Source: a virus. From it: a stretch of 64,000 bases of DNA. How positions within the stretch are numbered: the first letter of the stretch is position 1; each line of letters begins with the position of its first letter. The position numbers and the translations under genes were made by a program. Of this stretch, positions 1-64,000 are shown piece by piece. The DNA lies in the IMG/VR virus record IMGVR_UViG_3300002462_000001; one strand, 5' to 3'. The notes below the pieces were generated by a model, which saw only the letters and a list, made by a program, of their open reading frames with translations, made no database searches and was not told where the DNA came from.

Positions 1-2389
1 CATCGCCAGCTTCGACTGTATCGCCCACCTTTACCTTGAGACTATGACTGTGAGGTACAATGTGCTCCTGACCATTAATAGTGACTATCTGATTCCCTAA
101 TTCGTCTGACTTGATCGACGTAACCTTACCGTCATCCTGAGCATGCTCGGCACCCTCCCAATGCTTCGGCGATTGAAGCATGTTGTTGATCGCTTTAAAA
201 CCTAATACGCCTTTTGACGTACCCCCATAAACACCGCCACTGTTATGCGTAATCAAACCGTTAGCCAATACGTAGCAATGTGTGTGATTATCAATTTCGA
301 TATCATACACGCGTAATGCACCCACTGGCTTTGATTCTACAAGCCTATAAATACGCTTATTGCTAGACATTTTAACCGACGCATCCGAAATAAACGTCTT
401 CAACTTTTCACGCTTCACACCATATAAAGGTATCTCATTGTAAAACACTGCAATGTCTTTCTGTTTACGAATATAAATAGAATAAAACGTGCGTTTTCCA
501 CCTGAATTAGTCTCGTAAACTTTACTGCTATGAATACCAAAACGCAACTCTAGCAACTTACGCACCTGTCGGACCATCTGCTCAGATGTCGAACCAAAAG
601 ATAACTCTAAATTCTTTGACTTAGTAACACAGACACAACCATCAGTTACCCACAAACCGCCTATAAGAGCAGCTATGGATCTTTTGTCCCACTCACTAAC
701 ACACTCTGGTATAAATTTTTCATATGACTTCGCACCATATAACCGCAACTCCTTTAACCATGCTCTTATCGGGTTACGCTCGGATGACACAACTTGACCA
801 GTTTGTGGGCACCGATCCGTAATACTGTTAAATAAACGTGAAATGCGATAATACCCGTAATGATCAGTTAGCTCCGTGATTTTCATGCCCAGCGTATACA
901 TATAAGCTTGTAACTGAGGAACCAAAGTATCATCATGGCACGAAAAATATACGCCGTTAACACTTCGAACAAAGCAACCGTCACCCAGCAGTAAACCTAA
1001 CAATAACGCTCTTGGCTCATTAATTCCTACAAAATCCGATACGCCATCAACCGACAATACAGAGTATTCATCGCAAGGCAGGCCGATACACAAAGACTTA
1101 TTACGAACGTAATCTTTATTGGATTTTTTCGAATAACGTGCAATACGGGCATAAAAACGGTGCTGATCTGTACAGACAGCTCTGACAGTTTGCTGCGTCT
1201 TATCTACCTGAAAAATATACTCATTACAATCTTGAACACCGTTATCAAAAACACTCTTTACTAATGCAGGTTTTGCAATACGGTACTGTGTAATACCTAA
1301 AACATAATCACCTGGCTTAATTTGCTCTATAGGTTTTTCAGAGAAATCTGCCATTCTAACTAAAGTACCTTCAGCTAGGCAGTGCTTGGACGAAAGTAAA
1401 GACTGACTAATAGGCTCTGATAACGCCTGTGCTGCTGTCATAGATGGGTTCTCCCCTGACACATACAGCCTACCGCGCTCTCCCATACCTACGTCTTTTG
1501 CATACAGCGAACCATCTCCAGGTCCACCTACCATAGGCGACCGAACAAGAATATCTTTGACTTTCTTTCGCTGTAAATCCTTCAGTACAGAATCCGTTAT
1601 AAGAGTATTCCTCTTATAGCCGCCAACATCATGTGCAAGATAACGACCTATGTTATCGTTGTCGTCTGTTTCAGACGGCAATCCTAAATTAGCCTTTAAT
1701 TTATAGTCGGCAGGATAATCATCACCGGAAATAACACCTCGGTGTGCAACTTGAGCCAGCTGCTTACTCATGAAGCCGCCATCACTTACAGCGAGTTTGA
1801 CATCCACTACACCACGACGCGCACCAAACGAACCAGCCCAATACTCAAATGGATTAAGACCCTCAGAGTAGTTATGTAATACAGGAAACGGTATAGGTCT
1901 ATCATTACCGCCCTCATACAAACCATCAAAACCCACACCCGCTGACAATGCAATAGGATTTCCTTTTGCACCTGACCTAATCATTAACGCAGCCGGATGC
2001 TCATCGTCAGTTAATTTTTCATATAACTCCTCACGCATCTTCTCAGTCGCAGACATCGTAACATCCATCACCATGTCATCCTTCTGCTGCGGAGTCAAAT
2101 CATCATTATCGTAGATCGACTTAAGTTTGGCCTGTAATTTTGCGCGGTGCTTCTTAGTTATTTCAGGTGTTGCCAGTAAATCACTAGCTAAACTATATCC
2201 GCCTGAACGCTGTGCAAACTGTGCGCCCATACGACCCAACTTACCAAGTATCTCCTGATACTTGTCAGGGTCATTGTTTGCAATGTCAGATAATAACTTC
2301 TTCAATCCTTTCTTATCAAGTACCCGGCTGGGGTCACGATAAGCCGGCGGAAGTTCACTGTTTATTAAGATAGATCCTACTGTTGCCAT
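1..2389 (-). CDS. rpoC: RNA polymerase beta' subunit, C-terminal half (RpoC2-like), intein-containing; runs off the window start
   Basis: Hand-translated (absent from ORF track): MATVGSILINSELPP...GLNPFEYWAGSFGARRGVVDVKLAVSDGGFMSKQLAQVAHRG (bridge helix) ...TAAQALSEPISQSLLSSKH|intein|SGGVYGG (trigger loop, cf. [21 protein letters not shown]). Confidence 0.93.
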   Translation of the reverse strand, partial: MATVGSILINSELPPAYRDPSRVLDKKGLKKLLSDIANNDPDKYQEILGKLGRMGAQFAQRSGGYSLASDLLATPEITKKHRAKLQAKLKSIYDNDDLTPQQKDDMVMDVTMSATEKMREELYEKLTDDEHPAALMIRSGAKGNPIALSAGVGFDGLYEGGNDRPIPFPVLHNYSEGLNPFEYWAGSFGARRGVVDVKLAVSDGGFMSKQLAQVAHRGVISGDDYPADYKLKANLGLPSETDDNDNIGRYLAHDVGGYKRNTLITDSVLKDLQRKKVKDILVRSPMVGGPGDGSLYAKDVGMGERGRLYVSGENPSMTAAQALSEPISQSLLSSKHCLAEGTLVRMADFSEKPIEQIKPGDYVLGITQYRIAKPALVKSVFDNGVQDCNEYIFQVDKTQQTVRAVCTDQHRFYARIARYSKKSNKDYVRNKSLCIGLPCDEYSVLSVDGVSDFVGINEPRALLLGLLLGDGCFVRSVNGVYFSCHDDTLVPQLQAYMYTLGMKITELTDHYGYYRISRLFNSITDRCPQTGQVVSSERNPIRAWLKELRLYGAKSYEKFIPECVSEWDKRSIAALIGGLWVTDGCVCVTKSKNLELSFGSTSEQMVRQVRKLLELRFGIHSSKVYETNSGGKRTFYSIYIRKQKDIAVFYNEIPLYGVKREKLKTFISDASVKMSSNKRIYRLVESKPVGALRVYDIEIDNHTHCYVLANGLITHNSGGVYGGTSKGVLGFKAINNMLQSPKHWEGAEHAQDDGKVTSIKSDELGNQIVTINGQEHIVPHSHSLKVKVGDTVEAGD
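242..1381 (-). mobile_element. LAGLIDADG-type intein (380 aa) in the beta' trigger loop
   Basis: Starts CLAEGTLVRMAD, ends CYVLANGLITHN followed by +1 Ser; blocks LLLGLLLGDGC and LIGGLWVTDGC; in frame with ATG 2389. Confidence 0.93.
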
Positions 2390-2396
2390 GAATTTT

Positions 2397-2433
2397 ATTA
2401 TAGCCAGAATCGGTCTGACCATTGTGCTATAAT
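2397..2433. promoter_or_regulatory. Back-to-back -10 promoter pair ATTATAGC-N21-GCTATAAT (copy 1)
   Basis: Each TATAAT lies 7 nt from an ATG (2389 minus, 2441 plus). Confidence 0.75.
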
Positions 2434-2474
2434 TGAGATTATGAATGCATAGCGTAGTTTAATTGAAATTAATC

Positions 2475-3545
2475 ATGAAATTGAGATTTGGAAAATTTGC
2501 CGCCGACAAAAAAGCAAACAGAATGGGCCAGATGTTCAAGGTTCTCTCAAACAGTGGACCAAAAGGCATCGAAAAAGCTCAGCGGATGTACAAACAGCTG
2601 TCAGGCGGTAGAAACGTTCCTGACGTGGACTTCCGCCCAAACCACTTCCGGGACGTTCTCATAAATCAAAACAAAGGGAACATTCCAGCTACCGGGAATG
2701 TGTCAGCGTGGCACTTCATGGATGCTCCGGCAAATCATGCCAGGCATTTAGCGTCCGGTAGAGGACTTCTTGGCGACATTCAATATAACCGCGTACACTC
2801 ACCCGAAGTGCAGAAAGCCTACCAATACGCCAAAAGCAACCCAGAAATCTCTCGATTTATTCCACTACCCAAAAACAAACCAATTACACTAGAAACCGGC
2901 AGTCCACGCAGAGGATTCCCGGAAACGGAAACAACTGTTCAACGAGGTATTTTTCGTAGAACTGACGGCGCAGAACATAATGTTCCCGCGCCCGGCGAAA
3001 TGAGAACAATGCTTGTCGCTAAAAATCAACCCACGCAACAAACGCTACCGCTAATACCGCATGAACTGCCACACACCGGTACAAGAGTTAGAGCACGATT
3101 AGCGAGCGTTGAAGAACCTGATATCGGCACTCACTTACTAGGCCTGAACAAATCAGTTAAAGTCACACATCATCAAGATGACTTACCGCTATTTAACCGA
3201 CTCCAAAATAGAGCAGCAGAGTTAGATGCTAACGCCAAAGCTTACAAATATGCCCCAGAGTGGGGTAAAGCCAAAATACCGGGCATTACACGCAAATCTG
3301 TACAAGATGCGGCGGCTAAATCTATGCTTGACAAAGATACAGGATACTTTGGCGCTGAACAATTAAACATACTATCAGCACAAATTCAACGCGATAGAAT
3401 ATCAAAAGTCGAAGCAAATCAACTGACTAAAATATTCACTGATTTACTGCAGCAATACCCGCACTTGCCAATACAAGATCGAATAGCGGTAAATAAACTG
3501 CTTAAAATGATTGAACAAGCTAAAAAAAGGACTATGTTTACATAG
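2475..3545 (+). CDS. Hypothetical ~355 aa cassette cargo protein A (MKLRFGKFAAD leader; weak HELPH motif)
   Basis: Long ORF against the prevailing strand; ATG 2475 preferred over TTG 2463. Confidence 0.75.
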   Translation: MKLRFGKFAADKKANRMGQMFKVLSNSGPKGIEKAQRMYKQLSGGRNVPDVDFRPNHFRDVLINQNKGNIPATGNVSAWHFMDAPANHARHLASGRGLLGDIQYNRVHSPEVQKAYQYAKSNPEISRFIPLPKNKPITLETGSPRRGFPETETTVQRGIFRRTDGAEHNVPAPGEMRTMLVAKNQPTQQTLPLIPHELPHTGTRVRARLASVEEPDIGTHLLGLNKSVKVTHHQDDLPLFNRLQNRAAELDANAKAYKYAPEWGKAKIPGITRKSVQDAAAKSMLDKDTGYFGAEQLNILSAQIQRDRISKVEANQLTKIFTDLLQQYPHLPIQDRIAVNKLLKMIEQAKKRTMFT

Positions 3546-3580
3546 CCCCATACGTCGTATTAATCGACAAGGCTTAAAGA

Positions 3581-3823
3581 TTAATCAGATTGATTAACGG
3601 CCGTTTTACTGGACAGTTTATATAACTGCTGAAACACCCACTTTGGCCACGGCTCTACTCGCGGACGAAATAAAAAACCATCAGTGAGAACATCCCACAC
3701 AAGCGGGGTATCAGTTCCAGAGATATAACCCTGCGGAGCAGCAGCTTCTACAGCAGCTAGCAATTCGTCCTTATTCTCCAACGTAATCTCCTGCGGCTCA
3801 GGAACAGGCGGTAATTTTTCCAT
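3581..3823 (-). CDS. Small hypothetical protein (80 aa) under repeated sigma70/GGA-hairpin leader
   Basis: ORF with SD AAGGGAG and conserved upstream module. Confidence 0.75.
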   Translation of the reverse strand: MEKLPPVPEPQEITLENKDELLAAVEAAAPQGYISGTDTPLVWDVLTDGFLFRPRVEPWPKWVFQQLYKLSSKTAVNQSD

Positions 3824-3904
3824 TTCACATCTCCCTTGTTAAAAGTTGAAATTCCATTCAACAATATCTACCGCAAATTTAACAGGTTTTTAGAGGTTTG
3901 TCAA
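3821..3904 (-). promoter_or_regulatory. Sigma70 promoter + GGA stem-loop + SD module, copy 1
   Basis: TTGACA(3899-3904)-17 bp-TAAATT(3876-3881); hairpin GTTGAA-TGGAAT-TTCAAC (3845-3862). Confidence 0.85.
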
Positions 3905-4365
3905 CCGCGAAGCCAGTGACCTTTGTGCCGCGCGTAAATCAATGTACCTCTTAGCGGAACACTCACAAACGCTTCCGAGATAATGATCGACACATCATAT
4001 ACGAACGCATTCGTTTTACCTACGCGTGTGATGTTTACACGATTCACTTTCGATTTTGGATGAACCAGCACGTGACATAACTGCTCACGCAATTTATCGG
4101 CATCAGTTACTTCATCTTCAGGAGGACCGCCAAGGTTAATTTTCATAGTCACCTCCATGTCTCCGTTAGACATCTGGAAAAAATCAAGATCTACAATATA
4201 GCCGGTAGATACAGCAGAATTAACAACGTTACACCAACGCACCTGCTCCCAGTCTGTTAACCGGTCCGGTTCGGGCTCAGATAACATTTCTGCTGAATAT
4301 AACAAGGGCGTACTCAGCCCCACAACCGACAATACCGTAGCTTTTAGAAAATCTCTTCGTTTCAT
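3901..4365 (-). CDS. Hypothetical protein with twin-arginine (Tat)-like signal
   Basis: N-terminus MKRRDFLKATVLSVVGL. Confidence 0.7.
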   Translation of the reverse strand: MKRRDFLKATVLSVVGLSTPLLYSAEMLSEPEPDRLTDWEQVRWCNVVNSAVSTGYIVDLDFFQMSNGDMEVTMKINLGGPPEDEVTDADKLREQLCHVLVHPKSKVNRVNITRVGKTNAFVYDVSIIISEAFVSVPLRGTLIYARHKGHWLRG

Positions 4366-4399
4366 AAGGTTTTATTAAAAATGTGCCGATGGCTTATCT

Positions 4400-4612
4400 A
4401 TGACAGCCATTATAGACGATTACTGGGTGTGCGCAAGATGCGGGCACAAAGTCCGAAAAAATAACGCACCGGCTAAATGCCTTGTTACCTATTTGGATGC
4501 GCAAGGAAACGAACACACGGAAATGTTAACGCCTTGCCTGCACAAGGGATGCCATCATGCACTGGAATTGCCAAGAAACTACTTCACCACAACTATCCAG
4601 ATTAACGGCTAA
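4400..4612 (+). CDS. Small Zn-finger-like hypothetical protein
   Basis: CARCG...C...CLHKGC pattern. Confidence 0.5.
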   Translation: MTAIIDDYWVCARCGHKVRKNNAPAKCLVTYLDAQGNEHTEMLTPCLHKGCHHALELPRNYFTTTIQING

Positions 4613-4620
4613 CCGCTAAA

Positions 4621-4863
4621 TCACCGCAGGCCATAATACCGGGATAAATCATTACCAAAAAGCCCAATACTGTTTGGCTTCGATATTGCCGGGTTTGATG
4701 CCGGCTGCTGCGGCATTTGCCTGGTTTGCTGTGCAGCCGCTTGCTGCGCTTGCCGCTGTGCTTGCTGAGTTGCCCGTATATCTGGATTTCCACGCCACGA
4801 TCCAGCCGCTGGAATCTGAGCAAATTTAACCGGAGAGGATTTACTGTTGAATGAAAGCTTCAT
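4621..4863 (-). CDS. Small Gln/Ala-rich protein with MKLxF..KFA leader
   Basis: ORF; N-terminus resembles cargo A; upstream TGGTAAAAT -10. Confidence 0.6.
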   Translation of the reverse strand: MKLSFNSKSSPVKFAQIPAAGSWRGNPDIRATQQAQRQAQQAAAQQTRQMPQQPASNPAISKPNSIGLFGNDLSRYYGLR

Positions 4864-4911
4864 GATTTTTAGTGAAAGTTAACTATGATAGTTATTTTAC
4901 CACACTACGAC

Positions 4912-5129
4912 GTGATACTCTTCAGGCTAAAGCCTGAAGCTTCTCTAAATTAGAGAATTATTCTCGCTTCATCAACTTTGCTACCCACATAATGGACATA
5001 GTCTTACTAAGTCTCCACGAATGTTGGTATCCCAACAACTGTTATTGTACCAAAGGTACTTTAACAATAAAAACCAAAATCGCACCTTATATCCTACGCC
5101 CTAAAGGGCGAGGGTTTACGGTGCTTTTG
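4912..5129 (-). mobile_element. Non-autonomous IS200/IS605 (IS1341-like) mini-element: left end + reRNA scaffold + right end, no ORF
   Basis: Left end CAAAAGCACCGTAAA..CGCCCTTTAGGGCG..GATATAAGGTGCG shared with the tnpB element at ~30228-30276; scaffold-like GGAGACTTAGTAAGAC..GATGAAGCGAGAA; right-end hairpin CTTCAGGC-TTTA-GCCTGAAG ending TATCAC. Confidence 0.8.
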
Positions 5130-5138
5130 CTCATTTTC

Positions 5139-5693
5139 TTAAAAAACAACTTCAGCACAAAGAGGAAACATCAGGGCAATAATCAGTAAAATAACCGTAA
5201 CAATGATTCCTACTATGTTGACGAATCTGGCTGCCTTTTTGTTCGTAAAACTTAACAACAGTGAAGTTATCACATATAGCGGCGCCACAATAACCGCCGT
5301 CACAAACACCCAAGACAGATTACTACGGATGTCTGATGTAATCTCTGCAACAGACTCAACCGCACCTAACCCAAGCAACATTAAAACCATAGCAACAGGA
5401 AATCCAATAAGAGACCTCATCAGCACTTTTGTGACCTTACTCCAACCGGCTCTCTCAGAAATAGGTCTTTCTGTGTGCCCGGCTGTAACCCAACCGTAAC
5501 ACCAAACAACCACAGCAATCAAACCAACGCCTACAATTAGCGCTGATGCCGAAATCAATAAAGGACCATCGCCAGTGATCACCGCCAAAGGAAACACCAC
5601 TGCTACCGTAAATAACAAAGTACCATAACCAATACAGGCAAACAATTCACGGCACAACCACACAATACTCCACGGCTTTATTTTACCGTCCAT
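5139..5693 (-). CDS. Polytopic membrane protein
   Basis: Several hydrophobic segments; sigma70 promoter and SD upstream. Confidence 0.75.
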   Translation of the reverse strand: MDGKIKPWSIVWLCRELFACIGYGTLLFTVAVVFPLAVITGDGPLLISASALIVGVGLIAVVVWCYGWVTAGHTERPISERAGWSKVTKVLMRSLIGFPVAMVLMLLGLGAVESVAEITSDIRSNLSWVFVTAVIVAPLYVITSLLLSFTNKKAARFVNIVGIIVTVILLIIALMFPLCAEVVF

Positions 5694-5789
5694 AATACAC
5701 CCCCATCAGATAGGAACAGAACAATTTCCGTTCACTTTTATGTACCGCAAATCACCGTTAAATTTAACACCTGACTTGAAGGGTGTCAA
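5691..5789 (-). promoter_or_regulatory. Divergent 4th copy of the sigma70 + GGA-hairpin leader
   Basis: TTGACA(5784-5789)-17-TAAATT(5761-5766); shared TTTGCGGTA; hairpin GAAC-GGAAATT-GTTC (5719-5733). Confidence 0.65.
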
Positions 5790-6038
5790 TCACGTCTTGG
5801 ACGAACACTCCAATTTATAGACAAGCGCGTAATCACCAAGAGTAGCCCATCTCTTATGCGTAAGATCCTTATCCGGCAACCAGTCGCAGTAGACATAAAT
5901 GACCGGTTTGTTTCGTAACTCACCCACCTCCGTACGTACAAACCAATCAAAACCCAGCACATCAACTAACTCTTCAAATATCAGAGCTACACGCTGCGGA
6001 CTAACACCTGTCTTTCCTCTCTTTTTTTCCTTCTTCAC
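5790..6038 (-). CDS. Hypothetical protein
   Basis: ORF with upstream GGTATAAT (6070-6077). Confidence 0.55.
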   Translation of the reverse strand: MKKEKKRGKTGVSPQRVALIFEELVDVLGFDWFVRTEVGELRNKPVIYVYCDWLPDKDLTHKRWATLGDYALVYKLECSSKT

Positions 6039-6089
6039 TGTCCACCTTTTGGGCTAAAGTTTTGAAACCATTATACCGAAAAGCACTCA

Positions 6090-6578
6090 ATGGACGAAAA
6101 ATTTATTTTGAACGTTTTGGAGCAAATTCCAACAGGAAAAGAGGTCTCTCTTGAAGATTTGAACATCGAAGGTCTGACATCAAAAAACCTTTACGAACTG
6201 CACCAGGCCGGACTCCTAACATATAGATTTGAGTACCATCACTGCACAACTGCCGATGGCCTGAAAATGAGCGCAGAAGTCTATCGCCGAAACGTCACCG
6301 GTACCAGATGGATTCTGGATTGCAAATTGCAGATGTCTATGGCAGGGTTGACGGATCAGATTGTGCGCCTAACTCGCACTCTAGTCGGGCTAACCTGGCG
6401 TCTAACTGTTCTAACTGTAGCAATACTGATTCTAACAGTACTATCTCTGGCTTTGGCTTATTACACGACCTATCGGGAAAAAGTAAACATACAAGAGCAT
6501 CATCTGAAGGCGCTAGCAGTATCCATAGCGACACACCCAAACACGCACCCATCAAACCTCCAGACAATCTGTCAATAA
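6090..6578 (+). CDS. Hypothetical protein, winged-helix-like N-terminus plus C-terminal TM helix
   Basis: Hydrophobic LTVLTVAILILTVLSLALAYY preceded by coiled coil. Confidence 0.55.
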   Translation: MDEKFILNVLEQIPTGKEVSLEDLNIEGLTSKNLYELHQAGLLTYRFEYHHCTTADGLKMSAEVYRRNVTGTRWILDCKLQMSMAGLTDQIVRLTRTLVGLTWRLTVLTVAILILTVLSLALAYYTTYREKVNIQEHHLKALAVSIATHPNTHPSNLQTICQ

Positions 6579-6633
6579 AATATGACGGCTTATCATATGC
6601 AGTCGAATCCTTACGTTTAAAAAATTTAAACAT
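6337..6633 (-). CDS. Possible small membrane/coiled-coil protein, antisense-overlapping 6090-6578
   Basis: ATG 5 nt after the stop of the endonuclease gene; TM-like and heptad segments. Confidence 0.4.
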   Translation of the reverse strand: MFKFFKRKDSTAYDKPSYFIDRLSGGLMGACLGVSLWILLAPSDDALVCLLFPDRSCNKPKPEIVLLESVLLQLEQLDARLARLECELGAQSDPSTLP

Positions 6634-6637
6634 ACTG

Positions 6638-8686
6638 CTACTTTTTCAAAAGCTCATAACTTATCTTACCCGCATCATAAATACGATACCAACCAAGACA
6701 CTCAGTCATCTCCTTCTCAGTCCAATCTCTGGACTCAGGAGGTAAAAACTCTCCAAAATTTTGACGAATTTTTTTCTTTGTAAAATTAAAACGGTAGTAT
6801 CTACGACCAGTATCAAATCCGACGTGAACCATATCTGTCCAATACCAATAAGCCGGTTCTACAATACCATATGATTGAAAGCCGTGATTTAAATAAATGT
6901 TATTATTTGGGTCAACCCATCTTAAATCAGCATAACTGTATAGCCTGTTGGTCATTGTCAATAAATAATTAACCAGCTTAGTAAACGCACCTGGAACAGA
7001 TTTTGTAATATCTGTTGCGAATCTACTAATCTCCAGCCCTTCTTGCGGACTACTTCCCTCCCTTGATAGCTGAGATTTATTAACAGTGACTACGGCCACT
7101 GGCATATCCGCATAAAACAAACCAATATGCCGCCCGCGACAAAACCCCTGAATATGATTTTTAACCATAAATCCACGAGCTATGCTCGGCTCAACCGACT
7201 GAACTGCACACTTACGCGCGCCAACTACAGGTTTATCCGCCGAACCGCCAAAAATATGGCTCAACTTGTCAACTACAATATCTCTAGTAAACTCCCATTC
7301 GTCTTCAAATATCTGTATTAAACGAATTCCTGATTCCTGACAAGCTAGATACTTATTGTAATGATAATTTTGCTCCAATCGCGGACTACTGTGCCAAAAT
7401 AGCCCGTTAAATTCAATTGCTAATTTTTGTTCAGGATAATACAGATCTAATTCATGACCTTTTACAGCGTTTTTTATATTAGTATAATCTGTCGGAAAAA
7501 GAGAGCATAACTCTATTTCAGGTTGCGAACGAAAACGCTCAACATATTTATAAAAGTCTAACCTTTTGAGTAAAGCGCAAACATACGCATGTGAGTAATT
7601 AAGCATTTTGGCTACCTCAAACGAAGTAGGCTTTCTCTGCATTATCTCTTGAACACTTATTAAAAATCGCTCAAATAAATCTTCATCCTTTGTAACCAAT
7701 ATCTGCTGTTGACTTTTATCCTGCTGTTCATGGTGCTCAGCCCCATAACGCTCTAAACATGTTTGCCGAGCCTTACGGTTTACTGCTGGATTTAGTAATG
7801 AGCAACCAGCACCATAACGCTGCAAATTTGTCTGACGCACCTTTGACTTGATCGCACAACTTTGTGCGACATTCTCAACACCGTACCTTTCCTTGTTTGT
7901 TTGCTTACTTTTATCCTGAAATTCTTTTACTTGAAAAGCATTTTCAACACAGTAACGATGTAAATTTGTCTGCTTTATTTTATCCCTAATATCCGCACAG
8001 CGCATCGGATGATCAACACCATATTTTTTTTGAAATGTTTGTTTGATTTTTCTCTTTATGTGCGCAGACTGACAAATATGATCAACGCCATATCGTATTT
8101 GACACGTTTTTTTAGTCTTCTCTTTCATAATATCGGTTTGACAAAAATTCTCCTTTCCGTATTTTTTTAAACACGTTTTCCTACGTCCGGTCACAACCAA
8201 TTCACCGTCTTTAACTATACCGTGATATTTAGCACTTTTGCATACTGTTGACACTGATGTGTTAAGTATTGTTGCTACCTCACTAACAGATAGATTCTGA
8301 CGAATATAAAGATCATAAAGGTACTCTTTTGAAATAGCCTGGTAAAGTATTTCTTTTTTAATGTTGCGATATTCAAGCGCTCGCTGCACTACACAAGACG
8401 AAACACCCAATCGCTCTGCGATCTGCGCCTGCGATAAGTTTTCAGTAATATACAGATCATAGAGGTAATCCCTAGGTATTGTTTTATAAATAGCTGTATC
8501 CTTCTTCGAAATACCATGATAACAAAGAGCGGTCCTTAACACTTTACTTGAAATACCTAAATGCTTCAGGATTTGATTGCGTGGTAGACGTTGAGTTATG
8601 TACAGATCATACAAAAGATCTTTTGATACTGTCTTATACTTGGCCATAGCGTTTAACATACTGTGAAGTCTTTTTAAATTTTTCAA
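6638..8686 (-). CDS. Free-standing homing endonuclease, Hef/Vsr-like PD-(D/E)XK with repeated DNA-binding modules
   Basis: 3x YDLYI..LG.S..AL.YHGI HTH repeats, ~7x K.KQT..RYGV repeats, SQPEIEL..ELDLYYPEQKLAIEFNGLFWHS nuclease core, GNAT-like C-terminus. Confidence 0.8.
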   Translation of the reverse strand: MKNLKRLHSMLNAMAKYKTVSKDLLYDLYITQRLPRNQILKHLGISSKVLRTALCYHGISKKDTAIYKTIPRDYLYDLYITENLSQAQIAERLGVSSCVVQRALEYRNIKKEILYQAISKEYLYDLYIRQNLSVSEVATILNTSVSTVCKSAKYHGIVKDGELVVTGRRKTCLKKYGKENFCQTDIMKEKTKKTCQIRYGVDHICQSAHIKRKIKQTFQKKYGVDHPMRCADIRDKIKQTNLHRYCVENAFQVKEFQDKSKQTNKERYGVENVAQSCAIKSKVRQTNLQRYGAGCSLLNPAVNRKARQTCLERYGAEHHEQQDKSQQQILVTKDEDLFERFLISVQEIMQRKPTSFEVAKMLNYSHAYVCALLKRLDFYKYVERFRSQPEIELCSLFPTDYTNIKNAVKGHELDLYYPEQKLAIEFNGLFWHSSPRLEQNYHYNKYLACQESGIRLIQIFEDEWEFTRDIVVDKLSHIFGGSADKPVVGARKCAVQSVEPSIARGFMVKNHIQGFCRGRHIGLFYADMPVAVVTVNKSQLSREGSSPQEGLEISRFATDITKSVPGAFTKLVNYLLTMTNRLYSYADLRWVDPNNNIYLNHGFQSYGIVEPAYWYWTDMVHVGFDTGRRYYRFNFTKKKIRQNFGEFLPPESRDWTEKEMTECLGWYRIYDAGKISYELLKK

Positions 8687-8691
8687 AATAA

Positions 8692-8720
8692 ATTATACAG
8701 TACTACACAAGTAATGTCAA
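8692..8720 (-). promoter_or_regulatory. Consensus sigma70 promoter of the endonuclease gene
   Basis: TTGACA(8715-8720)-17 bp-TATAAT(8692-8697) with TG just upstream of -10. Confidence 0.85.
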
Positions 8721-8740
8721 GTAGCATTTTAGACCTTTTT

Positions 8741-11700
8741 TTATTTCTTTAAAATTTCAACCTCGTCTGACAAACTAACCTCGCCAGCCCTGTAAGCACG
8801 CTTCATATCCTCAACCGTCGCAAACACTTTCGCTCTACCTTTCTTCTTGCGAGTTCGCGACCCCTCGTAGAGACCTTGCTGCCAGTCCTCCAGAGCTGTA
8901 AACATCGGCTCCCTGTTCAACGGCGATAACAAATTTTGCGACGGAAGCATTAACCGCTTAGCCTCATCTACCGCCTCATCGCTGATTGGTACTTGAAAAT
9001 TAAGAGCGTCGCCGTCCGTGTCCATCGAGTACCCAGACGAAACATACTGATTCATATGCATAGCGTCCCCTTTTACCAACCTGGGCCATAGTGCCATAAT
9101 GCCGTATTTGTGTAAAACCGGACTACGATCTACGACTACGGGTCGTTCCTTTGTTGCCTGTAGCAACGCTTGTTTTGCACGCCTATCCTTACTATTGTAC
9201 ATGTCCTGCGCCTGCATCAATGGTACACCGCCGCGCACCAACTTACGGATAATAACCGGCTTGTAAATTTCATACGCCGAATTTATCGGAATGCCTACCT
9301 CATCCATATCAAGTTGCGGATTAATGGTAATAACGTTCCTGGCAACATTGTCCACACCGCCGCCCAGCAAACTTCGCTGCACCATTCCGTATTTGCTGCT
9401 CCCATCGCCGAATACATTTTTCAACAAACCGCTCACGCGCTTCTGTACCAACTTTGGATGAGTCGGATCCATTAACCCGGTAATCTGCTTGAAATAGTTA
9501 TACGACTGCAAATACTCCTCGCCAGCATCGCCAATCTGCCGCTCCAACTCCTTAACCGAATCGTTATGATCAATAAACTGCTTGTACAGGTAGTTCACAT
9601 CCGCAACAAGTGCCGTCTTGGAACCCGTCATCTCAGATACCGGCCGGAACTTCGGAGGAATAACAGGCACTCTGTCCAACATCCAATCCGCAGGTGTTAG
9701 CTTGTTGTCTTTAGCGGATTTGAGAAACTGCAGCCGTTTAATAGCTTCGTCGCGCTTAGTACCTCTTCCATCAGCAACAACAGCACGGGCACGCAATATC
9801 TCCTGATCTACGTTCACCGCTAAAAGCGCTTTCTGTATGGCCTGTGGCCCAGTACCGTGAACACCAATACTCTCACGACCAGCAATCACTGACTCCAACT
9901 TTGCTTGCGTAAGACCAAGAATACGCCGTGCAGGTTCCTCCATAACCGGATTTAGAACAGGCTGAGTAGGCTTAATATAACCCCACCGGTCGCCATACTC
10001 ACCAAAGATCTTCGGATCGAACAGCCCATTAGCTATGCCTTTTTTATCGCCTTCCCATTTAATGGTTTCACTATTTTTTACCTCACGATTACCGGCCAGT
10101 TCCTTAACGTCATCATTGGTAAGTGCCATCATTTTAAACTTACCCGCCTTCGGAACCACATGAATCCCTGAACCTTCCAAATGCGCCATGAACTTGTGGA
10201 ACATCTCAGGCTGTTCAGGCTCCGGTGGCGTATAACCTCGCATGAAACTGGCCCAAAAAAGATCATTTTTAGCCCCGCGTATCCTACGAGCGTCGGCAAG
10301 CACGTTATACGCACCGTGAGATACAAGAGCATTTGTGTGCATTAGCGCAACCCTCTTTGCACCATTTTCACCGCCAGATGCAGGTTGTCCATCTGCTGTA
10401 TACCGACCAAATGAACGCGAAGATTCTTTGCCCTCGGCACTATGATGCAATTTCTGGATGAACCCGTAGCCCCAACCTATTCCCTTACCATCAACGCCAG
10501 TAATTTGTTTACCGGTCTCTGGATCTGTAACAGCATCACGAATATTAATCCCGTGTTCCTTTGCCAATTTCATCACGTACTCAGCCGTATCTGGATTCTT
10601 CGGATCAAAAGACTCTATTTTTATAGGACGGCCTAACTTCTTCGCAATTCGACCAAGCACATGTTCATGGAGCATGGCATGGTTAACTCTTCCAATGTTG
10701 GATATTGGCGAAAAACAGATCATAGCCGGACCATCTGGAGTCATAGGCATCTGATCATCAGGCACTATCTCGTTTATAACGCCTTTGTTTCCGTATCTGT
10801 TCGAACATTTATCGCCGACGCGCATCGGCTGTAGCGACTTCACAATAACGTTAACTCCGTTCTTATCCGTATGTATTGCTGTAACTACTCCCGGATCCTC
10901 GTTATCCCACTCAAGCGCACTGTTCATCAGTGAATTAGCGCCCTTGCGGTGTATGCGGTCAACCGGTTTCGTGTTAACATCCGCCTTAAGAACAAGCGGA
11001 TCGCCTTGACTCACCTTTGTACCAACTTTGACAATACCGTTATCATCAATCGTCTCCAACTGATCCTTATCGTAAATACCTGGAAACGCACCAATGAACG
11101 TGTTCTTACCTTGCTTTATATTGTCAGTCCAATCTATGCGGTGCTGATACGCATGCTGACTCTTCATCCTGTCAGCAAACGATTGACTAATCACAATACC
11201 GTCCATCGTGTTAGAGCCGCGCCACGGCATAACAACCGCTCGAGCGTTCAACCCCTGCGCTAACGCACCTGTATCATCAGTAAAATTAGACTTAGCAAGA
11301 ACCTGACCCTTTGTTATACGCTGTCCAGGCTGCACTAATGGAGAGTGCGATACAACCGTCTTACGGTTCGTAGGACTATCCTTAATCATCGGATATGTCT
11401 TTTCACCGTCGGCCGTATCAACCACAATAGAATCATCCGTAACACGTTTAACAACACCATCCGCTTTAGAGTTCACCGTTGCAAATCTGCCCACACGGTC
11501 TTCATAAGACTCATCCTCAGTACCTGGTACTTTCGATTGAACAAGAGGTGCTTCGCCGCCTTCCAAAGGAAGCGACTGAGTAAGCATACGAGCCGCCATT
11601 GCTACACGCTGACCTTTAACACTCCCAATCATAGGTATCAGATTGGACAAAGCGTTATAAGCACCTTGCGCATTAGGCATTATGTAGTCAATCTGATCCC

Positions 11701-13147
11701 GCTTAATGCCCATTCGTGGCTGCCTGTCGCTGTCAAATGCCGCAATTCTAGGCGCATCGCTGTCCCACTCCGACTGAAGCGTAAGACGAGACTTGGCTAA
11801 CTCCACAGGATTCTTGTACTCCTGCTTACCTGTTTTAGCGTTGATTACCGGTACATACAAATCGCCAGTTGAACTCTTAAGAGCACTGCTGCTGATGTAC
11901 GTGTCAACACCGGCACGTAACGATTCAGGTGTCTGCAAAGGATCAATAAACCCAAACATCGTGTTGTTTACTTCCCTCGCTGAATCCGGAATTGCTGACA
12001 CATCGCCGATCGCACCGCTGCCCATTCGAGTAACGCTAAACAGCTTACTGTACATGTCATACGGGTTTATCTCTTCAGCAGGTGAAGCCAGACCGCTCTG
12101 AGTAATAACCGCATTAAGCTGCTTCGTAAGAAGTCCAGGAGGTATCTTACTGAGGTCAGGATTATTCTTAGAGAGAAAAGTTAATTTATTAAGAGCCTGC
12201 CTTCTGACCCTGCCGTCATCTAGCTTGAGACGCTCTGCAAATAAATCCTCAGGTCCCATAAACCGTTGAAACTGCATAGCGTCTCTGTTGTCGCTATCCA
12301 CCTCTCCTCTGGCCAGCCGCATCAATTTAGACGAAGCAGCAATAACATGCCGCTTGTCAAATACATCGTCGTCAATATCTAAATTCGTTCGGCTAACCTC
12401 ACGGGCAAACTTTATCGCCTTAGCCTGCTCCTGTATCCGCTGACGCATTATTTCATCGCTATCCTTGTCGCCAGGCCTATGATATTGCTTCCTGACAAAC
12501 CTGTCGTAAAGCTTCTTCATGTTCATATCCTTTGCCTGCGCTTTGTTTATGTCCAACACACGCTTTCCCCACGCAGCCTCTAACTCCTCGTCAGTAGCGC
12601 CCATCGCGTTGAGAAAGGTGTAAAGCGGGATGTGGTTCTTACTAATCTCCATGCTAAACTTACCAGTCTTCGGGTCAAACTGATAAGCGTGAGTAGGACC
12701 TTCATGCGAAGCCGCATTAACATTGGAAATGAACTCTCCGTTCTCCTTCATTCGAGTGTAAATACCATTCTTCAACCGTTGCTGGCTCTTTATATAGTAC
12801 ATCGTACCGTTATCCATAATACCGCCGTTTGGCAATACATACGGAACATGAGCCAAGAGTTTTTTGGAGCGTTGAATCGGCTTCCCAGTCTGCGTATCAG
12901 ACAGAGTCCATACACCATGCAACTTACGCGTTAAAGACTTCTGCTGAAGACGAGCCTGGTGTATGTCGTGAGCGTTATACTCCGGAGAATCGCCCCAACT
13001 CACGTCAGAAATACTCAAAGTATAACGGTTGTTCTGAGCCGGAGGTAAATTGCTCGCAGTGTCAAAGACCGACGAAAATACGGCTTCACGAAGAGCGTCA
13101 GTGTCGTCGAAAGCCCTAAGCTTTAATTGAGGAGGAGGTGTAGACAT
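8741..13147 (-). CDS. rpoBC: Fused RNA polymerase beta + beta' N-terminal half (catalytic subunit)
   Basis: beta motifs FGFIDPLQTPE, GDKCSNRYGNKGVI, FIQKLHH, PEMFHKFM; beta' motifs GLFDPKIFG, VPVIPPKFRP, DRSPVLHK, YSMDTDGD, MLPSQNLLSP. Confidence 0.96.
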   Translation of the reverse strand: MSTPPPQLKLRAFDDTDALREAVFSSVFDTASNLPPAQNNRYTLSISDVSWGDSPEYNAHDIHQARLQQKSLTRKLHGVWTLSDTQTGKPIQRSKKLLAHVPYVLPNGGIMDNGTMYYIKSQQRLKNGIYTRMKENGEFISNVNAASHEGPTHAYQFDPKTGKFSMEISKNHIPLYTFLNAMGATDEELEAAWGKRVLDINKAQAKDMNMKKLYDRFVRKQYHRPGDKDSDEIMRQRIQEQAKAIKFAREVSRTNLDIDDDVFDKRHVIAASSKLMRLARGEVDSDNRDAMQFQRFMGPEDLFAERLKLDDGRVRRQALNKLTFLSKNNPDLSKIPPGLLTKQLNAVITQSGLASPAEEINPYDMYSKLFSVTRMGSGAIGDVSAIPDSAREVNNTMFGFIDPLQTPESLRAGVDTYISSSALKSSTGDLYVPVINAKTGKQEYKNPVELAKSRLTLQSEWDSDAPRIAAFDSDRQPRMGIKRDQIDYIMPNAQGAYNALSNLIPMIGSVKGQRVAMAARMLTQSLPLEGGEAPLVQSKVPGTEDESYEDRVGRFATVNSKADGVVKRVTDDSIVVDTADGEKTYPMIKDSPTNRKTVVSHSPLVQPGQRITKGQVLAKSNFTDDTGALAQGLNARAVVMPWRGSNTMDGIVISQSFADRMKSQHAYQHRIDWTDNIKQGKNTFIGAFPGIYDKDQLETIDDNGIVKVGTKVSQGDPLVLKADVNTKPVDRIHRKGANSLMNSALEWDNEDPGVVTAIHTDKNGVNVIVKSLQPMRVGDKCSNRYGNKGVINEIVPDDQMPMTPDGPAMICFSPISNIGRVNHAMLHEHVLGRIAKKLGRPIKIESFDPKNPDTAEYVMKLAKEHGINIRDAVTDPETGKQITGVDGKGIGWGYGFIQKLHHSAEGKESSRSFGRYTADGQPASGGENGAKRVALMHTNALVSHGAYNVLADARRIRGAKNDLFWASFMRGYTPPEPEQPEMFHKFMAHLEGSGIHVVPKAGKFKMMALTNDDVKELAGNREVKNSETIKWEGDKKGIANGLFDPKIFGEYGDRWGYIKPTQPVLNPVMEEPARRILGLTQAKLESVIAGRESIGVHGTGPQAIQKALLAVNVDQEILRARAVVADGRGTKRDEAIKRLQFLKSAKDNKLTPADWMLDRVPVIPPKFRPVSEMTGSKTALVADVNYLYKQFIDHNDSVKELERQIGDAGEEYLQSYNYFKQITGLMDPTHPKLVQKRVSGLLKNVFGDGSSKYGMVQRSLLGGGVDNVARNVITINPQLDMDEVGIPINSAYEIYKPVIIRKLVRGGVPLMQAQDMYNSKDRRAKQALLQATKERPVVVDRSPVLHKYGIMALWPRLVKGDAMHMNQYVSSGYSMDTDGDALNFQVPISDEAVDEAKRLMLPSQNLLSPLNREPMFTALEDWQQGLYEGSRTRKKKGRAKVFATVEDMKRAYRAGEVSLSDEVEILKK

Positions 13148-13154
13148 ACCTACA

Positions 13155-13191
13155 ATTATAGCCCGAATCGGTCTAGCACCTGTGCTATAAT
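13155..13191. promoter_or_regulatory. Back-to-back -10 promoter pair, copy 2
   Basis: ATTATAGC-N21-GCTATAAT; ATGs 7 nt (13147 minus) and 6 nt (13198 plus) away; shares GAATCGGTCT with copy 1. Confidence 0.8.
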
Positions 13192-13197
13192 GAAATT

Positions 13198-14265
13198 ATG
13201 AGTTACAAATGTGGTGGTTTTGATCTAGAGTTTCTGTCAAAATGTGTTTTGAAAAATCCAAAGTACCCACCTGGATACGTGCCTGGTGCGGGTATTGCTA
13301 AACTAGCCGGTGGTGTAATTATTCCAGGTATTGGATTTGTGCGATTGAACCCTGATTGCAACGAACGTCTTAAGAAAGCGGGCTATGTTCCTGGTGCGGG
13401 TATTGCTAAATTGGTGGCTGATTCACGTAACAAACAGTTGGAAAAGCTCGGTTTTATGCCGCTTGCTTTACGCGCTGGCGCTAGTCTTAAGACGTTATTG
13501 CCAACTATAAAAAAGAAACTTTTCACCTATAGAGGTCCTCAATTTGTAAAATCTCCGTTGGGACAGGCTGCCTTAGCTGGCGGTCTTGGAGCTGGAACTT
13601 TGGGCGGTAGCCTTTTAGGTGTTGATTATTTAAATCATGGGCCGCCACTTAGAGATTTAGCTGGCAGGCGTGCGGCTAACCCAGATGAAAACAATGCACA
13701 CTGGAGAAATGGAAAACCAATGAATATTAGTGGTTTAACGCCGCAACAGCGTGAAGATGCATATACATTGTTTGACGCGATGCATAACAACAAAAGAACA
13801 CAGCATCTGAGTTACCCGTCTATCCGCGTTAACCCAAAGCTACAGAATCCGCAATATAGCCCGTTATGGAACACAATACAGTTGCCCACAAAATCAAGTC
13901 TAAATGAGATGTTTCACGAAGGGGCGCACCGTACTACATACGGTACTACTTTTTGGAATCCGGTGAATAATATTCGGTTTCGTGGGCCAGGACTAAGGTT
14001 TTCGCAAAACTACCTACAGAATGAGTCTCGCACAGCAAGAGACCATTTCGAACTAAATCAACACGCACCAAAAAATCGCCAACTTACAGAAAAAGAGATT
14101 GCTGATTTTTGGAGAAATAATCTTACAGGGCATGCCAGTAACTACAAAGACTACAATCAGGTATGGAAAAAGTTCATGCGTAATCATAAACCATTCACGC
14201 AGTCAGATATGAATTCGAGCTTATGGTCACTACCGCAAACACTACCTGAGGGCTTTAATAATTAA
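13198..14265 (+). CDS. Cassette cargo protein B, putative zincin metallopeptidase domain
   Basis: Leader LKNPKYPPGYVPGAGIAKLA (partly duplicated), Gly-rich hydrophobic segment, NEMFHEGAH (HExxH) with downstream Glu (NESRT). Confidence 0.7.
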   Translation: MSYKCGGFDLEFLSKCVLKNPKYPPGYVPGAGIAKLAGGVIIPGIGFVRLNPDCNERLKKAGYVPGAGIAKLVADSRNKQLEKLGFMPLALRAGASLKTLLPTIKKKLFTYRGPQFVKSPLGQAALAGGLGAGTLGGSLLGVDYLNHGPPLRDLAGRRAANPDENNAHWRNGKPMNISGLTPQQREDAYTLFDAMHNNKRTQHLSYPSIRVNPKLQNPQYSPLWNTIQLPTKSSLNEMFHEGAHRTTYGTTFWNPVNNIRFRGPGLRFSQNYLQNESRTARDHFELNQHAPKNRQLTEKEIADFWRNNLTGHASNYKDYNQVWKKFMRNHKPFTQSDMNSSLWSLPQTLPEGFNN

Positions 14266-14289
14266 AAAAAAACCGCATTACTGTGCGGT
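14264..14289 (-). terminator. Intrinsic terminator between convergent genes
   Basis: ACCGCA-ttactg-TGCGGT stem preceded by an A run on + (U-tract on -). Confidence 0.7.
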
Positions 14290-14305
14290 AAATTCTTCTG
14301 CAGAA

Positions 14306-14542
14306 TTAGTTGCTACACTCTTCTAAATCTGTTTTCTGCGTAGCAATTTCTATCGATTCTGTACCTTCTTCAGGTTTAGTTGGTTCTTCCTGAAGCAATT
14401 TATGCATCACTTCCATACGTTCACGGTGTCCAGCGTTACGGGACTCCAAGAAACAACTGTGACTATAAGCCAAAACAGCTCCCAGAAGCACTAATGCAAT
14501 AAGCAGCTCAATTAACGTAAAACCGTAATTTGCTCTTTCCAT
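14306..14542 (-). CDS. Small prepilin-like protein (class III signal peptide)
   Basis: MERANYG|FTLIELLIALVLLG: G-1, F+1, E+5, hydrophobic helix. Confidence 0.75.
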   Translation of the reverse strand: MERANYGFTLIELLIALVLLGAVLAYSHSCFLESRNAGHRERMEVMHKLLQEEPTKPEEGTESIEIATQKTDLEECSN

Positions 14543-14624
14543 AACTCACCTCCATTGGTTAAAAGTTGAAATTCCCTTCAACAATATCTACCGCAAATTT
14601 ACCTAAATTTTAGAGGTTTGTCAA
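14540..14624 (-). promoter_or_regulatory. Sigma70 promoter + GGA stem-loop + SD module, copy 2
   Basis: TTGACA(14619-24)-17-TAAATT(14596-601); GTTGAA-GGGAAT-TTCAAC (14565-82); SD GGAGGTG. Confidence 0.85.
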
Positions 14625-14683
14625 GTCAACCACCCCTATAAACAGCCCCTCAAACACCCGCCAATGTCAAGCATGAGCTCCGC

Positions 14684-15007
14684 TCACTCTCCGCCACGCT
14701 CCCGACCTTCTGCAGCATCTTGTGCCCGCCGCTCATCGTAAGCCTTCTTGATTTTTAATTTCTGCAATAGATCAAAACTCGATCCCTCTTTTTTGTGCCC
14801 GGACGTATCTTTATCCCTATGAATAATCGACAGCACCTTCTCAATATCCATTAACAACTTCTGATCAAGTTCAGCTCTCTCTCGTTGTTCGTAAACTTCA
14901 TTCGCAATTTTACGTATAAAGTTAGGCAGACCATCCACAATGTCGTTTACCTTTCCTTCGAGTTTCTCAAGGCGCTCCTCAACATACGTTTTTGTATTTC
15001 TTGGCAT
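14684..15007 (-). CDS. Hypothetical coiled-coil protein
   Basis: ORF; upstream TTGACT-16-TATACT promoter overlapped by a palindrome. Confidence 0.6.
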   Translation of the reverse strand: MPRNTKTYVEERLEKLEGKVNDIVDGLPNFIRKIANEVYEQRERAELDQKLLMDIEKVLSIIHRDKDTSGHKKEGSSFDLLQKLKIKKAYDERRAQDAAEGRERGGE

Positions 15008-15071
15008 GATTTATTTCAGAGTTAAAGTTAAAATTAAGTATATTCAAGTTGACTACAAAGTCAACATAGCT

Positions 15072-15096
15072 AAAAGAAAGAGCAGCCAAAGCTGCT
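15072..15096 (-). terminator. Intrinsic terminator
   Basis: AGCAGC-TTTG-GCTGCT followed by CTTTCTTTT on minus. Confidence 0.7.
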
Positions 15097-15158
15097 GCCC
15101 GTAGCGTGCTTGACCCGTAGGTTCACGGGTGTCTTGTCAGAGACGGGCATTGGGTGTT

Positions 15159-15863
15159 TTATTGTGTATATTTGTTTCGCAGAAGTGCTTCGGAATCCTC
15201 CCACGACATTCCGAGTCCGTATAGCATATATGGCGATCTAAACCGGCAAACTGCTCGCTCATTCCATTTCTTTTGAGCTTCTTTAGCAGTGCGGATTTCG
15301 TATTCCTCTGATGTTTCAATGCGGAATTGTTGTCCATGGAAGGTGTTCCATAGATGTTGTTGGTGTTGCCAGTATTCTTGCTCTTCCCTGAGCAATTTGT
15401 CTGCTGTTCCTTCAATAATGAAGGTCTTATCCCGTTTCCATTCATTCCAGAACATTTGTTCCTGGACTGTTTCGTGGACATCTAAGAGATATATTATCTC
15501 TTCGTCAGTACAGCAGTCAAAATTCATTGACAATTCTTCCAGGGTTTCGGGATCGTCCCATCCCCTTGTCTGGATATAGTCCTCGACTATATCCGATGTT
15601 TGACCTGACCTTAAACCTCTACGGTCCAGGTCTTGGATCCAGGCATAGGCAAACATTATTGCTTGCCTTTTCATCTTTGGCGGTACGCTGTGTACCGCAT
15701 TGTGAAAATTGGACATAAATTCGTATGCCCAAATAGTAAGTTGTGTGTAGTTCGTCATATCTTTTCTTCCGTATAATGACCGCCCACGGGACAGAGCGTA
15801 TCGGAACCTCCCCGATATATTACCGTGCCAGTATAACCACTGGTTTGGGCAGAATTGCCTCAT
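15159..15863 (-). CDS. Hypothetical protein
   Basis: ORF track; true start may be the internal MTNYTQ. Confidence 0.55.
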   Translation of the reverse strand: MRQFCPNQWLYWHGNISGRFRYALSRGRSLYGRKDMTNYTQLTIWAYEFMSNFHNAVHSVPPKMKRQAIMFAYAWIQDLDRRGLRSGQTSDIVEDYIQTRGWDDPETLEELSMNFDCCTDEEIIYLLDVHETVQEQMFWNEWKRDKTFIIEGTADKLLREEQEYWQHQQHLWNTFHGQQFRIETSEEYEIRTAKEAQKKWNERAVCRFRSPYMLYGLGMSWEDSEALLRNKYTQ

Positions 15864-15930
15864 TCACCATAAGACCCTCACTGTGAGAATCTGACAAATC
15901 TGGTGATCCCACCATCTAGCGTTGTGCTAG

Positions 15931-16302
15931 CTAATTGCCGCTGATGTACGGACCGCCGCCTCCAGTATTCGGTACAAAGGTTGTACTCTCATACGGATGG
16001 CGCATGTTCGTTCCAGTTGGCTTGTCAGTTCCGTCAAACATAAGACCTCGCTCGTACTGCCTCTGACGCTCAGCACTGCCTACCCAAGGACTCTCTGTCA
16101 GTTTAGATCGGCCACCCTCGGTAAAATTGTGGAAAAGTGTTCTGTCTTCCAAAGACTCATCAGAGACGGTAACGCTGTAGGTGGACTCCGGCTCTTGCTG
16201 CTCAATCCAAATAAGACCTAAAACAACAAAATAGGCAAGTATCGAACCCACTAATAGGGCAAGCACCCGCTGATACAGCGGTGGTTGTGGTGTAGTTTTC
16301 AT
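15931..16302 (-). CDS. Membrane-anchored hypothetical protein
   Basis: N-terminal TM VLALLVGSILAYFVVLGLIWI. Confidence 0.6.
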   Translation of the reverse strand: MKTTPQPPLYQRVLALLVGSILAYFVVLGLIWIEQQEPESTYSVTVSDESLEDRTLFHNFTEGGRSKLTESPWVGSAERQRQYERGLMFDGTDKPTGTNMRHPYESTTFVPNTGGGGPYISGN

Positions 16303-16406
16303 GATACGTTCCTTTCAAATTGTTAAAACAGTAAGGAAAGTTCAAAACGATAATACTTTCCTCACTATTTCTTACCATAAAAAGAATGGTTTTTTAAGGC
16401 ACGCGC

Positions 16407-18416
16407 CTACAGCACCAGCGGAGCCTTCACAATAGGTTCAAAACTATCCCACTGCACCACCGGTGTTTCCGGTATGATGATTGCCGGATGTTTATATCTA
16501 GCAGCCGTAGATAAAAACTGCGTAAGAATCTGCTTATTCATCCACACACCATCCGACGGCGCATTGTACTTATCAGCGCCTTTGTATCTGGGACCATGAG
16601 AGTTAAGGAAAAACACATAGTCTTCGCCGCCGTCAAATACATACCCGCCAATCGAAGTTGAGTGATTCCACTTACCGGATAAAGTCGCTATACGCATACC
16701 GTTCTTACCGGCACATTTATCTGCAACCTTTGTTGTGTTACCGAGAAATAACGCAAGACCGGATTTACACACCTCAACCACTCTATCTACCATGTTATCC
16801 AAAGGCATAAAGCAAATACCGGACTGATGCTTTGCCGCCTCTTCATGGTAATCCATGTAGTCCTTCGGTACAGTTATGTTGTTCTCGCCGATAACGGACA
16901 TCGGGAAGTTGCCGATAACGTTTACTGCGTTGGAGACCGCCATTATTGAATTAGCAACTAAAACACCGTTCATAAAATAGCTATCAACACCCTCCGGAAC
17001 GATAGCGTAATTGTGCTCACTCCACTGTCGCTTATCGTCCGGCTCAGGATCAAGCACGGAGATCATATAAACTGGTTTTATACCTACAGGCTCAACTGAT
17101 ACAACTCTATGATTATTTTCAGCCAACTCTGACACAAAATTATCGTACGAACCAAAATTCTTGCATATGCGCTTTAATCTCGCAGCAAAACTATCAGTTT
17201 TTGACGACTTACCAGTTACTTTGGCAATAGCTGCTCTATACTTGCCTTCAGTAGAAATATCATAACCTAAATTTATTATTTTATACGCAGCATCCAATTG
17301 TTTTTGTTTAGATCGTAACAATCTATTTTGCCTATACGTCTCGGCAAAATCTGAATCAGTTGCTACGCGATGCCACATTTTTAAAACCGTGGAAGAACGT
17401 TTAGTACTACCTACATGACCTAAAAAATGCTCAGCTCTCGATACAATTTCTAAATTTTCCTCCAAGTTATTTAATCTATTCTCATCTTTATGATGTACTA
17501 CACCATCAGACAAATCAAAACCCATAACGTCTCCAAGCACTAATTGATGCATGTAGGCCTTACCTTTCTTTCTGTCATGCAATCCAACCCTGATATACCC
17601 GTCAGTATGTTTTGATGTTGACACCTGGAACAGACTCTGACCAACCTTTAAATTAACAGCATGAACAAATTCACCTGTTTTTAACATCATTGGATGATCG
17701 CACGAAAGCTCGAATACGCCTTTGTCTGTCGTTACCCGAACACACTCCTTCACGCCAGAATATGTGGCATACGCTTTTTTAGCCGCAACGCGCCCTAATC
17801 GCCTGGAATACGATAAAATAACAAACTCTTCTCCACTTAAAGCTAACTCGCCGGCTTTTTTAGCCCCAACTGAAGTATAAACCCGCTGATCAAACGTTAA
17901 ACACTGCCCGCCCTTATAACTCCCTTTCTTTGACCAGAGCCACGCAGCGGTAGGGTTGGCGGGGTTATATAGATGCGCCTGACCCAATGCAAGATTTATT
18001 AGCGTGGACATGTTGCTTGCGAATGCGGCCGAATGTCCTGAACACGTGGGACGACCCCCTTGCGAGAAAGCAAACTTATTACTCTTCTTAAACTGAATCG
18101 GCAAATGCGCTAACACATCCCAAGGAAGCCAACTATACCCCGCAGCATTAACACGAGCAAGTAATTCCTGCCTCTGTTTCAAGTATTTTTCAAACTCAGC
18201 ATCCCAAGCAAAGATCGGCATATCGCCGCCGCGCTCCCAGCCGGACATAGAGATTGTATCAGCACCCATAGACTCACAGAGCGCCTCGTCGTAGTCGTCG
18301 AACTCTACACACCCGTTAACGATGAGACCGTCCTCTATAAGATCATTCTGACTTCGGCGGCGAAGCGCCGCCTCGGACATCTCAATTTGCTGCCGCCGTC
18401 TTCTGAAAAGTGCCAT
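16407..18416 (-). CDS. Papain-like (C1-type) cysteine peptidase interrupted by an HNH intein
   Basis: SQGGRPTCSGHS (Gln/Cys), WNHSTSIGGY (His), FLNSHG (Asn). Confidence 0.8.
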   Translation of the reverse strand: MALFRRRRQQIEMSEAALRRRSQNDLIEDGLIVNGCVEFDDYDEALCESMGADTISMSGWERGGDMPIFAWDAEFEKYLKQRQELLARVNAAGYSWLPWDVLAHLPIQFKKSNKFAFSQGGRPTCSGHSAAFASNMSTLINLALGQAHLYNPANPTAAWLWSKKGSYKGGQCLTFDQRVYTSVGAKKAGELALSGEEFVILSYSRRLGRVAAKKAYATYSGVKECVRVTTDKGVFELSCDHPMMLKTGEFVHAVNLKVGQSLFQVSTSKHTDGYIRVGLHDRKKGKAYMHQLVLGDVMGFDLSDGVVHHKDENRLNNLEENLEIVSRAEHFLGHVGSTKRSSTVLKMWHRVATDSDFAETYRQNRLLRSKQKQLDAAYKIINLGYDISTEGKYRAAIAKVTGKSSKTDSFAARLKRICKNFGSYDNFVSELAENNHRVVSVEPVGIKPVYMISVLDPEPDDKRQWSEHNYAIVPEGVDSYFMNGVLVANSIMAVSNAVNVIGNFPMSVIGENNITVPKDYMDYHEEAAKHQSGICFMPLDNMVDRVVEVCKSGLALFLGNTTKVADKCAGKNGMRIATLSGKWNHSTSIGGYVFDGGEDYVFFLNSHGPRYKGADKYNAPSDGVWMNKQILTQFLSTAARYKHPAIIIPETPVVQWDSFEPIVKAPLVL
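16950..17903 (-). mobile_element. Intein (318 aa) with HNH endonuclease
   Basis: GGQ|CLTFDQRVYT...CDHPM...VHHKDENRLNNLEENL...NGVLVAN|S. Confidence 0.88.
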
Positions 18417-18524
18417 GGTTCGTGAAAGATTAGTGTGAGTTTCCTATATCTATTATAACCGACATAATCGACGGTCAAAAACCATAACTCAATATAAGAG
18501 CAAAAAGAGCCGATTAATTGAAAC

Positions 18525-18845
18525 ATGATGCAATTTAACGAGGAAATTATGCTGGCGATCTTTGACCATTTTCTCAATCATCCAGAAAATATATCCAAGA
18601 TTTTCAAACCAAACGCATACAGCCCACTAACAGTCGAACAGATAAACGATCTAGGCCCAAAACACTTGCAATGTGATCAAAATTTACTTTGGTGGCATAA
18701 ACTGCTTTTTGCAAACGAGTTCATACTGCGCCCAGAACTTGTACAAAATGCCACAAGCGGCTGGTTACGACTTAACGAACCTGCCGACTTTCTTAGTTAC
18801 AGAGGTCAACAAATGCTTCGAAGACTTAAAAAGATATACGAATAA
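18525..18845 (+). CDS. Hypothetical winged-helix-like protein
   Basis: ORF; LRLNEPADFL wing-like segment. Confidence 0.5.
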   Translation: MMQFNEEIMLAIFDHFLNHPENISKIFKPNAYSPLTVEQINDLGPKHLQCDQNLLWWHKLLFANEFILRPELVQNATSGWLRLNEPADFLSYRGQQMLRRLKKIYE

Positions 18846-19223
18846 AAATAGGTATGGATGATATAGCGCGAACTCATCCCAACCACACAAATCACCCGGT
18901 AAAACACCAGAACTACGGCCGCGATCTTCAGGTATACTTTTTGACCGCTCAGCAAGATGTTTCTGCACATCCAAAAGGTATTTTGCGTCTAAACACCTTG
19001 CAATCAGGTATCTGTAACATAAATAATAAATTATGGGATGCCTGAAACGAAACGCATACATATACCCCACGAAATCGTTAACATACCGCCAATAATAAAA
19101 CTCGAAGTCAATCAGCCCTTCTTCTTTTGCTCGATTCTCCGGTAACCTGTCAGGCTCAACGAATAAATACATGATAATTTCCGTGAAGTTTTCCAGCATT
19201 ATAGCACAAGTCGACGAAAACAT
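18765..19223 (-). CDS. Hypothetical protein
   Basis: ORF downstream of the minus arm of promoter copy 3; true start likely internal. Confidence 0.5.
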   Translation of the reverse strand: MFSSTCAIMLENFTEIIMYLFVEPDRLPENRAKEEGLIDFEFYYWRYVNDFVGYMYAFRFRHPIIYYLCYRYLIARCLDAKYLLDVQKHLAERSKSIPEDRGRSSGVLPGDLCGWDEFALYHPYLFLFVYLFKSSKHLLTSVTKKVGRFVKS

Positions 19224-19233
19224 AAGTTATAAT
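19198..19233. promoter_or_regulatory. Back-to-back -10 promoter pair, copy 3
   Basis: ATTATAGC-N20-GTTATAAT, then TGAGATT-ATG identical to copy 1. Confidence 0.75.
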
Positions 19234-19240
19234 TGAGATT

Positions 19241-20317
19241 ATGACAATGAAAATTGAATACAGCGGTTTTGGTACAATACCTCTGACAAGCTGGATTTTG
19301 AAAAATCCAAAGTACCCACCGGGATATGTGCCTGGCGCCGGACTTGCAAAGATGGCAGCTGACGCTAAATTAGCGCAGTTTAAGCGTGACTATCCTGGTC
19401 TGGCAGCAATGTTCGACGACAGTGAAAAAATGTACGATAGTGAACCAAAACTCTTTAAATCCGCAGCGTACAAACGTCACGCGCACAGATGTAAAACCGG
19501 TCTACGGTTCAAGTCAGCGTCAGGAGACAGCGCGGATCTTGCTTACGCTGCGACACCCGGCGGCGCAGGAGCAAACGCTGCAACACTAATAGATGCAACG
19601 AGTAAAATTGTTCCACCGTTACCTGACCCGAGTACGACCCATCCTGACACATCTATTGCAAAGGCGACAGCACTTAACACACTAGCAACCGGTAAGCAAC
19701 TGCCCGCGAACACACCACATAACATACGCCAAGATATCGAAAATGCAAAAGATACGCTCACAGTCAACCAATTCAATAATGATTTTCTTGGACCAGCGGC
19801 GCACGTTAAAAACACTGATATCCATAGAAACACACAAATGGCAGCATTTACAGCCGCAACAGTTCCGTCTGCTGCAAGCGGGCTAGCTAAACATCCGATG
19901 ATTGCCCCTGTATTTAAGCCGTTTCAAAATCGGATACCGTCAACACTGTTAAATGCGGGAAAATCCGTTGGACTACGATTTATTCCGGGCGTAGGCTGGG
20001 TAACACTTGGAGCAGAAGCAGGAAGTTACATGTTAGATCGAGCAGATAACCATCGATTTAACCAAAACCCAGGACTCTACACCTGGCACAACTACTCTCC
20101 AGAGCGAACATGGTACCAATACTTTACTGCGTCTACAACATCAGATAAGATGCGCACCTGGGTCAACCTGCAACCGGAAGAAACTAAACAACGGATACTA
20201 AATGACCAGCAAAAAAAGCTCGAACAACAGGAGCAACGTAAAAACCGCTCATGGGGACAGACACTTAATGATTCTATGGAAGCATACGGTAACAGTCTCA
20301 GATATCAAAGCCGATAA
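19241..20317 (+). CDS. Cassette cargo protein C
   Basis: Leader LKNPKYPPGYVPGAGLAKMAAD; Ala/Gly-rich, FIPGVGWVTLGA hydrophobic hairpin. Confidence 0.75.
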   Translation: MTMKIEYSGFGTIPLTSWILKNPKYPPGYVPGAGLAKMAADAKLAQFKRDYPGLAAMFDDSEKMYDSEPKLFKSAAYKRHAHRCKTGLRFKSASGDSADLAYAATPGGAGANAATLIDATSKIVPPLPDPSTTHPDTSIAKATALNTLATGKQLPANTPHNIRQDIENAKDTLTVNQFNNDFLGPAAHVKNTDIHRNTQMAAFTAATVPSAASGLAKHPMIAPVFKPFQNRIPSTLLNAGKSVGLRFIPGVGWVTLGAEAGSYMLDRADNHRFNQNPGLYTWHNYSPERTWYQYFTASTTSDKMRTWVNLQPEETKQRILNDQQKKLEQQEQRKNRSWGQTLNDSMEAYGNSLRYQSR

Positions 20318-20327
20318 GTTGACCGCT

Positions 20328-20356
20328 AAAAAAAACTAAGGGAATAATTCCCCTAG
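20328..20356 (-). terminator. Intrinsic terminator between convergent genes
   Basis: A run then CTAAGGGAA-taa-TTCCCCTAG stem. Confidence 0.6.
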
Positions 20357-20366
20357 CATGCGCAAT

Positions 20367-20528
20367 CTAAAGCTTCCCCCACCAATCAAAAAAGATACAC
20401 ATCGCCGTCCAAGTTAAAAGCCCCAGTAAAAACAGCACCCACAAAGCATCAAACGCGGGCTGCCAAGTAGGTTCGGAATCACGCCGACGCTCGGCCTCAC
20501 CCGCCTGTTCTCCAATTTCTTTTTCCAT
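20367..20528 (-). CDS. 53 aa single-pass membrane protein (missed by ORF track)
   Basis: Hand translation MEKEIGEQAGEAERRRDSEPTWQPAFDALWVLFLLGLLTWTAMCIFFDWWGKL*; SD GGAGGTG as in copy 2. Confidence 0.75.
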   Translation of the reverse strand: MEKEIGEQAGEAERRRDSEPTWQPAFDALWVLFLLGLLTWTAMCIFFDWWGKL

Positions 20529-20610
20529 AACTCACCTCCATTGATTAAAAGTTGAAATTCCCTTCAACAATATCTACCGTAAATCTACCTAAATTTTATC
20601 GACTTGTCAA
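20526..20610 (-). promoter_or_regulatory. Sigma70 promoter + GGA stem-loop + SD module, copy 3
   Basis: TTGACA(20605-10)-17-TAGATT(20582-87); GTTGAA-GGGAAT-TTCAAC (20551-68). Confidence 0.85.
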
Positions 20611-20661
20611 CAGCCCGCCGGCGGCTATAATCAGAAAAAACTCAACCAACCAAGCCAAAAA

Positions 20662-21099
20662 ATGCTAAGCCTATACAGACACTGTAGCAAAAAACTAAAG
20701 ATTTTCAATGGAATGACCGATAGTCAACTTATGGTAGACCTGGACAGACTGAAATCAGAATACAAAATTGACAAATGGCTCGATCTGGCTATCGCACTAC
20801 TGCGCATAACCGCTAACTGGAAAAAAGAAGGACAATCGTTCACCGCTGATGAACTATTTGAACAACAACCCGACTTGAAATGGATGGGTAACATTCTCGA
20901 ACTAAATGGTTTTCTACGGCCAACACTAGCATCAGAAGGCGCATTTCCTTACCAAATCACCTTAAAAGGACTTATCCTTTACGATCTCATCTCCGATGTT
21001 ATAATGGTTGCCACGGTGAACAACCAAAATCAACCGTGCGAACGAGCAATGCTGCCAAAAGAGGAAACTTATAAAATGATATTTCAACTGTTACAGTGA
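20662..21099 (+). CDS. Hypothetical winged-helix-like protein
   Basis: YQITLKG wing motif; upstream TTGTCA-16-TATAAT. Confidence 0.55.
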   Translation: MLSLYRHCSKKLKIFNGMTDSQLMVDLDRLKSEYKIDKWLDLAIALLRITANWKKEGQSFTADELFEQQPDLKWMGNILELNGFLRPTLASEGAFPYQITLKGLILYDLISDVIMVATVNNQNQPCERAMLPKEETYKMIFQLLQ

Positions 21100-21103
21100 T
21101 AGA

Positions 21104-21568
21104 TCAACTGTACTTTTCAGCCATAACTTTGAAGTCCGCTTGAATCGAATCAGCGGACATCACAGGGAGCCACGCATTAGAACAGTGCGCCTCCCGCCAA
21201 GAACTATAACGTTTTGTTATCTCTCTTAACTTGTCCTCAGTAATGTGAGCATAGCCACGCCAAACATCGTTCAAAATCTTTTCTACGCTATCATCAAAAC
21301 TTTTCCTGATAACCTCGCCCACAATAGAATCACGGTCAAAAGACTCAAAACGATCATAGATCTCCTTCACCGCAGGACCGTGTCGAAACGCATAAACTGT
21401 TTCGGGAAAAAGAGGTTCATCATAATAAGCAAGATACCATCCATACGCGTAGTACACGAGCTTTTGCAGTTTCATGTGCCTTAAACTTTTATCATTGTCT
21501 TTTGCCTTCGCTAAAAACCAATAAGCTATATCCAACGCTGTGATAGTTGATTCACTCATGATTATCAC
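21104..21568 (-). CDS. Panacea/SocA (DUF4065) antitoxin-family protein
   Basis: IAYWFL..MKLQKLVYYAYGW..LF..AFRHGP. Confidence 0.85.
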   Translation of the reverse strand: MIIMSESTITALDIAYWFLAKAKDNDKSLRHMKLQKLVYYAYGWYLAYYDEPLFPETVYAFRHGPAVKEIYDRFESFDRDSIVGEVIRKSFDDSVEKILNDVWRGYAHITEDKLREITKRYSSWREAHCSNAWLPVMSADSIQADFKVMAEKYS

Positions 21569-22215
21569 CTCAAACCGTCAATAATTCCTTTGACAAGCGC
21601 CGATGGTGTTGCACCTGCACTATACTCCATACGAAACTTTTCACCAACGGCATCACGCCATTTAGCCTCTTCAAACTGTATAACAGACCTCAATTCACTC
21701 ATTGGATTAGCCGAAGTGTCAATCATTACCGATAAACTCTCAAGCCGGCTTATCAAACCGCTGGGATGACCGGTCAAACTACTGGAATACCTCTTACTCA
21801 CGTCGGTAATGCTGCCATATAAACCAGCAGCACTATTACCGTCCTTGTCAATTACCGGCGGTCTATCAAACCACTTTTGAACAATATCTGAATTAATAAT
21901 ACAGTAGGCACCGTACAACAATATGATGGCCATCATCAACCAATATAGATGGTTAGCTAGAAAGAACTTGAAATCTTCTGCTGTAGGAAGATTTAACCGC
22001 TTTCTAGGCGTGACATTAGCCGCCTGCTCTAAATGCTGTACCCGCTCCTCAAGATCAAAGATACTACCATCTAACTCAGCCTTTATACGTGCAAGAGACA
22101 GCCGCTGTTTCACGGTTTTTGACTCTTTTGCATCTTTAATATCCTCAACTTCACTCATGACCGTTTTGCTTTTTATAGACCCAGATTGTCTGGGCTTCCG
22201 TGTTACTTGACTCAT
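21565..22215 (-). CDS. Membrane-anchored hypothetical protein
   Basis: Coiled coil plus TM LYWLMMAIILLYGAYCII. Confidence 0.65.
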   Translation of the reverse strand: MSQVTRKPRQSGSIKSKTVMSEVEDIKDAKESKTVKQRLSLARIKAELDGSIFDLEERVQHLEQAANVTPRKRLNLPTAEDFKFFLANHLYWLMMAIILLYGAYCIINSDIVQKWFDRPPVIDKDGNSAAGLYGSITDVSKRYSSSLTGHPSGLISRLESLSVMIDTSANPMSELRSVIQFEEAKWRDAVGEKFRMEYSAGATPSALVKGIIDGLR

Positions 22216-22696
22216 TTAATATAACCTCCAATAAATGCTCACCGCGCTCCAGTGTAAAACTGCCAAACTGATCATCGGTAGTTATGCCCGGCTGCCTTAG
22301 CTGTCCGACATAGTTACCGTTTGCAAAAAATACAGCCGAACTAACAGGCGCACAACCAGTATTAAAAAACCCAGCCAATCTAATCGGTTCCGTAGAACTA
22401 ATCATTATAGCAGAAGGAGCATGAGCGCTAATAAAATTCCAACCCTTAACAGAATCCGGCGGCACAACCAAACCTTTATAGCCCGTCACCCCGCCTAACC
22501 CCAAACTACCACGCCCCACCTTGTACCATAATACCTGAACCGTCGCATCGGGTACGACCGCTACTCGCTGACTAGGTATAAATATTCCACGTTTAGCAGA
22601 ATTTCGTACCTGCATGCGTCGCTGCTGACACTCAACACAGCCTTTTCTGCGCTTTGGCAAGGCAATCGGTTGTGGAATTTTGAGATCAGGCATCAA
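22151..22696 (-). CDS. Hypothetical beta-rich protein
   Basis: ORF in coupled run. Confidence 0.6.
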   Translation of the reverse strand: MMPDLKIPQPIALPKRRKGCVECQQRRMQVRNSAKRGIFIPSQRVAVVPDATVQVLWYKVGRGSLGLGGVTGYKGLVVPPDSVKGWNFISAHAPSAIMISSTEPIRLAGFFNTGCAPVSSAVFFANGNYVGQLRQPGITTDDQFGSFTLERGEHLLEVILNESSNTEAQTIWVYKKQNGHE

Positions 22697-22699
22697 TAG

Positions 22700-23548
22700 C
22701 TAGTAGTTAGTTTGCTCATCCTCAACATTTTCTGCGCCTGTAATAACGAAAGGAGTTAACTCAAGTACACCTACCTCAAATTTACCGGCAGTCCAGAGTA
22801 CGCCTGTGAACTGATCCGAGCCAATAGTTATAGTAACTGCACCCGCACCCATCTTGGGAACGAACCTGCCAAACTTGCAACGCCGATCAAACGCCAAATA
22901 TAAAATAGCCTCACTCTCAAAAATGCGGTGGTAGTATGTCTCAAAATCACCAAGATCCGATGAAAACTGCACTAAAATGTGCGGTTCAACCGGCTTAGCT
23001 TGTAACCACTCCATTTGAATAGGTTTAAAATCAGGTACTCGTTTTTCCTTAACAGATTTTTTCTGGACAGCGGTTAACGAAGGCGAATACGATGCAGAAA
23101 GCTCCGATGAAGGCGCAAGAGTTGGAGTGTCCAACATTTTAGACGGATGCGCCAATACCGCATCTAACTCCTGTTCAAACGGATCCGGCTGATAAGGTGA
23201 TTTAGCTGGAACAGGCGTAGCGGTGGCTATGTTGATGTCTGTAGACGACTGTCCTACGCCGCCAAACAACTTGTCACGATACTCCCTTGAATTGACATCA
23301 TCCTTAATCATGCCGTTCAAAAACATAAATCGAATGATGTCATCATTCGACCTTAATTCAACAGGCGCAACCTTAACACTGCCGTCACCGGCTAATCGAC
23401 CAACACTAACACCGCGTTTCCTCTCTGGAAGGTAACTGTTATACCACTCTTCAGGAGTAATATCATACGTCACCTCTGGTTCAACCTCTTTTTCGGACTG
23501 CTGCTGCCCAACCAAAGAAATATCGGTTTTTATCGCTCTTTTTGCCAT
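22700..23548 (-). CDS. Hypothetical protein
   Basis: ORF in coupled run. Confidence 0.65.
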   Translation of the reverse strand: MAKRAIKTDISLVGQQQSEKEVEPEVTYDITPEEWYNSYLPERKRGVSVGRLAGDGSVKVAPVELRSNDDIIRFMFLNGMIKDDVNSREYRDKLFGGVGQSSTDINIATATPVPAKSPYQPDPFEQELDAVLAHPSKMLDTPTLAPSSELSASYSPSLTAVQKKSVKEKRVPDFKPIQMEWLQAKPVEPHILVQFSSDLGDFETYYHRIFESEAILYLAFDRRCKFGRFVPKMGAGAVTITIGSDQFTGVLWTAGKFEVGVLELTPFVITGAENVEDEQTNY

Positions 23549-23952
23549 TAGATCAGATCATCAAGATTAACTTTTTCCGCAGATACACCAAACGCTCCAT
23601 TATTAACCGGCCTGCGCTCATTCCAGCCCTCCGTAATCGCCACTTCGTTACCGTCCACATCAACCACAAACAAATTGTGACCGCTTGCATCAGATGTTAC
23701 AGGTAATTCATAGCCGTAATATACGTAAATACTGCCAAGCGTCAACCTTCCTAACTTAGTCAACTCCCTGCGCAAGGAATTAAAATCATCAAATGAAAAA
23801 TTCCTCTGACCAATAAGAGGAGAAGACACACAAACGTGCCACCGCATGACCAACTGCGGCCTCTCCGTGAACATTTTCGCATGCGAAAATAAACTGCCAA
23901 CTGTATCCCTGCTTAAATTTTGCAGGAGTTCTAATTTATCGCTATCACTCAT
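23548..23952 (-). CDS. Hypothetical protein
   Basis: ORF with overlapping stop/start. Confidence 0.65.
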   Translation of the reverse strand: MSDSDKLELLQNLSRDTVGSLFSHAKMFTERPQLVMRWHVCVSSPLIGQRNFSFDDFNSLRRELTKLGRLTLGSIYVYYGYELPVTSDASGHNLFVVDVDGNEVAITEGWNERRPVNNGAFGVSAEKVNLDDLI

Positions 23953-24728
23953 GATGCTGAAGGAGTAGCCTCTCGACCGTCAAATACCTGTGCATAATAC
24001 TCCTTTAACTCTATAAATTTTTTCTTTTGTGCCCGGCTCAAATCGGATAACGTACATATCTCAGTTTCTGCTATCTTCCGCTCTCCTCTGTATTTAAAAG
24101 CCAGATCATTAACCGCCGCACTATCAGATGCAAAAAACTTCTCAGCAAAATTTTGCAACTGTCTGTCCGGCGGTGTCCGCGCAAGAGATAGCGTCGCCGT
24201 ATTCACCGATTCCGACATCACAATAGAATACTCATTTGTATGAATATCAATATGAGCAACAGGAATAAAACCAGATTGCCTGCCTTTTACTTTGGCAAGT
24301 ACATCCTCCACATTACACAGCCCCATACCAAACAAAACAACTAATCTACGCTTAGTATCAAAATACCCCTTACCGCCTACAAGCTTACAAAACGACTCCC
24401 ATAAGTCTGCGTGTATAGTCCATAATGTTTTATTCCAATATAGTTGATTGCCGTAGAAACCGTCGACTATGTCCAACGGCAGTAAAGATAATTTGCGTAT
24501 GTACTTCGTGTACTTATCCGGTAAGTCTGAAAATAACGGATCATAGGTCATATGATTTTCGTAAAACCAGACATAAGGAAGAGCAGGTGTAAAAAAAACT
24601 TGCTGATGCTTATCCTGAAACTCTTTTAGAGTCGATAATTGACCAATAGCAACAGTTTGGAGACTGATGTTCTCCCTAACCTCAAAATCGGCATTGGTTA
24701 TACCTGGCTGTAAAAATTCCTTCACCAT
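23949..24728 (-). CDS. Hypothetical protein
   Basis: ORF with ATGA overlap. Confidence 0.65.
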   Translation of the reverse strand: MVKEFLQPGITNADFEVRENISLQTVAIGQLSTLKEFQDKHQQVFFTPALPYVWFYENHMTYDPLFSDLPDKYTKYIRKLSLLPLDIVDGFYGNQLYWNKTLWTIHADLWESFCKLVGGKGYFDTKRRLVVLFGMGLCNVEDVLAKVKGRQSGFIPVAHIDIHTNEYSIVMSESVNTATLSLARTPPDRQLQNFAEKFFASDSAAVNDLAFKYRGERKIAETEICTLSDLSRAQKKKFIELKEYYAQVFDGREATPSAS

Positions 24729-24759
24729 GAAACTCAGTTTATTCCAGATTGCTTACATG

Positions 24760-25467
24760 TCAATCCGGACAACACTTCGTCTCAGGACAATTGGTTACAT
24801 AACCTGCATCACTTATGTGCTGATCCTCGATCAACAAATCGCCATAAAGAACGGCGTCACCGTCAAGTATGCTGTTTTTTAGTATTATGCAACCAGACAC
24901 ACGAGCCTTATCTAAAACCTGAGATTGATCATCAGTCTCAACACACCCAGAAACACTCGGCGAATACAGAATATTAGTGCAGGTCACTAAACAATACACC
25001 GACGCATGGCCAAAAATCCTGGCGCTAGCGGATATACGTGCCTGCGCGCCGGAAACAAGCGAATTACCATACACACGCGCTTTTTCAAATACATAAGCAC
25101 CATCCGACACCGTAGCATTACCATACACTACAGCATCACCGTATATCTTAGTATTAACGCCGGTAATATAAGCCTCATCCGCCACTCTAGCATTGCCGTA
25201 AACCTCACCAGATTCAACACACGCCTTACCCTGTATACGCGCGTCACCGGATATAATAGCAGAACCGCCTATAAGTGCATCGCCTGATACATACGCGTTA
25301 CCAGTAACATAACCGCCAGGTAACACCCAGGCTGTACCAAACTGAGACAGATTCTTGGAAGATTCAATGTAACCGCCGGCAGTACCCGCCGGAATCACAG
25401 TTCCGTCGCTAAGAGTAAAATTCTCAAGCGCTACAATAGTGCCATCACCGCGCCGTGCAAACCTCAT
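24760..25467 (-). CDS. Left-handed beta-helix (hexapeptide repeat) protein
   Basis: GGYIESSKNLSQFGTAWV followed by [V/I]xG[D/N]Ax repeats; TATAAT-6-ATG start. Confidence 0.8.
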   Translation of the reverse strand: MRFARRGDGTIVALENFTLSDGTVIPAGTAGGYIESSKNLSQFGTAWVLPGGYVTGNAYVSGDALIGGSAIISGDARIQGKACVESGEVYGNARVADEAYITGVNTKIYGDAVVYGNATVSDGAYVFEKARVYGNSLVSGAQARISASARIFGHASVYCLVTCTNILYSPSVSGCVETDDQSQVLDKARVSGCIILKNSILDGDAVLYGDLLIEDQHISDAGYVTNCPETKCCPD

Positions 25468-25494
25468 CACGCTATTATAATCGAAAATTCCAGA

Positions 25495-26529
25495 CTATTG
25501 TGACTGTTTTCTCTCTTCGTTGAATTGATTAACCAAAAGTTTAGTCTCAGGGGACATTTCCAACCCCAAACTCAACTTTGTCTGCTCCTGATGTCTGAGT
25601 TCAGCGGCTCCAACCAACAAATCCACAGTTTCCGCCTCCAACTGCAACTTCGATAATTCTTCCTTCACATCCTCACCAACCAACGGAATCACACCGGCCA
25701 GTGCCCGCTGTACGTTCTGAATAACGTCCATGTTACCCGTCTGCCTGGCAGTGGCCGCTAAATCCAAAGCAAGTTTGATGAACTCGCCCTCTGTCTTATT
25801 GAGGGCTCTACGTGAATGCCCCATAAGAGCACCCTCGTTAGATACGCTAATCTCCAAAGCCTTCTGAATAAACGTTTCTGCGAGGTCACGGTGGTTCGGT
25901 TTCGCATCCGTCGTCAGAAACCCGGTACTAAATAACTCAAGCGCAATAATGCCGCCGTGATACCCAAACATACGATACGCACAAGCACGGTTCCATATAG
26001 CTGATTGTTTGAAATCGCTGTGTCCGGGATAGTGCTTAGTGCGTATAACCTCAGTCTCTATCCAATTATTTGCGGTTCGTCTGGACCACACATCAAAATA
26101 AAGCTGCTCATACCAAGCCACAGTAGCGGGGGAAAGACTAAACTTGTCTGCAAGCCAGGCTATGTTAATATCCGTAAGCATATAACCCTCAAGAAGACCC
26201 AAAGTATCCAGAGCCGTATATTTTCTCAGATATACAGCATCATAGATACCCGGAAACCTTCTCTTAAGTTCGTATTTTTCCTCCGGAGTTTTAACCGCAT
26301 TTAACGACTGACAGAACAAGTAGAAATACCGTAACGCAACATCGTCATCGTCAATAAAGACCTGACTGTCACTGCTCTTGCCCAAAACATACTTCACCCT
26401 GTCATACCGCCAATAAGGAGGGCGGTGAGGATCGGCTAGTGTGTACAGCACATAAGGACTAGGTTTGGCTTTCGGCTTCTCCTGGTCAGGCTGCACTGCA
26501 GGTTGACTATGTTGCACGGGAAACGGCAT
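25495..26529 (-). CDS. Hypothetical helical protein
   Basis: ORF with TATAAT-7-ATG start. Confidence 0.7.
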   Translation of the reverse strand: MPFPVQHSQPAVQPDQEKPKAKPSPYVLYTLADPHRPPYWRYDRVKYVLGKSSDSQVFIDDDDVALRYFYLFCQSLNAVKTPEEKYELKRRFPGIYDAVYLRKYTALDTLGLLEGYMLTDINIAWLADKFSLSPATVAWYEQLYFDVWSRRTANNWIETEVIRTKHYPGHSDFKQSAIWNRACAYRMFGYHGGIIALELFSTGFLTTDAKPNHRDLAETFIQKALEISVSNEGALMGHSRRALNKTEGEFIKLALDLAATARQTGNMDVIQNVQRALAGVIPLVGEDVKEELSKLQLEAETVDLLVGAAELRHQEQTKLSLGLEMSPETKLLVNQFNEERKQSQ

Positions 26530-26703
26530 ATGACCTATTATATCATCGGAAAGTTCGCAAGCTATCGTTTACAGCTTTGAGGCGTTTTGACTCCCTTGTG
26601 CGGTTGCGTTTTGTTCGTGAATCAGAGTGCGCACCGGCACCAGTCCGGGGAGAACATGGCCCGGTGCGCTTCTTCGTCTTAATCACAATCACAAAACATC
26701 GTC

Positions 26704-27165
26704 TCACGACCACTCCTCAAAAGGCAGCAACGGCGTTTCAGGAATAACAACTTTTATGTAAAGCCCCTGCTCAACCTTTTTGTCCAACCGCGCTTTCACT
26801 CGTGCAACACGCTCATTAGACCAATAGTCGGGCGGCATCCTGATCTCCTGCCCAGTGATAAGCAGCTCCTCAAACTCGTCAATCAGGTCATCTTTGAGTT
26901 TAATGCCCTCCGCCATTTTAGCAACACAGTCATCACTTACGCGTATTATCGCCACTAAACATTTATACTGTAACAGCAAATAATTTACACTGCACACTAC
27001 GTACCCCAACATAATAGCTGAAAGCACAAATAAAAGAATCGCTCTCCATGAGAATAGCTCATCACAGTAAACGTAACCAGCGTAAAAACTAACTACCACT
27101 AATACCGTAACGTGAAATACAGCCAAAACCGTGGCAAAATCAATCTTATCCTTAAATATTTGCAT
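26704..27165 (-). CDS. Membrane protein (2 TM)
   Basis: Two hydrophobic helices. Confidence 0.65.
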   Translation of the reverse strand: MQIFKDKIDFATVLAVFHVTVLVVVSFYAGYVYCDELFSWRAILLFVLSAIMLGYVVCSVNYLLLQYKCLVAIIRVSDDCVAKMAEGIKLKDDLIDEFEELLITGQEIRMPPDYWSNERVARVKARLDKKVEQGLYIKVVIPETPLLPFEEWS

Positions 27166-27170
27166 GTGAT

Positions 27171-27728
27171 TTACGCAGTTTTAGTGACTCGGAACAGAAG
27201 TTTATCCGCAACTTCTGACCTAGCGTACTTGTCCAGTACCTTGTCATTTACCAACTTCTTCAAAAGACGATTGATCGCTGCATAACGGCCAACACCTTTA
27301 TCGTGTCTACCGTCACAGGCATCGGGCCTACTGATAGAGCTAAACGCCTCAGCACTGTACACAATTTCACCATCAGCAAGTAACTTAAAGGTCACATTAG
27401 TCTTAATAGGGCAGTTTTTGATGCAGGAGATGCTACCCTTAACATGCCTCAGCTTTTCCGTCCAATAGTCAATGAGCCCGATAGCTCTAGCACCCTCAGA
27501 TAGCTCGCCAAGCACACGCAATGACGTAATAGTCTTTTCTATAGATTGTTTAATAAGATACAGTTCCTGAAGACTTTTTTGATTCGTCCCAGAGTATTGA
27601 TGTCGGACATCGAACTGTACCTGTTGGTTATTTGATAGTGTGAATTTCATAAGATTTACAAGAATAAAAGGTGAATAGTAACACGAGCTAACAGCAAGCC
27701 AATAATGACTGACAAACAGAGCAACCAC
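27171..27728 (-). CDS. Hypothetical phage protein
   Basis: ORF; likely start MKFTLS. Confidence 0.55.
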   Translation of the reverse strand: MVALFVSHYWLAVSSCYYSPFILVNLMKFTLSNNQQVQFDVRHQYSGTNQKSLQELYLIKQSIEKTITSLRVLGELSEGARAIGLIDYWTEKLRHVKGSISCIKNCPIKTNVTFKLLADGEIVYSAEAFSSISRPDACDGRHDKGVGRYAAINRLLKKLVNDKVLDKYARSEVADKLLFRVTKTA

Positions 27729-28027
27729 GTTGCTCGTACTAAATCAAAAAGCAACATAATCGATGGATAAAAAGCGTAATAAAGGCGCATACACTGTAAA
27801 TGAACCAGATACAACCAGGTCTTATTATTACGCTTCCATTCTGAGTCACATTCCTCACAGCTGTATTCTTCGGAAAAACGAGACGGATCGCCTCGCAACC
27901 GCTTGAAGGTGTCTACACCAAACCTAGCCTCAAAACAGCGATAGTAGTATTTATCTGTGCAGGCGTACTTGATGTCAGTCCAAACCTGTACAAAACCACC
28001 AATAAAAGCCTGAACAAAGTTTTTCAC
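27656..28027 (-). CDS. Hypothetical membrane protein
   Basis: ORF with hydrophobic C-terminus. Confidence 0.5.
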   Translation of the reverse strand: MKNFVQAFIGGFVQVWTDIKYACTDKYYYRCFEARFGVDTFKRLRGDPSRFSEEYSCEECDSEWKRNNKTWLYLVHLQCMRLYYAFYPSIMLLFDLVRATWLLCLSVIIGLLLARVTIHLLFL

Positions 28028-28782
28028 GCTATGAGCTTCTTAGGTATGTGCAGACCACGCGCTCTGTGAATATCCGAGTAATAACTCTCATACCATACCG
28101 CATCCCGACACGTACATGGGGTATTGAAATAGTCATACACACTTTCCACACAGGGTAAATCAACATCAGGAAATCCGCGCCAATCTGAAATCATGTCGGC
28201 AGCTTTAGTCCCTGACAATCTGTATACAACGCGCACCTCAACTCCTTTCTGCCGCATTTCACACTGAAAATGAGTGCTCAACAGATAGCAATCAGCACAG
28301 ATATTCGGAAGCACATTTCCTAAACCATCAGCAGTATACGTTACATTTTTTGCACCACTGTTCTGCCTGATCTTTAAAATAACCTCATACGGATTGGCTG
28401 TTAGAAACGCCAACCCTGTAACCGGGTGATAAAAATCATCGCCAACAACGTGAGTCATATACTCGAAAGCCTGCAAGTCGCGTTGACAAGGTTCGAGATA
28501 AGCAGTAAATAACCTAAACTCCTCCGGACCAATGCTGCGACAAAAACTGTCACACCATGCTCTATGCGGACTGCCCTCAGGCAAGTAGCAGTAAACGTTA
28601 AACTCATCTCCGCAACGATCATAATTCAGAATATTTCGCATCGTTTCAGTAACCCGAAAGGGCGACTCAACTATCTCAGACTTGTTGTCGCGAACCGAGC
28701 TAATCGATAATCCGTTTTTACCGGCTAGAAATGCACCTGCAACCAAAGCAACTGACTTGATAAAATTTCTACGTGAATTCAT
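28024..28782 (-). CDS. Hypothetical protein with Tat-like signal
   Basis: MNSRRNFIKSVALVAGAFLAG. Confidence 0.7.
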   Translation of the reverse strand: MNSRRNFIKSVALVAGAFLAGKNGLSISSVRDNKSEIVESPFRVTETMRNILNYDRCGDEFNVYCYLPEGSPHRAWCDSFCRSIGPEEFRLFTAYLEPCQRDLQAFEYMTHVVGDDFYHPVTGLAFLTANPYEVILKIRQNSGAKNVTYTADGLGNVLPNICADCYLLSTHFQCEMRQKGVEVRVVYRLSGTKAADMISDWRGFPDVDLPCVESVYDYFNTPCTCRDAVWYESYYSDIHRARGLHIPKKLIA

Positions 28783-29026
28783 TATGTTTTTAAAAGTTAG
28801 AGTGAATTACTAATATGCATCAAATTAACCTACGCCACGCCACAATAAAAAATTGTGCTACCCTACGCGTTTGCGGAATTGACATCCGCCGGTACTACCC
28901 GTGTAGGGTCGGGGCTGGCTAACACCAGACTTTGCCACTAGCACAAAAACAACCGGAGCCTCCTGACCGCTGCGGAGAGCCGAAATCAACTGCGGCGGCT
29001 CGTTTGAACGCAAAGCCCAACCTGTG

Positions 29027-30276
29027 TTGACATACTCCACACCCTAAATGGCGGGGATTCCTTGTGCTTCCACAGACCGCCTTGCTTTACGCAAGGTCTT
29101 ACGTTGTGTATGTTTTACATCGCACAGAGAGGCAATGCCCTGCCTCTTTATGTTGATTGCGGCATTTACATCACGGTCATGGTTGACTCCGCAACACGGA
29201 CAAGTCCATGACCTTTCACTTTTGAGTAGTTTTCTGTCCAACTTCTTCTCGCATGCAGAGCAAATATGACTAGACGCATAAAATCTAACTACTTTGACAA
29301 CTCTAGTATCGTACTTCGTTGCGATATACTGCAACTTCTGGATGAATGAACCAAGTGCCAAATCAGAGACCTTACGACCCCAAAGTCTTATCCATCCTTT
29401 CAAACACAAATCTTCAATACAGATGACATCGTAGGATTTGCACAACTCGTGGGCTAACTTCCACTGCCAATCCTCTCTCTGGCAAGAGATATGATAATGA
29501 AAATTATTGAGGTGTTTCCTCGCTCTGCGCCTATTATTACTACCTTTCTGCTTTTTGGAAAGTCTCTTCGATAAACTTCTATATTTATCGACCTGTTGGA
29601 ATAAAAATCGTGGTGATGCGATAGTCTCACCTGTATCTTTCGTTGCAAAGGTTATCAATCCAAAGTCTAAACCAACCGTCCCATTACAGGCTCGTGAAAG
29701 TTTCTTTGGCTGAATATCGCAACTCATACAGATGAAGTATCTATCACCACTTTTCTTAACTACTATTTGTTTGACATTATAATATTCACAGGATTTGTGA
29801 AACCTGAATGTACCCACTTTGTTTATCTGGAATTTATTATCTTCCAGTTTGAAACCTGATTGGGTAAACCGGATTGAACCACCTTGTCTAATCTTCTTGA
29901 ACTTTGGGGGTGCTTTCTGTAACTTATTGAAGAATCTTTGGTAAGATTCGTCAAGTTTCTGTACTACACCTTGCACAGTTTGACTGTTGAGCTTCATCCA
30001 ATAAGAATTGCGTTTCCTTTTCTTAGCGATAAACTTCTGCAGCTGACTAACACTCAGATATTTACCGTAGATTCGATAGGATAGTTTCTGAATGGTCAAA
30101 GCATAATTCCAAATATAGTTAGACGTAACAATTAACTCACCGAGCCGGCTGTTACGCTTATTCTTATGATAGAGTTTATACTTGAAATTTTGCATACAAC
30201 GATTATACCTTAAATTGATTTCGGCAACGCACCTTATATCTAGTAGTCTAAAGTCTATAAATTTACGGTGCTTTTG
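29027..30276 (-). mobile_element. IS200/IS605-family (IS1341-like) tnpB-only element
   Basis: Left-end motif upstream of tnpB; right end GAATCCCCGCCATTTAGGGTGTGGAGTATGTCAA. Left boundary approximate. Confidence 0.85.
29044..30195 (-). CDS. tnpB: RNA-guided endonuclease TnpB
   Basis: HTH N-terminus, VGLDFG, ICIEDL, CSAC/CPCC Zn ribbon, HDRDVNAAINI: RuvC D-E-D intact. Confidence 0.95.
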   Translation of the reverse strand: MQNFKYKLYHKNKRNSRLGELIVTSNYIWNYALTIQKLSYRIYGKYLSVSQLQKFIAKKRKRNSYWMKLNSQTVQGVVQKLDESYQRFFNKLQKAPPKFKKIRQGGSIRFTQSGFKLEDNKFQINKVGTFRFHKSCEYYNVKQIVVKKSGDRYFICMSCDIQPKKLSRACNGTVGLDFGLITFATKDTGETIASPRFLFQQVDKYRSLSKRLSKKQKGSNNRRRARKHLNNFHYHISCQREDWQWKLAHELCKSYDVICIEDLCLKGWIRLWGRKVSDLALGSFIQKLQYIATKYDTRVVKVVRFYASSHICSACEKKLDRKLLKSERSWTCPCCGVNHDRDVNAAINIKRQGIASLCDVKHTQRKTLRKARRSVEAQGIPAI

Positions 30277-30294
30277 TTAAGCCCTCCGCACCGA

Positions 30295-30831
30295 TCACAA
30301 ATTATGAACATTTACGGTATGCCGTAAATATACATCAAGTTCAATAGACTCCGCAGATGTATTAGAAAACACGGCTGCCAAATGCCCCTTTTTCAACGTC
30401 CCCGCACGGTAAGGTACTCCGCCCATAATAGGCGGCAAACTGAACATTACACGACCAGGAATCGACTGCGAAAACTCTTCTGCAAGATTATCATAACTTC
30501 CCCGCCTAAGAACACCGACACCATAAGTCAACAAGTCTTCTATACCAAAATAAGGCTCCAAACACTCCGTATTATCAAGCATAAAAATAAACTTCGTGTT
30601 TAACATCGGATTTACATCAGCGTCAGCAGACTTATCCGATAAAATGTTCCACTGATAAAGCAGCCCGTTTACAGGCGAATATGCGTTAATGTGACTTTCC
30701 AAATCACCCATAACAGATAAAGGAAGAGTCACCAAGTGATACTTGAATGCCTTATCTTCACCGCAGAAAACTTCAACAACTTTGGATTTAACGTTCCAGT
30801 GATCTAATCTGGCTTGCGAAAAAGAATACAT
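30295..30831 (-). CDS. Hypothetical protein
   Basis: ORF track. Confidence 0.65.
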   Translation of the reverse strand: MYSFSQARLDHWNVKSKVVEVFCGEDKAFKYHLVTLPLSVMGDLESHINAYSPVNGLLYQWNILSDKSADADVNPMLNTKFIFMLDNTECLEPYFGIEDLLTYGVGVLRRGSYDNLAEEFSQSIPGRVMFSLPPIMGGVPYRAGTLKKGHLAAVFSNTSAESIELDVYLRHTVNVHNL

Positions 30832-30843
30832 AGAATATACAAT

Positions 30844-31161
30844 TTAAAGGGTTGTGTTATTATCTGCCGATTTAGCAAATGGATTTACAATCGGCTGCGT
30901 ACTATCCAGCACCACAGTTCGTAAGTGTAACCACTGACCAAACTCGACACGGCTCCAACAGATGTGCTTTCGACCTAAACTTGTATCAGTTTCGGCCTCC
31001 CAATCGTGACCACTCTCAGACATAATCTGATTAATAAAGGATATGGCATCGCCCCTAGAAGAAAATAATCTGAACTCATCGTGACTTCCGGTGTCGAAAT
31101 GTATAAGGTAAAATTTTTGCTTTTTTGACATAAGTTGATTAACGTATTTACGGCTAAACAA
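30844..31161 (-). CDS. Hypothetical protein
   Basis: ORF track. Confidence 0.55.
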   Translation of the reverse strand: MFSRKYVNQLMSKKQKFYLIHFDTGSHDEFRLFSSRGDAISFINQIMSESGHDWEAETDTSLGRKHICWSRVEFGQWLHLRTVVLDSTQPIVNPFAKSADNNTTL

Positions 31162-31780
31162 CAGCCTTCAACGTTTTTGTTTTTGATTTCTTAGGAACAG
31201 ATTTAGCAACAACTTCAGTCTTAGGAACCGGCAATTCAACCGGACCCACTAAATCAACTGAAAGCCGTTCGTTTACAAGATTAAGTTTATCCGCCAACTC
31301 CACCATGTACGCAAGGTCCTGTTTAGGATCCTTATGCGGTAAATAAACCGGTAACGCAGGTATTTTAAGAGACCGCAACAACTCGCTCGGTTCCAACATC
31401 TCACCAGCACACAAATACCTTGTAACATCGTAACAACGACTCTGTGAGCCTGACCACCACACAGCAGGAATAAATTTAAAACCCCTGCGAACACAATTTC
31501 CGGCGATACGCCGGATCAAGAATAAACCGTCAAACCCCAAAATAATAGGGGCTTGACGGCTCTGGAAACACCAACTATTCAAGGTTGCACAGAGATCCTC
31601 ATAATCTCCGCTATCAACTAATACCCAATGTTTCACGGTAAGAAACTCATCCCTGGAAACACCAGGTCTGAGAAGGCAAGCACTTACAGAGCGCAAATCA
31701 TCCACCATCAGCGGACCTTCCGTGTCCATAGGATGTTCTCCGTAAGATGCTGCCAAAAATAAAATCGATGTTGCTGACAT
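31154..31780 (-). CDS. Hypothetical protein, possibly degenerate 3'-5' exonuclease fold
   Basis: IILGFDGLFLIRR..YDV resembles PolB-type exonuclease segments; weak. Confidence 0.4.
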   Translation of the reverse strand: MSATSILFLAASYGEHPMDTEGPLMVDDLRSVSACLLRPGVSRDEFLTVKHWVLVDSGDYEDLCATLNSWCFQSRQAPIILGFDGLFLIRRIAGNCVRRGFKFIPAVWWSGSQSRCYDVTRYLCAGEMLEPSELLRSLKIPALPVYLPHKDPKQDLAYMVELADKLNLVNERLSVDLVGPVELPVPKTEVVAKSVPKKSKTKTLKAVV

Positions 31781-31832
31781 AGTGCAATATATTATATCAA
31801 CAATTGTTCTGATTCTGACGAAAATTGAATAT

Positions 31833-32504
31833 TCACGCAGTTTGACGGACTTTTAACTTGTAGATGTGACTGTTTGTTGCTTTGGGTTTTTGTACGGTTT
31901 CGACTAAAGTTCGTATTGCGTCTGGTTTAGTTTTTTCTAGGAATTCGTCTAACAGGAAGCATATAACACTGGTTGACTCTTCGATTGGGTTTTCGGCCAT
32001 GTACGCTACGTCTAAAATGTTGCCTATTTCTATGTGAATGTTTGCTTCATCCGGTTCTATATTCGTCCAATCATACATCATGCAAAACTCGACATAAGGT
32101 AAGATTACCAATGTCTTAGATCTATTTTTCTTGGCAATTATCATCCAAGACCAAGCGTTAGCATCCTCCTGTGATTTAGCCGCCTGCTGTATCCACTGCT
32201 CAAGAAGTGACAGCTTCGTGCCGTCCTCTCTGTCTAATATCCGCTGTATCTCAAAATCAGGGTAACCGCGCTTAATCTCTACAGCAAAGTAATCTATAAA
32301 CGGCTTACCATCAGCATCCAAATAACACAAATCACCGGCAGAATTAGCCGTTGCCTTGTTCAATTTTGCCCTGCCAGTAGCTCTGGCACCAGAACTGGAA
32401 CTCCTATAAAATATATCATCCCGCTCTCCTTTCGACCACCACTTCGATAACGTAGCAGCAATCTCTCTCTCAAATGCACTTCCTTTCGACTTACTATTAT
32501 TCAT
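31833..32504 (-). CDS. Holliday junction resolvase (PD-(D/E)XK, Hjc-like)
   Basis: NSKSKGSAFEREIA..GDL..AVEIKR. Confidence 0.8.
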   Translation of the reverse strand: MNNSKSKGSAFEREIAATLSKWWSKGERDDIFYRSSSSGARATGRAKLNKATANSAGDLCYLDADGKPFIDYFAVEIKRGYPDFEIQRILDREDGTKLSLLEQWIQQAAKSQEDANAWSWMIIAKKNRSKTLVILPYVEFCMMYDWTNIEPDEANIHIEIGNILDVAYMAENPIEESTSVICFLLDEFLEKTKPDAIRTLVETVQKPKATNSHIYKLKVRQTA

Positions 32505-32514
32505 ATTGATCTCC

Positions 32515-32757
32515 TTACAAACGAATACGCATACTTGCTGGACATTCCCGATAGTCTAAATTTCTGATTTTAATTGGCATATGCGTATCGAACGCATAAA
32601 TTAAATGACCTGTATCCCCTGACACACGGTATAAACCGCTGTACCAGTAGTACCTGTCGAAACCGTAACCAATATCACGGTATGTAATACCGTACTTTTT
32701 TAGCAAAACTAACGCCTTTAAATAATTTCTTGAATCTAAAATTCCTCCTCGACGCAT
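32515..32757 (-). CDS. Hypothetical protein
   Basis: ORF in coupled run. Confidence 0.45.
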   Translation of the reverse strand: MRRGGILDSRNYLKALVLLKKYGITYRDIGYGFDRYYWYSGLYRVSGDTGHLIYAFDTHMPIKIRNLDYRECPASMRIRL

Positions 32758-32758
32758 G

Positions 32759-33199
32759 TTACATGATGGGTCTAGGTTTTGTGTTTGTTTTCATCATTTC
32801 ATAAATGGAGTCATACTCACTCTGAGGTTTAATAACCCTATATCTATTAAGCACTTCAATATAAACATGCATACTCTTAGTCTTATCGTCCCAATGCCGC
32901 TCTACAAAAACAGTTTTATGCCATCCGCAAGCAGTCGCATTTACCAACGTCTGATACTTTTTAAGATGTTCCTCTTTCGATAAATCAAAAGTAAATACTG
33001 ATGCCAGTTGAGTAACAGGTATTTTCAATACTTCCTCGGGCCGAACCGCGGCATCAGCACCCGGTTCAACAAGATATGGAAGAGTATCTTCAACTCTAGA
33101 CCCAAAAACATACCTACCCACGCTAGGATCGTGTAAAATCCCGGGAGGCATATTGTCGGCAAACTCTTTTAACGAAATAGGGCGCTTGAGATCGGCCAT
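32759..33199 (-). CDS. Hypothetical protein
   Basis: ORF in coupled run. Confidence 0.65.
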   Translation of the reverse strand: MADLKRPISLKEFADNMPPGILHDPSVGRYVFGSRVEDTLPYLVEPGADAAVRPEEVLKIPVTQLASVFTFDLSKEEHLKKYQTLVNATACGWHKTVFVERHWDDKTKSMHVYIEVLNRYRVIKPQSEYDSIYEMMKTNTKPRPIM

Positions 33200-33783
33200 T
33201 AAATAACTTTCAACTTAGTGAAATCCGGATGATTGCCCTTCTGCCACGCTGCGTGCATATAGGCAACTGAATCGGTTTTATTATCCGCGGTAAACGATAA
33301 ACGTTTACTATAAACAAAAGCATACACTGGGCGAAATTTATCAAAAAATGCTTTACGAGCAGCACTCTCAAAAAAGTTCAACCGCAACAACATGACCACC
33401 CAACCATTATCCTTCACGTCCGATAAAGCCTTTTCCACGATAGGTTGCGATAGGGCAAAGGGTGGGTTGGTAATAATTAGGTCAGGTTCGTAATCTACCT
33501 CATGCTCCAAATAATCCTCGATTATAGCGGCTTTACTGTCATCTCGTATGTCAACGGTTGTTATACACGGTGTTAAACCGTTACCAAAATGACGTTGAAG
33601 TGCTTCTGGATAAGACATAGGATTATTATCGTCGCCGCCAGCACACGGATCAAGAATACAAATCGTACTCCAGTCCAGTAAAACTACTTTTTCAAATTCT
33701 TTCAAAAAATTAACCACGCTTACAACTGGGGTACAATAGTACCCGTAACTATTCTGTTCTCTTCCTCTGTTCGTACTGGACAT
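33199..33783 (-). CDS. Orphan N6-adenine DNA methyltransferase
   Basis: ILDPCAG (motif I), IITNPPF (motif IV), MLLRLNFFE. Confidence 0.85.
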   Translation of the reverse strand: MSSTNRGREQNSYGYYCTPVVSVVNFLKEFEKVVLLDWSTICILDPCAGGDDNNPMSYPEALQRHFGNGLTPCITTVDIRDDSKAAIIEDYLEHEVDYEPDLIITNPPFALSQPIVEKALSDVKDNGWVVMLLRLNFFESAARKAFFDKFRPVYAFVYSKRLSFTADNKTDSVAYMHAAWQKGNHPDFTKLKVI

Positions 33784-33790
33784 TTAACTG

Positions 33791-34951
33791 CTATTCAAAA
33801 CCAAAAAATCTAGCCAAGGAACTCTTAATCGTCGGCTCCTCTACCTTCATATCAACATTACCGACTCTGGACAACTTGTCAAACACCGCTTTATTGGGCT
33901 TCAACCCACCAAGAGCAACATACACACGCATCGAATCAGGCTTTGCCTCGTTCACATACACAGCAGGATGCAAAAGCATGTCCTTCTGTTTGCTGCTGTT
34001 ACGCAACAAATCCAACCCGCCCATCAACTCCTCAGTACTAAATGTGTTGAGCACGTTCTCACCAGCAACCACAATACATACTCCCTGCGTTGCCTTGCTA
34101 ATGTCTACGTCCGCCAAAGTTGCCGATTGGAAGGTGTCCATAATCGCCCTAGCAACTACATCACTTCCTTCTTCCCAGTTAGAAACGCCGGAAACACCGA
34201 AAGTAATCATGCCGCTATCCAACAACTGACTCAAATCAGAACTGTCGAATGTCTGCTCAGACGGCATTGCAGCCATCGTATTAAACGCATGAAGCAGATT
34301 AGCCACACCTTTATTAGCATCAGAATTACGCTTTGCGTAACTGGAGTTATGAATCTTGGCGACACGGGCGTTATCGATAATAACCATCGGAGTAGGATTA
34401 AGCACCAAAAACTCAGCATACGCATAAATAGCATTTTTCGCTACACGGCTCCCTTCTTGCTCCATCGGCAAGGATAGAATACATCCTATCTTGGCGTTCA
34501 TGCCCTTAGACTCGATGTACTCCTGCAAATACTTGAAAATAACCGGACCCATTCCAGAACCAGTACCGCCTCCAAGACCAGCACAGATGAATACATACTC
34601 AAAGTCAGTACCCAAAATCTCCTCAATATATCTGAGCAGCTGTACCCTAGTTGAGGGCTTCAAAACACATTCTCGTGCCTTGGACGGGTCTTTACCAGCT
34701 CCGCCAATACTAAGATCTACAAAATCAAGATCAGCAGAAAGACCTTTGCGATCCTGCTCGCAGGTGTTGGCCGCCATAGCTCGGCGGTAGCCCTTCTTGA
34801 AGAACTCATCGACTATCCTGCCGCCGGCAGCCCCACACCCTATAAACGCAAACTTCTTCGCAACAGGCTCCGAAAACTCGTCTGCCAGATTTAGCTCCTT
34901 TGAATCCTCTACCGGATGTACCTCTAAAACTTCTTCGTCAAAAATGGACAT
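33791..34951 (-). CDS. Tubulin/FtsZ-family GTPase (PhuZ/TubZ/CetZ-like)
   Basis: FIGCGAAGGRI, AGLGGGTGSG signature, T7-like FDSSDL. Confidence 0.92.
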   Translation of the reverse strand: MSIFDEEVLEVHPVEDSKELNLADEFSEPVAKKFAFIGCGAAGGRIVDEFFKKGYRRAMAANTCEQDRKGLSADLDFVDLSIGGAGKDPSKARECVLKPSTRVQLLRYIEEILGTDFEYVFICAGLGGGTGSGMGPVIFKYLQEYIESKGMNAKIGCILSLPMEQEGSRVAKNAIYAYAEFLVLNPTPMVIIDNARVAKIHNSSYAKRNSDANKGVANLLHAFNTMAAMPSEQTFDSSDLSQLLDSGMITFGVSGVSNWEEGSDVVARAIMDTFQSATLADVDISKATQGVCIVVAGENVLNTFSTEELMGGLDLLRNSSKQKDMLLHPAVYVNEAKPDSMRVYVALGGLKPNKAVFDKLSRVGNVDMKVEEPTIKSSLARFFGFE

Positions 34952-34967
34952 AGTGTACTTGTGAAAT

Positions 34968-34984
34968 TGCTCTCGCGCGAGAGT
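34968..34984. promoter_or_regulatory. 17 bp element TGCTCTCGCGCGAGAGT with perfect 14 bp palindrome (copy 1)
   Basis: Between a CCTATAAT -10 and the tubulin start; identical copy at 59356-59372. Confidence 0.6.
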
Positions 34985-35308
34985 GTCTTTTCGTGTGATT
35001 ATAGGGCTTAGCCGCCGTAGCGCAAGCCTATTTTCAAGAAAAATCAGGCTATCTGTACAACCTCAACGAACCATCCACATCCGCAATACATGTATTGCCC
35101 CTATAATTCTTAGTCAAAGTAGGTGTCCAAGGCCGCTCATCAAGCAGTGATGTCCGCCAGACGTACCAATCATCATAAAGACTGTTGCTATAGGGCAGAT
35201 ACGCCCATTTAAGGTTATCACGCCTGCTCTGACATTTAGCGTAGCCGACCGATAATAACGCAAACTCCAAATCACTGGACACACCGTACAGGTCGAACAT
35301 TGTCGGAT

Positions 35309-35677
35309 TTACAGACATCGTTTTATAGGCTGCAATGCAGAAATGTCGCCCTGTAACTCGTCGTAATCGTCCTTGTCGTAGCCCGACCACACATTATCAC
35401 TGCCCTTGACCCAAACCAAGATACTGCCGCCATAATGCTCAAGTTCAACACCGCATTCAATCATGCCGTGATACGGCCACTCGGGATCCGGCATGCCGGC
35501 CTCCCCATTGTCAAACCGTGTGTAAAATTTTTCAGCCATCGGACGAATATCTAACCATCGCACAAAACAATTACCCTGAACATTCAACAACGCATCAGCT
35601 AAACGCTCAAAAACAACTAGATCAAAATCATACTCGTCCTTATCAGTTTGATGAATTAAAGCAAAGATATGTTCCAT
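35309..35677 (-). CDS. Hypothetical acidic protein
   Basis: ORF track. Confidence 0.55.
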   Translation of the reverse strand: MEHIFALIHQTDKDEYDFDLVVFERLADALLNVQGNCFVRWLDIRPMAEKFYTRFDNGEAGMPDPEWPYHGMIECGVELEHYGGSILVWVKGSDNVWSGYDKDDYDELQGDISALQPIKRCL

Positions 35678-35683
35678 AGTGTT

Positions 35684-36382
35684 TTACAGGGCTGCAACAT
35701 GCTCATCTTGTAACTGTTTTAGCTGCTCTGCTTTTTTGCAAATGCCCTCTATCATCCGGTCAGTTGCTGCACATTCATTCTCAAAGTCCTCACGATACGC
35801 AATGTACTGTGTTACATCGGTATGTATCTCATCGACAATTTTAAGCTTCTCCTCAGCCCAATTACGTTTTTCAACTGTATCTATGCTCGGCTTGACGATA
35901 TCCCAATCGTTAGCATATACATCAGCGCACGGAAAATTAACATGCTTGTTTATGTCATCTTCGTCGTGCCACATTACTATACATCCGCTCTCATCTATTT
36001 TATGCTTCCAGCTACCATTTTTACGTTTAACAGTGTGCCCTCTCTCCAAAGCATTCATAGCCTCTAAGAAGGACATATCTGTTTCTTTCGTCATTGCATC
36101 GCCGGATAGAGAACTCCGCGGCGGTACATATTCAGACGACAGTTTTGCTCCAAGACTACGCTCCAGTAGATACACTGACGACTTTAACTCACCGACCTGA
36201 TGTTGCAGACTGCATACCATATCGCGCCTCTCCTCCGAAACATAAGCAAGTCTGTTTATAACAGCTGCCGCATCAGGGCAAATACGCTTAATCATCTCAA
36301 TATTCAGGTCGGTGTGCCCGCCAAAACATTCTTTTATTGCAAACGATATAGCATTATCAACTCTCTCTTTAATCATCCTCAA
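35684..36382 (-). CDS. Protein with internal DUF2829/Tad2-like domain
   Basis: MSFLEAMNALERGHTVKRKNGSW...ADVYANDWDIV. Confidence 0.6.
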   Translation of the reverse strand: MRMIKERVDNAISFAIKECFGGHTDLNIEMIKRICPDAAAVINRLAYVSEERRDMVCSLQHQVGELKSSVYLLERSLGAKLSSEYVPPRSSLSGDAMTKETDMSFLEAMNALERGHTVKRKNGSWKHKIDESGCIVMWHDEDDINKHVNFPCADVYANDWDIVKPSIDTVEKRNWAEEKLKIVDEIHTDVTQYIAYREDFENECAATDRMIEGICKKAEQLKQLQDEHVAAL

Positions 36383-36501
36383 GATCTCCTTTTTGTTTTT
36401 CTTCTACTTGGTTATCCTCGCACACTTCACATGCCTCGATAACCAACACACCCTCTTCTTCGTGCGACTTTTTAGGTGCGCCGCAACACTCACAAACATG
36501 T

Positions 36502-36954
36502 TCAGCCATCATGATCCTCGATTGTTCTGCTTTCAAAAAAATCTAAACAATTCTTAATACAAGTATCACTATAGTCAGCCACCTCACCTACCAAATCTAC
36601 CACAATGTCATGATATAAAGACATAACTGAAGCCGCTACAACACTCTGAAAAGCAATAAATGATGGATCATCAGGCTTAAGGTCAGCATCTTGAAACGCT
36701 TCATAAGGATCGCGTTTAACGTCATTACTCAAAAGATCAGTAAAATACCTATCATAAAACCTAACCGCCTCAAGCAGCCCTTCTTTGGTAGCACCGCGGT
36801 CGTACAGAAATTGGCGCATCTCTTCACCCTCCGGGTCAGTGACCCAGCCAGCAGCGAGTTTAACTGCTTGAGGAAATAACGTAATTACAGAATCTGTAAT
36901 CGTAGTAAATTGTGCACTGGAATTTTTATCTCTTACTCTTACCTTTTTTGTCAT
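36502..36954 (-). CDS. Hypothetical protein
   Basis: ORF coupled to csrA. Confidence 0.6.
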   Translation of the reverse strand: MTKKVRVRDKNSSAQFTTITDSVITLFPQAVKLAAGWVTDPEGEEMRQFLYDRGATKEGLLEAVRFYDRYFTDLLSNDVKRDPYEAFQDADLKPDDPSFIAFQSVVAASVMSLYHDIVVDLVGEVADYSDTCIKNCLDFFESRTIEDHDG

Positions 36955-37145
36955 AATTTTGCCTTAGTTAAGTGTTTAGCGTCGTCTCGCACAATAGATA
37001 CATTCGCCGGAGCAGATATACCTATTCGTACATTTTTCTCCGTAATTTTACATACAACGATCTCTATATCGTCGCCAATCAATATTTTTTGATCTTCTGC
37101 TCTGGATAACACCAAATATGATTTATCTTTGTTTTGTTTTCCCAT
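36951..37145 (-). CDS. csrA: Carbon storage regulator CsrA/RsmA
   Basis: LVLSRAEDQKILIGDDIEIVV..NVRIGISAPANVSIVRDD. Confidence 0.95.
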   Translation of the reverse strand: MGKQNKDKSYLVLSRAEDQKILIGDDIEIVVCKITEKNVRIGISAPANVSIVRDDAKHLTKAKL

Positions 37146-37217
37146 CTCGGAAATTGTTAGAGTTTTTAAAGAAATTCGCAGCCAGACAGCCGTGCCTAAC
37201 TGCGAAAAAAGTGAAAT

Positions 37218-38183
37218 TTAGACTTCTACGGCAGCTGCCGTAGCAACCTGCATAGCATCGTCAAGTATCAGCCCAATATCCGTAATCCTGTGCGTGAACT
37301 CCCTGACAGTCGAACTGGCCGCGTCTAGCGAATCCATGCACATATCCTGAAGCGTCTCAAACGCTACATTCTCACGCCAGTTCCGTATATTCTCCTCAAT
37401 ACGGTCAAACTTCTTGTCCACCTGCTGAATGAGGTCAACCAATTGCACACACAACTTGTCAATGTCAGTGTCAGACGGTAAATCACCGAGCGCATCACCT
37501 TTAACCGGAGCAGTTGAAGATGCTTTCTTCTCTGCCTTGGATGTAATTTGCGGTTCTTCAACGTCCTCACTGTCGTAATACACCGCCTCAACTCGCCTTA
37601 CCACACCAAGAAGTTTATCGACCTCCTCCGTAACCTGACGATGCGTAACAATATCACCGCTGAATATGCGGTCAATAATGCCCTGCCGATGCTCAGCAAA
37701 ATCGTCAGTGGGCATACGGTTAAGTTCCCGTATGTGACTGTAAGTGAGTTTGATACCTTGTTTCTGAGCCGCCTGAGCCAACTGCCTCAAGTAATCACCG
37801 CCCATAATTTCTACGGAACGGGTAACATGAGAAATTGTTGACTCTGGAATACCCAGAACAGCCGAGAAGGTCGAAGTAATCTTAGAGCCGTACGGCATAC
37901 GGTGCGGATCGGTAACGTCCAAGTCCTTCTGCGCGATCTCCTGCCTCCGTGCAGCTACGTCGATACCCAGTTCCACCAGATTAATCAACTCCCGGTGCGA
38001 ATTGTGGTTCGGCAAGTGCTTTAACAACAACATCACGTCGATGTCGTCCAGCTCGTGTACGAGCTTCTTGTACTGCAATGGCAGCTTGTCCAGCAATGCC
38101 ATCTTCTGTTTTGACATAAAATTGCTCCTTTTTGTTTGTTGAATATTCAGAGCATATTTTATCAACAACCCAAAAAGGCGCAA
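37218..38183 (-). CDS. Hypothetical helical DNA-binding-like protein
   Basis: LTYSHIREL motif reminiscent of DUF1016-N/ParB-like HTH; probable start MSKQK. Confidence 0.5.
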   Translation of the reverse strand: MRLFGLLIKYALNIQQTKRSNFMSKQKMALLDKLPLQYKKLVHELDDIDVMLLLKHLPNHNSHRELINLVELGIDVAARRQEIAQKDLDVTDPHRMPYGSKITSTFSAVLGIPESTISHVTRSVEIMGGDYLRQLAQAAQKQGIKLTYSHIRELNRMPTDDFAEHRQGIIDRIFSGDIVTHRQVTEEVDKLLGVVRRVEAVYYDSEDVEEPQITSKAEKKASSTAPVKGDALGDLPSDTDIDKLCVQLVDLIQQVDKKFDRIEENIRNWRENVAFETLQDMCMDSLDAASSTVREFTHRITDIGLILDDAMQVATAAAVEV

Positions 38184-38190
38184 GGGGGAG

Positions 38191-38907
38191 CTAGCACTCT
38201 ACGATAACTTCCTGTATTGCCTCCGGCACAAAATCATACTTGTCGTTATGGCACGCAACGTTCATAAGCACAGTGTCGCCGATACGACCACTATACCTAC
38301 CATCAGCATGATTGTGCCCAAACACCACTAATTTCAAATTCGGGCGTGCCTGTATAGCCTGTGTCAGAGCTTCAGAGCCCGTGCGACCCTCTTCACGTAA
38401 GTGATCACCGTAACCAAACGGCGGACTGTGGCAAATCAGAATATCTGTGTCAGACGGAATCAACGCAAAACGCTCTGCAAGCTCATCCTCTGTACTTTTC
38501 ATCCACGCCCACTCACCATACCGGCGGCACCACGGAGTTCCATGCACCTTCAATCTTTTATCTGACGTTTTTGATTGTATGACCGCTGAACCGTCTATCA
38601 GGCAGTTCACGCCGTCATATTTGTTCTGATTTACATAACACTCGCCGCCATTTTCATCTAAAAACTGAAACGTAAAGTGCTTTTGAGGTTTCCAAAAGTC
38701 ATGATTACCGGGCGTTAGAAAAATTGGTGCTTTAGCGTATGTAGAAACATCCACCAAACAATCCACAAAGGAATTTAGTACAGAATGAACTACAATATCC
38801 CCTGCCAGTAAAATCGCGTCAGCCTTACATTCACGGGCTATACCGCCTATTTTCATAAGCGCAAGACCGGAACCATGCACATCTGCCGCACATACTAAAC
38901 GAAACAT
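38191..38907 (-). CDS. Calcineurin-like metallophosphoesterase
   Basis: ADVHG, AGD, PGNHD, CHSPP, FGHNH. Confidence 0.92.
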   Translation of the reverse strand: MFRLVCAADVHGSGLALMKIGGIARECKADAILLAGDIVVHSVLNSFVDCLVDVSTYAKAPIFLTPGNHDFWKPQKHFTFQFLDENGGECYVNQNKYDGVNCLIDGSAVIQSKTSDKRLKVHGTPWCRRYGEWAWMKSTEDELAERFALIPSDTDILICHSPPFGYGDHLREEGRTGSEALTQAIQARPNLKLVVFGHNHADGRYSGRIGDTVLMNVACHNDKYDFVPEAIQEVIVEC

Positions 38908-38909
38908 AA

Positions 38910-40343
38910 CTATCTATCGGCTACTGTTTTACTTGTTTCCTTAAACCACGCCGCAATCTCGTCCGACATTTCATTGTCATAATTTCTAGTTGCTTTGATT
39001 GGCGTTACTTCCCCACAATAAGAGCTTTCTGCCATAGTACCATTCACGGCATCAATGTACATACTGTACTGCCCCTCTTTCTCAGTGTACAACAACTTAG
39101 ATATACCAGCACGTTCAATTTCATCGCGGTGATCCTCAAGATACTTCGTATCAACACCAATGTCATACGATCTAATCTTGGCTATCTTATCAAAGGTATT
39201 CTCCTTCCACCGCGTTTTATCGTACTCGCTAAATCGATACGAACCGGCTCTGCCGCATTCTTTGAATCCCAACAGAGTAATTGGCAAACCACGTGCCTCT
39301 TTGACCAAATAAGATACATCACACACCTTATCAACGATTTGCAAACAATACCGCCAATAATCAAATTCGTGATAATCACATAAAGTTTTTACCTTGTGAA
39401 TGTCAGAAGAGTGATCAACTGAAAACGCCACCCGACCACAGCACTCGTTAAAAACAGCGACATTTTTGTCATCCTTAAACCAATCATAATTCCTAGTTGT
39501 AAAATTGGGGACAATTCCTAGCAATTTTGCTTCTCTAAGTATGTCATGAAAGTTTGGATGCAGTGTTGCCTCACCGCCGCCCAACGCCACCTCAGGTACT
39601 TGCAAATCAGCCAATGCCGCCAAAACCGTACTAATACGCCTATAATCAGCGTGCTCGCCGTCAACAGAAGAATTCTGATAACAGTAACGACACCCTTTCG
39701 TACAATAGTCGGTGATTTTAATGTCCACCAATTCAGGCAACGAGGAATACCGCATATCTTGATCACCAAACGTAAAACGGCACTTCGTACCAGATTTACG
39801 ATTGAACAAGAGCCAATACCCATAAATAGGATCTTTGCGAGCGGTTTCCCAGCCAACATCCATTAGTTCAGACACATTGCTCTCTTGGCCGTCAGATCCC
39901 AAGTCCGTAACCCGAAAGCCACCCTCTGAATTGTCATTCCCGCCGAAAATGGCTACGTTATCCCCCAACAGGTGCGCCTTCAATTCATCAAAGAACTCCT
40001 TATTGACGTAATCTGAACCGAGATACTTCGGAAGCGGCAACCTGCTTTGATGATCAATATAACAACCATTCTCAACTTTAACGCTGTCCAGCCAACTCTG
40101 AACATAATAGTCCCAGATATAAAGCGGTACTTTATTCTGCCAAACAGCGTGGTGCAATAAGGTGCCAATGTAGCCAAGTTTCGCTTCTTTAGAGGCCAGA
40201 ACAAAATCTTGCCAACCATATTCGTTAAATTCCGGTACATCTTCATCTGTGAATGTGACTTTGTCCGGAAAAACAATAATTGAATGGGTACTGCTGCTAT
40301 TACAAGCAAAACCAAAACGAATGTTTGAGATATTTACGGGCAT
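38910..40343 (-). CDS. Radical SAM protein with N-terminal NSSSTHS domain
   Basis: CTKGCRYC (CxxxCxxC), GGGEATLHP. Confidence 0.92.
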   Translation of the reverse strand: MPVNISNIRFGFACNSSSTHSIIVFPDKVTFTDEDVPEFNEYGWQDFVLASKEAKLGYIGTLLHHAVWQNKVPLYIWDYYVQSWLDSVKVENGCYIDHQSRLPLPKYLGSDYVNKEFFDELKAHLLGDNVAIFGGNDNSEGGFRVTDLGSDGQESNVSELMDVGWETARKDPIYGYWLLFNRKSGTKCRFTFGDQDMRYSSLPELVDIKITDYCTKGCRYCYQNSSVDGEHADYRRISTVLAALADLQVPEVALGGGEATLHPNFHDILREAKLLGIVPNFTTRNYDWFKDDKNVAVFNECCGRVAFSVDHSSDIHKVKTLCDYHEFDYWRYCLQIVDKVCDVSYLVKEARGLPITLLGFKECGRAGSYRFSEYDKTRWKENTFDKIAKIRSYDIGVDTKYLEDHRDEIERAGISKLLYTEKEGQYSMYIDAVNGTMAESSYCGEVTPIKATRNYDNEMSDEIAAWFKETSKTVADR

Positions 40344-40834
40344 AACTTTAACACGGTTGGTAAAAAATCTTTAAAAGGTATAATATTACTGATAATATCG
40401 GCATAACATAGCTTCTCAACTATCTCCCCAATCGTAATTTCACACCATTTGTCCCAATTGCGGCAGCTAATGCCGCCCGGATTGGCAGTGGTCAATGTAG
40501 CATGCGCCGATCTATACTCAGGCGTATTAACCATGGGCTTTGTATATACGTACAAATTATGCGACGTAGTAAAGGCTGCCAACATAAAGTAAGCCTGCGC
40601 ACTCGGCACATCACAAGGGAGCACTAACGTCTTTTTAATACGCCTGAAAACTACATTTGAAACACCGTAATAACATCTTGATGGCTGCTTACAAGAATTA
40701 TTAAATCGTACACTGCTAATGTTACCCGTCAAAGGCGGAGGTTCATTATCGGGTACGCATAAATAGTTTTGGTTTTCTGGCCTGTAAAACACAGGAATTA
40801 AAAATTCCAACTGTTCAAATTTTTGTCGTGACAT
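40334..40834 (-). CDS. Hypothetical protein
   Basis: ORF track. Confidence 0.55.
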   Translation of the reverse strand: MSRQKFEQLEFLIPVFYRPENQNYLCVPDNEPPPLTGNISSVRFNNSCKQPSRCYYGVSNVVFRRIKKTLVLPCDVPSAQAYFMLAAFTTSHNLYVYTKPMVNTPEYRSAHATLTTANPGGISCRNWDKWCEITIGEIVEKLCYADIISNIIPFKDFLPTVLKLCP

Positions 40835-40844
40835 GGCTCTTTTG

Positions 40845-41453
40845 TTAGTTTTCTACCGGCACTCGGACTGCCACCTTTCGCTCAAAGATGCCAAGCGGTC
40901 CGCTCACACGCCTGTACACCACCTTATATTCAGGCTGCACTGTCTCTTGATCCTCTGCCTTGATAAGGTCGGATTCAGGGTTTCTGCCGGGAACATAAGC
41001 GTCCATTGATGAAAGTGCTCTGTATGTCCACCACACACCCTCAGCACCAACCCCCATAAATCTATCGTTCGCGTTAAGTAATTTGGCGTTATGACCAGGA
41101 GAACTGCGCCACATACGAAAAACTCCATCGCCGTCATCTCTACCGCGAGCACAATTCTCAAAAGAAGCGCCATGATAAAGTCTCTTAACCCGGCTCATAT
41201 GCTGCGACCATCTTCGACTATCAGTCACCAACTGATCAACCAACGTCAGAAACGGTAAGTTCCTACTAGCTCGAAGTTCATCAAGTTTATCAACAAACGC
41301 CTGTTCTTCAGGAGATAGACTCATGTACACTGCACAATTTCTCGGTCCATCCATCGAACACTCAGCTTCGTCACACTGCGGATATGATAATTGTGCTTCA
41401 GCAACACTGCAAATAAAGAACACGGCAATAAATAAGATATGAATTTTTTTCAT
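40845..41453 (-). CDS. Secreted CAP/SCP-domain protein
   Basis: Signal peptide MKKIHILF..AEA; HMS, ENCARG, WRSSPGHNAKLL, MGVG. Confidence 0.8.
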   Translation of the reverse strand: MKKIHILFIAVFFICSVAEAQLSYPQCDEAECSMDGPRNCAVYMSLSPEEQAFVDKLDELRASRNLPFLTLVDQLVTDSRRWSQHMSRVKRLYHGASFENCARGRDDGDGVFRMWRSSPGHNAKLLNANDRFMGVGAEGVWWTYRALSSMDAYVPGRNPESDLIKAEDQETVQPEYKVVYRRVSGPLGIFERKVAVRVPVEN

Positions 41454-41534
41454 AGATTTAATATCGTTAGAGGGGTTTAAGAGCTGACCGGAACAGCCCC
41501 GCAAATGCGGGACATGCTCCGGCACCAATAATTT

Positions 41535-41909
41535 CTATTCAGAGACAACGCTCAATGTTTTTCCTCTCGGAACACGGACTCTATCAGTAAAAAGCCCGCG
41601 AATCACAAACGGCTCCCGAGGCTCCTCTACGACTCTGTATTGCGGCGCAGGACGCGATTCAAACGTCATAACAGCCTGCGAAGGCTGAGCAACCACCGTA
41701 GATTGCACAACTGTACGCGGTACAATTACGCGGGGGCGCCATATTCTCGTCTGCGTAAGCGTAACCGGCTGACCAACGCTAGCCACAGACTGAATCGACG
41801 GAGCAACAATAATCTGCTGCCCGTGAGCTTTGCTCAAGCCCAAGGCGCATACGAGTCCAACAACGAACGCAACCGCCAACCAACAATAGTGTTTTCTCTC
41901 AAGTTTCAT
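41535..41909 (-). CDS. Secreted Val/Pro-rich hypothetical protein
   Basis: Signal peptide ending AHG. Confidence 0.65.
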   Translation of the reverse strand: MKLERKHYCWLAVAFVVGLVCALGLSKAHGQQIIVAPSIQSVASVGQPVTLTQTRIWRPRVIVPRTVVQSTVVAQPSQAVMTFESRPAPQYRVVEEPREPFVIRGLFTDRVRVPRGKTLSVVSE

Positions 41910-42036
41910 AACGTAACCTTTCTTCTGTTTTTTGCGGAGTTGATTTTATAACCGCAGATAGTCCCGCAATACCTACTATCTACGGCTTGAACGGTTCTCA
42001 AATGTAATCACTGCTTCGGTTCAAAACATGAACAGG

Positions 42037-42729
42037 TCAGTAAGTAGCTCTGCCAACATAAATCACTGCCGAATCAGCGCCGTAGATAAATTGCGTAAAC
42101 TCAGTCAGATACGCATTAACCAGCGCAAAATCATTTCGCGAAAAATAGTCAAACACCCCTGAAGACTTAATAGCAGAATAACGCATGCACTCCTGCGCAA
42201 CACTCTTAGATAAAGCAAGCAAATATGTGTTAATGCGTTCAGCACTAGCATTCACTAAAATCGGCTTTCCCGATGCTTTCTTCCGCAACGCAATCAAAAG
42301 TTTAGATATTGGACCGCCGACACGCGATACACTCATTTTAACATAATGCTCTGCGCCGTCCAAATAATTTTGATACGCCTGCCGGCATGCCTCAGATGCC
42401 AGATGGCTAAACTTGAAGTAATTCAACTCAGAATACGTGTGCCTCACACCCATAAGCATAGAAGCACGAACGTATAACTCGATATCAGAAACACTGTAGT
42501 CCTGGGCCAGTTTCCTAAGAACATTGATACTGGTCTTACCCTTGGGATGACCACGCCATTTGCACTCCTGACACCATGTTTTCCAGGCAATATCAGCAAA
42601 ATCGTCAGGCACCTGAACAACCGGCTTACGTCTGCGAGGCAAAACTGCGTCAAACTCCGGAATATCTTTAGGCGTAACACCTAATTTCTGCTTAATGAAA
42701 TCGTTGGGGGTTATTTTGGTTTTTGCCAT
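42037..42729 (-). CDS. Hypothetical protein coupled to the Rep-like gene
   Basis: Stop/start overlap with 42729-43754. Confidence 0.65.
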   Translation of the reverse strand: MAKTKITPNDFIKQKLGVTPKDIPEFDAVLPRRRKPVVQVPDDFADIAWKTWCQECKWRGHPKGKTSINVLRKLAQDYSVSDIELYVRASMLMGVRHTYSELNYFKFSHLASEACRQAYQNYLDGAEHYVKMSVSRVGGPISKLLIALRKKASGKPILVNASAERINTYLLALSKSVAQECMRYSAIKSSGVFDYFSRNDFALVNAYLTEFTQFIYGADSAVIYVGRATY

Positions 42730-43754
42730 CAGACATCAATGATTTTATTTCCTGCAAATTCCAATGCTTTCGTCTTTTTTATCAGGCTACCGAGACGATT
42801 GTTGTCGTAATCATAACCGACTAACTCAAACAAAATTTCAGATTTTTTCCACTTCTCAAAAAGCATTTTCTTTTTGTTTTTATAACACCATCTAATAAGC
42901 GGCGGTACACGCTCGCCGGATTTAGTGACTCTATCCTCCCTGGATAAGGCGTTCATCGCTGCCTCAAACTGCCTTTTTAAATTGTCATTACGTGAGGAAC
43001 GCATTTCCGGGCATACAGCAAGTAAATCCCCAACTACGACAGATCTTGGTCCTTGATGACTAGCTCGATACGAATAATTCAATAACAAGTAACGCGCAAT
43101 ACTATATGCGTTTTCATTTCTTTCAACCAGTTTAAATAGTCCAACATAGTAAGGCATCAGCCGTCTATTCATGCTATCTAGATGCTCCAGCACGCACTTA
43201 TCAAACCGCACACCAAAACACGCTTTCCCCTCTATAATAGCGTCTCTAGCTTCTGCCCGCTTCTCAGCAACAGTTAAATCGACAGACGACGGTGCAAACC
43301 CAACAACTCCACGCCTAGACACAAGAGTAGTAATTTCACTTACGCCGTCAGTTAAACTAATTTTGCTCCACTTCTTCAAACCGTCAATTATTAGGTCAAA
43401 ATAATATGACCTATTTTCATGGCTCAGTGTCAGACCCATAACGGTCAAATACTCGTCTAACATGAACAAAATACTGTCATTGAGGTCATCATTATGCCGC
43501 TGACTGTTAAACCGACATAACCAACACATGATGAAATCAAATAATTTTCTATCTGCCAAACTAAACTCCAAGTCTTTACCTGACTCGTTGGTAAGCATAA
43601 TCTGCTCGCCCATTATCTCTACAGAGACTGAATTGTCACTTGCCAGATTAGGGACGGCTGAAACGGCAGTCAGAAGTGACGACTGATACGAAGGAACCCA
43701 GGTTTTAGCGACTGGTCTGGCCTCCAGTGAAACTAATGAAAAGTCCATACTCAT
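42729..43754 (-). CDS. Replication initiator (Rep)-like protein
   Basis: Directly downstream of iteron arrays; winged-helix-like C-terminus LKRQFEAAMNAL..IRWCY..W..SEILFE. Confidence 0.6.
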   Translation of the reverse strand: MSMDFSLVSLEARPVAKTWVPSYQSSLLTAVSAVPNLASDNSVSVEIMGEQIMLTNESGKDLEFSLADRKLFDFIMCWLCRFNSQRHNDDLNDSILFMLDEYLTVMGLTLSHENRSYYFDLIIDGLKKWSKISLTDGVSEITTLVSRRGVVGFAPSSVDLTVAEKRAEARDAIIEGKACFGVRFDKCVLEHLDSMNRRLMPYYVGLFKLVERNENAYSIARYLLLNYSYRASHQGPRSVVVGDLLAVCPEMRSSRNDNLKRQFEAAMNALSREDRVTKSGERVPPLIRWCYKNKKKMLFEKWKKSEILFELVGYDYDNNRLGSLIKKTKALEFAGNKIIDV

Positions 43755-43784
43755 AATTTTACTAAAAGACGGTTAAAAACCGCT

Positions 43785-44134
43785 GGAAGGGTGTAGTAAA
43801 CAGTCGGAAGGGTATAGTAAATCGTCGGAAGGGTGTAGTAAATCGTCGGAAGGGTGTGGTAAATCATTTCGTCTGAGCCTAGAAAACAATGGAATTGTTC
43901 CGTAAACCAGACACACCCCCGACGACTAAAAATCGAAAAGCTATATGTAGTAAATCGGGGGTATTTTAAAAGGCTACGTGTAGTAAACGTAAAAGCTATA
44001 TGTAGTAAATGCGCAGGCTATGTATAGTAAACCGAAGGCTATGTATAGTAATGCGTTTCGTTTGAGCCCAGAAAACATGGGGATTTTTTTCCCTTAAACT
44101 AGATATATAACTAGATATACTACTAGATAGTTAG
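43785..44134. repeat. Putative replication origin: two iteron-like arrays plus AT-rich repeats
   Basis: 4x GGAAGGGTRTRGTAAA at 21 bp period (43785-43863); 5x GCTAYRTRTAGTAAA (43940-44052); each array is followed by TTTCGTYTGAGCCYAGAAAACA; 3x ACTAGATA (44097-44134). Confidence 0.8.
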
Positions 44135-44431
44135 AAAACGGGAAAAACGTGAATGGAAAACGATTTTTCGTCAGCCCTGTCGGGCTGCCTCCAAAATCGT
44201 TTTCAGAAATTGTTTTTTCTATACTTCAGGAACTCCATAGCTCAATTCTCAGACACGTTTAGGTCATCAGATAACAAAAGTACCCAGAAACTACTAAAAC
44301 TCAGTAGCGTCGTTCCTAGGTGCCTTAAAATCGATTTCCTCAAAAGTAACACTTTCCTCTTGTTCATCTGATGACTCAGATTCCTCAGTTTACATAAACA
44401 CCTTATCTTACTCAGATTCTCTAGGTTCCAC

Positions 44432-45994
44432 TCATGTATCTGCTACCAGAGGTTCCTCTTTTTTCTTTCTATATCTTCTGGTACCAGTGTATGTATCTTC
44501 AGATGTTTTAGTTTTTCTGTTTTTCTTTTCATCAGAGTTATCTACCAACACCGCATTTCCTTGTTCTACCAGAGTTCCAACATCTCCTATCAATTTCAGA
44601 TAAGTAGGGGGGAGTTTCTTATTTTCTCTGGCTTTTGTACATGTCAGAATTGCCATTGAGGTTGCTTCGTCTATGTGGGATATGTTGAAGGCGCTAGTGA
44701 AGTGCATTGCCCAGCTTCCACTTCCCATAGCGTTTGTGTGGTCTAGCGTCTGATGTGATTTCTTTCTGTTACCGTCTCCATTCGCCTGATGGATAACCCA
44801 AACCGGGCAGTTGAACGCAAAGGCAAGTGTATCTCTGACCTGGGAGGGTACATTCTGAGTTGCCAGCCACAAATTACTGTTTTTACTCTTATCTCTACTT
44901 AATTTATCAAAAATAATATCCGCTGTGTGGTCTATTACTATCAGAGCACAGTAGGTATTTCTTCCTTCTTGTTTATCTGTTTCCAGAATTTTATTGACCA
45001 CAAGCCTCACTACATCTACGGGATCTTCGGCAATACCTCTGATTTTAGGGTTGGTTAGGTCGATAATGCGGATAGTTTGTCTTATTAACTTCTGAGCATT
45101 GTGTTCGCGTTCCGCCTCACCTGACATTACCCCGCCGAACCACTCGTTACAGATGTCAACGTCTCTTTCAGACATTGCCACAGCTGTTGTCTTAGGTGTA
45201 GGGTCTTTTCCGCTCAGTTTTGCGAGCGGAACCTTAGCCAGGCAGGATACCATCCGGTCAGTGATTTTCACCATTCCGTCTTCAGTGGTAACGTAAAATA
45301 CCTTTCCCAGCGGCTTTTTTCTAAGGCTTTCTCTGTAACGAATGGACATTTTTTTAGCGTAGGATACTGCAATCTGCACTCCCATTGCACTTTTTCCGGC
45401 ACCGGAAGGTCCGATATAGGAGTACATTTCCCTGCCGGAAAAGCCGCCAATGTACTTGTCAATAAAGGAAACGCCTGTTCTTGTGAAGTTTACGACTTTA
45501 GAACGAAGACTTATTTGTTCGTCAGAGAACGGGTCAAAATCATCTTCTGTAAACTGCGTAGACCCCTCAGCTTTCGCTAAATCTGCCGTGTACTCTGCCA
45601 ACCGTGACCGCAATTCCTCCGGCGGTAAATCCGCTACTTCGTCAATTAACTGCGAATGTTTGAGGTTGATAATGTAGTCACCGCTCCATTTAGCCACCTC
45701 TGCTTCTGTTAATTGAATTGACGGGCTGCTGACTATCAGGTTGTACAGGTACTGCCACTCAGCGTTATCTAGTTCCTGGGTCTGACATATGCGCTCATAC
45801 AGTGCGGTGATGAGCCCCTCTGTACTTGGTACATCGTTGAGTTTCGCAACCTGTTCGGCAACCACCAAATACAATGTGATTAAATCACGCCCACCTAGAA
45901 AATATGGACTTGAGATCTGACTGGTAAAGAGTTGCCAGTTTTTAAGACTTTGAATCGCTGCCTGAATGAGTTTTATTAGTTTTTCATGTGACAT
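44432..45994 (-). CDS. dnaB: SF4 (DnaB-like) replicative helicase
   Basis: GPSGAGKS, IVIDH, VIHQ, GSGS..; start moved to MSHEK with SD AGGA. Confidence 0.85.
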   Translation of the reverse strand: MSHEKLIKLIQAAIQSLKNWQLFTSQISSPYFLGGRDLITLYLVVAEQVAKLNDVPSTEGLITALYERICQTQELDNAEWQYLYNLIVSSPSIQLTEAEVAKWSGDYIINLKHSQLIDEVADLPPEELRSRLAEYTADLAKAEGSTQFTEDDFDPFSDEQISLRSKVVNFTRTGVSFIDKYIGGFSGREMYSYIGPSGAGKSAMGVQIAVSYAKKMSIRYRESLRKKPLGKVFYVTTEDGMVKITDRMVSCLAKVPLAKLSGKDPTPKTTAVAMSERDVDICNEWFGGVMSGEAEREHNAQKLIRQTIRIIDLTNPKIRGIAEDPVDVVRLVVNKILETDKQEGRNTYCALIVIDHTADIIFDKLSRDKSKNSNLWLATQNVPSQVRDTLAFAFNCPVWVIHQANGDGNRKKSHQTLDHTNAMGSGSWAMHFTSAFNISHIDEATSMAILTCTKARENKKLPPTYLKLIGDVGTLVEQGNAVLVDNSDEKKNRKTKTSEDTYTGTRRYRKKKEEPLVADT

Positions 45995-46027
45995 CGCTGA
46001 ACATCCTTGAAATTGATTGCCGTTAAG

Positions 46028-46062
46028 GAATGACCCGGCAGGTTCCCCGTACCGGGTCATTC
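46028..46062. terminator. Strong 11 bp hairpin between the HTH gene and the helicase
   Basis: GAATGACCCGG / CCGGGTCATTC; no clear U-tract. Confidence 0.45.
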
Positions 46063-46070
46063 ATAGCATT

Positions 46071-46730
46071 TTACCTACCGTGGTCCAGCAATAAATTACG
46101 CAGCATATTTGCTAATCTATAGGCTGTGTCGCGGTGCATGCCGATTGTTGCCATGTGATTGACCCATGATTCGAAAACTTGCTGAGGCAGCTCATAGACG
46201 ACCATACGTCCGCTGCACTTCTTCGGCTGCTTCTTCGGTCCGGAGCCGACTTGCGTCTTCAACTTCTTGACCGCCTTCTTAACGGCCTTCTTGTTACCGC
46301 ACGCGGTAACGCAGACGGACTTGACCGCTTTTGGTGCTTTGGGAAGTTTCTTGCGAAGGTCTTTCTTCGTCACCTTCTTGCTGCACTTGTTTTTACAGCA
46401 CTTCGCCGTCTTCTTAACCGGCTTTTTCGGTTTTGGAAAGTCGTCTTTGGCTCCCATTTTGATAATTGCAGCAGGTGTCATGGTGCGGTTAAACACCTGT
46501 TTTATGCGGCGTTTAATTGCTTTAGCTCCGTGGCCGGCCTGAGCCAAAGCCATAATAAATTTCTTTACCGCAGTGTCCTCCACTGATGCAGGGTATTTGG
46601 CTCGCTGCTCTCGGAGTGCGCGCTGCACCCACAAACTAGTACGTTCAAGCTCGACAGCAATTTGCTGAGTATCCCTGCCGTATAAATGTAGTTCCCATGC
46701 TCTTTGAGCGTCTGTTTTTATTTCTTGCAT
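46071..46730 (-). CDS. HTH protein with Lys/Ala-rich histone H1-like segment
   Basis: TQQIAVELERTSLWVQRAL HTH; KKAVKKAVKKLK-type repeats. Confidence 0.65.
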   Translation of the reverse strand: MQEIKTDAQRAWELHLYGRDTQQIAVELERTSLWVQRALREQRAKYPASVEDTAVKKFIMALAQAGHGAKAIKRRIKQVFNRTMTPAAIIKMGAKDDFPKPKKPVKKTAKCCKNKCSKKVTKKDLRKKLPKAPKAVKSVCVTACGNKKAVKKAVKKLKTQVGSGPKKQPKKCSGRMVVYELPQQVFESWVNHMATIGMHRDTAYRLANMLRNLLLDHGR

Positions 46731-46885
46731 TGTGTGTTCTCCTATATTTGCAAGTTAATTTTGCGGCTTAGTGATTACCACTTTTGCGTACAACCATGCA
46801 CAACAGGACTAACAGCCGCAGTCCCTTCAAAACAAGATGAAAACCGGCAATATAGGCCGGTTCCATCGATAGCCAGATTCCAACA

Positions 46886-48526
46886 CTACACCCAAGGCGG
46901 CTGATCCATCGCCGCAGCAAGTTCAGTTGCGAGCTGCGGTCGACCATACTGGTCCAGAATCAGATTACCCTCGTAGTCAGTAGCATAACCATCATCATTT
47001 TCATAGATCTCGGAAATCGGCTCACTAACTGCCGCTGCTTTCGCATCAGCCATGTTAGGGAACGGATTCGTATAGGCCGGCGGTGCAGGCGCTTGCTGTA
47101 CTGGCGGCTGAACTGGCATCTGCTGAGGCGGTGTATAACCCTGCGTAGCGTGCGGTGGCTGGTACGGGTGCGGGGGCGGCATTGTTGCGCCATGATGTAC
47201 TATTTGCTGCACGGCATGACCGTGTTGCTGAGCCTGCTGACCGTAATCGAACTGTTGTTGCTGCGATACAGGCGGCGGCTGTACAACCTGATGATGGGTC
47301 GGCGCACCGGTAAAGATGCTGGAATCATAAATAAACTTCTGCGGAGTTGCTCCAAAAATGGATTTAATCTCCGGTTCATCGAGGTACTGCTCGTAGTCAG
47401 TCTGCTTGAACGCCAAATCAAAGATGGCTTTTGCGTCTGAAAACGCGGCTGCCAGTTCTTTAATCATGGTGAAATCATCCATACGGCGTACCGTCTCGCC
47501 TACGTGCATCGGCACCTTATCAAAATACTCTTTAGTAGGTGTCTTCTGCGGAGTCAACATATACGGTGGCAGTTTGAACTGCCCGCCGATTATATTGCCG
47601 CTGCCGTTCACATCAAAGAGTTGACCGGCAACAGTACCGCTCATACCGTCGATTTTCGTAGTCGACACAACACCCGGAACCGGACTATTCGGATTGGTTT
47701 TATGCGCCCATGCGTAGAATACTGCCAGTTGGTCAGGATTACACACATCGGGATATAGCCAATTACCATCAGGTGTTCGGGTGTTCATAACCTTCACAAG
47801 ATCAGACCATACCTGGGTACTTATAGCAAGAACGGTCAGTTTTTCATTTGCGGCTATACCCTTACCAATTGTTGCTGGATTATAATAAATCTCCTGAACA
47901 TTAGTCGGGGTTTTGGTTTCCCTATTGTAGGTATTCTTTACCGCCGCCAACATAATACTTATCATTAAGAAGTACGTCTTAATCGGAGGAAGATACATAC
48001 CGCGAAATTTACCGCCCTTCTTATCGCCTTCAAGCAAATACCACCAAGGACTGGCTTCAGAGAATTTTCTGTCTCTGTTCATACTCGCCACAAAGTGGTA
48101 CAGCGTAGCATAGGGACTGCTGATGAACTCTTCTGAAGTATCGGCGTCCTCTTTATAGGGGCAGAAAGTAATAACCTTCTGCATATCGGTTCCGGCACGC
48201 CTTACCAGCGAAATGCCGTAACTCCACTCATCAAATTGCGTATTATCGCTAAAATATCTCGTGTCACAGAATTTTGCCGGTTCTTGTGATGAAAACATCG
48301 GCATGGGGATCCAGGCAAAAACTCCCGGTACAGTAGTGAGCAGCAAAGGATCATATACTTCAAGAGCTTTGGGATCTATCCACTTATTGGCTCGATCCTG
48401 AAAATTACTATTGGTCTTAGGAGCGGGCGGAACATAGCGCCTAATACTGGGTTTTGGAAGGTTCATCGGCAAAGTTGCCTGAGGTGTTGGTTGTACTTTT
48501 CTAACCGGTGTTTTTGTAATTGCCAT
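46886..48526 (-). CDS. Hypothetical replication protein, SSB-like layout
   Basis: Between polA and helicase; Pro/Gln linker and acidic tail ending DQPPWV. Confidence 0.5.
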   Translation of the reverse strand: MAITKTPVRKVQPTPQATLPMNLPKPSIRRYVPPAPKTNSNFQDRANKWIDPKALEVYDPLLLTTVPGVFAWIPMPMFSSQEPAKFCDTRYFSDNTQFDEWSYGISLVRRAGTDMQKVITFCPYKEDADTSEEFISSPYATLYHFVASMNRDRKFSEASPWWYLLEGDKKGGKFRGMYLPPIKTYFLMISIMLAAVKNTYNRETKTPTNVQEIYYNPATIGKGIAANEKLTVLAISTQVWSDLVKVMNTRTPDGNWLYPDVCNPDQLAVFYAWAHKTNPNSPVPGVVSTTKIDGMSGTVAGQLFDVNGSGNIIGGQFKLPPYMLTPQKTPTKEYFDKVPMHVGETVRRMDDFTMIKELAAAFSDAKAIFDLAFKQTDYEQYLDEPEIKSIFGATPQKFIYDSSIFTGAPTHHQVVQPPPVSQQQQFDYGQQAQQHGHAVQQIVHHGATMPPPHPYQPPHATQGYTPPQQMPVQPPVQQAPAPPAYTNPFPNMADAKAAAVSEPISEIYENDDGYATDYEGNLILDQYGRPQLATELAAAMDQPPWV

Positions 48527-48678
48527 AGTTTATTAAGGTTTGTTAGTGGTTACTGGTTCTTCTATCAAAATTTCTTGCGGTATAACTCTACCAATTTTCA
48601 GAGGTATTGCTGCCGAGTCAATATAGCCTTCTACAAGCTGACCTATTTTATCAGGATATGCCAGCGACATGAAATCAT

Positions 48679-50184
48679 CAGAAATAGTAGCTGCGGAAAC
48701 CTGTATCTTTAGATTCAGGAGGAGCAGCGTTCTGTTAAAATTGTTGTACTTTTCTTAATCAGTTTTAGTTTCTTATACGAAATGCCGGCACTAACTTTTG
48801 TCCCGTCTAATAATCGCACATCAAAACTACCGGAAGACCGTCTTCCGAATATAAAACATTCTTGTCCTTGATATTTAACCATATCAAACAACCGAAAACC
48901 AAAGACATATTTCTCCGCCTTGTTAGATTTTCTGTAACCGCCCTTGGCTATTGTACATTTGTGCAACTGTCTATTATTAGCCCTGACAAACTTAATCAGG
49001 TAAGGCTTTGTCAAAACAGTCGGCATATTACCTTCAATACACCGAGCATCATTGACATGAGATTTCTCTAAACCAGCCTGTTGCCTGTGAAATTTCGTAA
49101 TATACCCAAAGGTTTCTTGAGCATAAGGATATATTTCTTTCAATTCCCTCAACAGTGTGGGTCTCATCACGGTCATTTGTGTTGCATCACGGAACGATTG
49201 CCCTCTTTTCTTTTTGAGTTGTTTCGTTCCATTATGAACACCATCATGACATTCCAAGCATAGAGTAACAAGGTTGTTCGGTGCATTTCCGCCTGTCTTA
49301 CGACTTTCGATATGATGTACATGAAGTTTTATCTTGCCCTTGCCGCACACCTGACACTTGTGCCCGTCTCTCACTAAAACATACTCCTTGACGTTTTGAT
49401 AGCCTAACTGGTCTCCCATCTGATAGTCAATGCCGGATATTTCAGGATTGTTAATTTTCTGGCTGTCAAACTGTGCTGTTTCAACGATGATTTTACTAAT
49501 GGGTAAAATCTTATGTAACTTTGCAATTACCCTCTTATGGGCTTCGACCTTCCATCTAACAGACGGAGGAAGCCAACCTTCTGGTTTTTTACGGTTTTGC
49601 CACCGTGCCTTCCGGTAACGAGTTTTTCTGTTCCTGCGTGAACGACGAAGTTCCCGCCTTGTTGACAACAAATCTACAATATCCGCCCTCAACTGAACTG
49701 TAGCTGCATAAACTTCTTTCTCTCCTGTGGTTACCGATAATCCAACAAACTTACTCCCTGCATCTACCGAGCAGGTACATTCCTGTACATACTCGGTAGA
49801 ATCGTAACATAACCGGATTGTGAACGGTGAGCGGGAAATAACTTTCGCCCTGCCGTCTCGTAACGCCCTTCGCACCCAACCATTTCTAGCGGTGGGCATC
49901 AAAGATGTTCCAGATTTGCTCAAAACATAAACTAACATAATTGTAAATCTCCTTACGGAGTTAGGTGTTCTTCGATAATGTTGAAAAGGGTTTAATGTTT
50001 ATGGCACCGTTCTTACCCATTGGAACTTTTAACCGTAAACCGTAGTGTTCAGGACTAGAACAAGCATCCTGAAGTACCTATTTATTCCTAATCAACGTAG
50101 TTGTCTCCCGGACAAACCGGGCGTTAAACTTAATCTAGTAAACAAGGGCTAAAAGCCCCACGCTTTAGCGTGTGGGTTGTTTAC
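48679..50184 (-). mobile_element. IS200/IS605-superfamily IscB element (1506 bp)
   Basis: 5' end GTAAACAACCCACACGCTAAAGCGTGGGGC; 3' hairpin CCTGAATC-TAAA-GATACAGG-TTTCCGCAGC; flanked by ATGA. Confidence 0.9.
48715..49938 (-). CDS. iscB: RNA-guided endonuclease IscB
   Basis: PLMP-like LMPT, VDAG, Arg-rich bridge helix, ETAQFD, HNH (HVHHI..NLVTLC..CH), SHVNDA. Confidence 0.96.
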   Translation of the reverse strand: MLVYVLSKSGTSLMPTARNGWVRRALRDGRAKVISRSPFTIRLCYDSTEYVQECTCSVDAGSKFVGLSVTTGEKEVYAATVQLRADIVDLLSTRRELRRSRRNRKTRYRKARWQNRKKPEGWLPPSVRWKVEAHKRVIAKLHKILPISKIIVETAQFDSQKINNPEISGIDYQMGDQLGYQNVKEYVLVRDGHKCQVCGKGKIKLHVHHIESRKTGGNAPNNLVTLCLECHDGVHNGTKQLKKKRGQSFRDATQMTVMRPTLLRELKEIYPYAQETFGYITKFHRQQAGLEKSHVNDARCIEGNMPTVLTKPYLIKFVRANNRQLHKCTIAKGGYRKSNKAEKYVFGFRLFDMVKYQGQECFIFGRRSSGSFDVRLLDGTKVSAGISYKKLKLIKKSTTILTERCSS

Positions 50185-50200
50185 TTTCTACTGTGTAGTT
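49939..50200 (-). ncRNA. omegaRNA (scaffold 50184-49939 plus ~16 nt 5' guide from the flank)
   Basis: Typical motifs ACTACGTT, ATAGGTAC..GGATGC..CTAGTCC, GGTTAAA, AAACC, AACATTATCGAAG. Confidence 0.85.
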
Positions 50201-53200
50201 GAAGTGCATAGTTCTCGCCAATTTTTCAATCCTTCGCTGTATTTGAAACCTACCGATACATCGATACCCATAGAGTACGGGCCTCTGTTTGTAATAACGT
50301 TACCGCGCAGGTCACGGGCATACACCTGCGCCCCCTGTACCATACATGCCGGTAATACTGTATCTACAATATGCGGTACATGCTTGTACGGAGCGCACAA
50401 AAGCACTTCGTCATGCACTTGCAAGCAGAGTTCATATTCGTCTTCGTGTTCAAATCGCCACTTGTACAGGTTTGTAAGCGCCATACGCATGGCCTCGGCT
50501 ACAAAGTTCTGTTCTGGAAAATTCTTAAATATACGCTCAAGGTCAGCATATTTATCGTCAGGCATATGACCGCACCTGGGTATTCTCCTAGGCCTGCCGC
50601 ATACGCCGATAATGTATCCCGGATTTCTCACAGAAACTGCGGCCTCAGACAGAAACTTCATAGCCCTTGGGTAAGTTAAAGCAACCGATTCAATGATTTT
50701 CCTTGCCTCTTCAACCGAAATAAACACATGTTCTTCACGTACCGCTTCTGCAATTGCTGCAGCACCGCGGCCATACATCATGCCGAATATCACAGACTTG
50801 GCGACTATTCTAAGATGCTCCTTACCGATACTTTCAAGACCGGTTTTTGTAGGCTCGCAGTCCAATCTAAACGCAGAAACCGCTATCTGACTGTGAATGT
50901 CGTAGAAGTTCGGATCATCCTCCGGCAACTGATTACGCTGAACATGTTCAAGCATTTTCTCGTCACCGGATAGTACGGCACAGGCAAATAACTCAGCACC
51001 AAGGAAGTCAGCGGCAATTAGCATATGCCCTTCCGGTGCAGTAAGAATACTCCGCAGCGGAGCGATGTATTTATCGCCTACAATTTTTTTGTAATCTTTT
51101 TCACGCCGTTTACTGATGTTCTGCATAGCAGGACGGGCTGAAGCAGCCCGCCCAGTATCCAAAGTACAGTATAAGTGCGTTCTTAGTTTACCGTCGTCAC
51201 AAATATATGATGACAATCCTCGCTCTATTTCAGTACCATCGTCACTCGTGACACTGCCTTTAAGCACGTAACTCAAAGCCTTATTCAGGAGTTTGAGACT
51301 GCGAAGGTTGGTTAATATGTTAGCCCGAAATTTTGCAAGTTCATCACCTTTTTCTTCATATATCTGATTGTACTTGTATGCCAGCATTGACAGTGAACGT
51401 GACCCACACGAAGGAGTTGGCGTATTATTTGGGTCCGCTGTGGCTTTATCCCAAGGTTTATCGTCTGTTGTGTACAGCGGCGTAAGTTTAAGAGTAACGG
51501 CACCCTCAGGACGCAAACAATCACTTTTCTTGACTTTCTTGTTATCCGTCGTTTTAGGTACTGTCTTTTTGGCTCCGTTATACTTCTCTCCAAAAAGCAA
51601 TTCACGTAACTGATACGACGAGTTGACGTTCAGCCCTTTCCACAGCGTATCACGCTCCAACTGCCCATGTAAACGCTTAGCTTCTTTAGAGTATAAGTTC
51701 ATTAGGTCGTCTAAGCGTCCTCGGTCCACCAGTAATCCAGTACAGTTCATTTCCAGAAACGCAGGCCACTGCTGCATACTGTTGCTGAACGCTTCCCAGC
51801 AGTCTAGCCCGTACGGATCCTTGTACAAATGCTCCATATAGAATAGGGCTAGTCTGCGGGTCACGTCAGCGTCATAACAGCCGTAATAGATAATCGTTTC
51901 ATCAGGGCATGCTCCAAATCCGCTAAGTTCTTTCTCTTTTATCTTGTGTAACTTACAGTAGTCTTTCTTCCATTGCGTAATTACGCTGTCGTAACGCGGT
52001 ACACTGGGAAGTCTGAGCATATACTGCCCAGTTAAACTATGGTCATCCGTTTCACAGTATGCATGTGCTGCAATAGCCGTATCGAATAAACACGGCTGAC
52101 CTTCTTTGATATACTGTTTGTACTCGGCAGCACTTGTAGGAATATACGGAAGGTCGTGTATCTGCGGTATAAATCCTTCACCGACGAGTGCTTCCACGTC
52201 GGAGTCCAGATAGTGTCCGCAAATAGTGTGATTCATCCAAATGTCATAAAAGTCATACTTGATTTCCGCCAGTTCCTCTTCAGTGAATAGCGGCGTACCA
52301 AAAGCATTTCTGACAACTAGAGCTGCTGCTGTATTAGGTTTCCAACTGAACTGTATTGTTCGTATCCAGAAGTCCGCATTTTGAGGGTGCTGACCGCTCC
52401 ATTCAGCGTCTATTGCCAGAATACCGTCTACACACTCTTCCTTTAACGTTTCCTTAAACTGCCGCCACTCGTCAATTGTCCTAATTTCTAAATGATTATA
52501 AGTCTCTGTAAGAGTGATGTCATTTAGTAGATTTACGAACATTTGAAAGGCGGTTTTGTATCTCGCCATTTCAGAAGCGTCGGATGATCTTACCACTGCC
52601 TGCGGTGCTGTACACGCCACACATTTTGCAATGCGGTCATGTCCGTTAGCATCAACATAAGGATATTCTAATACAGTGCCGGTTAAATTAGTAATTTTGG
52701 CTTTATGCCCAAATAAGGATTTCACAGCCTCAGCACCAAAGACCAAAATATACGACGGACCGACTAAAGACACCTCGTGTTTCAGAAGTGGAAACGCCTC
52801 TGTAAGCCAAGTCGCCTTTAAGCGTGAACCTTTGGTCTCATCTTCCGGGTGTAACGTCTTGAATAAATACGTTACATACCAGGTAGCCGGATCTGCGCCC
52901 AACTCTATTGCTGTATCGTAGAAAAACCTACCAGCAGGGGTATCAGGACTGAAACACCGTGTTACAGAGTTTGGGCGGTCCTTCGTCTCATAGTCCCAGG
53001 GACGCGGTAGTTTACCTACTACCATCACAGGAGCCGGTGTCGGTCCTCTGAGTTGAGGCGCGGCATAGATATGCCCGGCGCAGATTGGCATGTCGATAAG
53101 ATCGTTCGGCTGAACGCCTATCTGCCAAGGAAGATATTCTACCGCACCAGTTAAGATTGCCTTGACACATTGCTGCTCGTCGGCATAGTTCGGAAGAACG

Positions 53201-53247
53201 TGTGTAGCAAATACTGGACCAAGAATATCGGTTTCATTTTTTATCAT
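50188..53247 (-). CDS. polA: Family A DNA polymerase with N-terminal uracil-DNA-glycosylase-like and 3'-5' exonuclease domains
   Basis: IDAE exonuclease, YDAD, ADFLGAE (motif A), RIVAKSVIFGMMYG (B), VHDE (C); UDG-like YVTYLFK..ILVFGAEAVK. Confidence 0.93.
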   Translation of the reverse strand: MIKNETDILGPVFATHVLPNYADEQQCVKAILTGAVEYLPWQIGVQPNDLIDMPICAGHIYAAPQLRGPTPAPVMVVGKLPRPWDYETKDRPNSVTRCFSPDTPAGRFFYDTAIELGADPATWYVTYLFKTLHPEDETKGSRLKATWLTEAFPLLKHEVSLVGPSYILVFGAEAVKSLFGHKAKITNLTGTVLEYPYVDANGHDRIAKCVACTAPQAVVRSSDASEMARYKTAFQMFVNLLNDITLTETYNHLEIRTIDEWRQFKETLKEECVDGILAIDAEWSGQHPQNADFWIRTIQFSWKPNTAAALVVRNAFGTPLFTEEELAEIKYDFYDIWMNHTICGHYLDSDVEALVGEGFIPQIHDLPYIPTSAAEYKQYIKEGQPCLFDTAIAAHAYCETDDHSLTGQYMLRLPSVPRYDSVITQWKKDYCKLHKIKEKELSGFGACPDETIIYYGCYDADVTRRLALFYMEHLYKDPYGLDCWEAFSNSMQQWPAFLEMNCTGLLVDRGRLDDLMNLYSKEAKRLHGQLERDTLWKGLNVNSSYQLRELLFGEKYNGAKKTVPKTTDNKKVKKSDCLRPEGAVTLKLTPLYTTDDKPWDKATADPNNTPTPSCGSRSLSMLAYKYNQIYEEKGDELAKFRANILTNLRSLKLLNKALSYVLKGSVTSDDGTEIERGLSSYICDDGKLRTHLYCTLDTGRAASARPAMQNISKRREKDYKKIVGDKYIAPLRSILTAPEGHMLIAADFLGAELFACAVLSGDEKMLEHVQRNQLPEDDPNFYDIHSQIAVSAFRLDCEPTKTGLESIGKEHLRIVAKSVIFGMMYGRGAAAIAEAVREEHVFISVEEARKIIESVALTYPRAMKFLSEAAVSVRNPGYIIGVCGRPRRIPRCGHMPDDKYADLERIFKNFPEQNFVAEAMRMALTNLYKWRFEHEDEYELCLQVHDEVLLCAPYKHVPHIVDTVLPACMVQGAQVYARDLRGNVITNRGPYSMGIDVSVGFKYSEGLKNWRELCTSTTQ

Positions 53248-53830
53248 TTTTATTATTAGGATAAACTCTCTTCATAATTTTACGTAGAGACTCCCCATTA
53301 TACGCCCATAATTCACACGCTAGGGCCGTCTTGCGATGCGGAAGGTATACTGGGATCAATATCTTTGACAAACATGTCAGTGTAGTGATCTGTCGGCGAT
53401 ACATTACCTTTCGTTTATCACATACCTTCACAGTGATAGTCGGGTCAGGGCGAAATTGCAGTTCGGCACCGAGAGGTATCCCTAACTCCTCAAATATAAA
53501 GAATTTACGCATACGTCGGGGTTTAGTCAGAGTACCTCTTTTACCGCGGTCAGCCTGCGGACGCATAGTATATCCGCTAATTTTACTGTGCACTGGAGCA
53601 GCAACTGGTGCCGTTTTCTGTACTTTATTTTTAGCACTCCATACAAGACGTAGGTCTTTTGGCGATTTCACATACTCAATTACTCGATCTATAGCGGCAT
53701 CATGCCCATTCACGTAAGCTTGATTTACACTATTATGCACCAAACTTAGAAATTCCTTAGTGACACTATCAATCTTGGCTAAAATTTCACTTTGTGTAGT
53801 ATTAGTAGTATTTGTGTTTTCTTTTTTCAT
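53234..53830 (-). CDS. Protein with C-terminal RAMA/DUF4357-like domain
   Basis: FEELGIPLGAELQF..KVMY..TLTCLS..WAYNGESL. Confidence 0.6.
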   Translation of the reverse strand: MKKENTNTTNTTQSEILAKIDSVTKEFLSLVHNSVNQAYVNGHDAAIDRVIEYVKSPKDLRLVWSAKNKVQKTAPVAAPVHSKISGYTMRPQADRGKRGTLTKPRRMRKFFIFEELGIPLGAELQFRPDPTITVKVCDKRKVMYRRQITTLTCLSKILIPVYLPHRKTALACELWAYNGESLRKIMKRVYPNNKNDKK

Positions 53831-54273
53831 ATCAGCAAATTTTTATTAAAAGTTTCTGTTAGCGATTCGCAAATTTGAGATTTTCCATCACAGTAATAGC
53901 GTCTGAATTTTACGCCGGTTTCTAAATGCTCAACGTCGAGCTGATACACAAACCGCCTGATATTGCTAGAAACGGTTAACAGGTCTGCGTGATAATTTAA
54001 CCATGCCTCGGTTGTGCGGGTGTAATCAGGCGGTTCAGAAACTTTATTCGCTGCATCATCGTTATCGTCATCAGAGCTGCCATTAGTCACTTGCTGCTCA
54101 AACAGCTTGGTGGATAAGTAGCTTGAACATAATTTTTCCCAGAAGTTCGTCAAATCCTTTTCGATTTTATGTATTCGACGTGCAGTTACTTTATCGGGCT
54201 TAGTATTAAAATCAGGTAAATCACTTTTTGGAATCAATGTTAGCGTTACTTTTTCAGTTACGTATGTTTGCAT
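53827..54273 (-). CDS. Hypothetical protein
   Basis: ATGA-coupled ORF. Confidence 0.6.
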   Translation of the reverse strand: MQTYVTEKVTLTLIPKSDLPDFNTKPDKVTARRIHKIEKDLTNFWEKLCSSYLSTKLFEQQVTNGSSDDDNDDAANKVSEPPDYTRTTEAWLNYHADLLTVSSNIRRFVYQLDVEHLETGVKFRRYYCDGKSQICESLTETFNKNLLI

Positions 54274-54278
54274 GCTTT

Positions 54279-54710
54279 TTAATTGTTTGAAGTTGCTGGT
54301 TCGGGCACTAGACGGCCGTGTTTTTGTACTGCAAAATAGGCAGTAGAATATAGCCCCTGAACAGCTTCTTTACGAAGCTGCGATTCATAGGTTGATAAAT
54401 CTGCTTGCCCGATATCCAGTACGTGCAAATAAGTACATATAATTTGCGGAATTACCGCTAAAGTTTCTGCAATATCGCTATCACGCGTAGAGCATATAGC
54501 CTGTCCGTCTTTATTAGCAATAACGTAAACTTTTGTAGTAGCCGTGCCGCTTTCTTTAATTGACCACGGACCGCCTACCTTTTCAAACTGAGACCGCAAG
54601 TAACTGTCAAATGCGTCATCTTTTTTAGAGGTTTTCTCTTTTGTATGAGCAATTTTAAGTTTGTTACCTGGTACTTGCGGTTTCGCTTTCTTAGTGCGTT
54701 TGCGTTTCAT
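54279..54710 (-). CDS. Hypothetical protein with basic N-terminus
   Basis: ORF track. Confidence 0.6.
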   Translation of the reverse strand: MKRKRTKKAKPQVPGNKLKIAHTKEKTSKKDDAFDSYLRSQFEKVGGPWSIKESGTATTKVYVIANKDGQAICSTRDSDIAETLAVIPQIICTYLHVLDIGQADLSTYESQLRKEAVQGLYSTAYFAVQKHGRLVPEPATSNN

Positions 54711-55218
54711 TTAAAGCGGCAGCAGCCATGTTCACAACGAACATAATAGCGTCGTTGGTATAGGGCTCTCCTGCCAAATGAATACCTGTTACATCCAGAT
54801 CAAGTTCAGCTGGGCACACAGTGCAGTCCGTTAGTCCTGATTTACGGATTACCATGACGATGGTTTTATCCAGATCAATGTCCGTTAATCTTATATTGCC
54901 TTCGTCGCGGACTAAACTCCTGTAAGCCTGCTCAACTAAGTGAGAATTGGCATCATTATATCGAACCTCTAATCTACCGCGGTGATCAAGATAAACCGGC
55001 AGCAATTTATAGCCGGGCGGCAAATACCAGCCCCAAACAAAGTTATCTTTTAGAACAACAACTGCGCTTGTTTTTTCGTTAAACCGCGTGTTGATTGTCA
55101 CGTTTTTACGATATACGTAATAGTCAGATCGTCTTACCGTCTTAGCTGTTTTCTTCACCGCTTTCTTCACTGTTTTCTTCGTAGTCTTCTTGACTGCTTT
55201 CTTCGTTTGTTTTTTCAT
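54691..55218 (-). CDS. Hypothetical protein with histone-like KKxVKK N-terminal tail
   Basis: SD AAGGAG; MKKQTKKAVKKTTKKTVKKAVKK. Confidence 0.65.
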   Translation of the reverse strand: MKKQTKKAVKKTTKKTVKKAVKKTAKTVRRSDYYVYRKNVTINTRFNEKTSAVVVLKDNFVWGWYLPPGYKLLPVYLDHRGRLEVRYNDANSHLVEQAYRSLVRDEGNIRLTDIDLDKTIVMVIRKSGLTDCTVCPAELDLDVTGIHLAGEPYTNDAIMFVVNMAAAALNETQTH

Positions 55219-56482
55219 GGGATCTCCTTGAAAGAATGAGGGCTCTTTGTTTTTCCTTTAATTTATCGAAGTTTTCTCCTGCTTTGAACTCTTGCCCAAC
55301 ACGAATACTAAGTACCGCACGAACCATGTCCAAGACTTTCTTATTGTCTGGGTGATAAAGCGCTTTACATAGTTCCGCAGGCGGAGCAGCAACCGTAAGT
55401 CCCAAAGGCTTACAAATCACTTTTTTATTATTGGCGTTCATTGGGCCAAGAACGTCTTTGAGTCCTGCAATTTTACGTTTTGCCAGATACTTATTTTCAT
55501 GTGTTGTCAGAAGGTCAAATGCCGACTGTTCCCAGTCGAACCAGATGTGCCGAAGTGATTCAGCTTCCGGTGTGATTTCCTCTTTCCACCACATTGTTAC
55601 CGGCACTTTAGTGCCGGGATCTGTACCCTTCTTTAAGTGAATGAGCAGTTGTCGACCAGCACGACCGGCAAGGTCATGATCGGTGACTTTTGTAAGGCTA
55701 AATGTAGCAAACGCAGCAAAGCCTAACTCACCTGCACCTTTAGCTTCTCTGGTCTTGCCGTACTGACCTTCAACTATCCGCTCATGGCGTACACCGACCA
55801 ATATAATCGGATAGTCAGAGATTTTACTTGTAGCGTAGTTAATATATCGTGCTGCGAGTAGCGCATTTTCAGCATAACCTCGAGCAGCGGTTCCTTCTTT
55901 ATCGATCTTTTTAACTTCGGCGGCTGTAGGAGCGCCGCCGATAGAATCTATACCAATCAGCAGCGGCGTTGTTTTACCGTGCGGTGATTTCCTAAGTAAA
56001 TTCACCATTCCAGTTACTACCATCATCGCTTCCTCAAATGTTTCAGGTGAGGCAAAATTGATCTTAGGCCACATGTCGTAACCGACAATACCTTGTCCAA
56101 GATTCTCAGTAGCCTTATGTTCGGTATCAATAACACACGAAGCTCCGCCGGACTGATCGATCACTTTACACAGGTGCCACATTATACTGGATTTGCAAGT
56201 GCCAGAAAGACCATCCAAACACAAGAAGCGGCCCAGCCCTAACACCGATTCACTGAAACATACTTCCAGTGCAAGATTGTTGAACGGAACCCCTACTAGC
56301 GCCGACCGAAGTCCTGCATCAAACTTAGTAACATCATTACTGCCGCCTTTTTTAGCGGCGTTTTCTACAGCCTTACCGAAAATGTCAGCATAGTTTAGCT
56401 TGCTGCTGGTAAAGTCTATATCTGTATCTACTTTTTTCCTGGTTAATTTTTTAACTGTTTTCTTTGTCGCCTTCTTCGGCAT
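55142..56482 (-). CDS. recA: RecA/UvsX-like recombinase
   Basis: GLSGTCKSS variant Walker A, IDTEH, IGIDSIG, AKGAGELGF. Confidence 0.85.
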   Translation of the reverse strand: MPKKATKKTVKKLTRKKVDTDIDFTSSKLNYADIFGKAVENAAKKGGSNDVTKFDAGLRSALVGVPFNNLALEVCFSESVLGLGRFLCLDGLSGTCKSSIMWHLCKVIDQSGGASCVIDTEHKATENLGQGIVGYDMWPKINFASPETFEEAMMVVTGMVNLLRKSPHGKTTPLLIGIDSIGGAPTAAEVKKIDKEGTAARGYAENALLAARYINYATSKISDYPIILVGVRHERIVEGQYGKTREAKGAGELGFAAFATFSLTKVTDHDLAGRAGRQLLIHLKKGTDPGTKVPVTMWWKEEITPEAESLRHIWFDWEQSAFDLLTTHENKYLAKRKIAGLKDVLGPMNANNKKVICKPLGLTVAAPPAELCKALYHPDNKKVLDMVRAVLSIRVGQEFKAGENFDKLKEKQRALILSRRSHEKTNEESSQEDYEENSEESGEENS

Positions 56483-57056
56483 CTAGTCCCCCTTTCGCTT
56501 TAGCAATAAGATAATTACACCGCTTTACTATATCGCACGCTGCATTACACGGATGCTTACACGTCATACACATTACCTCGACTATTTCGTCCAACATCTC
56601 TAAAAGTTCAGGAGCGCAAGAAATCAATCGAGCATTAGCATAAGCTTCGTCAACTGACATGTTCTGCCTTGGACTGGTCCACGCTATCGATTTAATTGGT
56701 TGTCCCTTGTCATTCGCGATAATAATGTCAAAGCTGCCGTAGTTACGTTTATACAACGTCCACTCACCAGGTGTGTACTTCGGTTTGCCTGCTGTATAGC
56801 TGAGCAGGCCAGGCTCTTCTACCTTCGCATCTGATATAGCCGTCGTAGCGTACAGCGTAAACATAGGCTCGTCGTCTCGTATTTTTACCGCAACAATTTC
56901 ACCGGCGTTAATGTCTTGCGGCACAATATGCACGGTAAGAATACCATCAAATCCGGTATTATCCCGGATAAACTCTTCAGTCGATTCGGGTGCCGCTCCA
57001 GCGGCTAACAAACGTTTTCTTATATCAGGTGATGCAACTGATATTGCTATTTCCAT
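56451..57056 (-). CDS. Hypothetical phage protein (TPGxW...ANARLIxxAPELLE family)
   Basis: Motif shared with 60917-61264. Confidence 0.65.
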   Translation of the reverse strand: MEIAISVASPDIRKRLLAAGAAPESTEEFIRDNTGFDGILTVHIVPQDINAGEIVAVKIRDDEPMFTLYATTAISDAKVEEPGLLSYTAGKPKYTPGEWTLYKRNYGSFDIIIANDKGQPIKSIAWTSPRQNMSVDEAYANARLISCAPELLEMLDEIVEVMCMTCKHPCNAACDIVKRCNYLIAKAKGGLDAEEGDKENS

Positions 57057-57059
57057 TTT

Positions 57060-57662
57060 TTACTCCACGTAAACATAAGTTCCCTCTGCGTCATCAAACC
57101 GCATACAGTGATCTTCTGCGGACAAGCCCGTCATCTCGAAAATCAACTCATACGCCGCCTTGGAAAAGTTATCAGGACGCTGCTTGTCTAACAGCACGCC
57201 ATTTCGCCATTGTGTTTTTGCCACCTGCGCCCCAAAATCTTCATCGTAATAACTGTACTCAAATGTAGCATTGGGGAATTTTTGCGACAGCTTTTCGATC
57301 AAGCCTTCCACATTCGACCACGCCGTACGAAACACCAGTCGATTTTCGTCGTCCTTGGCGCACCAATACGCATTCCATTTTGTGCCCCAATTAGCACAGT
57401 TCCACGTAAACCAATCTCTCCCTTTTAACCCCTCTTTCTCCTCAAGAGAAAGATCACCATCATAAATGTCGTCAGGTGTGGGAACGATAGAGTTAAAATC
57501 AATAGTGTATCGCCCCCATGTCAACTTATTGCTGCCAGGCGCACTTGTCGAATTGCCATATGCCCAATCATCCGGCACGGGTATCGCTATAGCATCCAGA
57601 ATGTCATTTAGACTGGTTTCTTCAGTGTATATCGTTAAATAGTTTGTGATGTGATTTGGCAT
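57060..57662 (-). CDS. DUF1281/YubB ferredoxin-like phage protein
   Basis: MPNHITN..NWGTKWNA..FRTAWS. Confidence 0.8.
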   Translation of the reverse strand: MPNHITNYLTIYTEETSLNDILDAIAIPVPDDWAYGNSTSAPGSNKLTWGRYTIDFNSIVPTPDDIYDGDLSLEEKEGLKGRDWFTWNCANWGTKWNAYWCAKDDENRLVFRTAWSNVEGLIEKLSQKFPNATFEYSYYDEDFGAQVAKTQWRNGVLLDKQRPDNFSKAAYELIFEMTGLSAEDHCMRFDDAEGTYVYVE

Positions 57663-59355
57663 ATGTATATGTCTCCTTATTTCTGTATGACAATTACGGC
57701 TTCACGTTGAGTCTCTTGTAGCTTGTCACACATACGTTCACATTGTCTCGCTAAATAATCACGACAATGCAGTATTTGCTGCACTTCATCATATTGATTG
57801 GCTGTTAGACGAAGATGCGTTTGATATGATTCCTCGGCGGATTGAAGCCAGTATTGTCTATCGAACTTTGTCATTTTGTTTTCCTTTTAGGTAAATGTAG
57901 TTTCAAATCTGGATGCAGAGCGATAAACTCTTCCCATTGATCCAATTCCTTGTCTTCATCGTCACGATACCATTGCATAATTTCATCGAAGATAGCCTCG
58001 AAAGCTTCTTGTGCTGTCTCAAATCCATCTCCTTGTTTACCAACACCTTCAGGACCGTCAGTACAGTAGCCATATTCGAGGTGTTGGCATTTTTTACATG
58101 TGTGAGACACGCCCACCCATAACCAATCTTTTACTCTCATTTTTTCGTTGATGTTTTTATTCAACTATTAGGTAGCACTTGATCCTTCTTGCGGCAGACC
58201 CGGCGGCTCACATGGCATCCAGTATAGTTGTTTTAAGTTATCTCCGGGAAACTGACTAAACCGATAGTAGCCGCATCCTTTATTTGCATTCTTTTCTGAA
58301 GTATATAGCTTATCGCCATCCACGATAACGACCTTTCGTTCGTGTCCGTTGTACAGCCAGTACCAACCCTTCTCAGTTGGTACTTCGCGACTCCAAGTAC
58401 GCTCACTCATCGTCTGATCTGCTTCACGCATGTTAGTCCGGTAACTTTCTTCGATTCACGCCACTCTTTGTAATTATACGCCTTGCCGTTTATCCACACC
58501 AAAACCTCAAATGGACAATCTTCGCCGACTTCCCACTCTTGCTCGGTTTCAAATAGCTTCAGCTTACTACTAATTGGAAGTTCATCGATACCTTTATGGA
58601 AAACAGTAAAGAACTTTTTACAGGTACAACTCAGACTCTCCAATTTAACGTATAGTCCGGGGTCTCTGTAACGTACGGTACGCTCTAAATTATTAACGCA
58701 TTGCAATTCAAAATCATATCTTTTATTACATTCAGACACGCCGTCAGAACAGTCGAACACGCATGAGTACAACCACATATCGCTCTGAGTATTACTTTTC
58801 GTGTCATCTTGCGGCCACGTTGTCCGCACAAAATCTATCATGTCGTTAGCAATTTTATCACGCTCAGCTTGATCTTCGGTTCCATCTAATTTCTCCAGAT
58901 ATCCGTGAAGCAGAATCTGGTCAACTTTGGTGAAGTTTGTAATCTGTGTCATGAGTATTTTTGTTTGAGTTCCGGTATGTTTTCGTAGTAGCCGTCAGTG
59001 AGACAGGCGAATTTGCTATTCCAGAAAATGCACTTATGCTCTTCGCAATAAGCGTCCCACGCTTCATCTGTATCTTCGGATAAATTACATAATTCCAATT
59101 CTTCCTGGCGATCAAAGAATTCGCCTTCGCAACTGTAACAGCTTGATAAATCAGAGGCAGCAGGTACTTCTTGTCCGTCGTAGTTTTTACTTGCCCACTC
59201 AACATAATCGTCTATTAGCTGTCCCTCAGGTGAATCCGGCAGATATTCCCCGTCATTAGGATCATAGTCGCAGCTCAAATAATTGTCGAGTTCGCGGATC
59301 CAGTCCTTCTTCGCTAGTTTTACGTAGGGTTCCATAGTTTTTTTGTAGTTAAAGA

Positions 59356-59372
59356 TGCTCTCGCGCGAGAGT
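59356..59372. promoter_or_regulatory. 17 bp element TGCTCTCGCGCGAGAGT (copy 2)
   Basis: Intergenic, 20 nt before ATG 59335. Confidence 0.6.
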
Positions 59373-61886
59373 AAATTAAGTAGTTACCGCCAGGCGATCA
59401 GTGTTGTGGCAGTCTTGAAGTTTCATTTTGACACTTTCAGGAAGCTCTTCCTCAGATTTGGGGTAATGGTGTATCTTCAGGTCCCGTAAAATCAGAACAC
59501 CGCGTATATCACGCGCCGACTGCTCAAGACAGTTTCGCACCAAAAATTCACCCCAAGGCGAGCAGTCAGCAAATAAGCCCATACCTCAATTATACCGTCG
59601 GTGCGGTTTGTGAGTGTGTCAATTTGTTTTGTTGTATTCGTTGATAATCTTTAATTCCAACTCAAGTCTGGCGAGCACGCGTTCTTCCGTGAACTCTTCA
59701 TCCGCGTCAAATCTGCCGTACCGATCCCACTCCCAGTCTTTGACTGTAGCGCAGCCAACAAGATCTTTCCGTTTCTTGTCCCATTTACCGGCAACGAATC
59801 CATCGTCTGATGCGTAGATGCCTACCAGTATCTTTCGCATCGGCGGACCATGCTGATCGGGCGTGCTCATATCCCACGCAATTTCGCCGTCCTCCGTTCT
59901 GATACGGATGTCGGCTTCTTCGGGAGAGTCGTACTCCGAACGATCAAATGGTGTCTTAAATCGAGGGTCAAAGGATGACCATTGGAAAGCGGTGTCTTCC
60001 ATAATTTCTAAAAGTTTTGCTCGTTCATGCCATTATAACTGCTTAAGTGGTTAGCGGAAGGGGTTAGTCTTCATCATCTGACCCCTTCAACTCTTCTTTT
60101 TCATAATCTCGCAACGCTCGTGTCGTGAACGTCAGCTTACATTCACAATAAAACTCGTTCTGACAATTTTCGCATCGTTCTCTGCCTTGGTGTGATTCTC
60201 GCACCAACAAAAACGGGTGTTTATGCGAGCAGTAAGGGCAAGTCATCGCCTTACCCTTAATGGTTGTACACCGTTTAGTCATGTCGAATTACCTTTGATT
60301 TTCTTTATGAGTTTATGTCCCTTTTTTACAAAGCAAGGGAAACAGTGGTTTTTGCAATTCAGCCCGTCAAAACAATCGTCTGACACATGACAAACATTCT
60401 CCACCACATATTCGCAGAACTCTAATAGTTTTTCGATTTGTTTAGCCTGTTTCTTTTCCAGTTTTGTCATTTTGTTCCTTAATTGATACCTTTCTAAATA
60501 TAACTGAAGCACAGAATTCATTAACATACTTGATATCTACCAAGCGTTTTTCCATATTAGGAATATCATCCAACACTAATTGAATAAGTTCCTGTAACCT
60601 CGCAAAATTCGGTGCTTGTACGTGTATTACATTCATGTGATCACCTCATAGTCAATACGGAATACTGTTGCGGGAGTCGACACCCATTGCTCATTGTCGC
60701 AGTCCCAAAACACGTATGAATCAGTCCGAACAAATAATTCAATGTGGTCAGGTGTTCCGGTTGGCGACATAGCTGGAAAATTTAGCACTGCGCTGCCATG
60801 TTGCATAACCTTAGAAGACACCGCCTTCGTAAAACGTCGGAGCCCGACAACATCCTTTGCACTCTTGTAATAAAACGCCTCAAATTCAACGCCTTTCGGT
60901 ATAACTTTTACAATCATTATGTTTCTCCCTTCACCTCGGCAATAACTCGTTCACACATAGGTAAAATCTCCCCATCAATCCATTCCAATAATTCGTTCAA
61001 CCGTTCTTCTGGCGACCGACAGGCAGATGGAGGGTTGGATAATCGATCAGCGATGTACTCTATCGTTTCTAATAACTCAGGGGACTGGGCTATCAGGAGA
61101 GCATCGGCTTTACTTGGGCTATTTGCCATGCCGTCGCACGATAAAATACCATAACTATGCGATCCAACTAACGAAAGAGTTGGTTCGTTATAAGTAGTGC
61201 GATAGACATCGCTCCAGAACCACAGTCCCGGTGTGTGTTTATTCGTTGTCATTGGATTCTCCATTCAATTCTTCTAGGAACACTCCGCTAGCTATCACCG
61301 TGATCCCCCATTTCTGCAACATTTAATCCAAAAAGGATTAAAACAGCGGTTATTCCTACAGCCGCATTTATCTGCGGAGTCGCTAAACCTAAAACACCCA
61401 ATGAAACAAGTACAATACCCGCCGCTGCAACCACAGAACAGCATTTCAAACCGTGTCTACTCATGGCGAATCTCCTGTTCACGTAACTCCCTCGCTTGTT
61501 TTTTGTACTCCAGTATCTCAGCTATGTCGCTCTGAATACGTTGTTGTAGTCGGTCGATAACACTTTCCAAAGCAGCTGCTTTAGTGAGGAAAATTCCACT
61601 TTTGCCTGCCAGCATATCCTCTGTGCAGTCTTTCCAGAAATCACTTTTGCCGTCAGAGTCAAGAAATTTGATACGAAGGTATTCTTTGTTCTCGACCCAT
61701 GTTATGGTGAGGCACTTAACGGTTTTAATCTGTATGTCACTCTTACCTATACAAACCTGATAATAATCTTTTCCTACTTCAAACATTTGTCTCTCCTTTA
61801 TTCTATTCCTTCTAATTCAACCGAGTCCGCCACCCACGAGGAACAACGGACTCTGGTACTCACTTGTACACATGGCACATGAGCAA

Positions 61887-62322
61887 CTATCCGCAATGAC
61901 CGCCACCGCCACCGCCTGTGTCTCCACAGTGTCCGCCATCCACTGATGACAGCTTGGACGCTCTATAAATCCGCAAACACATTGCCGTCCACCAATTCGA
62001 TATTCTTTTCATCAAAATATTAGCTGCGGAAACCGTACCTTTAGGTTCAGTGGGAGCAGCGTTAAAGGTTACAAAATACCCTACTACCGCATAAACGGTA
62101 GAGGGTGTAAAGCAGGATTACTCCTGTTAGGTGTTCTTCGATAATGTTATGGATAGGTTTTGTATATCAACCACACTGTTCGTTTCCAATCTGTTTTACC
62201 AGAATTAGCTGTGATTGAATTCCTATCTACACAATGAGCACATTTATTATCACAAAACTTTGTGAAGTGCACGTCATACGAACAATATATTCCGTCACAG
62301 CAGTTCTTTTTAAATATACTCA
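61887..62322 (-). pseudogene. Disrupted radical SAM gene remnant
   Basis: MSIFKKNCCDGIYCSYDVHFTKFCDNKCAHCVD (CxxxCxxC) runs into IS-derived sequence; downstream 41-codon piece ends GGHCGDTGGGGGGHCG*. Confidence 0.6.
62013..62215 (-). mobile_element. IscB-element remnant: 3' half of omegaRNA plus right end, no iscB
   Basis: AACATTATCGAAGAACACCTAAC identical to the omegaRNA at 49961-49983; right end AACGCTGCTCCCACTGAACCTAAAGGTACGGTTTCCGCAGCTA near-identical to the IscB element end; same ATGA flank. Upstream boundary approximate. Confidence 0.8.
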
Positions 62323-62809
62323 TTATTTTTAGCGGGATCAAAAAACTTAATCTCTCCTTCCTCCTCTGCAAAACCTTCTGAGCTGAGTATCTTCATGCTC
62401 ATCCCGTGCTTCAGATCAAATCCGACGTCCTCCCATACTAATTCAGGAACAACGTCTGAGTAGTCGTCCCACTCATCCTCATCAAATGTAAACTCTATTA
62501 TTAATTTTTTAGACATATCTCTCCTTCCTCCGGCGGCGCCGGGGCAATAAGCTTTTTCCAAAGCGGAGTGTGCTTGAAGTAATCTTTTGCTCAGTCATAA
62601 AGTCCTTAAAAACCTTCCCGTGGTTATTATACTCCTCATAAAAGAGAATTTCTCTCGTACGATCATCACGTCCTCTGATTCTCACTAACTTAAGTGTTAG
62701 TATAGGATATGCCGATACGCTTCCCTGACCTTCCATGAGCAGAAGCCAATACAATCCATTTTTTGGTGCTTCAGTAGTCCACTTTGTCTGATCTGCAATT
62801 TTCGTCATG

Positions 62810-63022
62810 TCAATTTTCCTTTCTTTGGCGGTTCCAAGCGGCACTGGCTTCGGTGTAGGTACTATAAGCGCTGGTGTGAATCCCGCATTGACAGCATTCT
62901 ATGAAATACCGTGCTCGACCATGACCCCTGTGACGTCTATGCGTTATGTCGGACGAACCACAGTGGTCACACAGCAACAGTTTCTCTATTTCGGTCGTGG
63001 TTTTGCTCACGTATAACCCCAC
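62810..63022 (-). CDS. Lar-family restriction alleviation-like Zn-finger protein
   Basis: CDHCG..IECCQCG..EASAAWNR. Confidence 0.7.
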   Translation of the reverse strand: MGLYVSKTTTEIEKLLLCDHCGSSDITHRRHRGHGRARYFIECCQCGIHTSAYSTYTEASAAWNRQRKEN

Positions 63023-64000
63023 TCTTTGTTTTGTGCTCTGACTATATCTGTATCAACTATTGTTTCTATATCGTGAAGTATTCGGCAAAATGCCTCTTTG
63101 TCCGTGAATTCTTTGGTCAGAATATTTTCTGCGGTTCTGTCAGAAAGGTGCACAGACCATTCCTTGTCGTATCTTTTGAGGCATATCCTGTATATGTTCA
63201 GAATTTCTACCTTGGATGGCTTTGACGCTTCATTTGTAACGATAAACTCAAACTCAAAACCTGATTTGGCGTTATTGTTACTGGTTAAACGATGGAAGTA
63301 CCTTTTTGTGGCCAGCCTAAGTAATTCTATCATTTCTGGTATGTTATCGTATTCTATTTTTGTTTTCGTCATTGTTCGTCTCCTTTATTGTGGCGGTTCA
63401 GGCACATCGCAAGGCATAAACCAAAGTTCACATGCGTCTTCGTATAGCGATAGAGGATACCCTAACGGTGGCGCGTCATTTTCACGAAGGAATAACTTAC
63501 CTCCTTTAACGACTACTACCAGCCGTTCTGATCCGCTGTAAACCCAATACCACCCATCGGCTTCAGGCATACCTTTTATCCATTTCTGTTTTGGTTCCAT
63601 TTCGTTTCTCCAATCGTCGCATTGATTGTCCGGTATCATTTCCCATAAAAAGTTCTCAACACCACCATATGTGTCATCGTATGACGTGCTGTCATCCCAG
63701 TTTTGCTCGGCACACACGACCTTATCACAACATGTTCTGACTCCAAAATGGGTGCACGTATGACAAATGTGTTCTGGTCTTTTACTCATTGTTCGTTCTC
63801 CTGTTCCAAATTGACCTTAATTTCTATCGCTTGACACATCGCTAACTGCTCCGATATTGAATTGAGTTGTTGTTGCAAGTCGTCAATTTCCTTTTGTTTT
63901 TCGTTTTGTGCGGCCTCAATAGCCGCCTCTAACGTAGACTCGTATCGGTCTTTGTAACCATAGTATTCATCTTTATGGACTGCACAATAATATTTCTTGT

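Follow-up and report, generated by a model that had tools for sequence, protein, structure and literature searches.

Convergent gene pairs between conserved expression signals form a genome-wide family in a large uncultured phage

Three segments of a large uncultured phage genome share one layout: a long gene and a short gene converge between ends that are near-identical from segment to segment, while the contents differ. What are these units, and why are their ends so alike? An earlier note on the window (the whole stretch of 64,000 nucleotides that was analysed) took them for exchangeable cassettes of unrelated cargo, with the conserved ends serving as recombination handles. We analysed their genes and ends, searched for further copies and compared the loci with those of related phages.

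Convergent gene pairs across the contig

The three units lie where the note had placed them (2397-3904, 13155-14624 and 19198-20610), each complete with its ORFs, the left motif and the right module, so that a convergent gene pair stands between two kinds of conserved expression signal. The plus-strand ORFs, described as 355-360 aa long, measure 356, 355 and 358 aa in units 1, 2 and 3, and the convergent genes, described as 53-80 aa long, measure 80, 78 and 53 aa. For all of these ORFs, codon usage scores higher in the annotated frame than in any of the other five.

The long ORF of unit 1 (P0128, 2475-3545, plus strand) encodes a basic ORFan with HELPH at residue 196. It restarts at ATG 2475, 22 nt past the stop of a remnant of the conserved leaderless start (2441-2452, plus strand; ATG, two codons, stop), and faces an acidic protein without membrane segment (P0004, 3581-3823, minus strand). 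The long ORF of unit 2 (P0002, 13198-14265, plus strand) has an N-terminal leader containing two copies of the motif GYVPGAGIAKL, and HEGAH at residue 240; its partner (P0005, 14306-14542, minus strand) carries a prepilin-type N-terminal methylation motif (PF07963, E 1e-7) followed by an acidic tail. Unit 3 pairs P0003 (19241-20317, plus strand), which has the shared leader and an N-terminal segment common to P0132 and lacks HExxH, with P0006 (20367-20528, minus strand), which has a C-terminal membrane helix. The module gene, i.e., the small gene behind the right-end module, is followed by an intrinsic terminator. The terminators noted in units 2 and 3 are present, as a hairpin between the convergent genes with its T-run on the minus strand (14272-14289) and as a consensus match on the same strand (20335-20357), but they are not confined to these units, since unit 1 has one too (3528-3549, minus strand), overlapping the 3' end of the long ORF.

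The search for further copies covered the readable 130 kb of the 187-kb contig and gave at least eight two-gene units. The five additional ones are P0130 with a 66-aa ORF (unit 4), P0132 with a 134-aa ORF (unit 5), a 549-aa ORF with a 73-aa ORF (unit 6), a leader-bearing ORF with a 343-aa ADP-ribosylglycohydrolase as module gene (unit 7) and an 816-aa ORF with a 95-aa ORF (unit 8). One full unit is also present in another phage (L006). The three units are thus members of a genome-wide family, and the pattern is larger than first described. In the 130 kb, every one of the eight right-end blocks graded strong or moderate precedes a gene that is convergent with a long basic ORFan. A weaker fourth copy in the window (5689-5789, minus strand) precedes a 184-aa ORF (5139-5693) without a convergent long partner.

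Expression signals at the two ends

The left motif, ATTATAGC-N20/21-GYTATAAT, matches at 2397-2433, 13155-13191 and 19198-19233, with a chance expectation of 0.00 (100 shuffles). It consists of an inverted pair of -10 boxes, each followed by an ATG after 6-7 nt. In unit 1 the spacing is 7 nt on both sides, to ATG 2389 on the minus strand and ATG 2441 on the plus strand; in unit 2 it is 7 nt to ATG 13147 (minus) and 6 nt to ATG 13198 (plus); in unit 3 it is 7 nt to ATG 19241 (plus), the minus side facing a 152-aa ORF (18765-19223). The partners are therefore a long ORF on one side and an RNA polymerase gene or the 152-aa ORF on the other. Because the TATAAT box lies only 6-7 nt before the ATG, the mRNAs are predicted to be leaderless. 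The left end, taken earlier for a dedicated cassette end, is better described as a bidirectional, predicted leaderless promoter shared with the neighbouring gene, and its palindromic form is found in units 1-3 only. Among the long genes, seven units have a promoter-adjacent start after a TATAAT box, with a gap of 6-7 nt in units 1-5 and 7.

The same reading bears on the RNA polymerase subunit genes, directly upstream of which two of the three units were said to sit. The adjacency holds for units 1 and 2, but the relation is one of divergent promoter partners. Unit 1 is paired in this way with the beta'-C gene (2-2389, minus strand), which carries a LAGLIDADG/Hint intein and whose start was called at ATG 2422, whereas TATAAT-N7-ATG indicates 2389. 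The partner of unit 2 is the beta/beta'-N fusion gene (8741-13147, minus strand), with a start that is also predicted to be leaderless. The arrangement TATAAT-N6-7-ATG occurs at both RNA polymerase genes, at the three long ORFs of units 1-3 and at several other genes, as well as at the RNA polymerase gene of a 75%-identical relative and in L006, L005 and L010.

The right module (about 90 bp) comprises a host-type promoter of the sigma70 class (TTGACA-17-TAAATT), a 5'UTR in which a weak hairpin holds a GGGAAT motif, the strong ribosome-binding site GGAGGTGA and the ATG. All three copies are on the minus strand. The copy of unit 1 (3810-3904) reads TTGACA-17-TAAATT, TGGAAT in the weak hairpin, ribosome-binding site and ATGGAAA; those of units 2 and 3 are at 14530-14624 and 20516-20610. 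Taken at about 90 bp, the module spans 3815-3904, 14534-14624 and 20520-20610. Identity among the three is 71-91% over the 95-nt family and 78-91% over an 86-nt core, with nhmmer E values of 1e-31 to 1e-35 and a next best match at 0.002. The conserved stretch starts exactly at the -35 hexamer and ends at codon two or three. Both the promoter and the unit terminators match consensus. Behind unit 3, a back-to-back promoter (GGCTATAAT, 20604-20661, plus strand), whose sequence is common to unit 4, serves a divergent 145-aa ORF. The description of this end as a module of about 85 bp with sigma70 promoter, stem-loop and ribosome-binding site holds for the promoter and the ribosome-binding site; the stem-loop fares less well, since the hairpin is weak (-5.5 kcal/mol, z about 0) and showed no significant covariation. 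The likening to the PeSL cassettes of T4-type phages (Arbiol et al. 2010, PMC2839356; Comeau et al. 2014, PMC4122927) is borne out in that a block of promoter, 5'UTR and ribosome-binding site heads different ORFans.

The phage encodes a CsrA homologue of 64 aa (36951-37145, minus strand; PF02599, E 6.5e-18), which could regulate the module leaders through their GGA motifs. As in CsrA-controlled leaders, two GGA triplets are present in the module, one in the loop of a short hairpin and the other about 20 nt further downstream, within the ribosome-binding site. The likeness is not complete: one module copy has GAGAAT in place of the loop GGA, the stem is not kept in L006, and CsrA binding is here a prediction.

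Chance, i.e., equal sizes and similar ends without any biological link, might be invoked because some bodies have no detectable similarity, and nothing further speaks for it. We give this explanation practically no credence: it is ruled out by module E values of 1e-25 to 1e-35, by the zero expectation for the left motif and by the further units, five in the same genome and one in another phage.

The long proteins and their partners

The long products are strongly basic ORFans of about 300-550 aa (816 aa in unit 8). They are not the unrelated cargo they had seemed, but a mosaic paralogous family that shares leader segments and some bodies. The long ORFs of units 2 and 3 are 58% identical over the first 38 aa (74% over 97 nt). 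P0002 matches P0129 (E 2e-26) and P0131 (E 6e-14), its C-terminal domain being homologous to these two and to the 549-aa ORF of unit 6, and shares with P0130 the leader only (84% identity). P0130 in turn matches P0132 (E 8e-7), and P0132 matches P0003 (E 2e-5). Across the family, leader segments at the N-terminus are shared, the bodies are of several kinds that look unrelated, and most members have a single HExxH. That motif, once per protein, is found in 6/8 unit long ORFs (and missing from the other 2/8), compared with 1/69 of the remaining ORFs of 150 aa or more within the scanned 103 kb; counted among ORFs of this size, it occurs in 6/76, five of the six being unit long ORFs. Neither profile libraries nor a PDB search recognised a peptidase in the long proteins, and the structure models (pLDDT 46) were too poor for structural search.

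A common N-terminal leader on differing bodies, together with the strongly basic character of every long protein, recalls the internal proteins (IP) of T4, whose variable loci have comparable promoter and stem-loop elements at their flanks (PMC2839356). The leader would then target the proteins to the capsid and be removed there by the prohead protease, and injection would take place along with the DNA, as in the packaged cargo of the earlier note. We regard this as quite improbable: units 1, 5, 6 and 8 have a degenerate leader or none, a cleavage motif was not identified, and the start type matches that of the RNA polymerase genes, not of structural genes.

The module genes usually encode ORFans of 53-134 aa, often membrane-anchored, the exception being the ADP-ribosylglycohydrolase of unit 7. 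They could be the partners of effectors of the polymorphic-toxin kind, in which the leader targets a variable HExxH protease and the early gene provides a cognate inhibitor, substrate or membrane adaptor, so that the pair would travel together because both proteins work together. The conserved N-terminus with variable bodies, the long partner at each of the eight strong or moderate module copies, the abutting or overlapping 3' ends of the paired genes and the N-terminal membrane anchors of the small partners of all four body-1 long ORFs (two of them prepilin-like) are consistent with this. Yet the partners belong to no common family, one being the 343-aa enzyme, the genes converge instead of following the co-directional order of toxin and immunity genes, and profile searches detected no known trafficking or toxin domain. 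On balance this explanation seems unlikely to us.

Exchange among relatives and known systems

Two related phages, L011 and L005, carry different cassettes between flanks that are 84-93% identical, with one breakpoint at the upstream gene's stop codon and the other directly past the -10 of the module promoter. At unit 3, L009 has no mismatch to the window over 19597-20673 (1,077 nt); the block stops at about 20673, in a promoter region, and the next genes are 73-89% identical. L007 is 90% identical across unit 1 and 79% in the flanks, and it has an orthologous copy of P0004 (about 90% identical DNA). At the level of these alignments, relatives have had unit contents replaced and have exchanged sequence recently, and the breakpoints fall at the conserved ends or next to them. 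This part of the proposed exchange system stands, but unit 1 occurs at the same locus in L007 and unit 3 in L009, so many copies are stably inherited, and a 676-bp indel beside unit 1 has a 7-bp microhomology at its junction and did not use the module. Neither a recombinase nor a target duplication was seen at the units, and domain annotation of the unit genes gave no mobility gene within any of them.

Could the units have arisen by plain duplication of an ancestral convergent pair, with fast divergence of the coding parts and ends kept alike by function, without a role in exchange? The single layout of all copies, the native codon usage of every ORF, the lack of an internal mobility gene, the stable loci of units 1 and 3 and the microhomology origin of the indel would fit. 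Such an expansion is nevertheless doubtful in view of the L011/L005 replacement and the mismatch-free block, each ending on one side at a promoter, of the mosaic combinations of leader, segment and body in the long ORFs, which are unlike simple divergence, and of module identity, which does not track the type of long-ORF body.

We think it somewhat probable that this genome-wide family of convergent pairs is exchanged, in a PeSL-like manner, at conserved promoter and leader ends. The ends would be kept alike by function, as working promoters and leaders, and, being alike, would also offer homology patches to the phage recombination system, which may swap, delete and spread pairs. Module genes would be immediate-early transcripts of the host RNA polymerase, later shut off by phage CsrA; the leaderless long genes would form one expression class with the RNA polymerase genes, and their products may be zincin-type metalloproteases with targets in the host or the membrane.

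Polymorphic toxins, including the MuF-type of phages, have a conserved N-terminal part, recombining variable C-terminal bodies and a variable small gene beside each. The present pairs resemble them in the conserved N-terminus, the variable bodies (several with a metallopeptidase-type HExxH) and the small variable neighbour gene. They differ in that known trafficking or toxin domains are not detectable in the long proteins and in that the neighbour gene is convergent, predicted to be early and under its own promoter; toxicity and immunity are here hypothetical. The T4 IP loci are similar in their conserved short N-terminal leader on otherwise unrelated basic proteins and in their plasticity, with repeated promoter and stem-loop elements (PMC2839356). 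In the present phage, in contrast, packaging and leader cleavage are hypothetical, the leader, at about 40-75 aa, exceeds theirs in length, is mosaic and does not occur in several members, and the genes are spread over more than 80 kb instead of two small loci.

With PeSLs the units share a repeated block of about 70-100 bp, built on a strong sigma70-like early promoter, that heads ORFans in the variable regions of a large phage genome. However, this phage is not T4-type and encodes its own split beta/beta' RNA polymerase. Its hairpin is found in the 5'UTR, past the promoter, and is weak and AT-rich, in contrast to the G/C-rich terminator of PeSLs. In addition, the ribosome-binding site and the first codons are part of the fixed block, and the gene that the block drives is paired with a convergent, predicted leaderless gene of one family, an arrangement unreported for PeSLs.

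Anatomy and number of the units

The window covers positions 107,675-171,674 of a metagenomic contig of 186,885 bp. Its GC content is 43.7%, most of its genes lie on the minus strand, and its gene set is phage-like (DNA polymerase, DnaB-type helicase, UvsX-like recombinase, many homing endonucleases, TnpB). Family matches identify two RNA polymerase (RNAP) genes on the minus strand: a beta/beta'-N fusion (13147-8741) and a beta'-C gene with a LAGLIDADG/Hint intein (starting at 2389 or 2422 and continuing past the window start). Their relatives are 64-75% identical and all metagenomic; in these, inteins interrupt both RNAP genes at differing positions, and the proteins measure 1,770-2,500 aa. 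Searches for near-identical DNA among 50,697 phage records, and scans of IMG/VR with the RNAP protein and two patterns of the repeated module, gave no match. Between the two RNAP genes lies the gene of a 682-aa homing endonuclease (6638-8686), preceded on the minus strand by a perfect TTGACA-17-TATAAT promoter (8692-8720) placed 5 nt upstream of its TTG start. In L002, a relative whose RNAP is 75% identical, a GC-rich stretch of 577 nt with no called gene (L002:9424-10000) immediately precedes the RNAP gene; its sequence appears structured and has no match in Rfam (E up to 1).

Each unit is a convergent pair, i.e., a long ORF and a smaller partner gene, set between a conserved left end and a right-end module, and we are highly confident of this anatomy. 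The three module copies of units 1-3 (2397-3904, 13155-14624 and 19198-20610) are 71-91% identical over 95 nt and 78-91% over an 86-nt core (nhmmer, E 1e-31 to 1e-35). In the alignment, the -35 hexamer is the exact start of the conserved stretch, which reaches into the small ORF by two or three codons. Read on the minus strand, the module consists of TTGACA, 17 nt, TAAATT, a fixed 5'UTR containing GTTGAA-(G/T)GGAAT-TTCAAC, TTTTAA, GGAGGTGA and ATG. Every copy carries a predicted early promoter of sigma70 consensus (TTGACA-17-TAAATT or TAGATT, 10/12 consensus positions). Each small gene ends in a minus-strand intrinsic terminator, which in unit 1 overlaps the stop of the long ORF; directly upstream of the module, a terminator is present only in the unit 5 copy.

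The inverted repeat in the 5'UTR could be taken for a conserved RNA structure. It would form a 6-bp AT-rich stem (-5.5 kcal/mol), and pairing is kept at 92% across 11 module copies. We rejected this reading because the stability is that of shuffled sequence (z about 0) and covariation across the 11 copies stays below significance (in 500 shuffles, its score was reached 49 times). One stem pair is broken in each of three copies (units 4 and 6, and L010, the stretch that holds unit 7), the module of the metagenomic relative L006 keeps GGGAAT with no stem, and Rfam gave no match over window positions 1-24000. Since the hairpin shows no significant covariation and its stem is disrupted in several copies, the conserved feature is the sequence itself, namely its GGA sites: of the 11 copies aligned, all have GGA in the ribosome-binding site and 10 also have it at the position of the loop. 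Together with a CsrA gene on the phage itself (36951-37145; PF02599, E 6.5e-18), these two sites make a predicted two-site CsrA leader a reasonable reading of the module 5'UTR.

The left-end motif, ATTATAGC-N20/21-GYTATAAT, occurs at three sites against 0.00 expected by chance. It consists of two -10 boxes in inverted orientation. A gap of 6-7 nt separates the plus-strand box from the ATG of the long ORF, and in units 1 and 2 the minus-strand box lies 7 nt ahead of the ATG of an RNAP gene. These gaps are too short for a ribosome-binding site, and leaderless mRNAs are therefore predicted. The arrangement TATAAT-N6-7-ATG is not confined to the units: further window genes have it (26542, 30207, 59594), as does the RNAP gene of a relative with 75% identity. 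Since the inverted boxes would serve both the long ORF and its neighbour, and are arranged as at genes elsewhere, the left end is a predicted bidirectional promoter shared with the neighbouring gene rather than a structure particular to the cassette. In unit 1, the frame opened by the conserved ATG (2441) closes at a stop after three codons, and the long ORF begins anew at 2475.

Two other explanations of the units were discarded. The long plus-strand ORFs are not non-coding artefacts, as they have homologues elsewhere and a codon score that is best in frame; scored by the usage of the genome, all six ORFs of units 1-3 do best in their own frame. Nor are the units insertions of foreign composition, their GC content and codon usage being native.

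We tiled the contig via gene look-ups, surveying 130.5 kb of its 187 kb, and built the module search model from eight module copies. Eight strong or moderate copies were found in the 130.5 kb (record coordinates 44,839; 49,902; 63,189; 71,709; 102,526; 111,583; 122,300; 128,288), along with partial promoter-only copies and a weaker copy at window 5689-5789. In all eight strong or moderate copies, the gene driven by the module converges on a long ORF. The earlier note had described three such units; the observation is confirmed and extends to eight units across the surveyed part of the genome, and to L006. Unit 4 pairs P0130 (348 aa) with a 66-aa ORF that overlaps it by 33 nt; unit 5 pairs P0132 (299 aa) with a 134-aa ORF; unit 6, a 549-aa ORF with a 73-aa membrane protein; and unit 8, an 816-aa ORF with a 95-aa ORF. 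Unit 7, where the partner is a 343-aa ADP-ribosylglycohydrolase, was read from L010, which matches the window's contig at 100% identity around 42-45 kb of the record. Its leader-bearing long ORF (L010:2272-3232) is split between frames, the shared MKIEYS leader running for 46 codons to a stop and the 317-aa body lying in another frame; this break may reflect a frameshift, decay to a pseudogene, recoding or an error of assembly. Next to unit 8, a 246-aa ORF (L016:14675-15415) with a weak match to Sigma70 region 3 may be a phage sigma-like factor that bears on the promoter classes. L006, a 2.7-kb contig from a different metagenome, holds a complete unit composed of a 351-aa long ORF (P0129), a terminator, an 88-aa membrane protein and the module. 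Its left end (CAT-7 nt-ATTATAGC-N20-GATAGAAT-7 nt-ATG) is like those of the window.

The long ORFs and their partners

The long proteins have very few relatives. An exhaustive HMMER search among 1.84 billion representatives returned only three for P0002, the long ORF of unit 2: P0129, P0131 and P0130. P0129 is 40% identical to P0002 in the C-terminal domain; P0130 has only the N-terminal leader in common with it, at 84% identity over residues 24-78. P0003, the long ORF of unit 3, shares its first 38 residues with P0002, its first 12 with P0130 and 9 with the unit 7 ORF. The leader is common to P0002, P0003, P0130 and, weakly, P0129; the unit 7 ORF has the first 9 residues of it, and the bodies differ. 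Other similarities cut across this pattern: P0132 has an N-terminal segment in common with P0003 (E 2e-5) and a body in common with P0130 (E 8e-7), and the 549-aa ORF of unit 6 matches the P0002 body profile (E 2e-8). P0128, the long ORF of unit 1, matched nothing. Judged by these shared segments, the long ORFs are one mosaic family.

Of this genome's eight long ORFs, six have exactly one HExxH motif, which P0129 and P0131 also carry; P0003 and the unit 7 ORF lack it. In the 103 kb first examined, the motif occurs in 6 of 76 ORFs of at least 150 aa, five of which are long ORFs of units, and unit 8 adds another. The sole non-unit ORF of this size with the motif in those 103 kb is a 272-aa ORF with HELLH (L005:4898-5716), divergent from the long ORF of unit 5. 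A PL(W/F/Q)(N/D)T(I/V)-like stretch precedes HExxH in body 1, unit 6 and unit 8; body 1 has a conserved NE about 33 residues past the motif, which is a candidate metal ligand; and all long ORFs are strongly basic.

The long ORFs match no family in Pfam, NCBIfam or PHROGs, and sequence and profile searches of the PDB gave nothing significant. When two body types were compared with hhalign, the motif alone was aligned (E 0.057, not significant). AlphaFold2 gave poor models (pLDDT 46) for both P0128 and the C-domain of P0002, and the ESM Atlas models have a weak likeness to M48, M56 and M1 peptidases (TM 0.35-0.46) that provides leads only. The HExxH motif, at which the support stops, points to zincin-type metallopeptidases, and we regard the predicted protease function of the long proteins as evenly balanced.

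The partners are diverse: two prepilin-like mini-proteins, several single-pass membrane proteins, two soluble charged proteins, a basic one of 134 aa and a glycohydrolase. Across Pfam, PHROGs and NCBIfam, only the prepilin motif and the ADP-ribosylglycohydrolase match families. The prepilin-like proteins are P0005, the 78-aa partner of unit 2 (PF07963, E 1e-7), and a 62-aa ORF of the relative L011. The latter (L011:1634-1822) is diverged, has a GYTLVE motif, lies behind a module and faces a remnant of P0002/P0129 type. Where the long ORF has body 1 (n=4), every partner is small and N-terminally anchored, which hints at a functional link and is not proof of one. The predicted complex of P0128 with its partner P0004 scored 0.00, a value that speaks neither for nor against binding. 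We consider a functional pairing of long protein and partner rather doubtful.

Exchange at the conserved ends

The earlier note claimed exchangeable cassettes with unrelated cargo. The second half does not stand, as the long ORFs form a mosaic family; the first is supported by breakpoints in relatives. One case is the locus compared between L011 and the window's genome (L005), where the flanking genes are 84-93% identical. In L011, the stop codon of a 473-aa gene and a 170-aa gene enclose a 62-codon 3' remnant of a P0129-like ORF, the gene of the 62-aa prepilin-like protein and the module, and nothing else; in the window's genome the same locus has P0130, the 66-aa gene, the module and two more ORFs (about 420 bp vs about 2,066 bp). 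Homology resumes at the module promoter and breaks directly after the -10 box, and the window's genome keeps a promoter-only remnant of the module at this breakpoint.

A second relative, L009, is collinear with the window over 8 kb at 87% identity. It has zero mismatches over 19597-20673, which spans the long ORF, terminator, small ORF, module and back-to-back promoter of unit 3, and the first mismatch falls 12 nt inside the following gene. The genes after unit 3 are, in order, 96, 89, 81, 80, 75, 83, 80 and 73% identical. Over 19597-27594 the comparison is sharply mosaic, with 100% identity at 19597-20673 and about 26200-27400 and 73-89% in the genes between, and we therefore infer recent recombination between diverged lineages. 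L007, a third relative, is 90% identical to the window across unit 1 and 79% in the flanks.

The identities among modules do not correspond to the body types of the long ORFs, and units 3 and 4 have in common an extra promoter segment beyond the -35 hexamer. Exchange driven purely by the modules is nevertheless countered by two observations: units 1 and 3 keep their loci in relatives, and a 676-bp indel adjoining unit 1 is bounded by 7 bp of microhomology. This segment (3941-4617), with a 154-aa ORF (3901-4365) and the direct repeat TGATTTA at its bounds, is absent from L007, as is 4906-5129, the latter in keeping with a mobile insertion. The evidence for exchange comes from few loci.

Interpretation and comparison with known systems

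In our interpretation, the repeats are probably convergent expression units that form one family, and the promoter and leader sequences conserved at their ends would double as recombination homology. A more ambitious model is a phage-borne effector system that generates diversity, in which leader-tagged zinc proteases would each have a cognate early partner (inhibitor, substrate or membrane adaptor) and the pairs would be reshuffled at promoter/leader modules, making a polymorphic-toxin-like arms-race locus in a large phage with its own RNAP; we hold it to be unlikely. If the pairing is functional, the genome would offer at least eight natural effector-partner combinations, and each unit would oppose two predicted modes of translation, CsrA-sensitive leadered and leaderless. 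Under the favoured reading, the convergent expression units, ORFan diversity in large phages can come from homology at regulatory sequences.

Several known systems resemble parts of this organisation. Loop GGA, Shine-Dalgarno GGA and a CsrA protein are the features of CsrA-regulated leaders, and those of the module match them in sequence. Polymorphic toxins combine a conserved N-terminal part with variable C-terminal domains, as do the long ORFs. However, their immunity gene is downstream on the same strand, whereas here the neighbour is convergent and has its own promoter, and no known trafficking domain was detected in the long ORFs. The internal proteins of T4-type phages, to which the virion-packaged cargo suspected earlier would correspond, have an N-terminal targeting peptide that is cleaved by the prohead protease, and are found in virions; from the genes alone, only the shared N-terminus is visible here.

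The closest likeness is to PeSL cassettes, which adjoin ORFans and recombine between copies to give indels, replacements and mini-circles (PMC2839356, PMC4122927). The module resembles them in promoter type, copy number, ORFan association and breakpoints in relatives. There are many copies beside ORFans (eight strong or moderate and some partial in 130 kb), and the driven genes have no family match save the ADP-ribosylglycohydrolase of unit 7. Replacements between relatives can be traced to copies at a few loci, i.e., after the -10 box in L011/L005 and at the unit 3 promoter for the L009 block. In contrast, the PeSL stem-loop is stable, often polyG/polyC, and acts as terminator or attenuator, whereas the module hairpin is weak, AT-rich and within the 5'UTR. 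The PeSL host is a T4-like myovirus, and this genome has its own beta/beta'-N and beta'-C RNAP. The logic of promoter-cassette shuffling described for T4-type phages (PeSL) recurs in an unrelated uncultured lineage of ~187 kb, with two additions. First, the expression signal is fixed as a whole in the repeated block, from the promoter through the 5'UTR (with its possible CsrA site) and ribosome-binding site to the start codon. Second, the other end is conserved too, as a predicted leaderless promoter with a leader-coding segment, and the convergent pairing is strict: every gene driven by the block faces a predicted leaderless gene of one fast-evolving protein family, mostly with HExxH.

Follow-up and report, generated by a model that had tools for sequence, protein, structure and literature searches.

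The window, by which we mean the whole stretch of 64,000 nucleotides of viral DNA analysed, carries all the features considered here, leaders and csrA alike, on its minus strand. Three small open reading frames (ORFs) are each preceded by a matching leader: an 80-amino-acid acidic ORF with no family match (3581 to 3823), a 78-amino-acid mini-prepilin ORF with an N_methyl motif (14306 to 14542), and a 53-amino-acid ORF with a hydrophobic C terminus (20367 to 20528). Terminators lie downstream of these small ORFs, at 3529 to 3549 for the first, at 14272 to 14289 (bidirectional) for the second, and as a terminator-like hairpin flanked by an A/T run at 20336 to 20356 for the third. In two of the three cases, the next minus-strand gene beyond the small ORF, its terminator and a convergent ORF is an RNA polymerase (RNAP) gene, that of beta-beta'N (13147) or of beta'C (2422); the RNAP genes are served by TATAAT-N7-ATG promoters of their own. 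A fourth leader, of a different type, precedes a 184-amino-acid multi-pass membrane ORF (5139 to 5693), and a csrA gene encoding 64 amino acids is located at 36951 to 37145. The phage itself, of the jumbo type and 187 kb in size, encodes a multisubunit RNA polymerase of its own (beta/beta') and a tubulin homologue.

The three matching leaders all represent one promoter-plus-leader cassette (type 1) of about 85 nucleotides, which extends from its -35 box as far as the AUG. Copy 1 (3821 to 3904) comprises TTGACA-N17-TAAATT, the invariant GGTAGATATT, a hairpin at 3845 to 3862 with the loop UGGAAU, the Shine-Dalgarno sequence (SD) GGGAGA and the AUG at 3823 to 3821. Copy 2 (14540 to 14624) has its hairpin at 14565 to 14582 with the loop GGGAAU, the SD GGAGG and the AUG at 14542 to 14540, and copy 3 (20526 to 20610) has the -10 box TAGATT, a hairpin at 20551 to 20568, the SD GGAGG and the AUG at 20528 to 20526. 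Every one of these hairpins stands downstream of a TTGACA-N17-TA(A/G)ATT promoter, close to the sigma70 consensus. The cassette is ordered as a TTGACA-N17-TAAATT promoter, GGTAGATATT around the transcription start, the hairpin, a U-run, the SD GGAGGUGA and AUG(GAA), with a hairpin predicted to be weak, A/U rich and 6 bp long, to carry a (G/U)GGAAU loop and to start about 6 to 8 nucleotides from the inferred transcription start.

A sequence-only reading of this DNA had described GTTGAA-(T/G)GGAAT-TTCAAC hairpins at these three places, each followed by a GGA-containing SD, and the minus strand reads exactly so (SD GGGAGA or GGAGG). It had placed the hairpins 22 to 23 nucleotides before the ATG; the gap measures 21 to 22 nucleotides. 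The start codon in turn overlaps with a third GGA (AUGGAA), the start-to-start spacing being 21 to 22 nucleotides from loop to SD and a further 13 nucleotides to AUGGAA. The three hairpins are real, but they are parts of one repeated cassette, identical over 34 nucleotides, and therefore count as a single observation.

The window hairpins are weak (-5.5 to -5.7 kcal/mol; z = -2 for the isolated hairpin against shuffles), and the whole type-1 leader folds no better than shuffled sequences. The loop GGA is predicted to be single stranded upstream of the SD in all three copies, the SD region to be unpaired in every fold, and the 5' arm to have two possible partners, UUCAAC or the conserved CUUUUAA run; the G variant of the loop forms a GGAA tetraloop with a closing G.U. 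In the window, the 34-nucleotide pattern around the hairpins occurs three times, against none in 100 shuffles; outside the cassette, GGA-loop hairpins upstream of genes show no enrichment (6 of 88 genes, about 4.6 being expected from the window-wide density). Most genes of the phage lack an SD, only 18 of 88 have a GGA at -18 to -4, and the cassette SD is by far the strongest in the genome. A GGA is present in 8 of 12 promoter-class genes versus 32 of 159 others, a contrast inflated by copies that are not independent.

The window's own contig measures 186,885 bp, and in the 140,183 bp of it that were recovered at least seven type-1 copies, three of them in the window, precede unrelated ORFs. 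The copies resemble each other from the -35 box up to the AUG only; neither their flanks nor the ORFs behind them are related. Across nine copies, the pairwise difference is 31% in the promoter-box spacer, 0 to 6% in the -35 box, -10 box, start region and 5' arm, and about 10% in the loop, 3' arm and SD; among seven copies, TTGACA never varies at the -35 box, and TA(A/G)ATT stands at the -10 box. Since the spacer differs by 31% and the leader by only 0 to 10%, the comparison of copies indicates that the leader is under purifying selection, beyond mere recent copying. The most conserved block is the invariant 16-nucleotide GGTAGATATTGTTGAA, outside the GGA motifs, and the longest invariant stretch (alignment columns 33 to 48) covers only the start region and the 5' arm, while the 3' arm varies. 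The stem pairs do not covary among the copies, the only stem changes being ones that break pairs. The palindrome is perfect in four of the seven genomic copies; two others have a stem mismatch, and copy c63193 has the loop GAGAAU instead of GGA and forms no stable hairpin. The loop GGA is conserved in both related contigs and in six of the seven genomic copies, and lost in c63193. The SD of one relative, L007, is GAAGG, without GGA.

Homology to related metagenome contigs breaks exactly within the cassette, in one case at a 19.7-kb inversion and in the other at a gene replacement. In L007, contig positions 120840 to 122298 are joined to the inverted segment 102626 to 101101, with the joint inside the cassette. 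In the second relative, L008, the flank of the promoter at contig position 62414 is kept, a type-1 leader stands behind it with an ORF that is new, and homology resumes at 64511. The large inversion carries RNA polymerase genes. Taken together, the leaders are probably explained as a portable early-expression cassette that is also a recombination joint. At no fewer than seven places, the phage would put it before unrelated accessory ORFs, most of them small, and express these in short units that end at terminators and are often opposed to the direction of the neighbouring genes; the copies, because they are nearly identical, would mediate homologous recombination, by which segments are inverted and swapped between related phages. 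The number of copies, the limits of the cassette, the joints and the selection on the leader are shown; we infer that the cassette acts early and uses the host RNA polymerase, and that its hairpin and SD are a post-transcriptional control point. The presence in the phage of a sigma-like protein besides an RNA polymerase of its own counts against this early, host-dependent use.

The cassette recalls the promoter-early stem-loop (PeSL) cassettes of T4-like phages (Arbiol et al. 2010, PMC2839356; Comeau et al. 2014, PMC4122927), in which a stem-loop accompanies a sigma70 promoter of near-consensus sequence, an SD and a start codon, and which stand before variable ORFs and mark points of indel and exchange (PMC4122927). 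Here, too, a short, conserved, multicopy module of sigma70-type promoter, stem-loop, SD and start codon precedes variable, mostly small ORFs of unknown function, and here, too, the sites at which related phages have exchanged or rearranged segments fall within it, as the inversion joint of L007 and the replacement joint of L008 show. However, the PeSL stem-loop lies upstream of the promoter and serves as the terminator of the preceding unit (PMC4122927), whereas the stem-loop described here is weak, has a GGA loop and forms part of the transcribed leader. The flanks 5' of the promoter are unrelated between copies and hold no conserved terminator stem-loop of the PeSL type, and the leader hairpin, at -5.5 kcal/mol, is too weak for a good terminator. 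Different from PeSL is also that one rearrangement is an inversion between inverted cassette copies, and that the phage, with its beta/beta' polymerase and tubulin homologue, is not T4-like. Independently of CsrA, the idea of promoter cassettes as joints for accessory-gene shuffling thus extends from T4-like phages to an unrelated, jumbo-type lineage.

The fourth leader, which the sequence-only reading had listed as GAAC-GGAAATT-GTTC (5719 to 5733) with the GGA in the loop, was rejected as a member of the GGA-loop class. It belongs to a type-3 leader (5691 to 5789, minus strand) with a related promoter, sharing TTGACA-N17-TAAATT and TTTGCGGTACATA with type 1; its preferred fold, GAACGGAA/UUCUGUUC (-8.4 kcal/mol, z = -4), buries the GGA in a stem, and its SD, GGGGG, contains no GGA. 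GGA-loop hairpins are absent from the type-2, type-3 and type-4 leaders, although these share the promoter family, and the type-4 leader is devoid of GGA. The sub-motif TTGCGGTA(G/C)ATA of the cassette recurs in the type-3 and type-4 leaders without the hairpin and, in type 3, 15 nucleotides further downstream.

The csrA gene had been called complete, and it is intact, scoring 64.9 bits against the Pfam CsrA family PF02599 (cut-off, 27), with residues 11 to 55 matching profile positions 2 to 46 of 53. A 9-residue N-terminal extension precedes the CsrA core, and the stop codon overlaps the next ORF (36502 to 36954). Thirty nucleotides upstream of the gene lies a strong, terminator-like hairpin with a U-run (37175 to 37206, minus strand), and no sigma70-type promoter was found in the 72-nucleotide gap upstream of csrA. 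Alignment to 2JPP, 5Z38, 2BTI and 1VPZ places the equivalents of L2, L4, R6 and R44 (E. coli numbering) at L11, L13, R15 and R52, while position 7 is Ala, not Arg or Lys, and position 43 is Val, not His.

CsrA, of the phage or of the host, is the best candidate that can be named for a factor acting at the hairpin and SD. A phage CsrA dimer would bind the GGAs of loop and SD, perhaps together with AUGGAA, in the cassette transcripts and shut off their translation after the early phase, so that any gene behind the cassette would be switched on early and switched off by CsrA, in functional analogy to T4 RegA. Judging from the leader and protein sequences, such control is plausible, if doubtful. 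The three GGAs, 21 to 22 and 13 nucleotides apart, fall inside the range of 10 to 63 nucleotides over which a CsrA dimer bridges GGA sites (review PMC7652899), and glgC likewise pairs one site in a loop with another at the SD (PMC7652899); the second, SD-overlapping GGA that characterizes glgC- and hag-type operators, at 10 to 63 nucleotides from the first, lies 21 to 22 nucleotides away in type-1 leaders. A(G/U)GGA agrees with the ANGGA core, the four RNA-binding residues are retained, and so is the loop GGA in all but one genomic copy and in both relatives. The absence of a cassette promoter from csrA is compatible with later expression, and csrA occurs in only 1.2% of phage genomes (Sobrero and Valverde 2020, PMC7366521), so that its co-occurrence with the leaders is not trivial. 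Moreover, since most genes lack an SD and few have a GGA, a GGA binder would be selective for cassette transcripts. Against these points, all copies derive from one cassette and are a single observation rather than convergence on CsrA sites; the stems do not covary, their only changes breaking pairs; and c63193 has lost the loop GGA and the stable hairpin, and L007 the SD GGA. The ACA and GU flanks, invariant in CsrA SELEX, are missing: the consensus RUACARGGAUGU was not found in the leader, whose UUGAA(G/U)GGAAUUUC matches only the A-N-GGA core. GGAA tetraloops with G.U closure are stable and common with or without CsrA, the sister leaders lack the hairpin and type 4 any GGA, CsrA binding does not explain the invariant GGTAGATATT, and R7 is replaced by Ala. 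It seems unlikely that the cassette unites a portable promoter with a CsrA operator, in which case a phage CsrA made later, from another transcription class, would clamp the loop, SD and AUG GGAs of all its transcripts.

The same conservation could reflect a site in DNA, GGTAGATATTGTTGAA and the GTTGAA-N6-TTCAAC palindrome forming an operator for early-promoter shut-off by a phage or host DNA-binding protein, with GGTAGATATTGTTGAA overlapping the transcription start, or the -10-like GATATT (about +2 to +7) causing sigma-dependent pausing close to the promoter. The restriction of the longest invariant stretch to the start region and 5' arm, beside a variable 3' arm, and the palindrome, perfect in four of seven copies, speak for it; the recurrence of TTGCGGTA(G/C)ATA in hairpin-less leaders, shifted by 15 nucleotides in type 3, is more easily explained by a DNA site than by part of one RNA structure. 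However, no repressor candidate was identified, the fourth leader has arms of a different sequence and so shares no half-site, asymmetric palindrome conservation is unusual for a dimeric operator, and the pausing idea is based on a mere 4/6 match; we give this explanation a low probability. It is similarly improbable that the hairpin acts in cis without a dedicated trans-factor, stabilizing short early transcripts or freeing a strong SD to out-compete host messages. Its position about 6 to 8 nucleotides from the inferred start, an SD region unpaired in all predicted folds and the strength of that SD among genes mostly without one would suit such a role, and the two alternative partners of the 5' arm (UUCAAC or the CUUUUAA run) would explain why this arm is invariant while the 3' arm drifts. 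But the hairpin is weak, the whole leader is no better folded than shuffles, the conserved loop sequence is left unexplained, and six to eight unpaired 5' nucleotides are long for a protective 5' hairpin. Finally, the order of early promoter, conserved box, GGAA-loop hairpin, small ORF, terminator, convergent ORF and RNAP gene resembles nut/boxB-like antitermination, in which a conserved linear element and a GNRA-type purine-loop hairpin would load a factor for terminator read-through, transcription then crossing an antisense plus-strand ORF to the next minus-strand gene, an RNAP gene in two of three cases. This is very improbable: no boxA-like CGCUCUUA was seen by eye in the leader, the RNAP genes have promoters of their own, and read-through would yield a long antisense RNA.

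As in the E. coli glgC and B. subtilis hag operators, the cassette combines a hairpin-loop GGA and an SD GGA at a spacing that a dimer can bridge. Different from these, it lacks the SELEX ACA/GU flanks, its GGA occupies hexaloop positions 2 to 4, CsrA binding is putative, and the regulator would be phage encoded and directed at phage genes, a setup without prior description. The closest parallel in logic is T4, where RegB cuts GGAG in early SDs and RegA occludes about 30 initiation regions (PMC3014915): as proposed for CsrA, a phage protein silences early mRNAs through a short initiation-region motif, although these protein families are unrelated to CsrA and RegA sites are A/U rich and unstructured. 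If CsrA control were true, a viral regulon of a phage CsrA would be mapped here for the first time, as a CsrA-based counterpart of T4 RegA and a selective early-gene shut-off in a genome mostly without SDs, and genes recombined behind the cassette would automatically gain burst-early-then-silence control. A functional-genomics paper of 2025 called the role of CsrA in a phage life cycle untested (PMC11879866); with one short conserved leader bearing three GGAs, with natural variants without loop GGA or stem and with hairpin-less sister leaders on the same promoter, the present genome is a simple test object.

Like other csrA genes borne by phages and plasmids (PMC7366521; PTXU04 gp28, PMC11879866), the gene encodes a small CsrA homologue on a mobile element. 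Its product is only 33 to 38% identical to annotated phage CsrA copies, and the closest relatives (57 to 64%) are unnamed metagenome proteins and proteins of metagenome-assembled genomes labelled Clostridiales, Gracilibacter and Caproicibacter.

The three copies of the cassette in the window (3821-3904, 14540-14624 and 20526-20610), a module of about 85 nt reaching from the -35 box to the AUG, lie on the minus strand together with all the relevant genes and share an identical order of parts: TTGACA, 17 nt, TA(A/G)ATT, T(G/A)CGGTAGATATT, a GTTGAA-(U/G)GGAAU-UUCAAC hairpin, UUUUAA, the SD and the AUG, with the stretch GGTAGATATT invariant in the start region. Each leader holds one GGA in the loop, a second within the SD (GGGAGA or GGAGG) and a third overlapping the start codon (AUGGAA), spaced by 21 to 22 and 13 nt, and the distance from hairpin to AUG is 21 to 22 nt. 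The sequence-only reading had grouped these leaders with a fourth one (5691-5789, minus strand) and with a phage csrA gene (36951-37145, minus strand) as a matching set. The three GGA-loop hairpins with a GGA-bearing SD ahead of the AUG are present (a 34-nt pattern over the hairpin occurs three times in the window and in none of 100 shuffles), and csrA is genuine, with 64.9 bits on the Pfam CsrA model. The hairpins are weak in the three window copies (-5.5 to -5.7 kcal/mol), the loop G variant being predicted to form a 7-bp stem closing a GGAA tetraloop. The fourth leader, however, is different: its favoured fold, GAACGGAA/UUCUGUUC (-8.4 kcal/mol, z = -4), places the GGA inside the stem, and its SD, GGGGG, lacks a GGA. 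Nor do the remaining leaders form a set of separate cases, since they are copies of one cassette and count as a single evolutionary observation. No Rfam family matched the leader.

The window corresponds to positions 107,675-171,674 of a 186,885-bp metagenome contig, of which 140,183 bp were recovered by looking up proteins from the locus ends. It encodes an RNA polymerase (RNAP) made of a fused beta-beta'N subunit and a separate beta'C subunit, a DNA polymerase, a helicase, a UvsX-like recombinase, homing endonucleases, a TnpB (383 aa, 29044-30195) and a tubulin/FtsZ-family protein (33791-34951, minus strand; Pfam Tubulin, 7.9e-13, with a TubZ-like C-terminal domain as well), which is likewise present in nucleus-forming jumbo phages. 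Among annotated phages no close relative was found at the DNA level, and the closest named phages by RNAP, Salmonella phage Arash and Vibrio phage D69, reach an identity of only 28%; the phage is of the jumbo type and comes from an unstudied lineage. Between the DNA polymerase gene and the following gene, a HEARO RNA (Rfam RF02033, 125 bits) adjoins a 407-aa HNH protein (48715-50184, minus strand), a pair that represents an IscB-type element. Right after the RNAP beta-beta'N gene comes an inserted homing endonuclease of 682 aa (DUF7487, HTH; 6638-8720, minus strand), which has a perfect TTGACA-N17-TATAAT promoter of its own.

The promoter-family census over the recovered 140,183 of 186,885 bp distinguished four leader types. 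Type 1, with the hairpin leader, has seven copies (contig 44835, 63193, 71706, 102531, 111578, 122298 and 128284, the last three being those of the window); type 2, at contig 62414 and 101774, has no hairpin and two GGAs close to the AUG; type 3 is the single leader at window 5789; and type 4, at contig 49904, has TAAATTTGCGGTAGATA in common with the others and then an unrelated leader without any GGA. The similarity between copies spans the -35 box to the start codon, while the ORFs downstream of the type-1 copies bear no relation to one another: they encode an 80-aa acidic protein, a 78-aa mini-prepilin, proteins of 53, 66, 73 and 134 aa and a 343-aa ADP-ribosylglycohydrolase, and the small ones have terminators downstream. 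The mini-prepilins, short ORFs with the prepilin cleavage/methylation motif (Pfam N_methyl, 1e-7) and without a pilin head, sit behind the cassette in two related phages (window 14306-14542, minus strand, and 1633-1818 of the related locus L008). A leader-pattern scan of metagenomes returned four contigs, one of which (L005) is another part of the window's own genome, and IMG/VR gave no match with two leader patterns or with the RNAP protein. Within 10 kb, four loci with RNAP 64-75% identical (L001-L004) showed neither the cassette nor an analogous repeated promoter, and so tell nothing about it. No host copy was found by scanning genome contigs for the hairpin core, since the 20 matches, in unrelated phyla and with flanks only about 25% identical, are attributable to chance. 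GCGGTA was discarded as a candidate for a phage-wide promoter motif, as its occurrences spread through coding sequence.

Two related phages preserve exchanges at the cassette itself. The first, L007, follows contig 120840-122298 at 97.8% identity and then the inverted 102626-101101 at 92.6%, with the switch point falling inside the cassette (L007 1366-1459); this joint would be the product expected from recombination between the inverted copies 102531 (plus) and 122298 (minus), and relative to the window genome it amounts to a 19.7-kb inversion that includes the RNAP genes. In L008, the flank of the type-2 promoter 62414 is kept up to the promoter spacer and is followed by a type-1 leader (joint at L008 1552-1643), a new 61-aa prepilin-like ORF and a return to homology at contig 64511, so that 0.42 kb stands in place of 2.07 kb. 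A reused, shuffled promoter-leader cassette, presumably early, is solidly present in this phage.

When nine copies were compared (the seven genomic ones, L007 and L008), the pairwise difference was 31% in the promoter spacer, about 10% in the loop, 3' arm and SD, and 0-6% in the -35 box, the -10 box, the start region and the 5' arm. The divergence of 0-10% in the leader against 31% in the spacer indicates purifying selection on the leader beyond recent copying. The pattern points to no specific role of base pairing: a covariation test of the hairpin had zero informative pairs, and the changes in the helix all disrupt pairing, the 3' arm being TTAAAC in two copies (with an internal G.A mismatch) and TTCAAA in one. 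Furthermore, the 5' arm has an alternative partner in a conserved CUUUUAA run, with which the GGA is still looped. The longest invariant block, GGTAGATATTGTTGAA, extends across the inferred transcription start and the 5' arm and is accounted for by neither the hairpin nor CsrA; its sub-motif TTGCGGTA(G/C)ATA is found again in the hairpin-less type-3 and type-4 leaders.

The phage CsrA, aligned to solved CsrA/RsmE structures, keeps the equivalents of L2, L4, R6 and R44, with R7 replaced by Ala, and looks functional. Its gene follows a strong terminator-like hairpin (14 bp with a U-run) in a long block of replication and metabolism genes. In the same region (37130-37225, minus strand), a small UUUCC/GGAAA hairpin has the csrA AUG in its loop, and the GGA just past the start codon makes up its 3' arm, a possible autoregulatory site. 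The idea that the 150-aa ORF coupled translationally to csrA encodes a FliW-like partner was set aside; neither Pfam nor PHROG matched it, and the Atlas gave nothing usable. [quoted passage not shown]

Whether this protein acts on the leaders, as the sequence-only reading proposed, is to be weighed against other functions of the same element. In favor of such control, the layout and spacing of the loop and SD GGAs match the glgC-type CsrA operator, where the bridging range between GGAs is 10-63 nt (PMC7652899), the RNA-binding residue equivalents are kept, and csrA is rare among phages, being present in 1.2% of genomes (PMC7366521). In addition, most phage genes have no SD and only 18 of 88 carry a GGA at -18 to -4, so that a GGA binder would be fairly selective for cassette transcripts, and the position of csrA outside the cassette promoters is compatible with later expression. 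However, all the copies together are one observation, and since 7 of the 12 genes of the promoter class share one cassette, the GGA-SD enrichment in that class is not independent support. Moreover, the SELEX flanks are absent from the leader, the GGAA tetraloop is common and stable, and GGA-loop hairpins are not enriched ahead of genes outside the cassette (6/88 against about 4.6 expected). The loop GGA itself is missing in copy 63193, where GAGAAU replaces it and no stable hairpin forms, the SD of L007 lacks a GGA, and sister leaders on the same promoter have no hairpin. Control of the leaders by the phage CsrA is possible but doubtful, and the evidence neither bears out the CsrA interpretation nor rules it out.

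A DNA-level operator or pause element across the start site, where the invariant block lies, appears rather unlikely, and we would give a similarly low probability to a cis-acting element for mRNA stabilization or translation. A nut-like antitermination site is very improbable. The idea stems from the layout in the window: beyond each cassette come a terminator, a plus-strand ORF convergent with the unit and then a further minus-strand gene, and for two of the three cassettes that gene encodes an RNAP subunit. These RNAP genes, however, carry their own TATAAT-N7-ATG promoters.

As a DNA element, the cassette resembles the PeSL cassettes of T4-like phages. Those combine a sigma70 promoter close to consensus with a stem-loop, an SD and a start codon, stand ahead of variable ORFs and coincide with points of exchange (PMC4122927). 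The parts, the variable ORFs and the exchange points recur here, but the stem-loop has another place: in PeSL it precedes the promoter and serves as a terminator, whereas here it belongs to the leader. With this shift, the element is PeSL-like and belongs to a new phage lineage. The proposed CsrA circuit would act like T4 RegA and RegB, which use a motif in the initiation region of early mRNAs to shut these off (PMC3014915), but with a CsrA-family protein as the repressor. We suggest that a bench test is worthwhile and small, the genome itself supplying natural negative controls for the CsrA idea.

Most window genes have A/U-rich upstream regions and no SD, strong GGAGG-type SDs occurring mostly in cassette units, a pattern suggestive of two classes of translation initiation, or of a host little dependent on the SD. 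Outside the window, a phage-encoded sigma-like protein of 246 aa (13993-14733 of locus L034, contig about 49.1-49.9 kb), with a sigma-70 region 3 and an HTH resembling region 4, is encoded beside the unit with the type-4 promoter; either polymerase could be redirected by it. An apparently leaderless class of genes, with TATAAT 6-8 nt before the ATG, occurs at 13148-13197 and 2423-2462, and also at 19199-19240, 26529, 30195 and 59582. In particular, each of the two RNAP subunit genes (starting at 13147 and 2422) is separated from a divergent plus-strand ORF of about 355 aa by a near-palindromic gap of 40-50 bp, where back-to-back GCTATAAT boxes serve both. Three plus-strand ORFs of 355-360 aa (2463-3545, 13198-14265 and 19241-20317), each convergent with a cassette unit, had no Pfam match; two of them have an N-terminal KNPKYPPGYVPGAG block in common, with an overall identity of only 22-23%.

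What the first reader, a model, noticed from the sequence alone, without database searches (positions are those of the whole stretch)
8741..13147. Unusual RNA polymerase: beta fused to beta'-N, SMDTDGD catalytic loop, both zinc sites lost
Seen: one 1468 aa chain runs from beta motifs into beta' and ends shortly after the catalytic region. The remainder of beta' is a separate gene ~6.3 kb away. The universal NADFDGD is YSMDTDGD (three Asp kept). The N-terminal beta' zinc-binding domain is deleted (GLFDPKIFG-EYG-DRWGYI). In the beta'-C gene the second-site cysteines are also absent (GDDYPA; VRSPMVGGPGDGSLYAKDVG). Established: bacterial beta' has two Cys4 Zn sites; cyanobacteria split beta' at a similar point; Helicobacter and Wolbachia fuse full beta-beta'; phiKZ-type enzymes split both subunits. 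Inference: this combination marks a distinct, minimal, zinc-free phage RNAP lineage; no alpha or sigma gene was seen in the window.
Basis: partly seen in the sequence, partly recalled or inferred. Interest (0 to 1): 0.75.

Follow-up and report, generated by a model that had tools for sequence, protein, structure and literature searches.

The report
Zinc-free, cysteine-free phage RNA polymerase
An uncultured ~187 kb phage encodes a bacterial-type RNA polymerase in two chains (beta joined to the first half of beta', the second half 6.3 kb away and interrupted by an intein) that has lost both zinc sites and nearly all cysteines; the layout is shared by a large phage family that no paper I could find describes.

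Summary
The ORF at 8741-13147(-) is a 1468 aa chain: a full beta joined almost seamlessly to beta'-N. The catalytic loop reads YSMDTDGD and the N-terminal zinc-binding domain is deleted. The rest of beta' starts at 2389(-) and lacks the four cysteines of the second zinc site.

- A 380 aa LAGLIDADG intein sits in the trigger loop of beta'-C.
- The whole 2120 aa enzyme has only 2 cysteines.
- The layout is not unique. More than 300 IMG/VR contigs carry it, as do Salmonella phage Arash and Vibrio phages D69/D181/D148.

Loss of the first zinc site is family-wide. Loss of the second defines a large uncultured subclade: all 120 best beta'-C homologues lack it, while Arash and D69 keep it. In the catalytic loop only DxDGD is invariant; SMDTDGD was seen only here.

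The window has no sigma gene. However, the closest relative and a complete genome of the clade encode a divergent sigma-70-like factor. No alpha subunit was found.

A tree places the single-chain beta-beta' fusions basally and the split forms as one clade.

This scan found the same layout before on other DNA (e1-5349171). Verdict: a real, probably active enzyme, and a new variant of a known kind.

The parts
8741..13147 (-). Gene for the 1468 aa beta to beta'-N fusion chain (P0001)
   Evidence: The ORF is intact. Pfam finds Rpb2_2/3/6 plus Rpb1_1/2. PDB phmmer aligns it to beta and then to beta'. It is 75% identical to P0005 and 41-44% identical to dozens of same-length metagenome proteins.
10139..13147 (-). 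Beta module (residues ~1-1003)
   Evidence: It aligns to Thermus beta 99-1097. The end of beta (…HKFMAHLEGSGIHVV) runs after about 4 residues into the start of beta' (KFKMMALTNDDVKE…).
8744..10138 (-). Beta'-N module (residues ~1004-1468): clamp, clamp helices and the double-psi beta-barrel with the Mg loop. It ends at about E. coli beta' 553.
   Evidence: Residues 1099-1464 align to E. coli beta' 180-549. The AF2 model has mean pLDDT 83, and its best PDB matches are cyanobacterial gamma and bacterial beta' (E 2e-32).
9974..10027 (-). Site of the deleted N-terminal zinc-binding domain (GLFDPKIFGEYGDRWGYI)
   Evidence: Alignment with Salmonella and three other bacterial beta' chains shows a gap of about 31 residues covering all four Cys. 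The same gap is present in all 39 family members aligned.
9008..9031 (-). Catalytic loop YSMDTDGD (the three Asp and the Gly are kept; N, A and F are replaced)
   Evidence: D1376, D1378, G1379 and D1380 are invariant in alignment A1.
13145..13160 (-). TATAAT 7 nt before the ATG of the fusion gene (promoter-like, leaderless start), with a divergent twin at 13186-13200(+)
   Evidence: there are 9 such sites in the window against 3.55 expected, and none of 100 shuffles reaches 9.
2..2389 (-). Beta'-C gene, which runs off the window. The full product is P0124, 1032 aa: a 652 aa extein plus a 380 aa intein.
   Evidence: Pfam finds Rpb1_5 and Rpb1_4. P0124 is 100% identical and begins at the ATG at 2389. 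The bridge helix and trigger loop align to bacterial beta'. The AF2 model has pLDDT 75 and matches E. coli beta' at E 1.5e-20.
1709..1726 (-). GDDYPA, at the position of second-site ligand C814 (bacterial DCGT)
1487..1546 (-). VRSPMVGGPGDGSLYAKDVG, at the positions of second-site ligands C888, C895 and C898
   Evidence: Model pLDDT is 80-93 over this region.
242..1381 (-). LAGLIDADG intein of 380 aa inserted in the trigger loop, directly after the conserved His (…LLSSKH|C…THN|SGG…)
   Evidence: Pfam finds LAGLIDADG_3 (E 1e-20) and Hom_end_hint. The boundaries are Cys1, a C-terminal His-Asn and a +1 Ser. Intein-free homologues read straight through.
2387..2402 (-). TATAAT 7 nt before the ATG of beta'-C (leaderless start)
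6638..8686 (-). Free-standing homing endonuclease gene directly downstream of the fusion gene. It is part of the variable 6.3 kb filling between the two RNAP genes.
   Evidence: It matches phrog_3339 'homing endonuclease' at E 5e-102 and DUF7487. Relatives have other filling of 0.9-7.5 kb.

Best explanation
These are the two catalytic-core genes of a phage-encoded, bacterial-type multisubunit RNA polymerase. Chain 1 is a complete beta covalently joined to beta'-N (clamp, clamp helices, Mg-binding barrel). Chain 2 is beta'-C (bridge helix, trigger loop, jaw/cleft) and becomes functional only after a LAGLIDADG intein splices out of the trigger loop.

The covalent beta to beta' join most likely does the assembly job that the alpha dimer does in cells; this is inferred. 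No alpha is encoded in relatives. Promoter recognition is most likely supplied by a divergent phage sigma-70-like factor encoded outside this 64 kb window. This too is inferred, from the closest relative and from a complete genome of the clade.

The enzyme belongs to a large phage family in which a single-chain beta-beta' ancestor was cut once after the barrel domain. Within that family it sits in a big uncultured subclade that has lost the second zinc site as well as the first, and has purged cysteine from the whole enzyme. The three Mg-binding Asp and all other invariant catalytic residues are kept, so I take it to be an active RNA polymerase.

Its role is open. It may be packaged in the virion for early transcription, as the proteome of the distant relative Arash suggests, or made after infection for middle or late genes. 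I put virion packaging at about 40%.
For: Shown:
- Domain content and order, with a seamless junction.
- DxDGD, R(425) and H(430) equivalents, and 86 other columns are invariant across 29 family members.
- The bridge helix and the trigger-loop His are aligned.
- The pieces fold like beta'.
- There is strong protein-level constraint against L006: pN 0.20 versus pS 0.86, which is saturated.
- The same two-gene layout, on the same strand, occurs in 68 of 80 IMG/VR loci, in Arash and in D69.
- The intein has canonical boundaries, and intein-free homologues exist.
- With a Salmonella outgroup, the single-chain fusions are basal and the split forms are one clade (SH-aLRT 100).
- The N-terminal zinc domain is absent in all members. 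The second site is absent in 120 of 120 closest beta'-C homologues and present in Arash, D69 and the full fusions.
- The enzyme has 2 Cys in 2120 aa, against 1.85% Cys in 50 other ORFs of the window (binomial P 5e-15). Relatives have 0-1 Cys.
- Sigma-like proteins in G001 and G003 hit Sigma70_r3 at 35.6 and 38.3 bits (cut-off 25.3), with weak r4 hits, and are 30% identical to each other.
- RNA_pol_L (alpha) is absent from 5 relatives' genomes while all 14 control genomes are positive.
- In Arash virions, gp206 and gp216 are among the most abundant proteins (PMC10585845).
Against: - No activity, zinc content or assembly has been measured for any member.
- The window's own sigma-like gene was not seen; only 64 of about 187 kb are available.
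- The N of NADFDGD, which is otherwise universal in cellular enzymes, is replaced, and the window and P0005 sit on a long branch (0.95).
- The evidence for virion packaging comes from a relative that is only 28% identical and that keeps the second zinc site.
- The tree has a single, long-branched outgroup.
- Both RNAP genes carry host-like TATAAT starts, which fits synthesis after infection by a sigma-70-type holoenzyme.
Confidence: 0.8

Rival explanations
1. The phage core enzyme borrows host factors (host sigma-70, perhaps host alpha) instead of a phage sigma. The TATAAT starts in the window would then be its own promoters.
For: No sigma gene is in the window. Nine TATAAT-N5-8-ATG sites occur against 3.55 expected. 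The clamp-helix coiled coil that binds sigma region 2 is predicted to be intact (helices 199-221 and 226-239 of the model).
Against: The closest relative's contig and a complete genome of the clade each encode a sigma-70-like protein, and so do Arash and D69. The window covers only a third of the genome. Host identity is unknown.
Confidence: 0.15
2. The enzyme is not packaged. It is made after infection from host-type promoters and transcribes middle or late genes, in the manner of the non-virion RNAPs of phiKZ-type phages.
For: Both genes have sigma-70-like -10 boxes at leaderless starts. No portal or capsid gene was recognised next to the RNAP genes in the window, unlike in Arash.
Against: In Arash the homologous chains are the top and fifth most abundant proteins in purified virions. 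The extreme lack of cysteine would suit a protein stored outside the cell. However, a small test on 27 other Arash proteins showed no general cysteine avoidance in virion proteins (0.70% versus 0.93%).
Confidence: 0.45
3. It is a decaying, catalytically dead relic. The altered Mg loop and lost zinc sites would be signs of relaxed selection.
For: SMDTDGD was seen only in this phage among 130 distinct family sequences. The pair of the window and P0005 sits on a long branch.
Against: Both ORFs are intact. The three Asp, the Gly and 86 other columns are invariant. pN is far below pS. The zinc-free state is shared by over 120 protein clusters from many contigs. The model is confidently folded at the former zinc site.
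Confidence: 0.04
4. The fusion is an assembly or gene-calling artefact.
For: None was found. Raw reads could not be checked because no sequencing run was listed.
Against: The same single ORF occurs in 309 IMG/VR loci, in over 100 protein clusters from independent projects, and in sequenced isolates. In Arash the fused protein was recovered with 100% peptide coverage.
Confidence: 0.01

Closest known systems
RNA polymerase of Salmonella phage Arash (gp206 + gp216, OQ632216; PMC10585845) and of Vibrio phages D69/D181/D148
   Same: It has a single beta to beta'-N chain (1525 and 1527 aa) and a separate beta'-C (606 and 609 aa) downstream on the same strand. The N-terminal zinc domain is deleted. 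The N of NADFDGD is replaced (AADYDGD). The beta to beta'-N chain is almost free of cysteine.
   Different: Identity is only 28%. The second zinc site is kept, and the four Cys of gp216 are exactly its ligands. A canonical Sigma70_r2 sigma is encoded nearby. There is no intein. The published paper annotates the genes only as beta and beta' and does not discuss the architecture.
Single-chain beta-beta' phage RNAPs from metagenomes (P0079, P0092-P0101, 2064-2296 aa)
   Same: They share the junction and the deletion of the N-terminal zinc domain, and they belong to the same family.
   Different: They are not cut after the barrel. They keep the second zinc site. They are basal in the tree.
phiKZ/AR9-type jumbo-phage multisubunit RNAPs (PMC7598289, PMC7618050)
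   Same: They are phage-encoded. Beta' is cut after the double-psi barrel. They have no alpha or omega. AR9 nvRNAP also lacks the N-terminal zinc domain.
   Different: In those enzymes beta is also split into 2-3 pieces and is not fused to beta'. No sigma homologue is known for them. phiKZ keeps the zinc domain and DFDGD. Sequence similarity to the window is only marginal (E 1e-9 to 1e-12).
mReC lineage (Weinheimer and Aylward 2020, PMC7481178)
   Same: It is an uncultured Caudovirales group with a deeply branching bacterial-like beta and beta'.
   Different: Its beta (1010 or 1364 aa) and beta' (904 or 1004 aa) are separate, adjacent, uncut genes. None of the contigs checked is shared. The paper does not mention fusion of the phage enzyme, a split, or zinc.
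Cyanobacterial and plastid split beta' (gamma / RpoC1 + RpoC2)
   Same: Beta' is cut in the same inter-domain region after the barrel. The cyanobacterial gamma chain is the best structural match of the beta'-N model.
   Different: The phage cut lies about 50-65 residues earlier: gamma runs about 64 residues past the end of the phage chain. Beta is not fused in cyanobacteria. Alpha, omega and the zinc sites are present there (established knowledge, not tested here).
Helicobacter and Wolbachia beta-beta' fusions
   Same: The C-terminus of beta is joined to the N-terminus of beta' in one polypeptide (established knowledge).
   Different: Those are full-length, uncut cellular enzymes with alpha, omega, sigma and zinc sites.

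Membership tests
Bacterial-type multisubunit RNAP (beta/beta' double-psi barrel enzymes) | Beta barrel domain (Rpb2_6) and beta' barrel domain (Rpb1_2) | tested here: met
   Pfam gives 145 bits and 74 bits, both above the cut-offs. PDB alignments agree.
Bacterial-type multisubunit RNAP (beta/beta' double-psi barrel enzymes) | Mg-binding Asp triad DxDGD | tested here: met
   D1376, D1378, G1379 and D1380 are invariant in the family.
Bacterial-type multisubunit RNAP (beta/beta' double-psi barrel enzymes) | Complete NADFDGD motif | tested here: not met
   The window has SMDTDGD. Among 130 distinct family sequences, GADFDGD occurs 58 times, NADFDGD 34 times, and 20 other variants 38 times in all.
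Bacterial-type multisubunit RNAP (beta/beta' double-psi barrel enzymes) | N-terminal beta' Cys4 zinc-binding domain ('shared by all msRNAPs', Lane and Darst as cited in PMC7618050) | tested here: not met
   There is a gap of about 31 residues and no Cys. P0001 has only C781 and C811, both in the beta part.
Bacterial-type multisubunit RNAP (beta/beta' double-psi barrel enzymes) | Second beta' Cys4 zinc site (E. coli C814/C888/C895/C898) | tested here: not met
   The positions read Y, G and alignment gaps. The beta'-C extein has no Cys at all.
Bacterial-type multisubunit RNAP (beta/beta' double-psi barrel enzymes) | Bridge helix and trigger loop with a catalytic His | tested here: met
   GARRGVVDVKLAVSDGGFMSKQL aligns to the bridge helix. 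…SSKH aligns to MRTFH, with the intein directly after the His.
Bacterial-type multisubunit RNAP (beta/beta' double-psi barrel enzymes) | Alpha-dimer assembly platform | tested here: not met
   RNA_pol_L was not found in Arash, D69 or three IMG/VR genomes (one of them 100% complete), while all 14 controls were positive. It was also not found in the window. The window's whole genome is not available.
Bacterial-type multisubunit RNAP (beta/beta' double-psi barrel enzymes) | Sigma-70-family initiation factor | tested here: inconclusive
   None is in the 64 kb window. A divergent one is present in the closest relative's contig and in a complete clade genome.
Arash-type 'fused, then split' phage RNAP | One ORF of ~1440-1540 aa holding beta plus beta'-N, ending after the barrel | tested here: met
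   The window's chain is 1468 aa and aligns end to end with Arash gp206 (97% coverage) and with over 60 proteins of the same length.
Arash-type 'fused, then split' phage RNAP | Separate beta'-C gene downstream on the same strand | tested here: met
   It lies 6.35 kb downstream. In relatives the distance is 0.6-7.5 kb, with a mode of ~1.05 kb.
Arash-type 'fused, then split' phage RNAP | Presence in the virion | not testable with these tools
   This is known only for Arash.
phiKZ/AR9-type split RNAP | Beta split into two or three polypeptides, with no beta-beta' fusion | tested here: not met
   Beta is intact and fused.
mReC RNAP (Weinheimer and Aylward 2020) | Separate, uncut beta and beta' genes of ~1000-1365 and ~900-1005 aa | tested here: not met
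   The paper's Supplementary Data 2 lists separate proteins. Here the genes are fused and cut.
Class 1 intein with LAGLIDADG homing endonuclease | Cys1, a C-terminal His-Asn, a +1 Ser/Thr/Cys, and an endonuclease domain | tested here: met
   The boundaries read C|LAEGTLV … ITHN|S. LAGLIDADG_3 hits at E 1e-20. Splicing itself was not tested.

The most novel reading that the evidence does not exclude
The enzyme has been rebuilt to work without zinc and without cysteine because it spends part of its life outside the cytoplasm. On this reading it is stored in the capsid and delivered through the tail, and a metal-free, thiol-free fold survives oxidation and can refold on arrival. It would be the first multisubunit RNA polymerase with no structural metal site at all, working as a two-chain core plus a phage sigma.
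Probability: 0.25. Interest if true: 0.8.

Novelty: new variant of a known kind. Interest (0 to 1): 0.62.

Why it matters
Structural zinc in beta' is treated as a universal feature of multisubunit RNA polymerases, and NADFDGD as a universal motif. Here a large natural family keeps only DxDGD. A big subclade of it dispenses with both zinc sites, nearly all cysteines and the alpha platform, yet is under strong purifying selection.

That gives natural answers to several questions:
- What the zinc sites and the Asn of the Mg loop are really needed for.
- How a beta to beta' tether can replace alpha in assembly.
- How RNAP genes get re-partitioned: single chain, then two pieces, then three pieces.

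Cultured relatives exist (Arash, Vibrio D69), so the architecture is open to experiment. The zinc-free subclade itself has no isolate in the phage collection searched.

Tried and rejected
- Megablast of the gene against 50,697 phage records found no match.
- The search for related loci with the single protein found no match; an alignment was needed.
- No sequencing run was listed for the gene, so the junction could not be checked on reads and nothing can be said on expression.
- The 515 aa gene right after the RNAP gene in L005 was tested as a possible beta'-C. It is an unrelated Gly-rich protein.
- The Pro/Ala-rich 243 aa ORF that sits between the two RNAP genes in most relatives was tested as a possible third subunit or sigma. 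It has no Pfam hit and no homologue in the window.
- Equating the family with mReC was rejected, because mReC has separate uncut genes.
- I briefly read LHK as a change of beta' R425. That was a numbering slip: R425 (the R of …RSP…) and H430 are invariant, and only R431 varies.
- 'Virion proteins avoid cysteine' was tested on 27 Arash proteins next to the RNAP genes. The result was 0.70% versus 0.93% Cys, no clear difference, so the cysteine purge is not explained by that rule.
- Literature searches found no paper describing the fused-and-split layout or a zinc-free multisubunit RNAP. The library does not hold most subscription journals.
- No complex prediction was run.

Full report
**What is there**

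The minus-strand ORF at 8741-13147 is intact and encodes 1468 aa. Pfam places beta domains (Rpb2_2, Rpb2_3, and Rpb2_6 at E 3.6e-42) in residues 126-923. It places beta' domains (Rpb1_1, and Rpb1_2 at E 2e-20) in residues 1145-1401 of the same chain. Against all PDB sequences, residues ~60-1000 align with full-length bacterial beta, and residues 1099-1464 align with E. coli beta' 180-549.

The join is nearly seamless. The last helix of beta (…HKFMAHLEGSGIHVV) is followed after about four residues by the first strand of beta' (KFKMMALTNDDVKE…). An AF2 model of residues 985-1468 has mean pLDDT 83. Its best structural matches are the cyanobacterial gamma chain and bacterial beta' (E about 1e-32). 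The model contains the clamp-helix coiled coil.

The rest of beta' is the minus-strand gene that runs off the left end of the window. The ATG at 2389 is the likely start: the record's own 1032 aa protein P0124 begins there, as do its homologues. That places it 6352 bp downstream of the first gene. P0124 consists of a 652 aa extein and a 380 aa LAGLIDADG intein at 242-1381. The intein is inserted directly after the trigger-loop His (…LLSSKH|C…THN|SGG…), with canonical Cys1, His-Asn and +1 Ser.

**The three motif claims**

All three hold.
- The Mg loop is YSMDTDGD (residues 1373-1380).
- GLFDPKIFGEYGDRWGYI spans the place where bacterial beta' has about 31 more residues carrying the four Cys of the N-terminal zinc-binding domain.
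- In beta'-C, GDDYPA and VRSPMVGGPGDGSLYAKDVG occupy the positions of C814, C888, C895 and C898.

The point can be made more strongly. The fusion chain has two cysteines in 1468 residues (C781 and C811, both in beta), and the beta'-C extein has none. The intein, by contrast, has 12 Cys, and 50 other ORFs of the window average 1.85% Cys (binomial P about 5e-15). Relatives have 0-1 Cys per chain. In Arash the four Cys of gp216 are exactly the ligands of the second zinc site. So the loss of the zinc sites is part of a general purge of cysteine from this enzyme.

**It is a family, not a one-off**

A tblastn search of the phage collection finds the same single ORF in Salmonella phage Arash (gp206, 1525 aa) and in Vibrio phages D69, D181 and D148. 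Each has a separate beta'-C (606-609 aa) further downstream and a sigma gene nearby.

The protein collection holds over 100 clusters of the same architecture at 29-75% identity. Many carry inteins. A set of 2064-2296 aa proteins are complete beta-beta' fusions. IMG/VR holds 309 loci. In 68 of the 80 kept, beta'-C lies downstream on the same strand, 0.94-7.5 kb away and most often ~1.05 kb away, with a Pro/Ala-rich ORF in between. Complete genomes are about 180-230 kb, one of them with terminal repeats.

In species genomes the family appears only on contigs binned into unrelated MAGs (Gemmataceae, Nanopelagicales, Lentisphaera, Thermoplasmata and others). This looks like mis-binned phage DNA and gives no host. 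These results dispose of the assembly-artefact reading. In Arash the fused protein was also recovered with 100% peptide coverage.

**What is shared and what is special**

- The N-terminal zinc domain is missing in every member aligned, including the single-chain fusions, Arash and D69.
- The second site is intact in the full fusions, Arash and D69. It is absent in the window and in all 120 best beta'-C homologues at 42% identity or more. The fully zinc-free state therefore marks a large uncultured subclade.
- In the Mg loop only DxDGD is fixed. Among 130 distinct sequences, GADFDGD occurs 58 times, NADFDGD 34 times, and 20 other variants make up the rest. SMDTDGD occurs only here, and even 75%-identical relatives read AGDLDGD, GADLDGD or GADNDGD. 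Arash and D69 read AADYDGD.

The Asn that is universal in cellular enzymes is thus dispensable in this family. The equivalents of R425 and H430 are invariant.

**Direction of evolution**

I built a tree of 41 sequences over 1460 columns with Salmonella beta plus beta'-N as outgroup. The single-chain fusions form a basal grade. All cut forms form one clade (SH-aLRT 100) in which P0069, Arash and D69 together are sister to the rest. The window and P0005 sit on a long branch inside the crown. The simplest reading is fusion first, one cut after the barrel, and later loss of the second zinc site.

There are caveats: one long-branched outgroup, a quick search, and several long branches.

The cut lies at about E. 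coli beta' 553/570. This is about 50-65 residues before the cyanobacterial gamma/beta' cut, in the same linker after the barrel. It is also where phiKZ-type enzymes are cut (PMC7598289). A nested group (P0077-P0084) has cut beta as well, giving beta-C to beta'-N chains of ~1140-1220 aa.

**Partners**

No sigma or alpha is in the window. This rests on Pfam scans of 44 ORFs and on phmmer with four phage sigmas against all 310 frames.

Arash and D69 have a canonical Sigma70_r2 protein. The closest relative's contig (G001, whose RNAP is 75% identical) and a complete genome of the clade (G003) each encode a 245-280 aa protein. These two proteins hit Sigma70_r3 above the curated cut-off (35.6 and 38.3 bits against 25.3), show weak region 4 hits, and are 30% identical to each other at E 1e-36. 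A phage sigma-like factor is therefore likely for this phage too, encoded outside the window.

RNA_pol_L (alpha) was found in none of five relatives, while all 14 control genomes were positive.

**Expression signals**

Both RNAP genes start 6-7 nt after a TATAAT with no Shine-Dalgarno sequence (13145-13160 and 2387-2402). There are nine such sites in the window against 3.55 expected, and no shuffle reaches nine. This matches another first-stage note on this window (e1-5353378). It leaves open which polymerase reads these starts.

**Function**

I take this to be an active RNAP core for four reasons.
- The ORFs are intact.
- The catalytic residues are invariant.
- pN is 0.20 against a saturated pS of 0.86 in comparison with L006.
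- The model is confident (pLDDT 80-93) across the former second zinc site.

The covalent tether probably replaces alpha in assembly; this is an inference. In Arash, gp206 and gp216 are among the most abundant proteins of purified virions, together with a sigma (gp10) and the helicase gp217 (PMC10585845). A virion-delivered enzyme is therefore plausible. But that relative is only 28% identical, and the host-like starts of the window's genes fit synthesis after infection equally well. A small test of whether virion proteins in general avoid cysteine was negative (0.70% versus 0.93% Cys). The cysteine purge remains unexplained.

**Comparison with what is known**

- The mReC lineage of Weinheimer and Aylward has separate, uncut beta and beta' genes and is a different architecture.
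- phiKZ/AR9 enzymes split beta and have no known sigma. AR9 nvRNAP also lacks the N-terminal zinc domain, while phiKZ keeps it (PMC7618050).
- I found no paper describing the fused-and-cut layout or a multisubunit RNAP without any zinc site.
- This scan noted the same layout earlier on other DNA (e1-5349171, a termite-gut phage) and a single-chain form (e1-5325230). My independent results agree with both.

**Verdict**

This is a real, probably active enzyme. It is a new variant (zinc-free, cysteine-free, with the Mg loop relaxed to DxDGD, and interrupted by an intein) of a phage RNAP family that is widespread but undescribed.

Noticed in passing
window 242-1381(-); homologues P0126-P0128, P0131, P0205, P0211, P0212, P0224: The trigger-loop sequence …L SSKH SGG… is an intein hot spot. 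Homologues carry inteins in at least three registers within five residues: before SSKH, after the first S, and after the H. This suggests repeated independent invasions.
   Followed up: partly
window 8741-13147 and 2-2389; relatives P0005, P0011, P0014, P0130, P0135, P0167: Cysteine is almost completely absent from both RNAP chains across the clade (0-2 Cys per ~1470 aa, 0 per ~630 aa), although neighbouring genes have ~1.9% Cys. No explanation was established.
   Followed up: partly
P0077-P0084 (metagenome proteins, 1081-1224 aa): A nested subgroup has a three-piece partition. Its chain starts at the equivalent of residue ~485 of the window protein (beta-C half) and runs through beta'-N, with an insert of about 190 aa. 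Beta has therefore been cut there as well.
   Followed up: partly
window 16407-18416(-): This 669 aa ORF has an HNH endonuclease domain in its middle. Its C-terminal part is 52% identical to a ~340 aa protein encoded just upstream of the RNAP gene in the closest relative (L005 8408-9424). It is probably a second intein-bearing gene, and a 3.2 kb insertion separates it from the RNAP gene.
   Followed up: partly
window 33791-34951(-): A tubulin/FtsZ-family GTPase (Tubulin at E 8e-13, with weaker Tubulin_2 and TubZ-like_C matches), that is, a PhuZ/TubZ-like protein. This is notable in a phage that also encodes its own multisubunit RNAP.
   Followed up: no
window 29044-30195(-) and 48715-49938(-): A TnpB-like gene (OrfB_IS605 plus the Cas12f1-like TNB domain) and an IscB-like gene (RRXRR at E 2e-62 plus HNH). 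With the homing endonuclease and the inteins, the region is very rich in mobile elements.
   Followed up: no
window 50188-53247(-): A family A DNA polymerase of 1019 aa with an N-terminal uracil-DNA-glycosylase-superfamily domain.
   Followed up: no
L053 14362-15093 and the same position in 54 tblastn matches among the 80 IMG/VR loci: A conserved Pro/Ala-rich low-complexity ORF of about 243 aa sits between the two RNAP genes in most relatives. It has no Pfam hit and is absent from the window.
   Followed up: partly
window 13145-13200, 2387-2443, 19228, 25465, 26527, 30193, 59580: TATAAT sits 5-8 nt before an ATG without a ribosome-binding site (9 sites against 3.55 expected). Two of the sites form divergent pairs at the starts of the RNAP genes.
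   Followed up: partly
L100-L111 (species-genome collection): Family members occur only on contigs binned into MAGs of unrelated phyla, including an archaeon. This is probably mis-binned phage DNA and gives no usable host signal.
   Followed up: no
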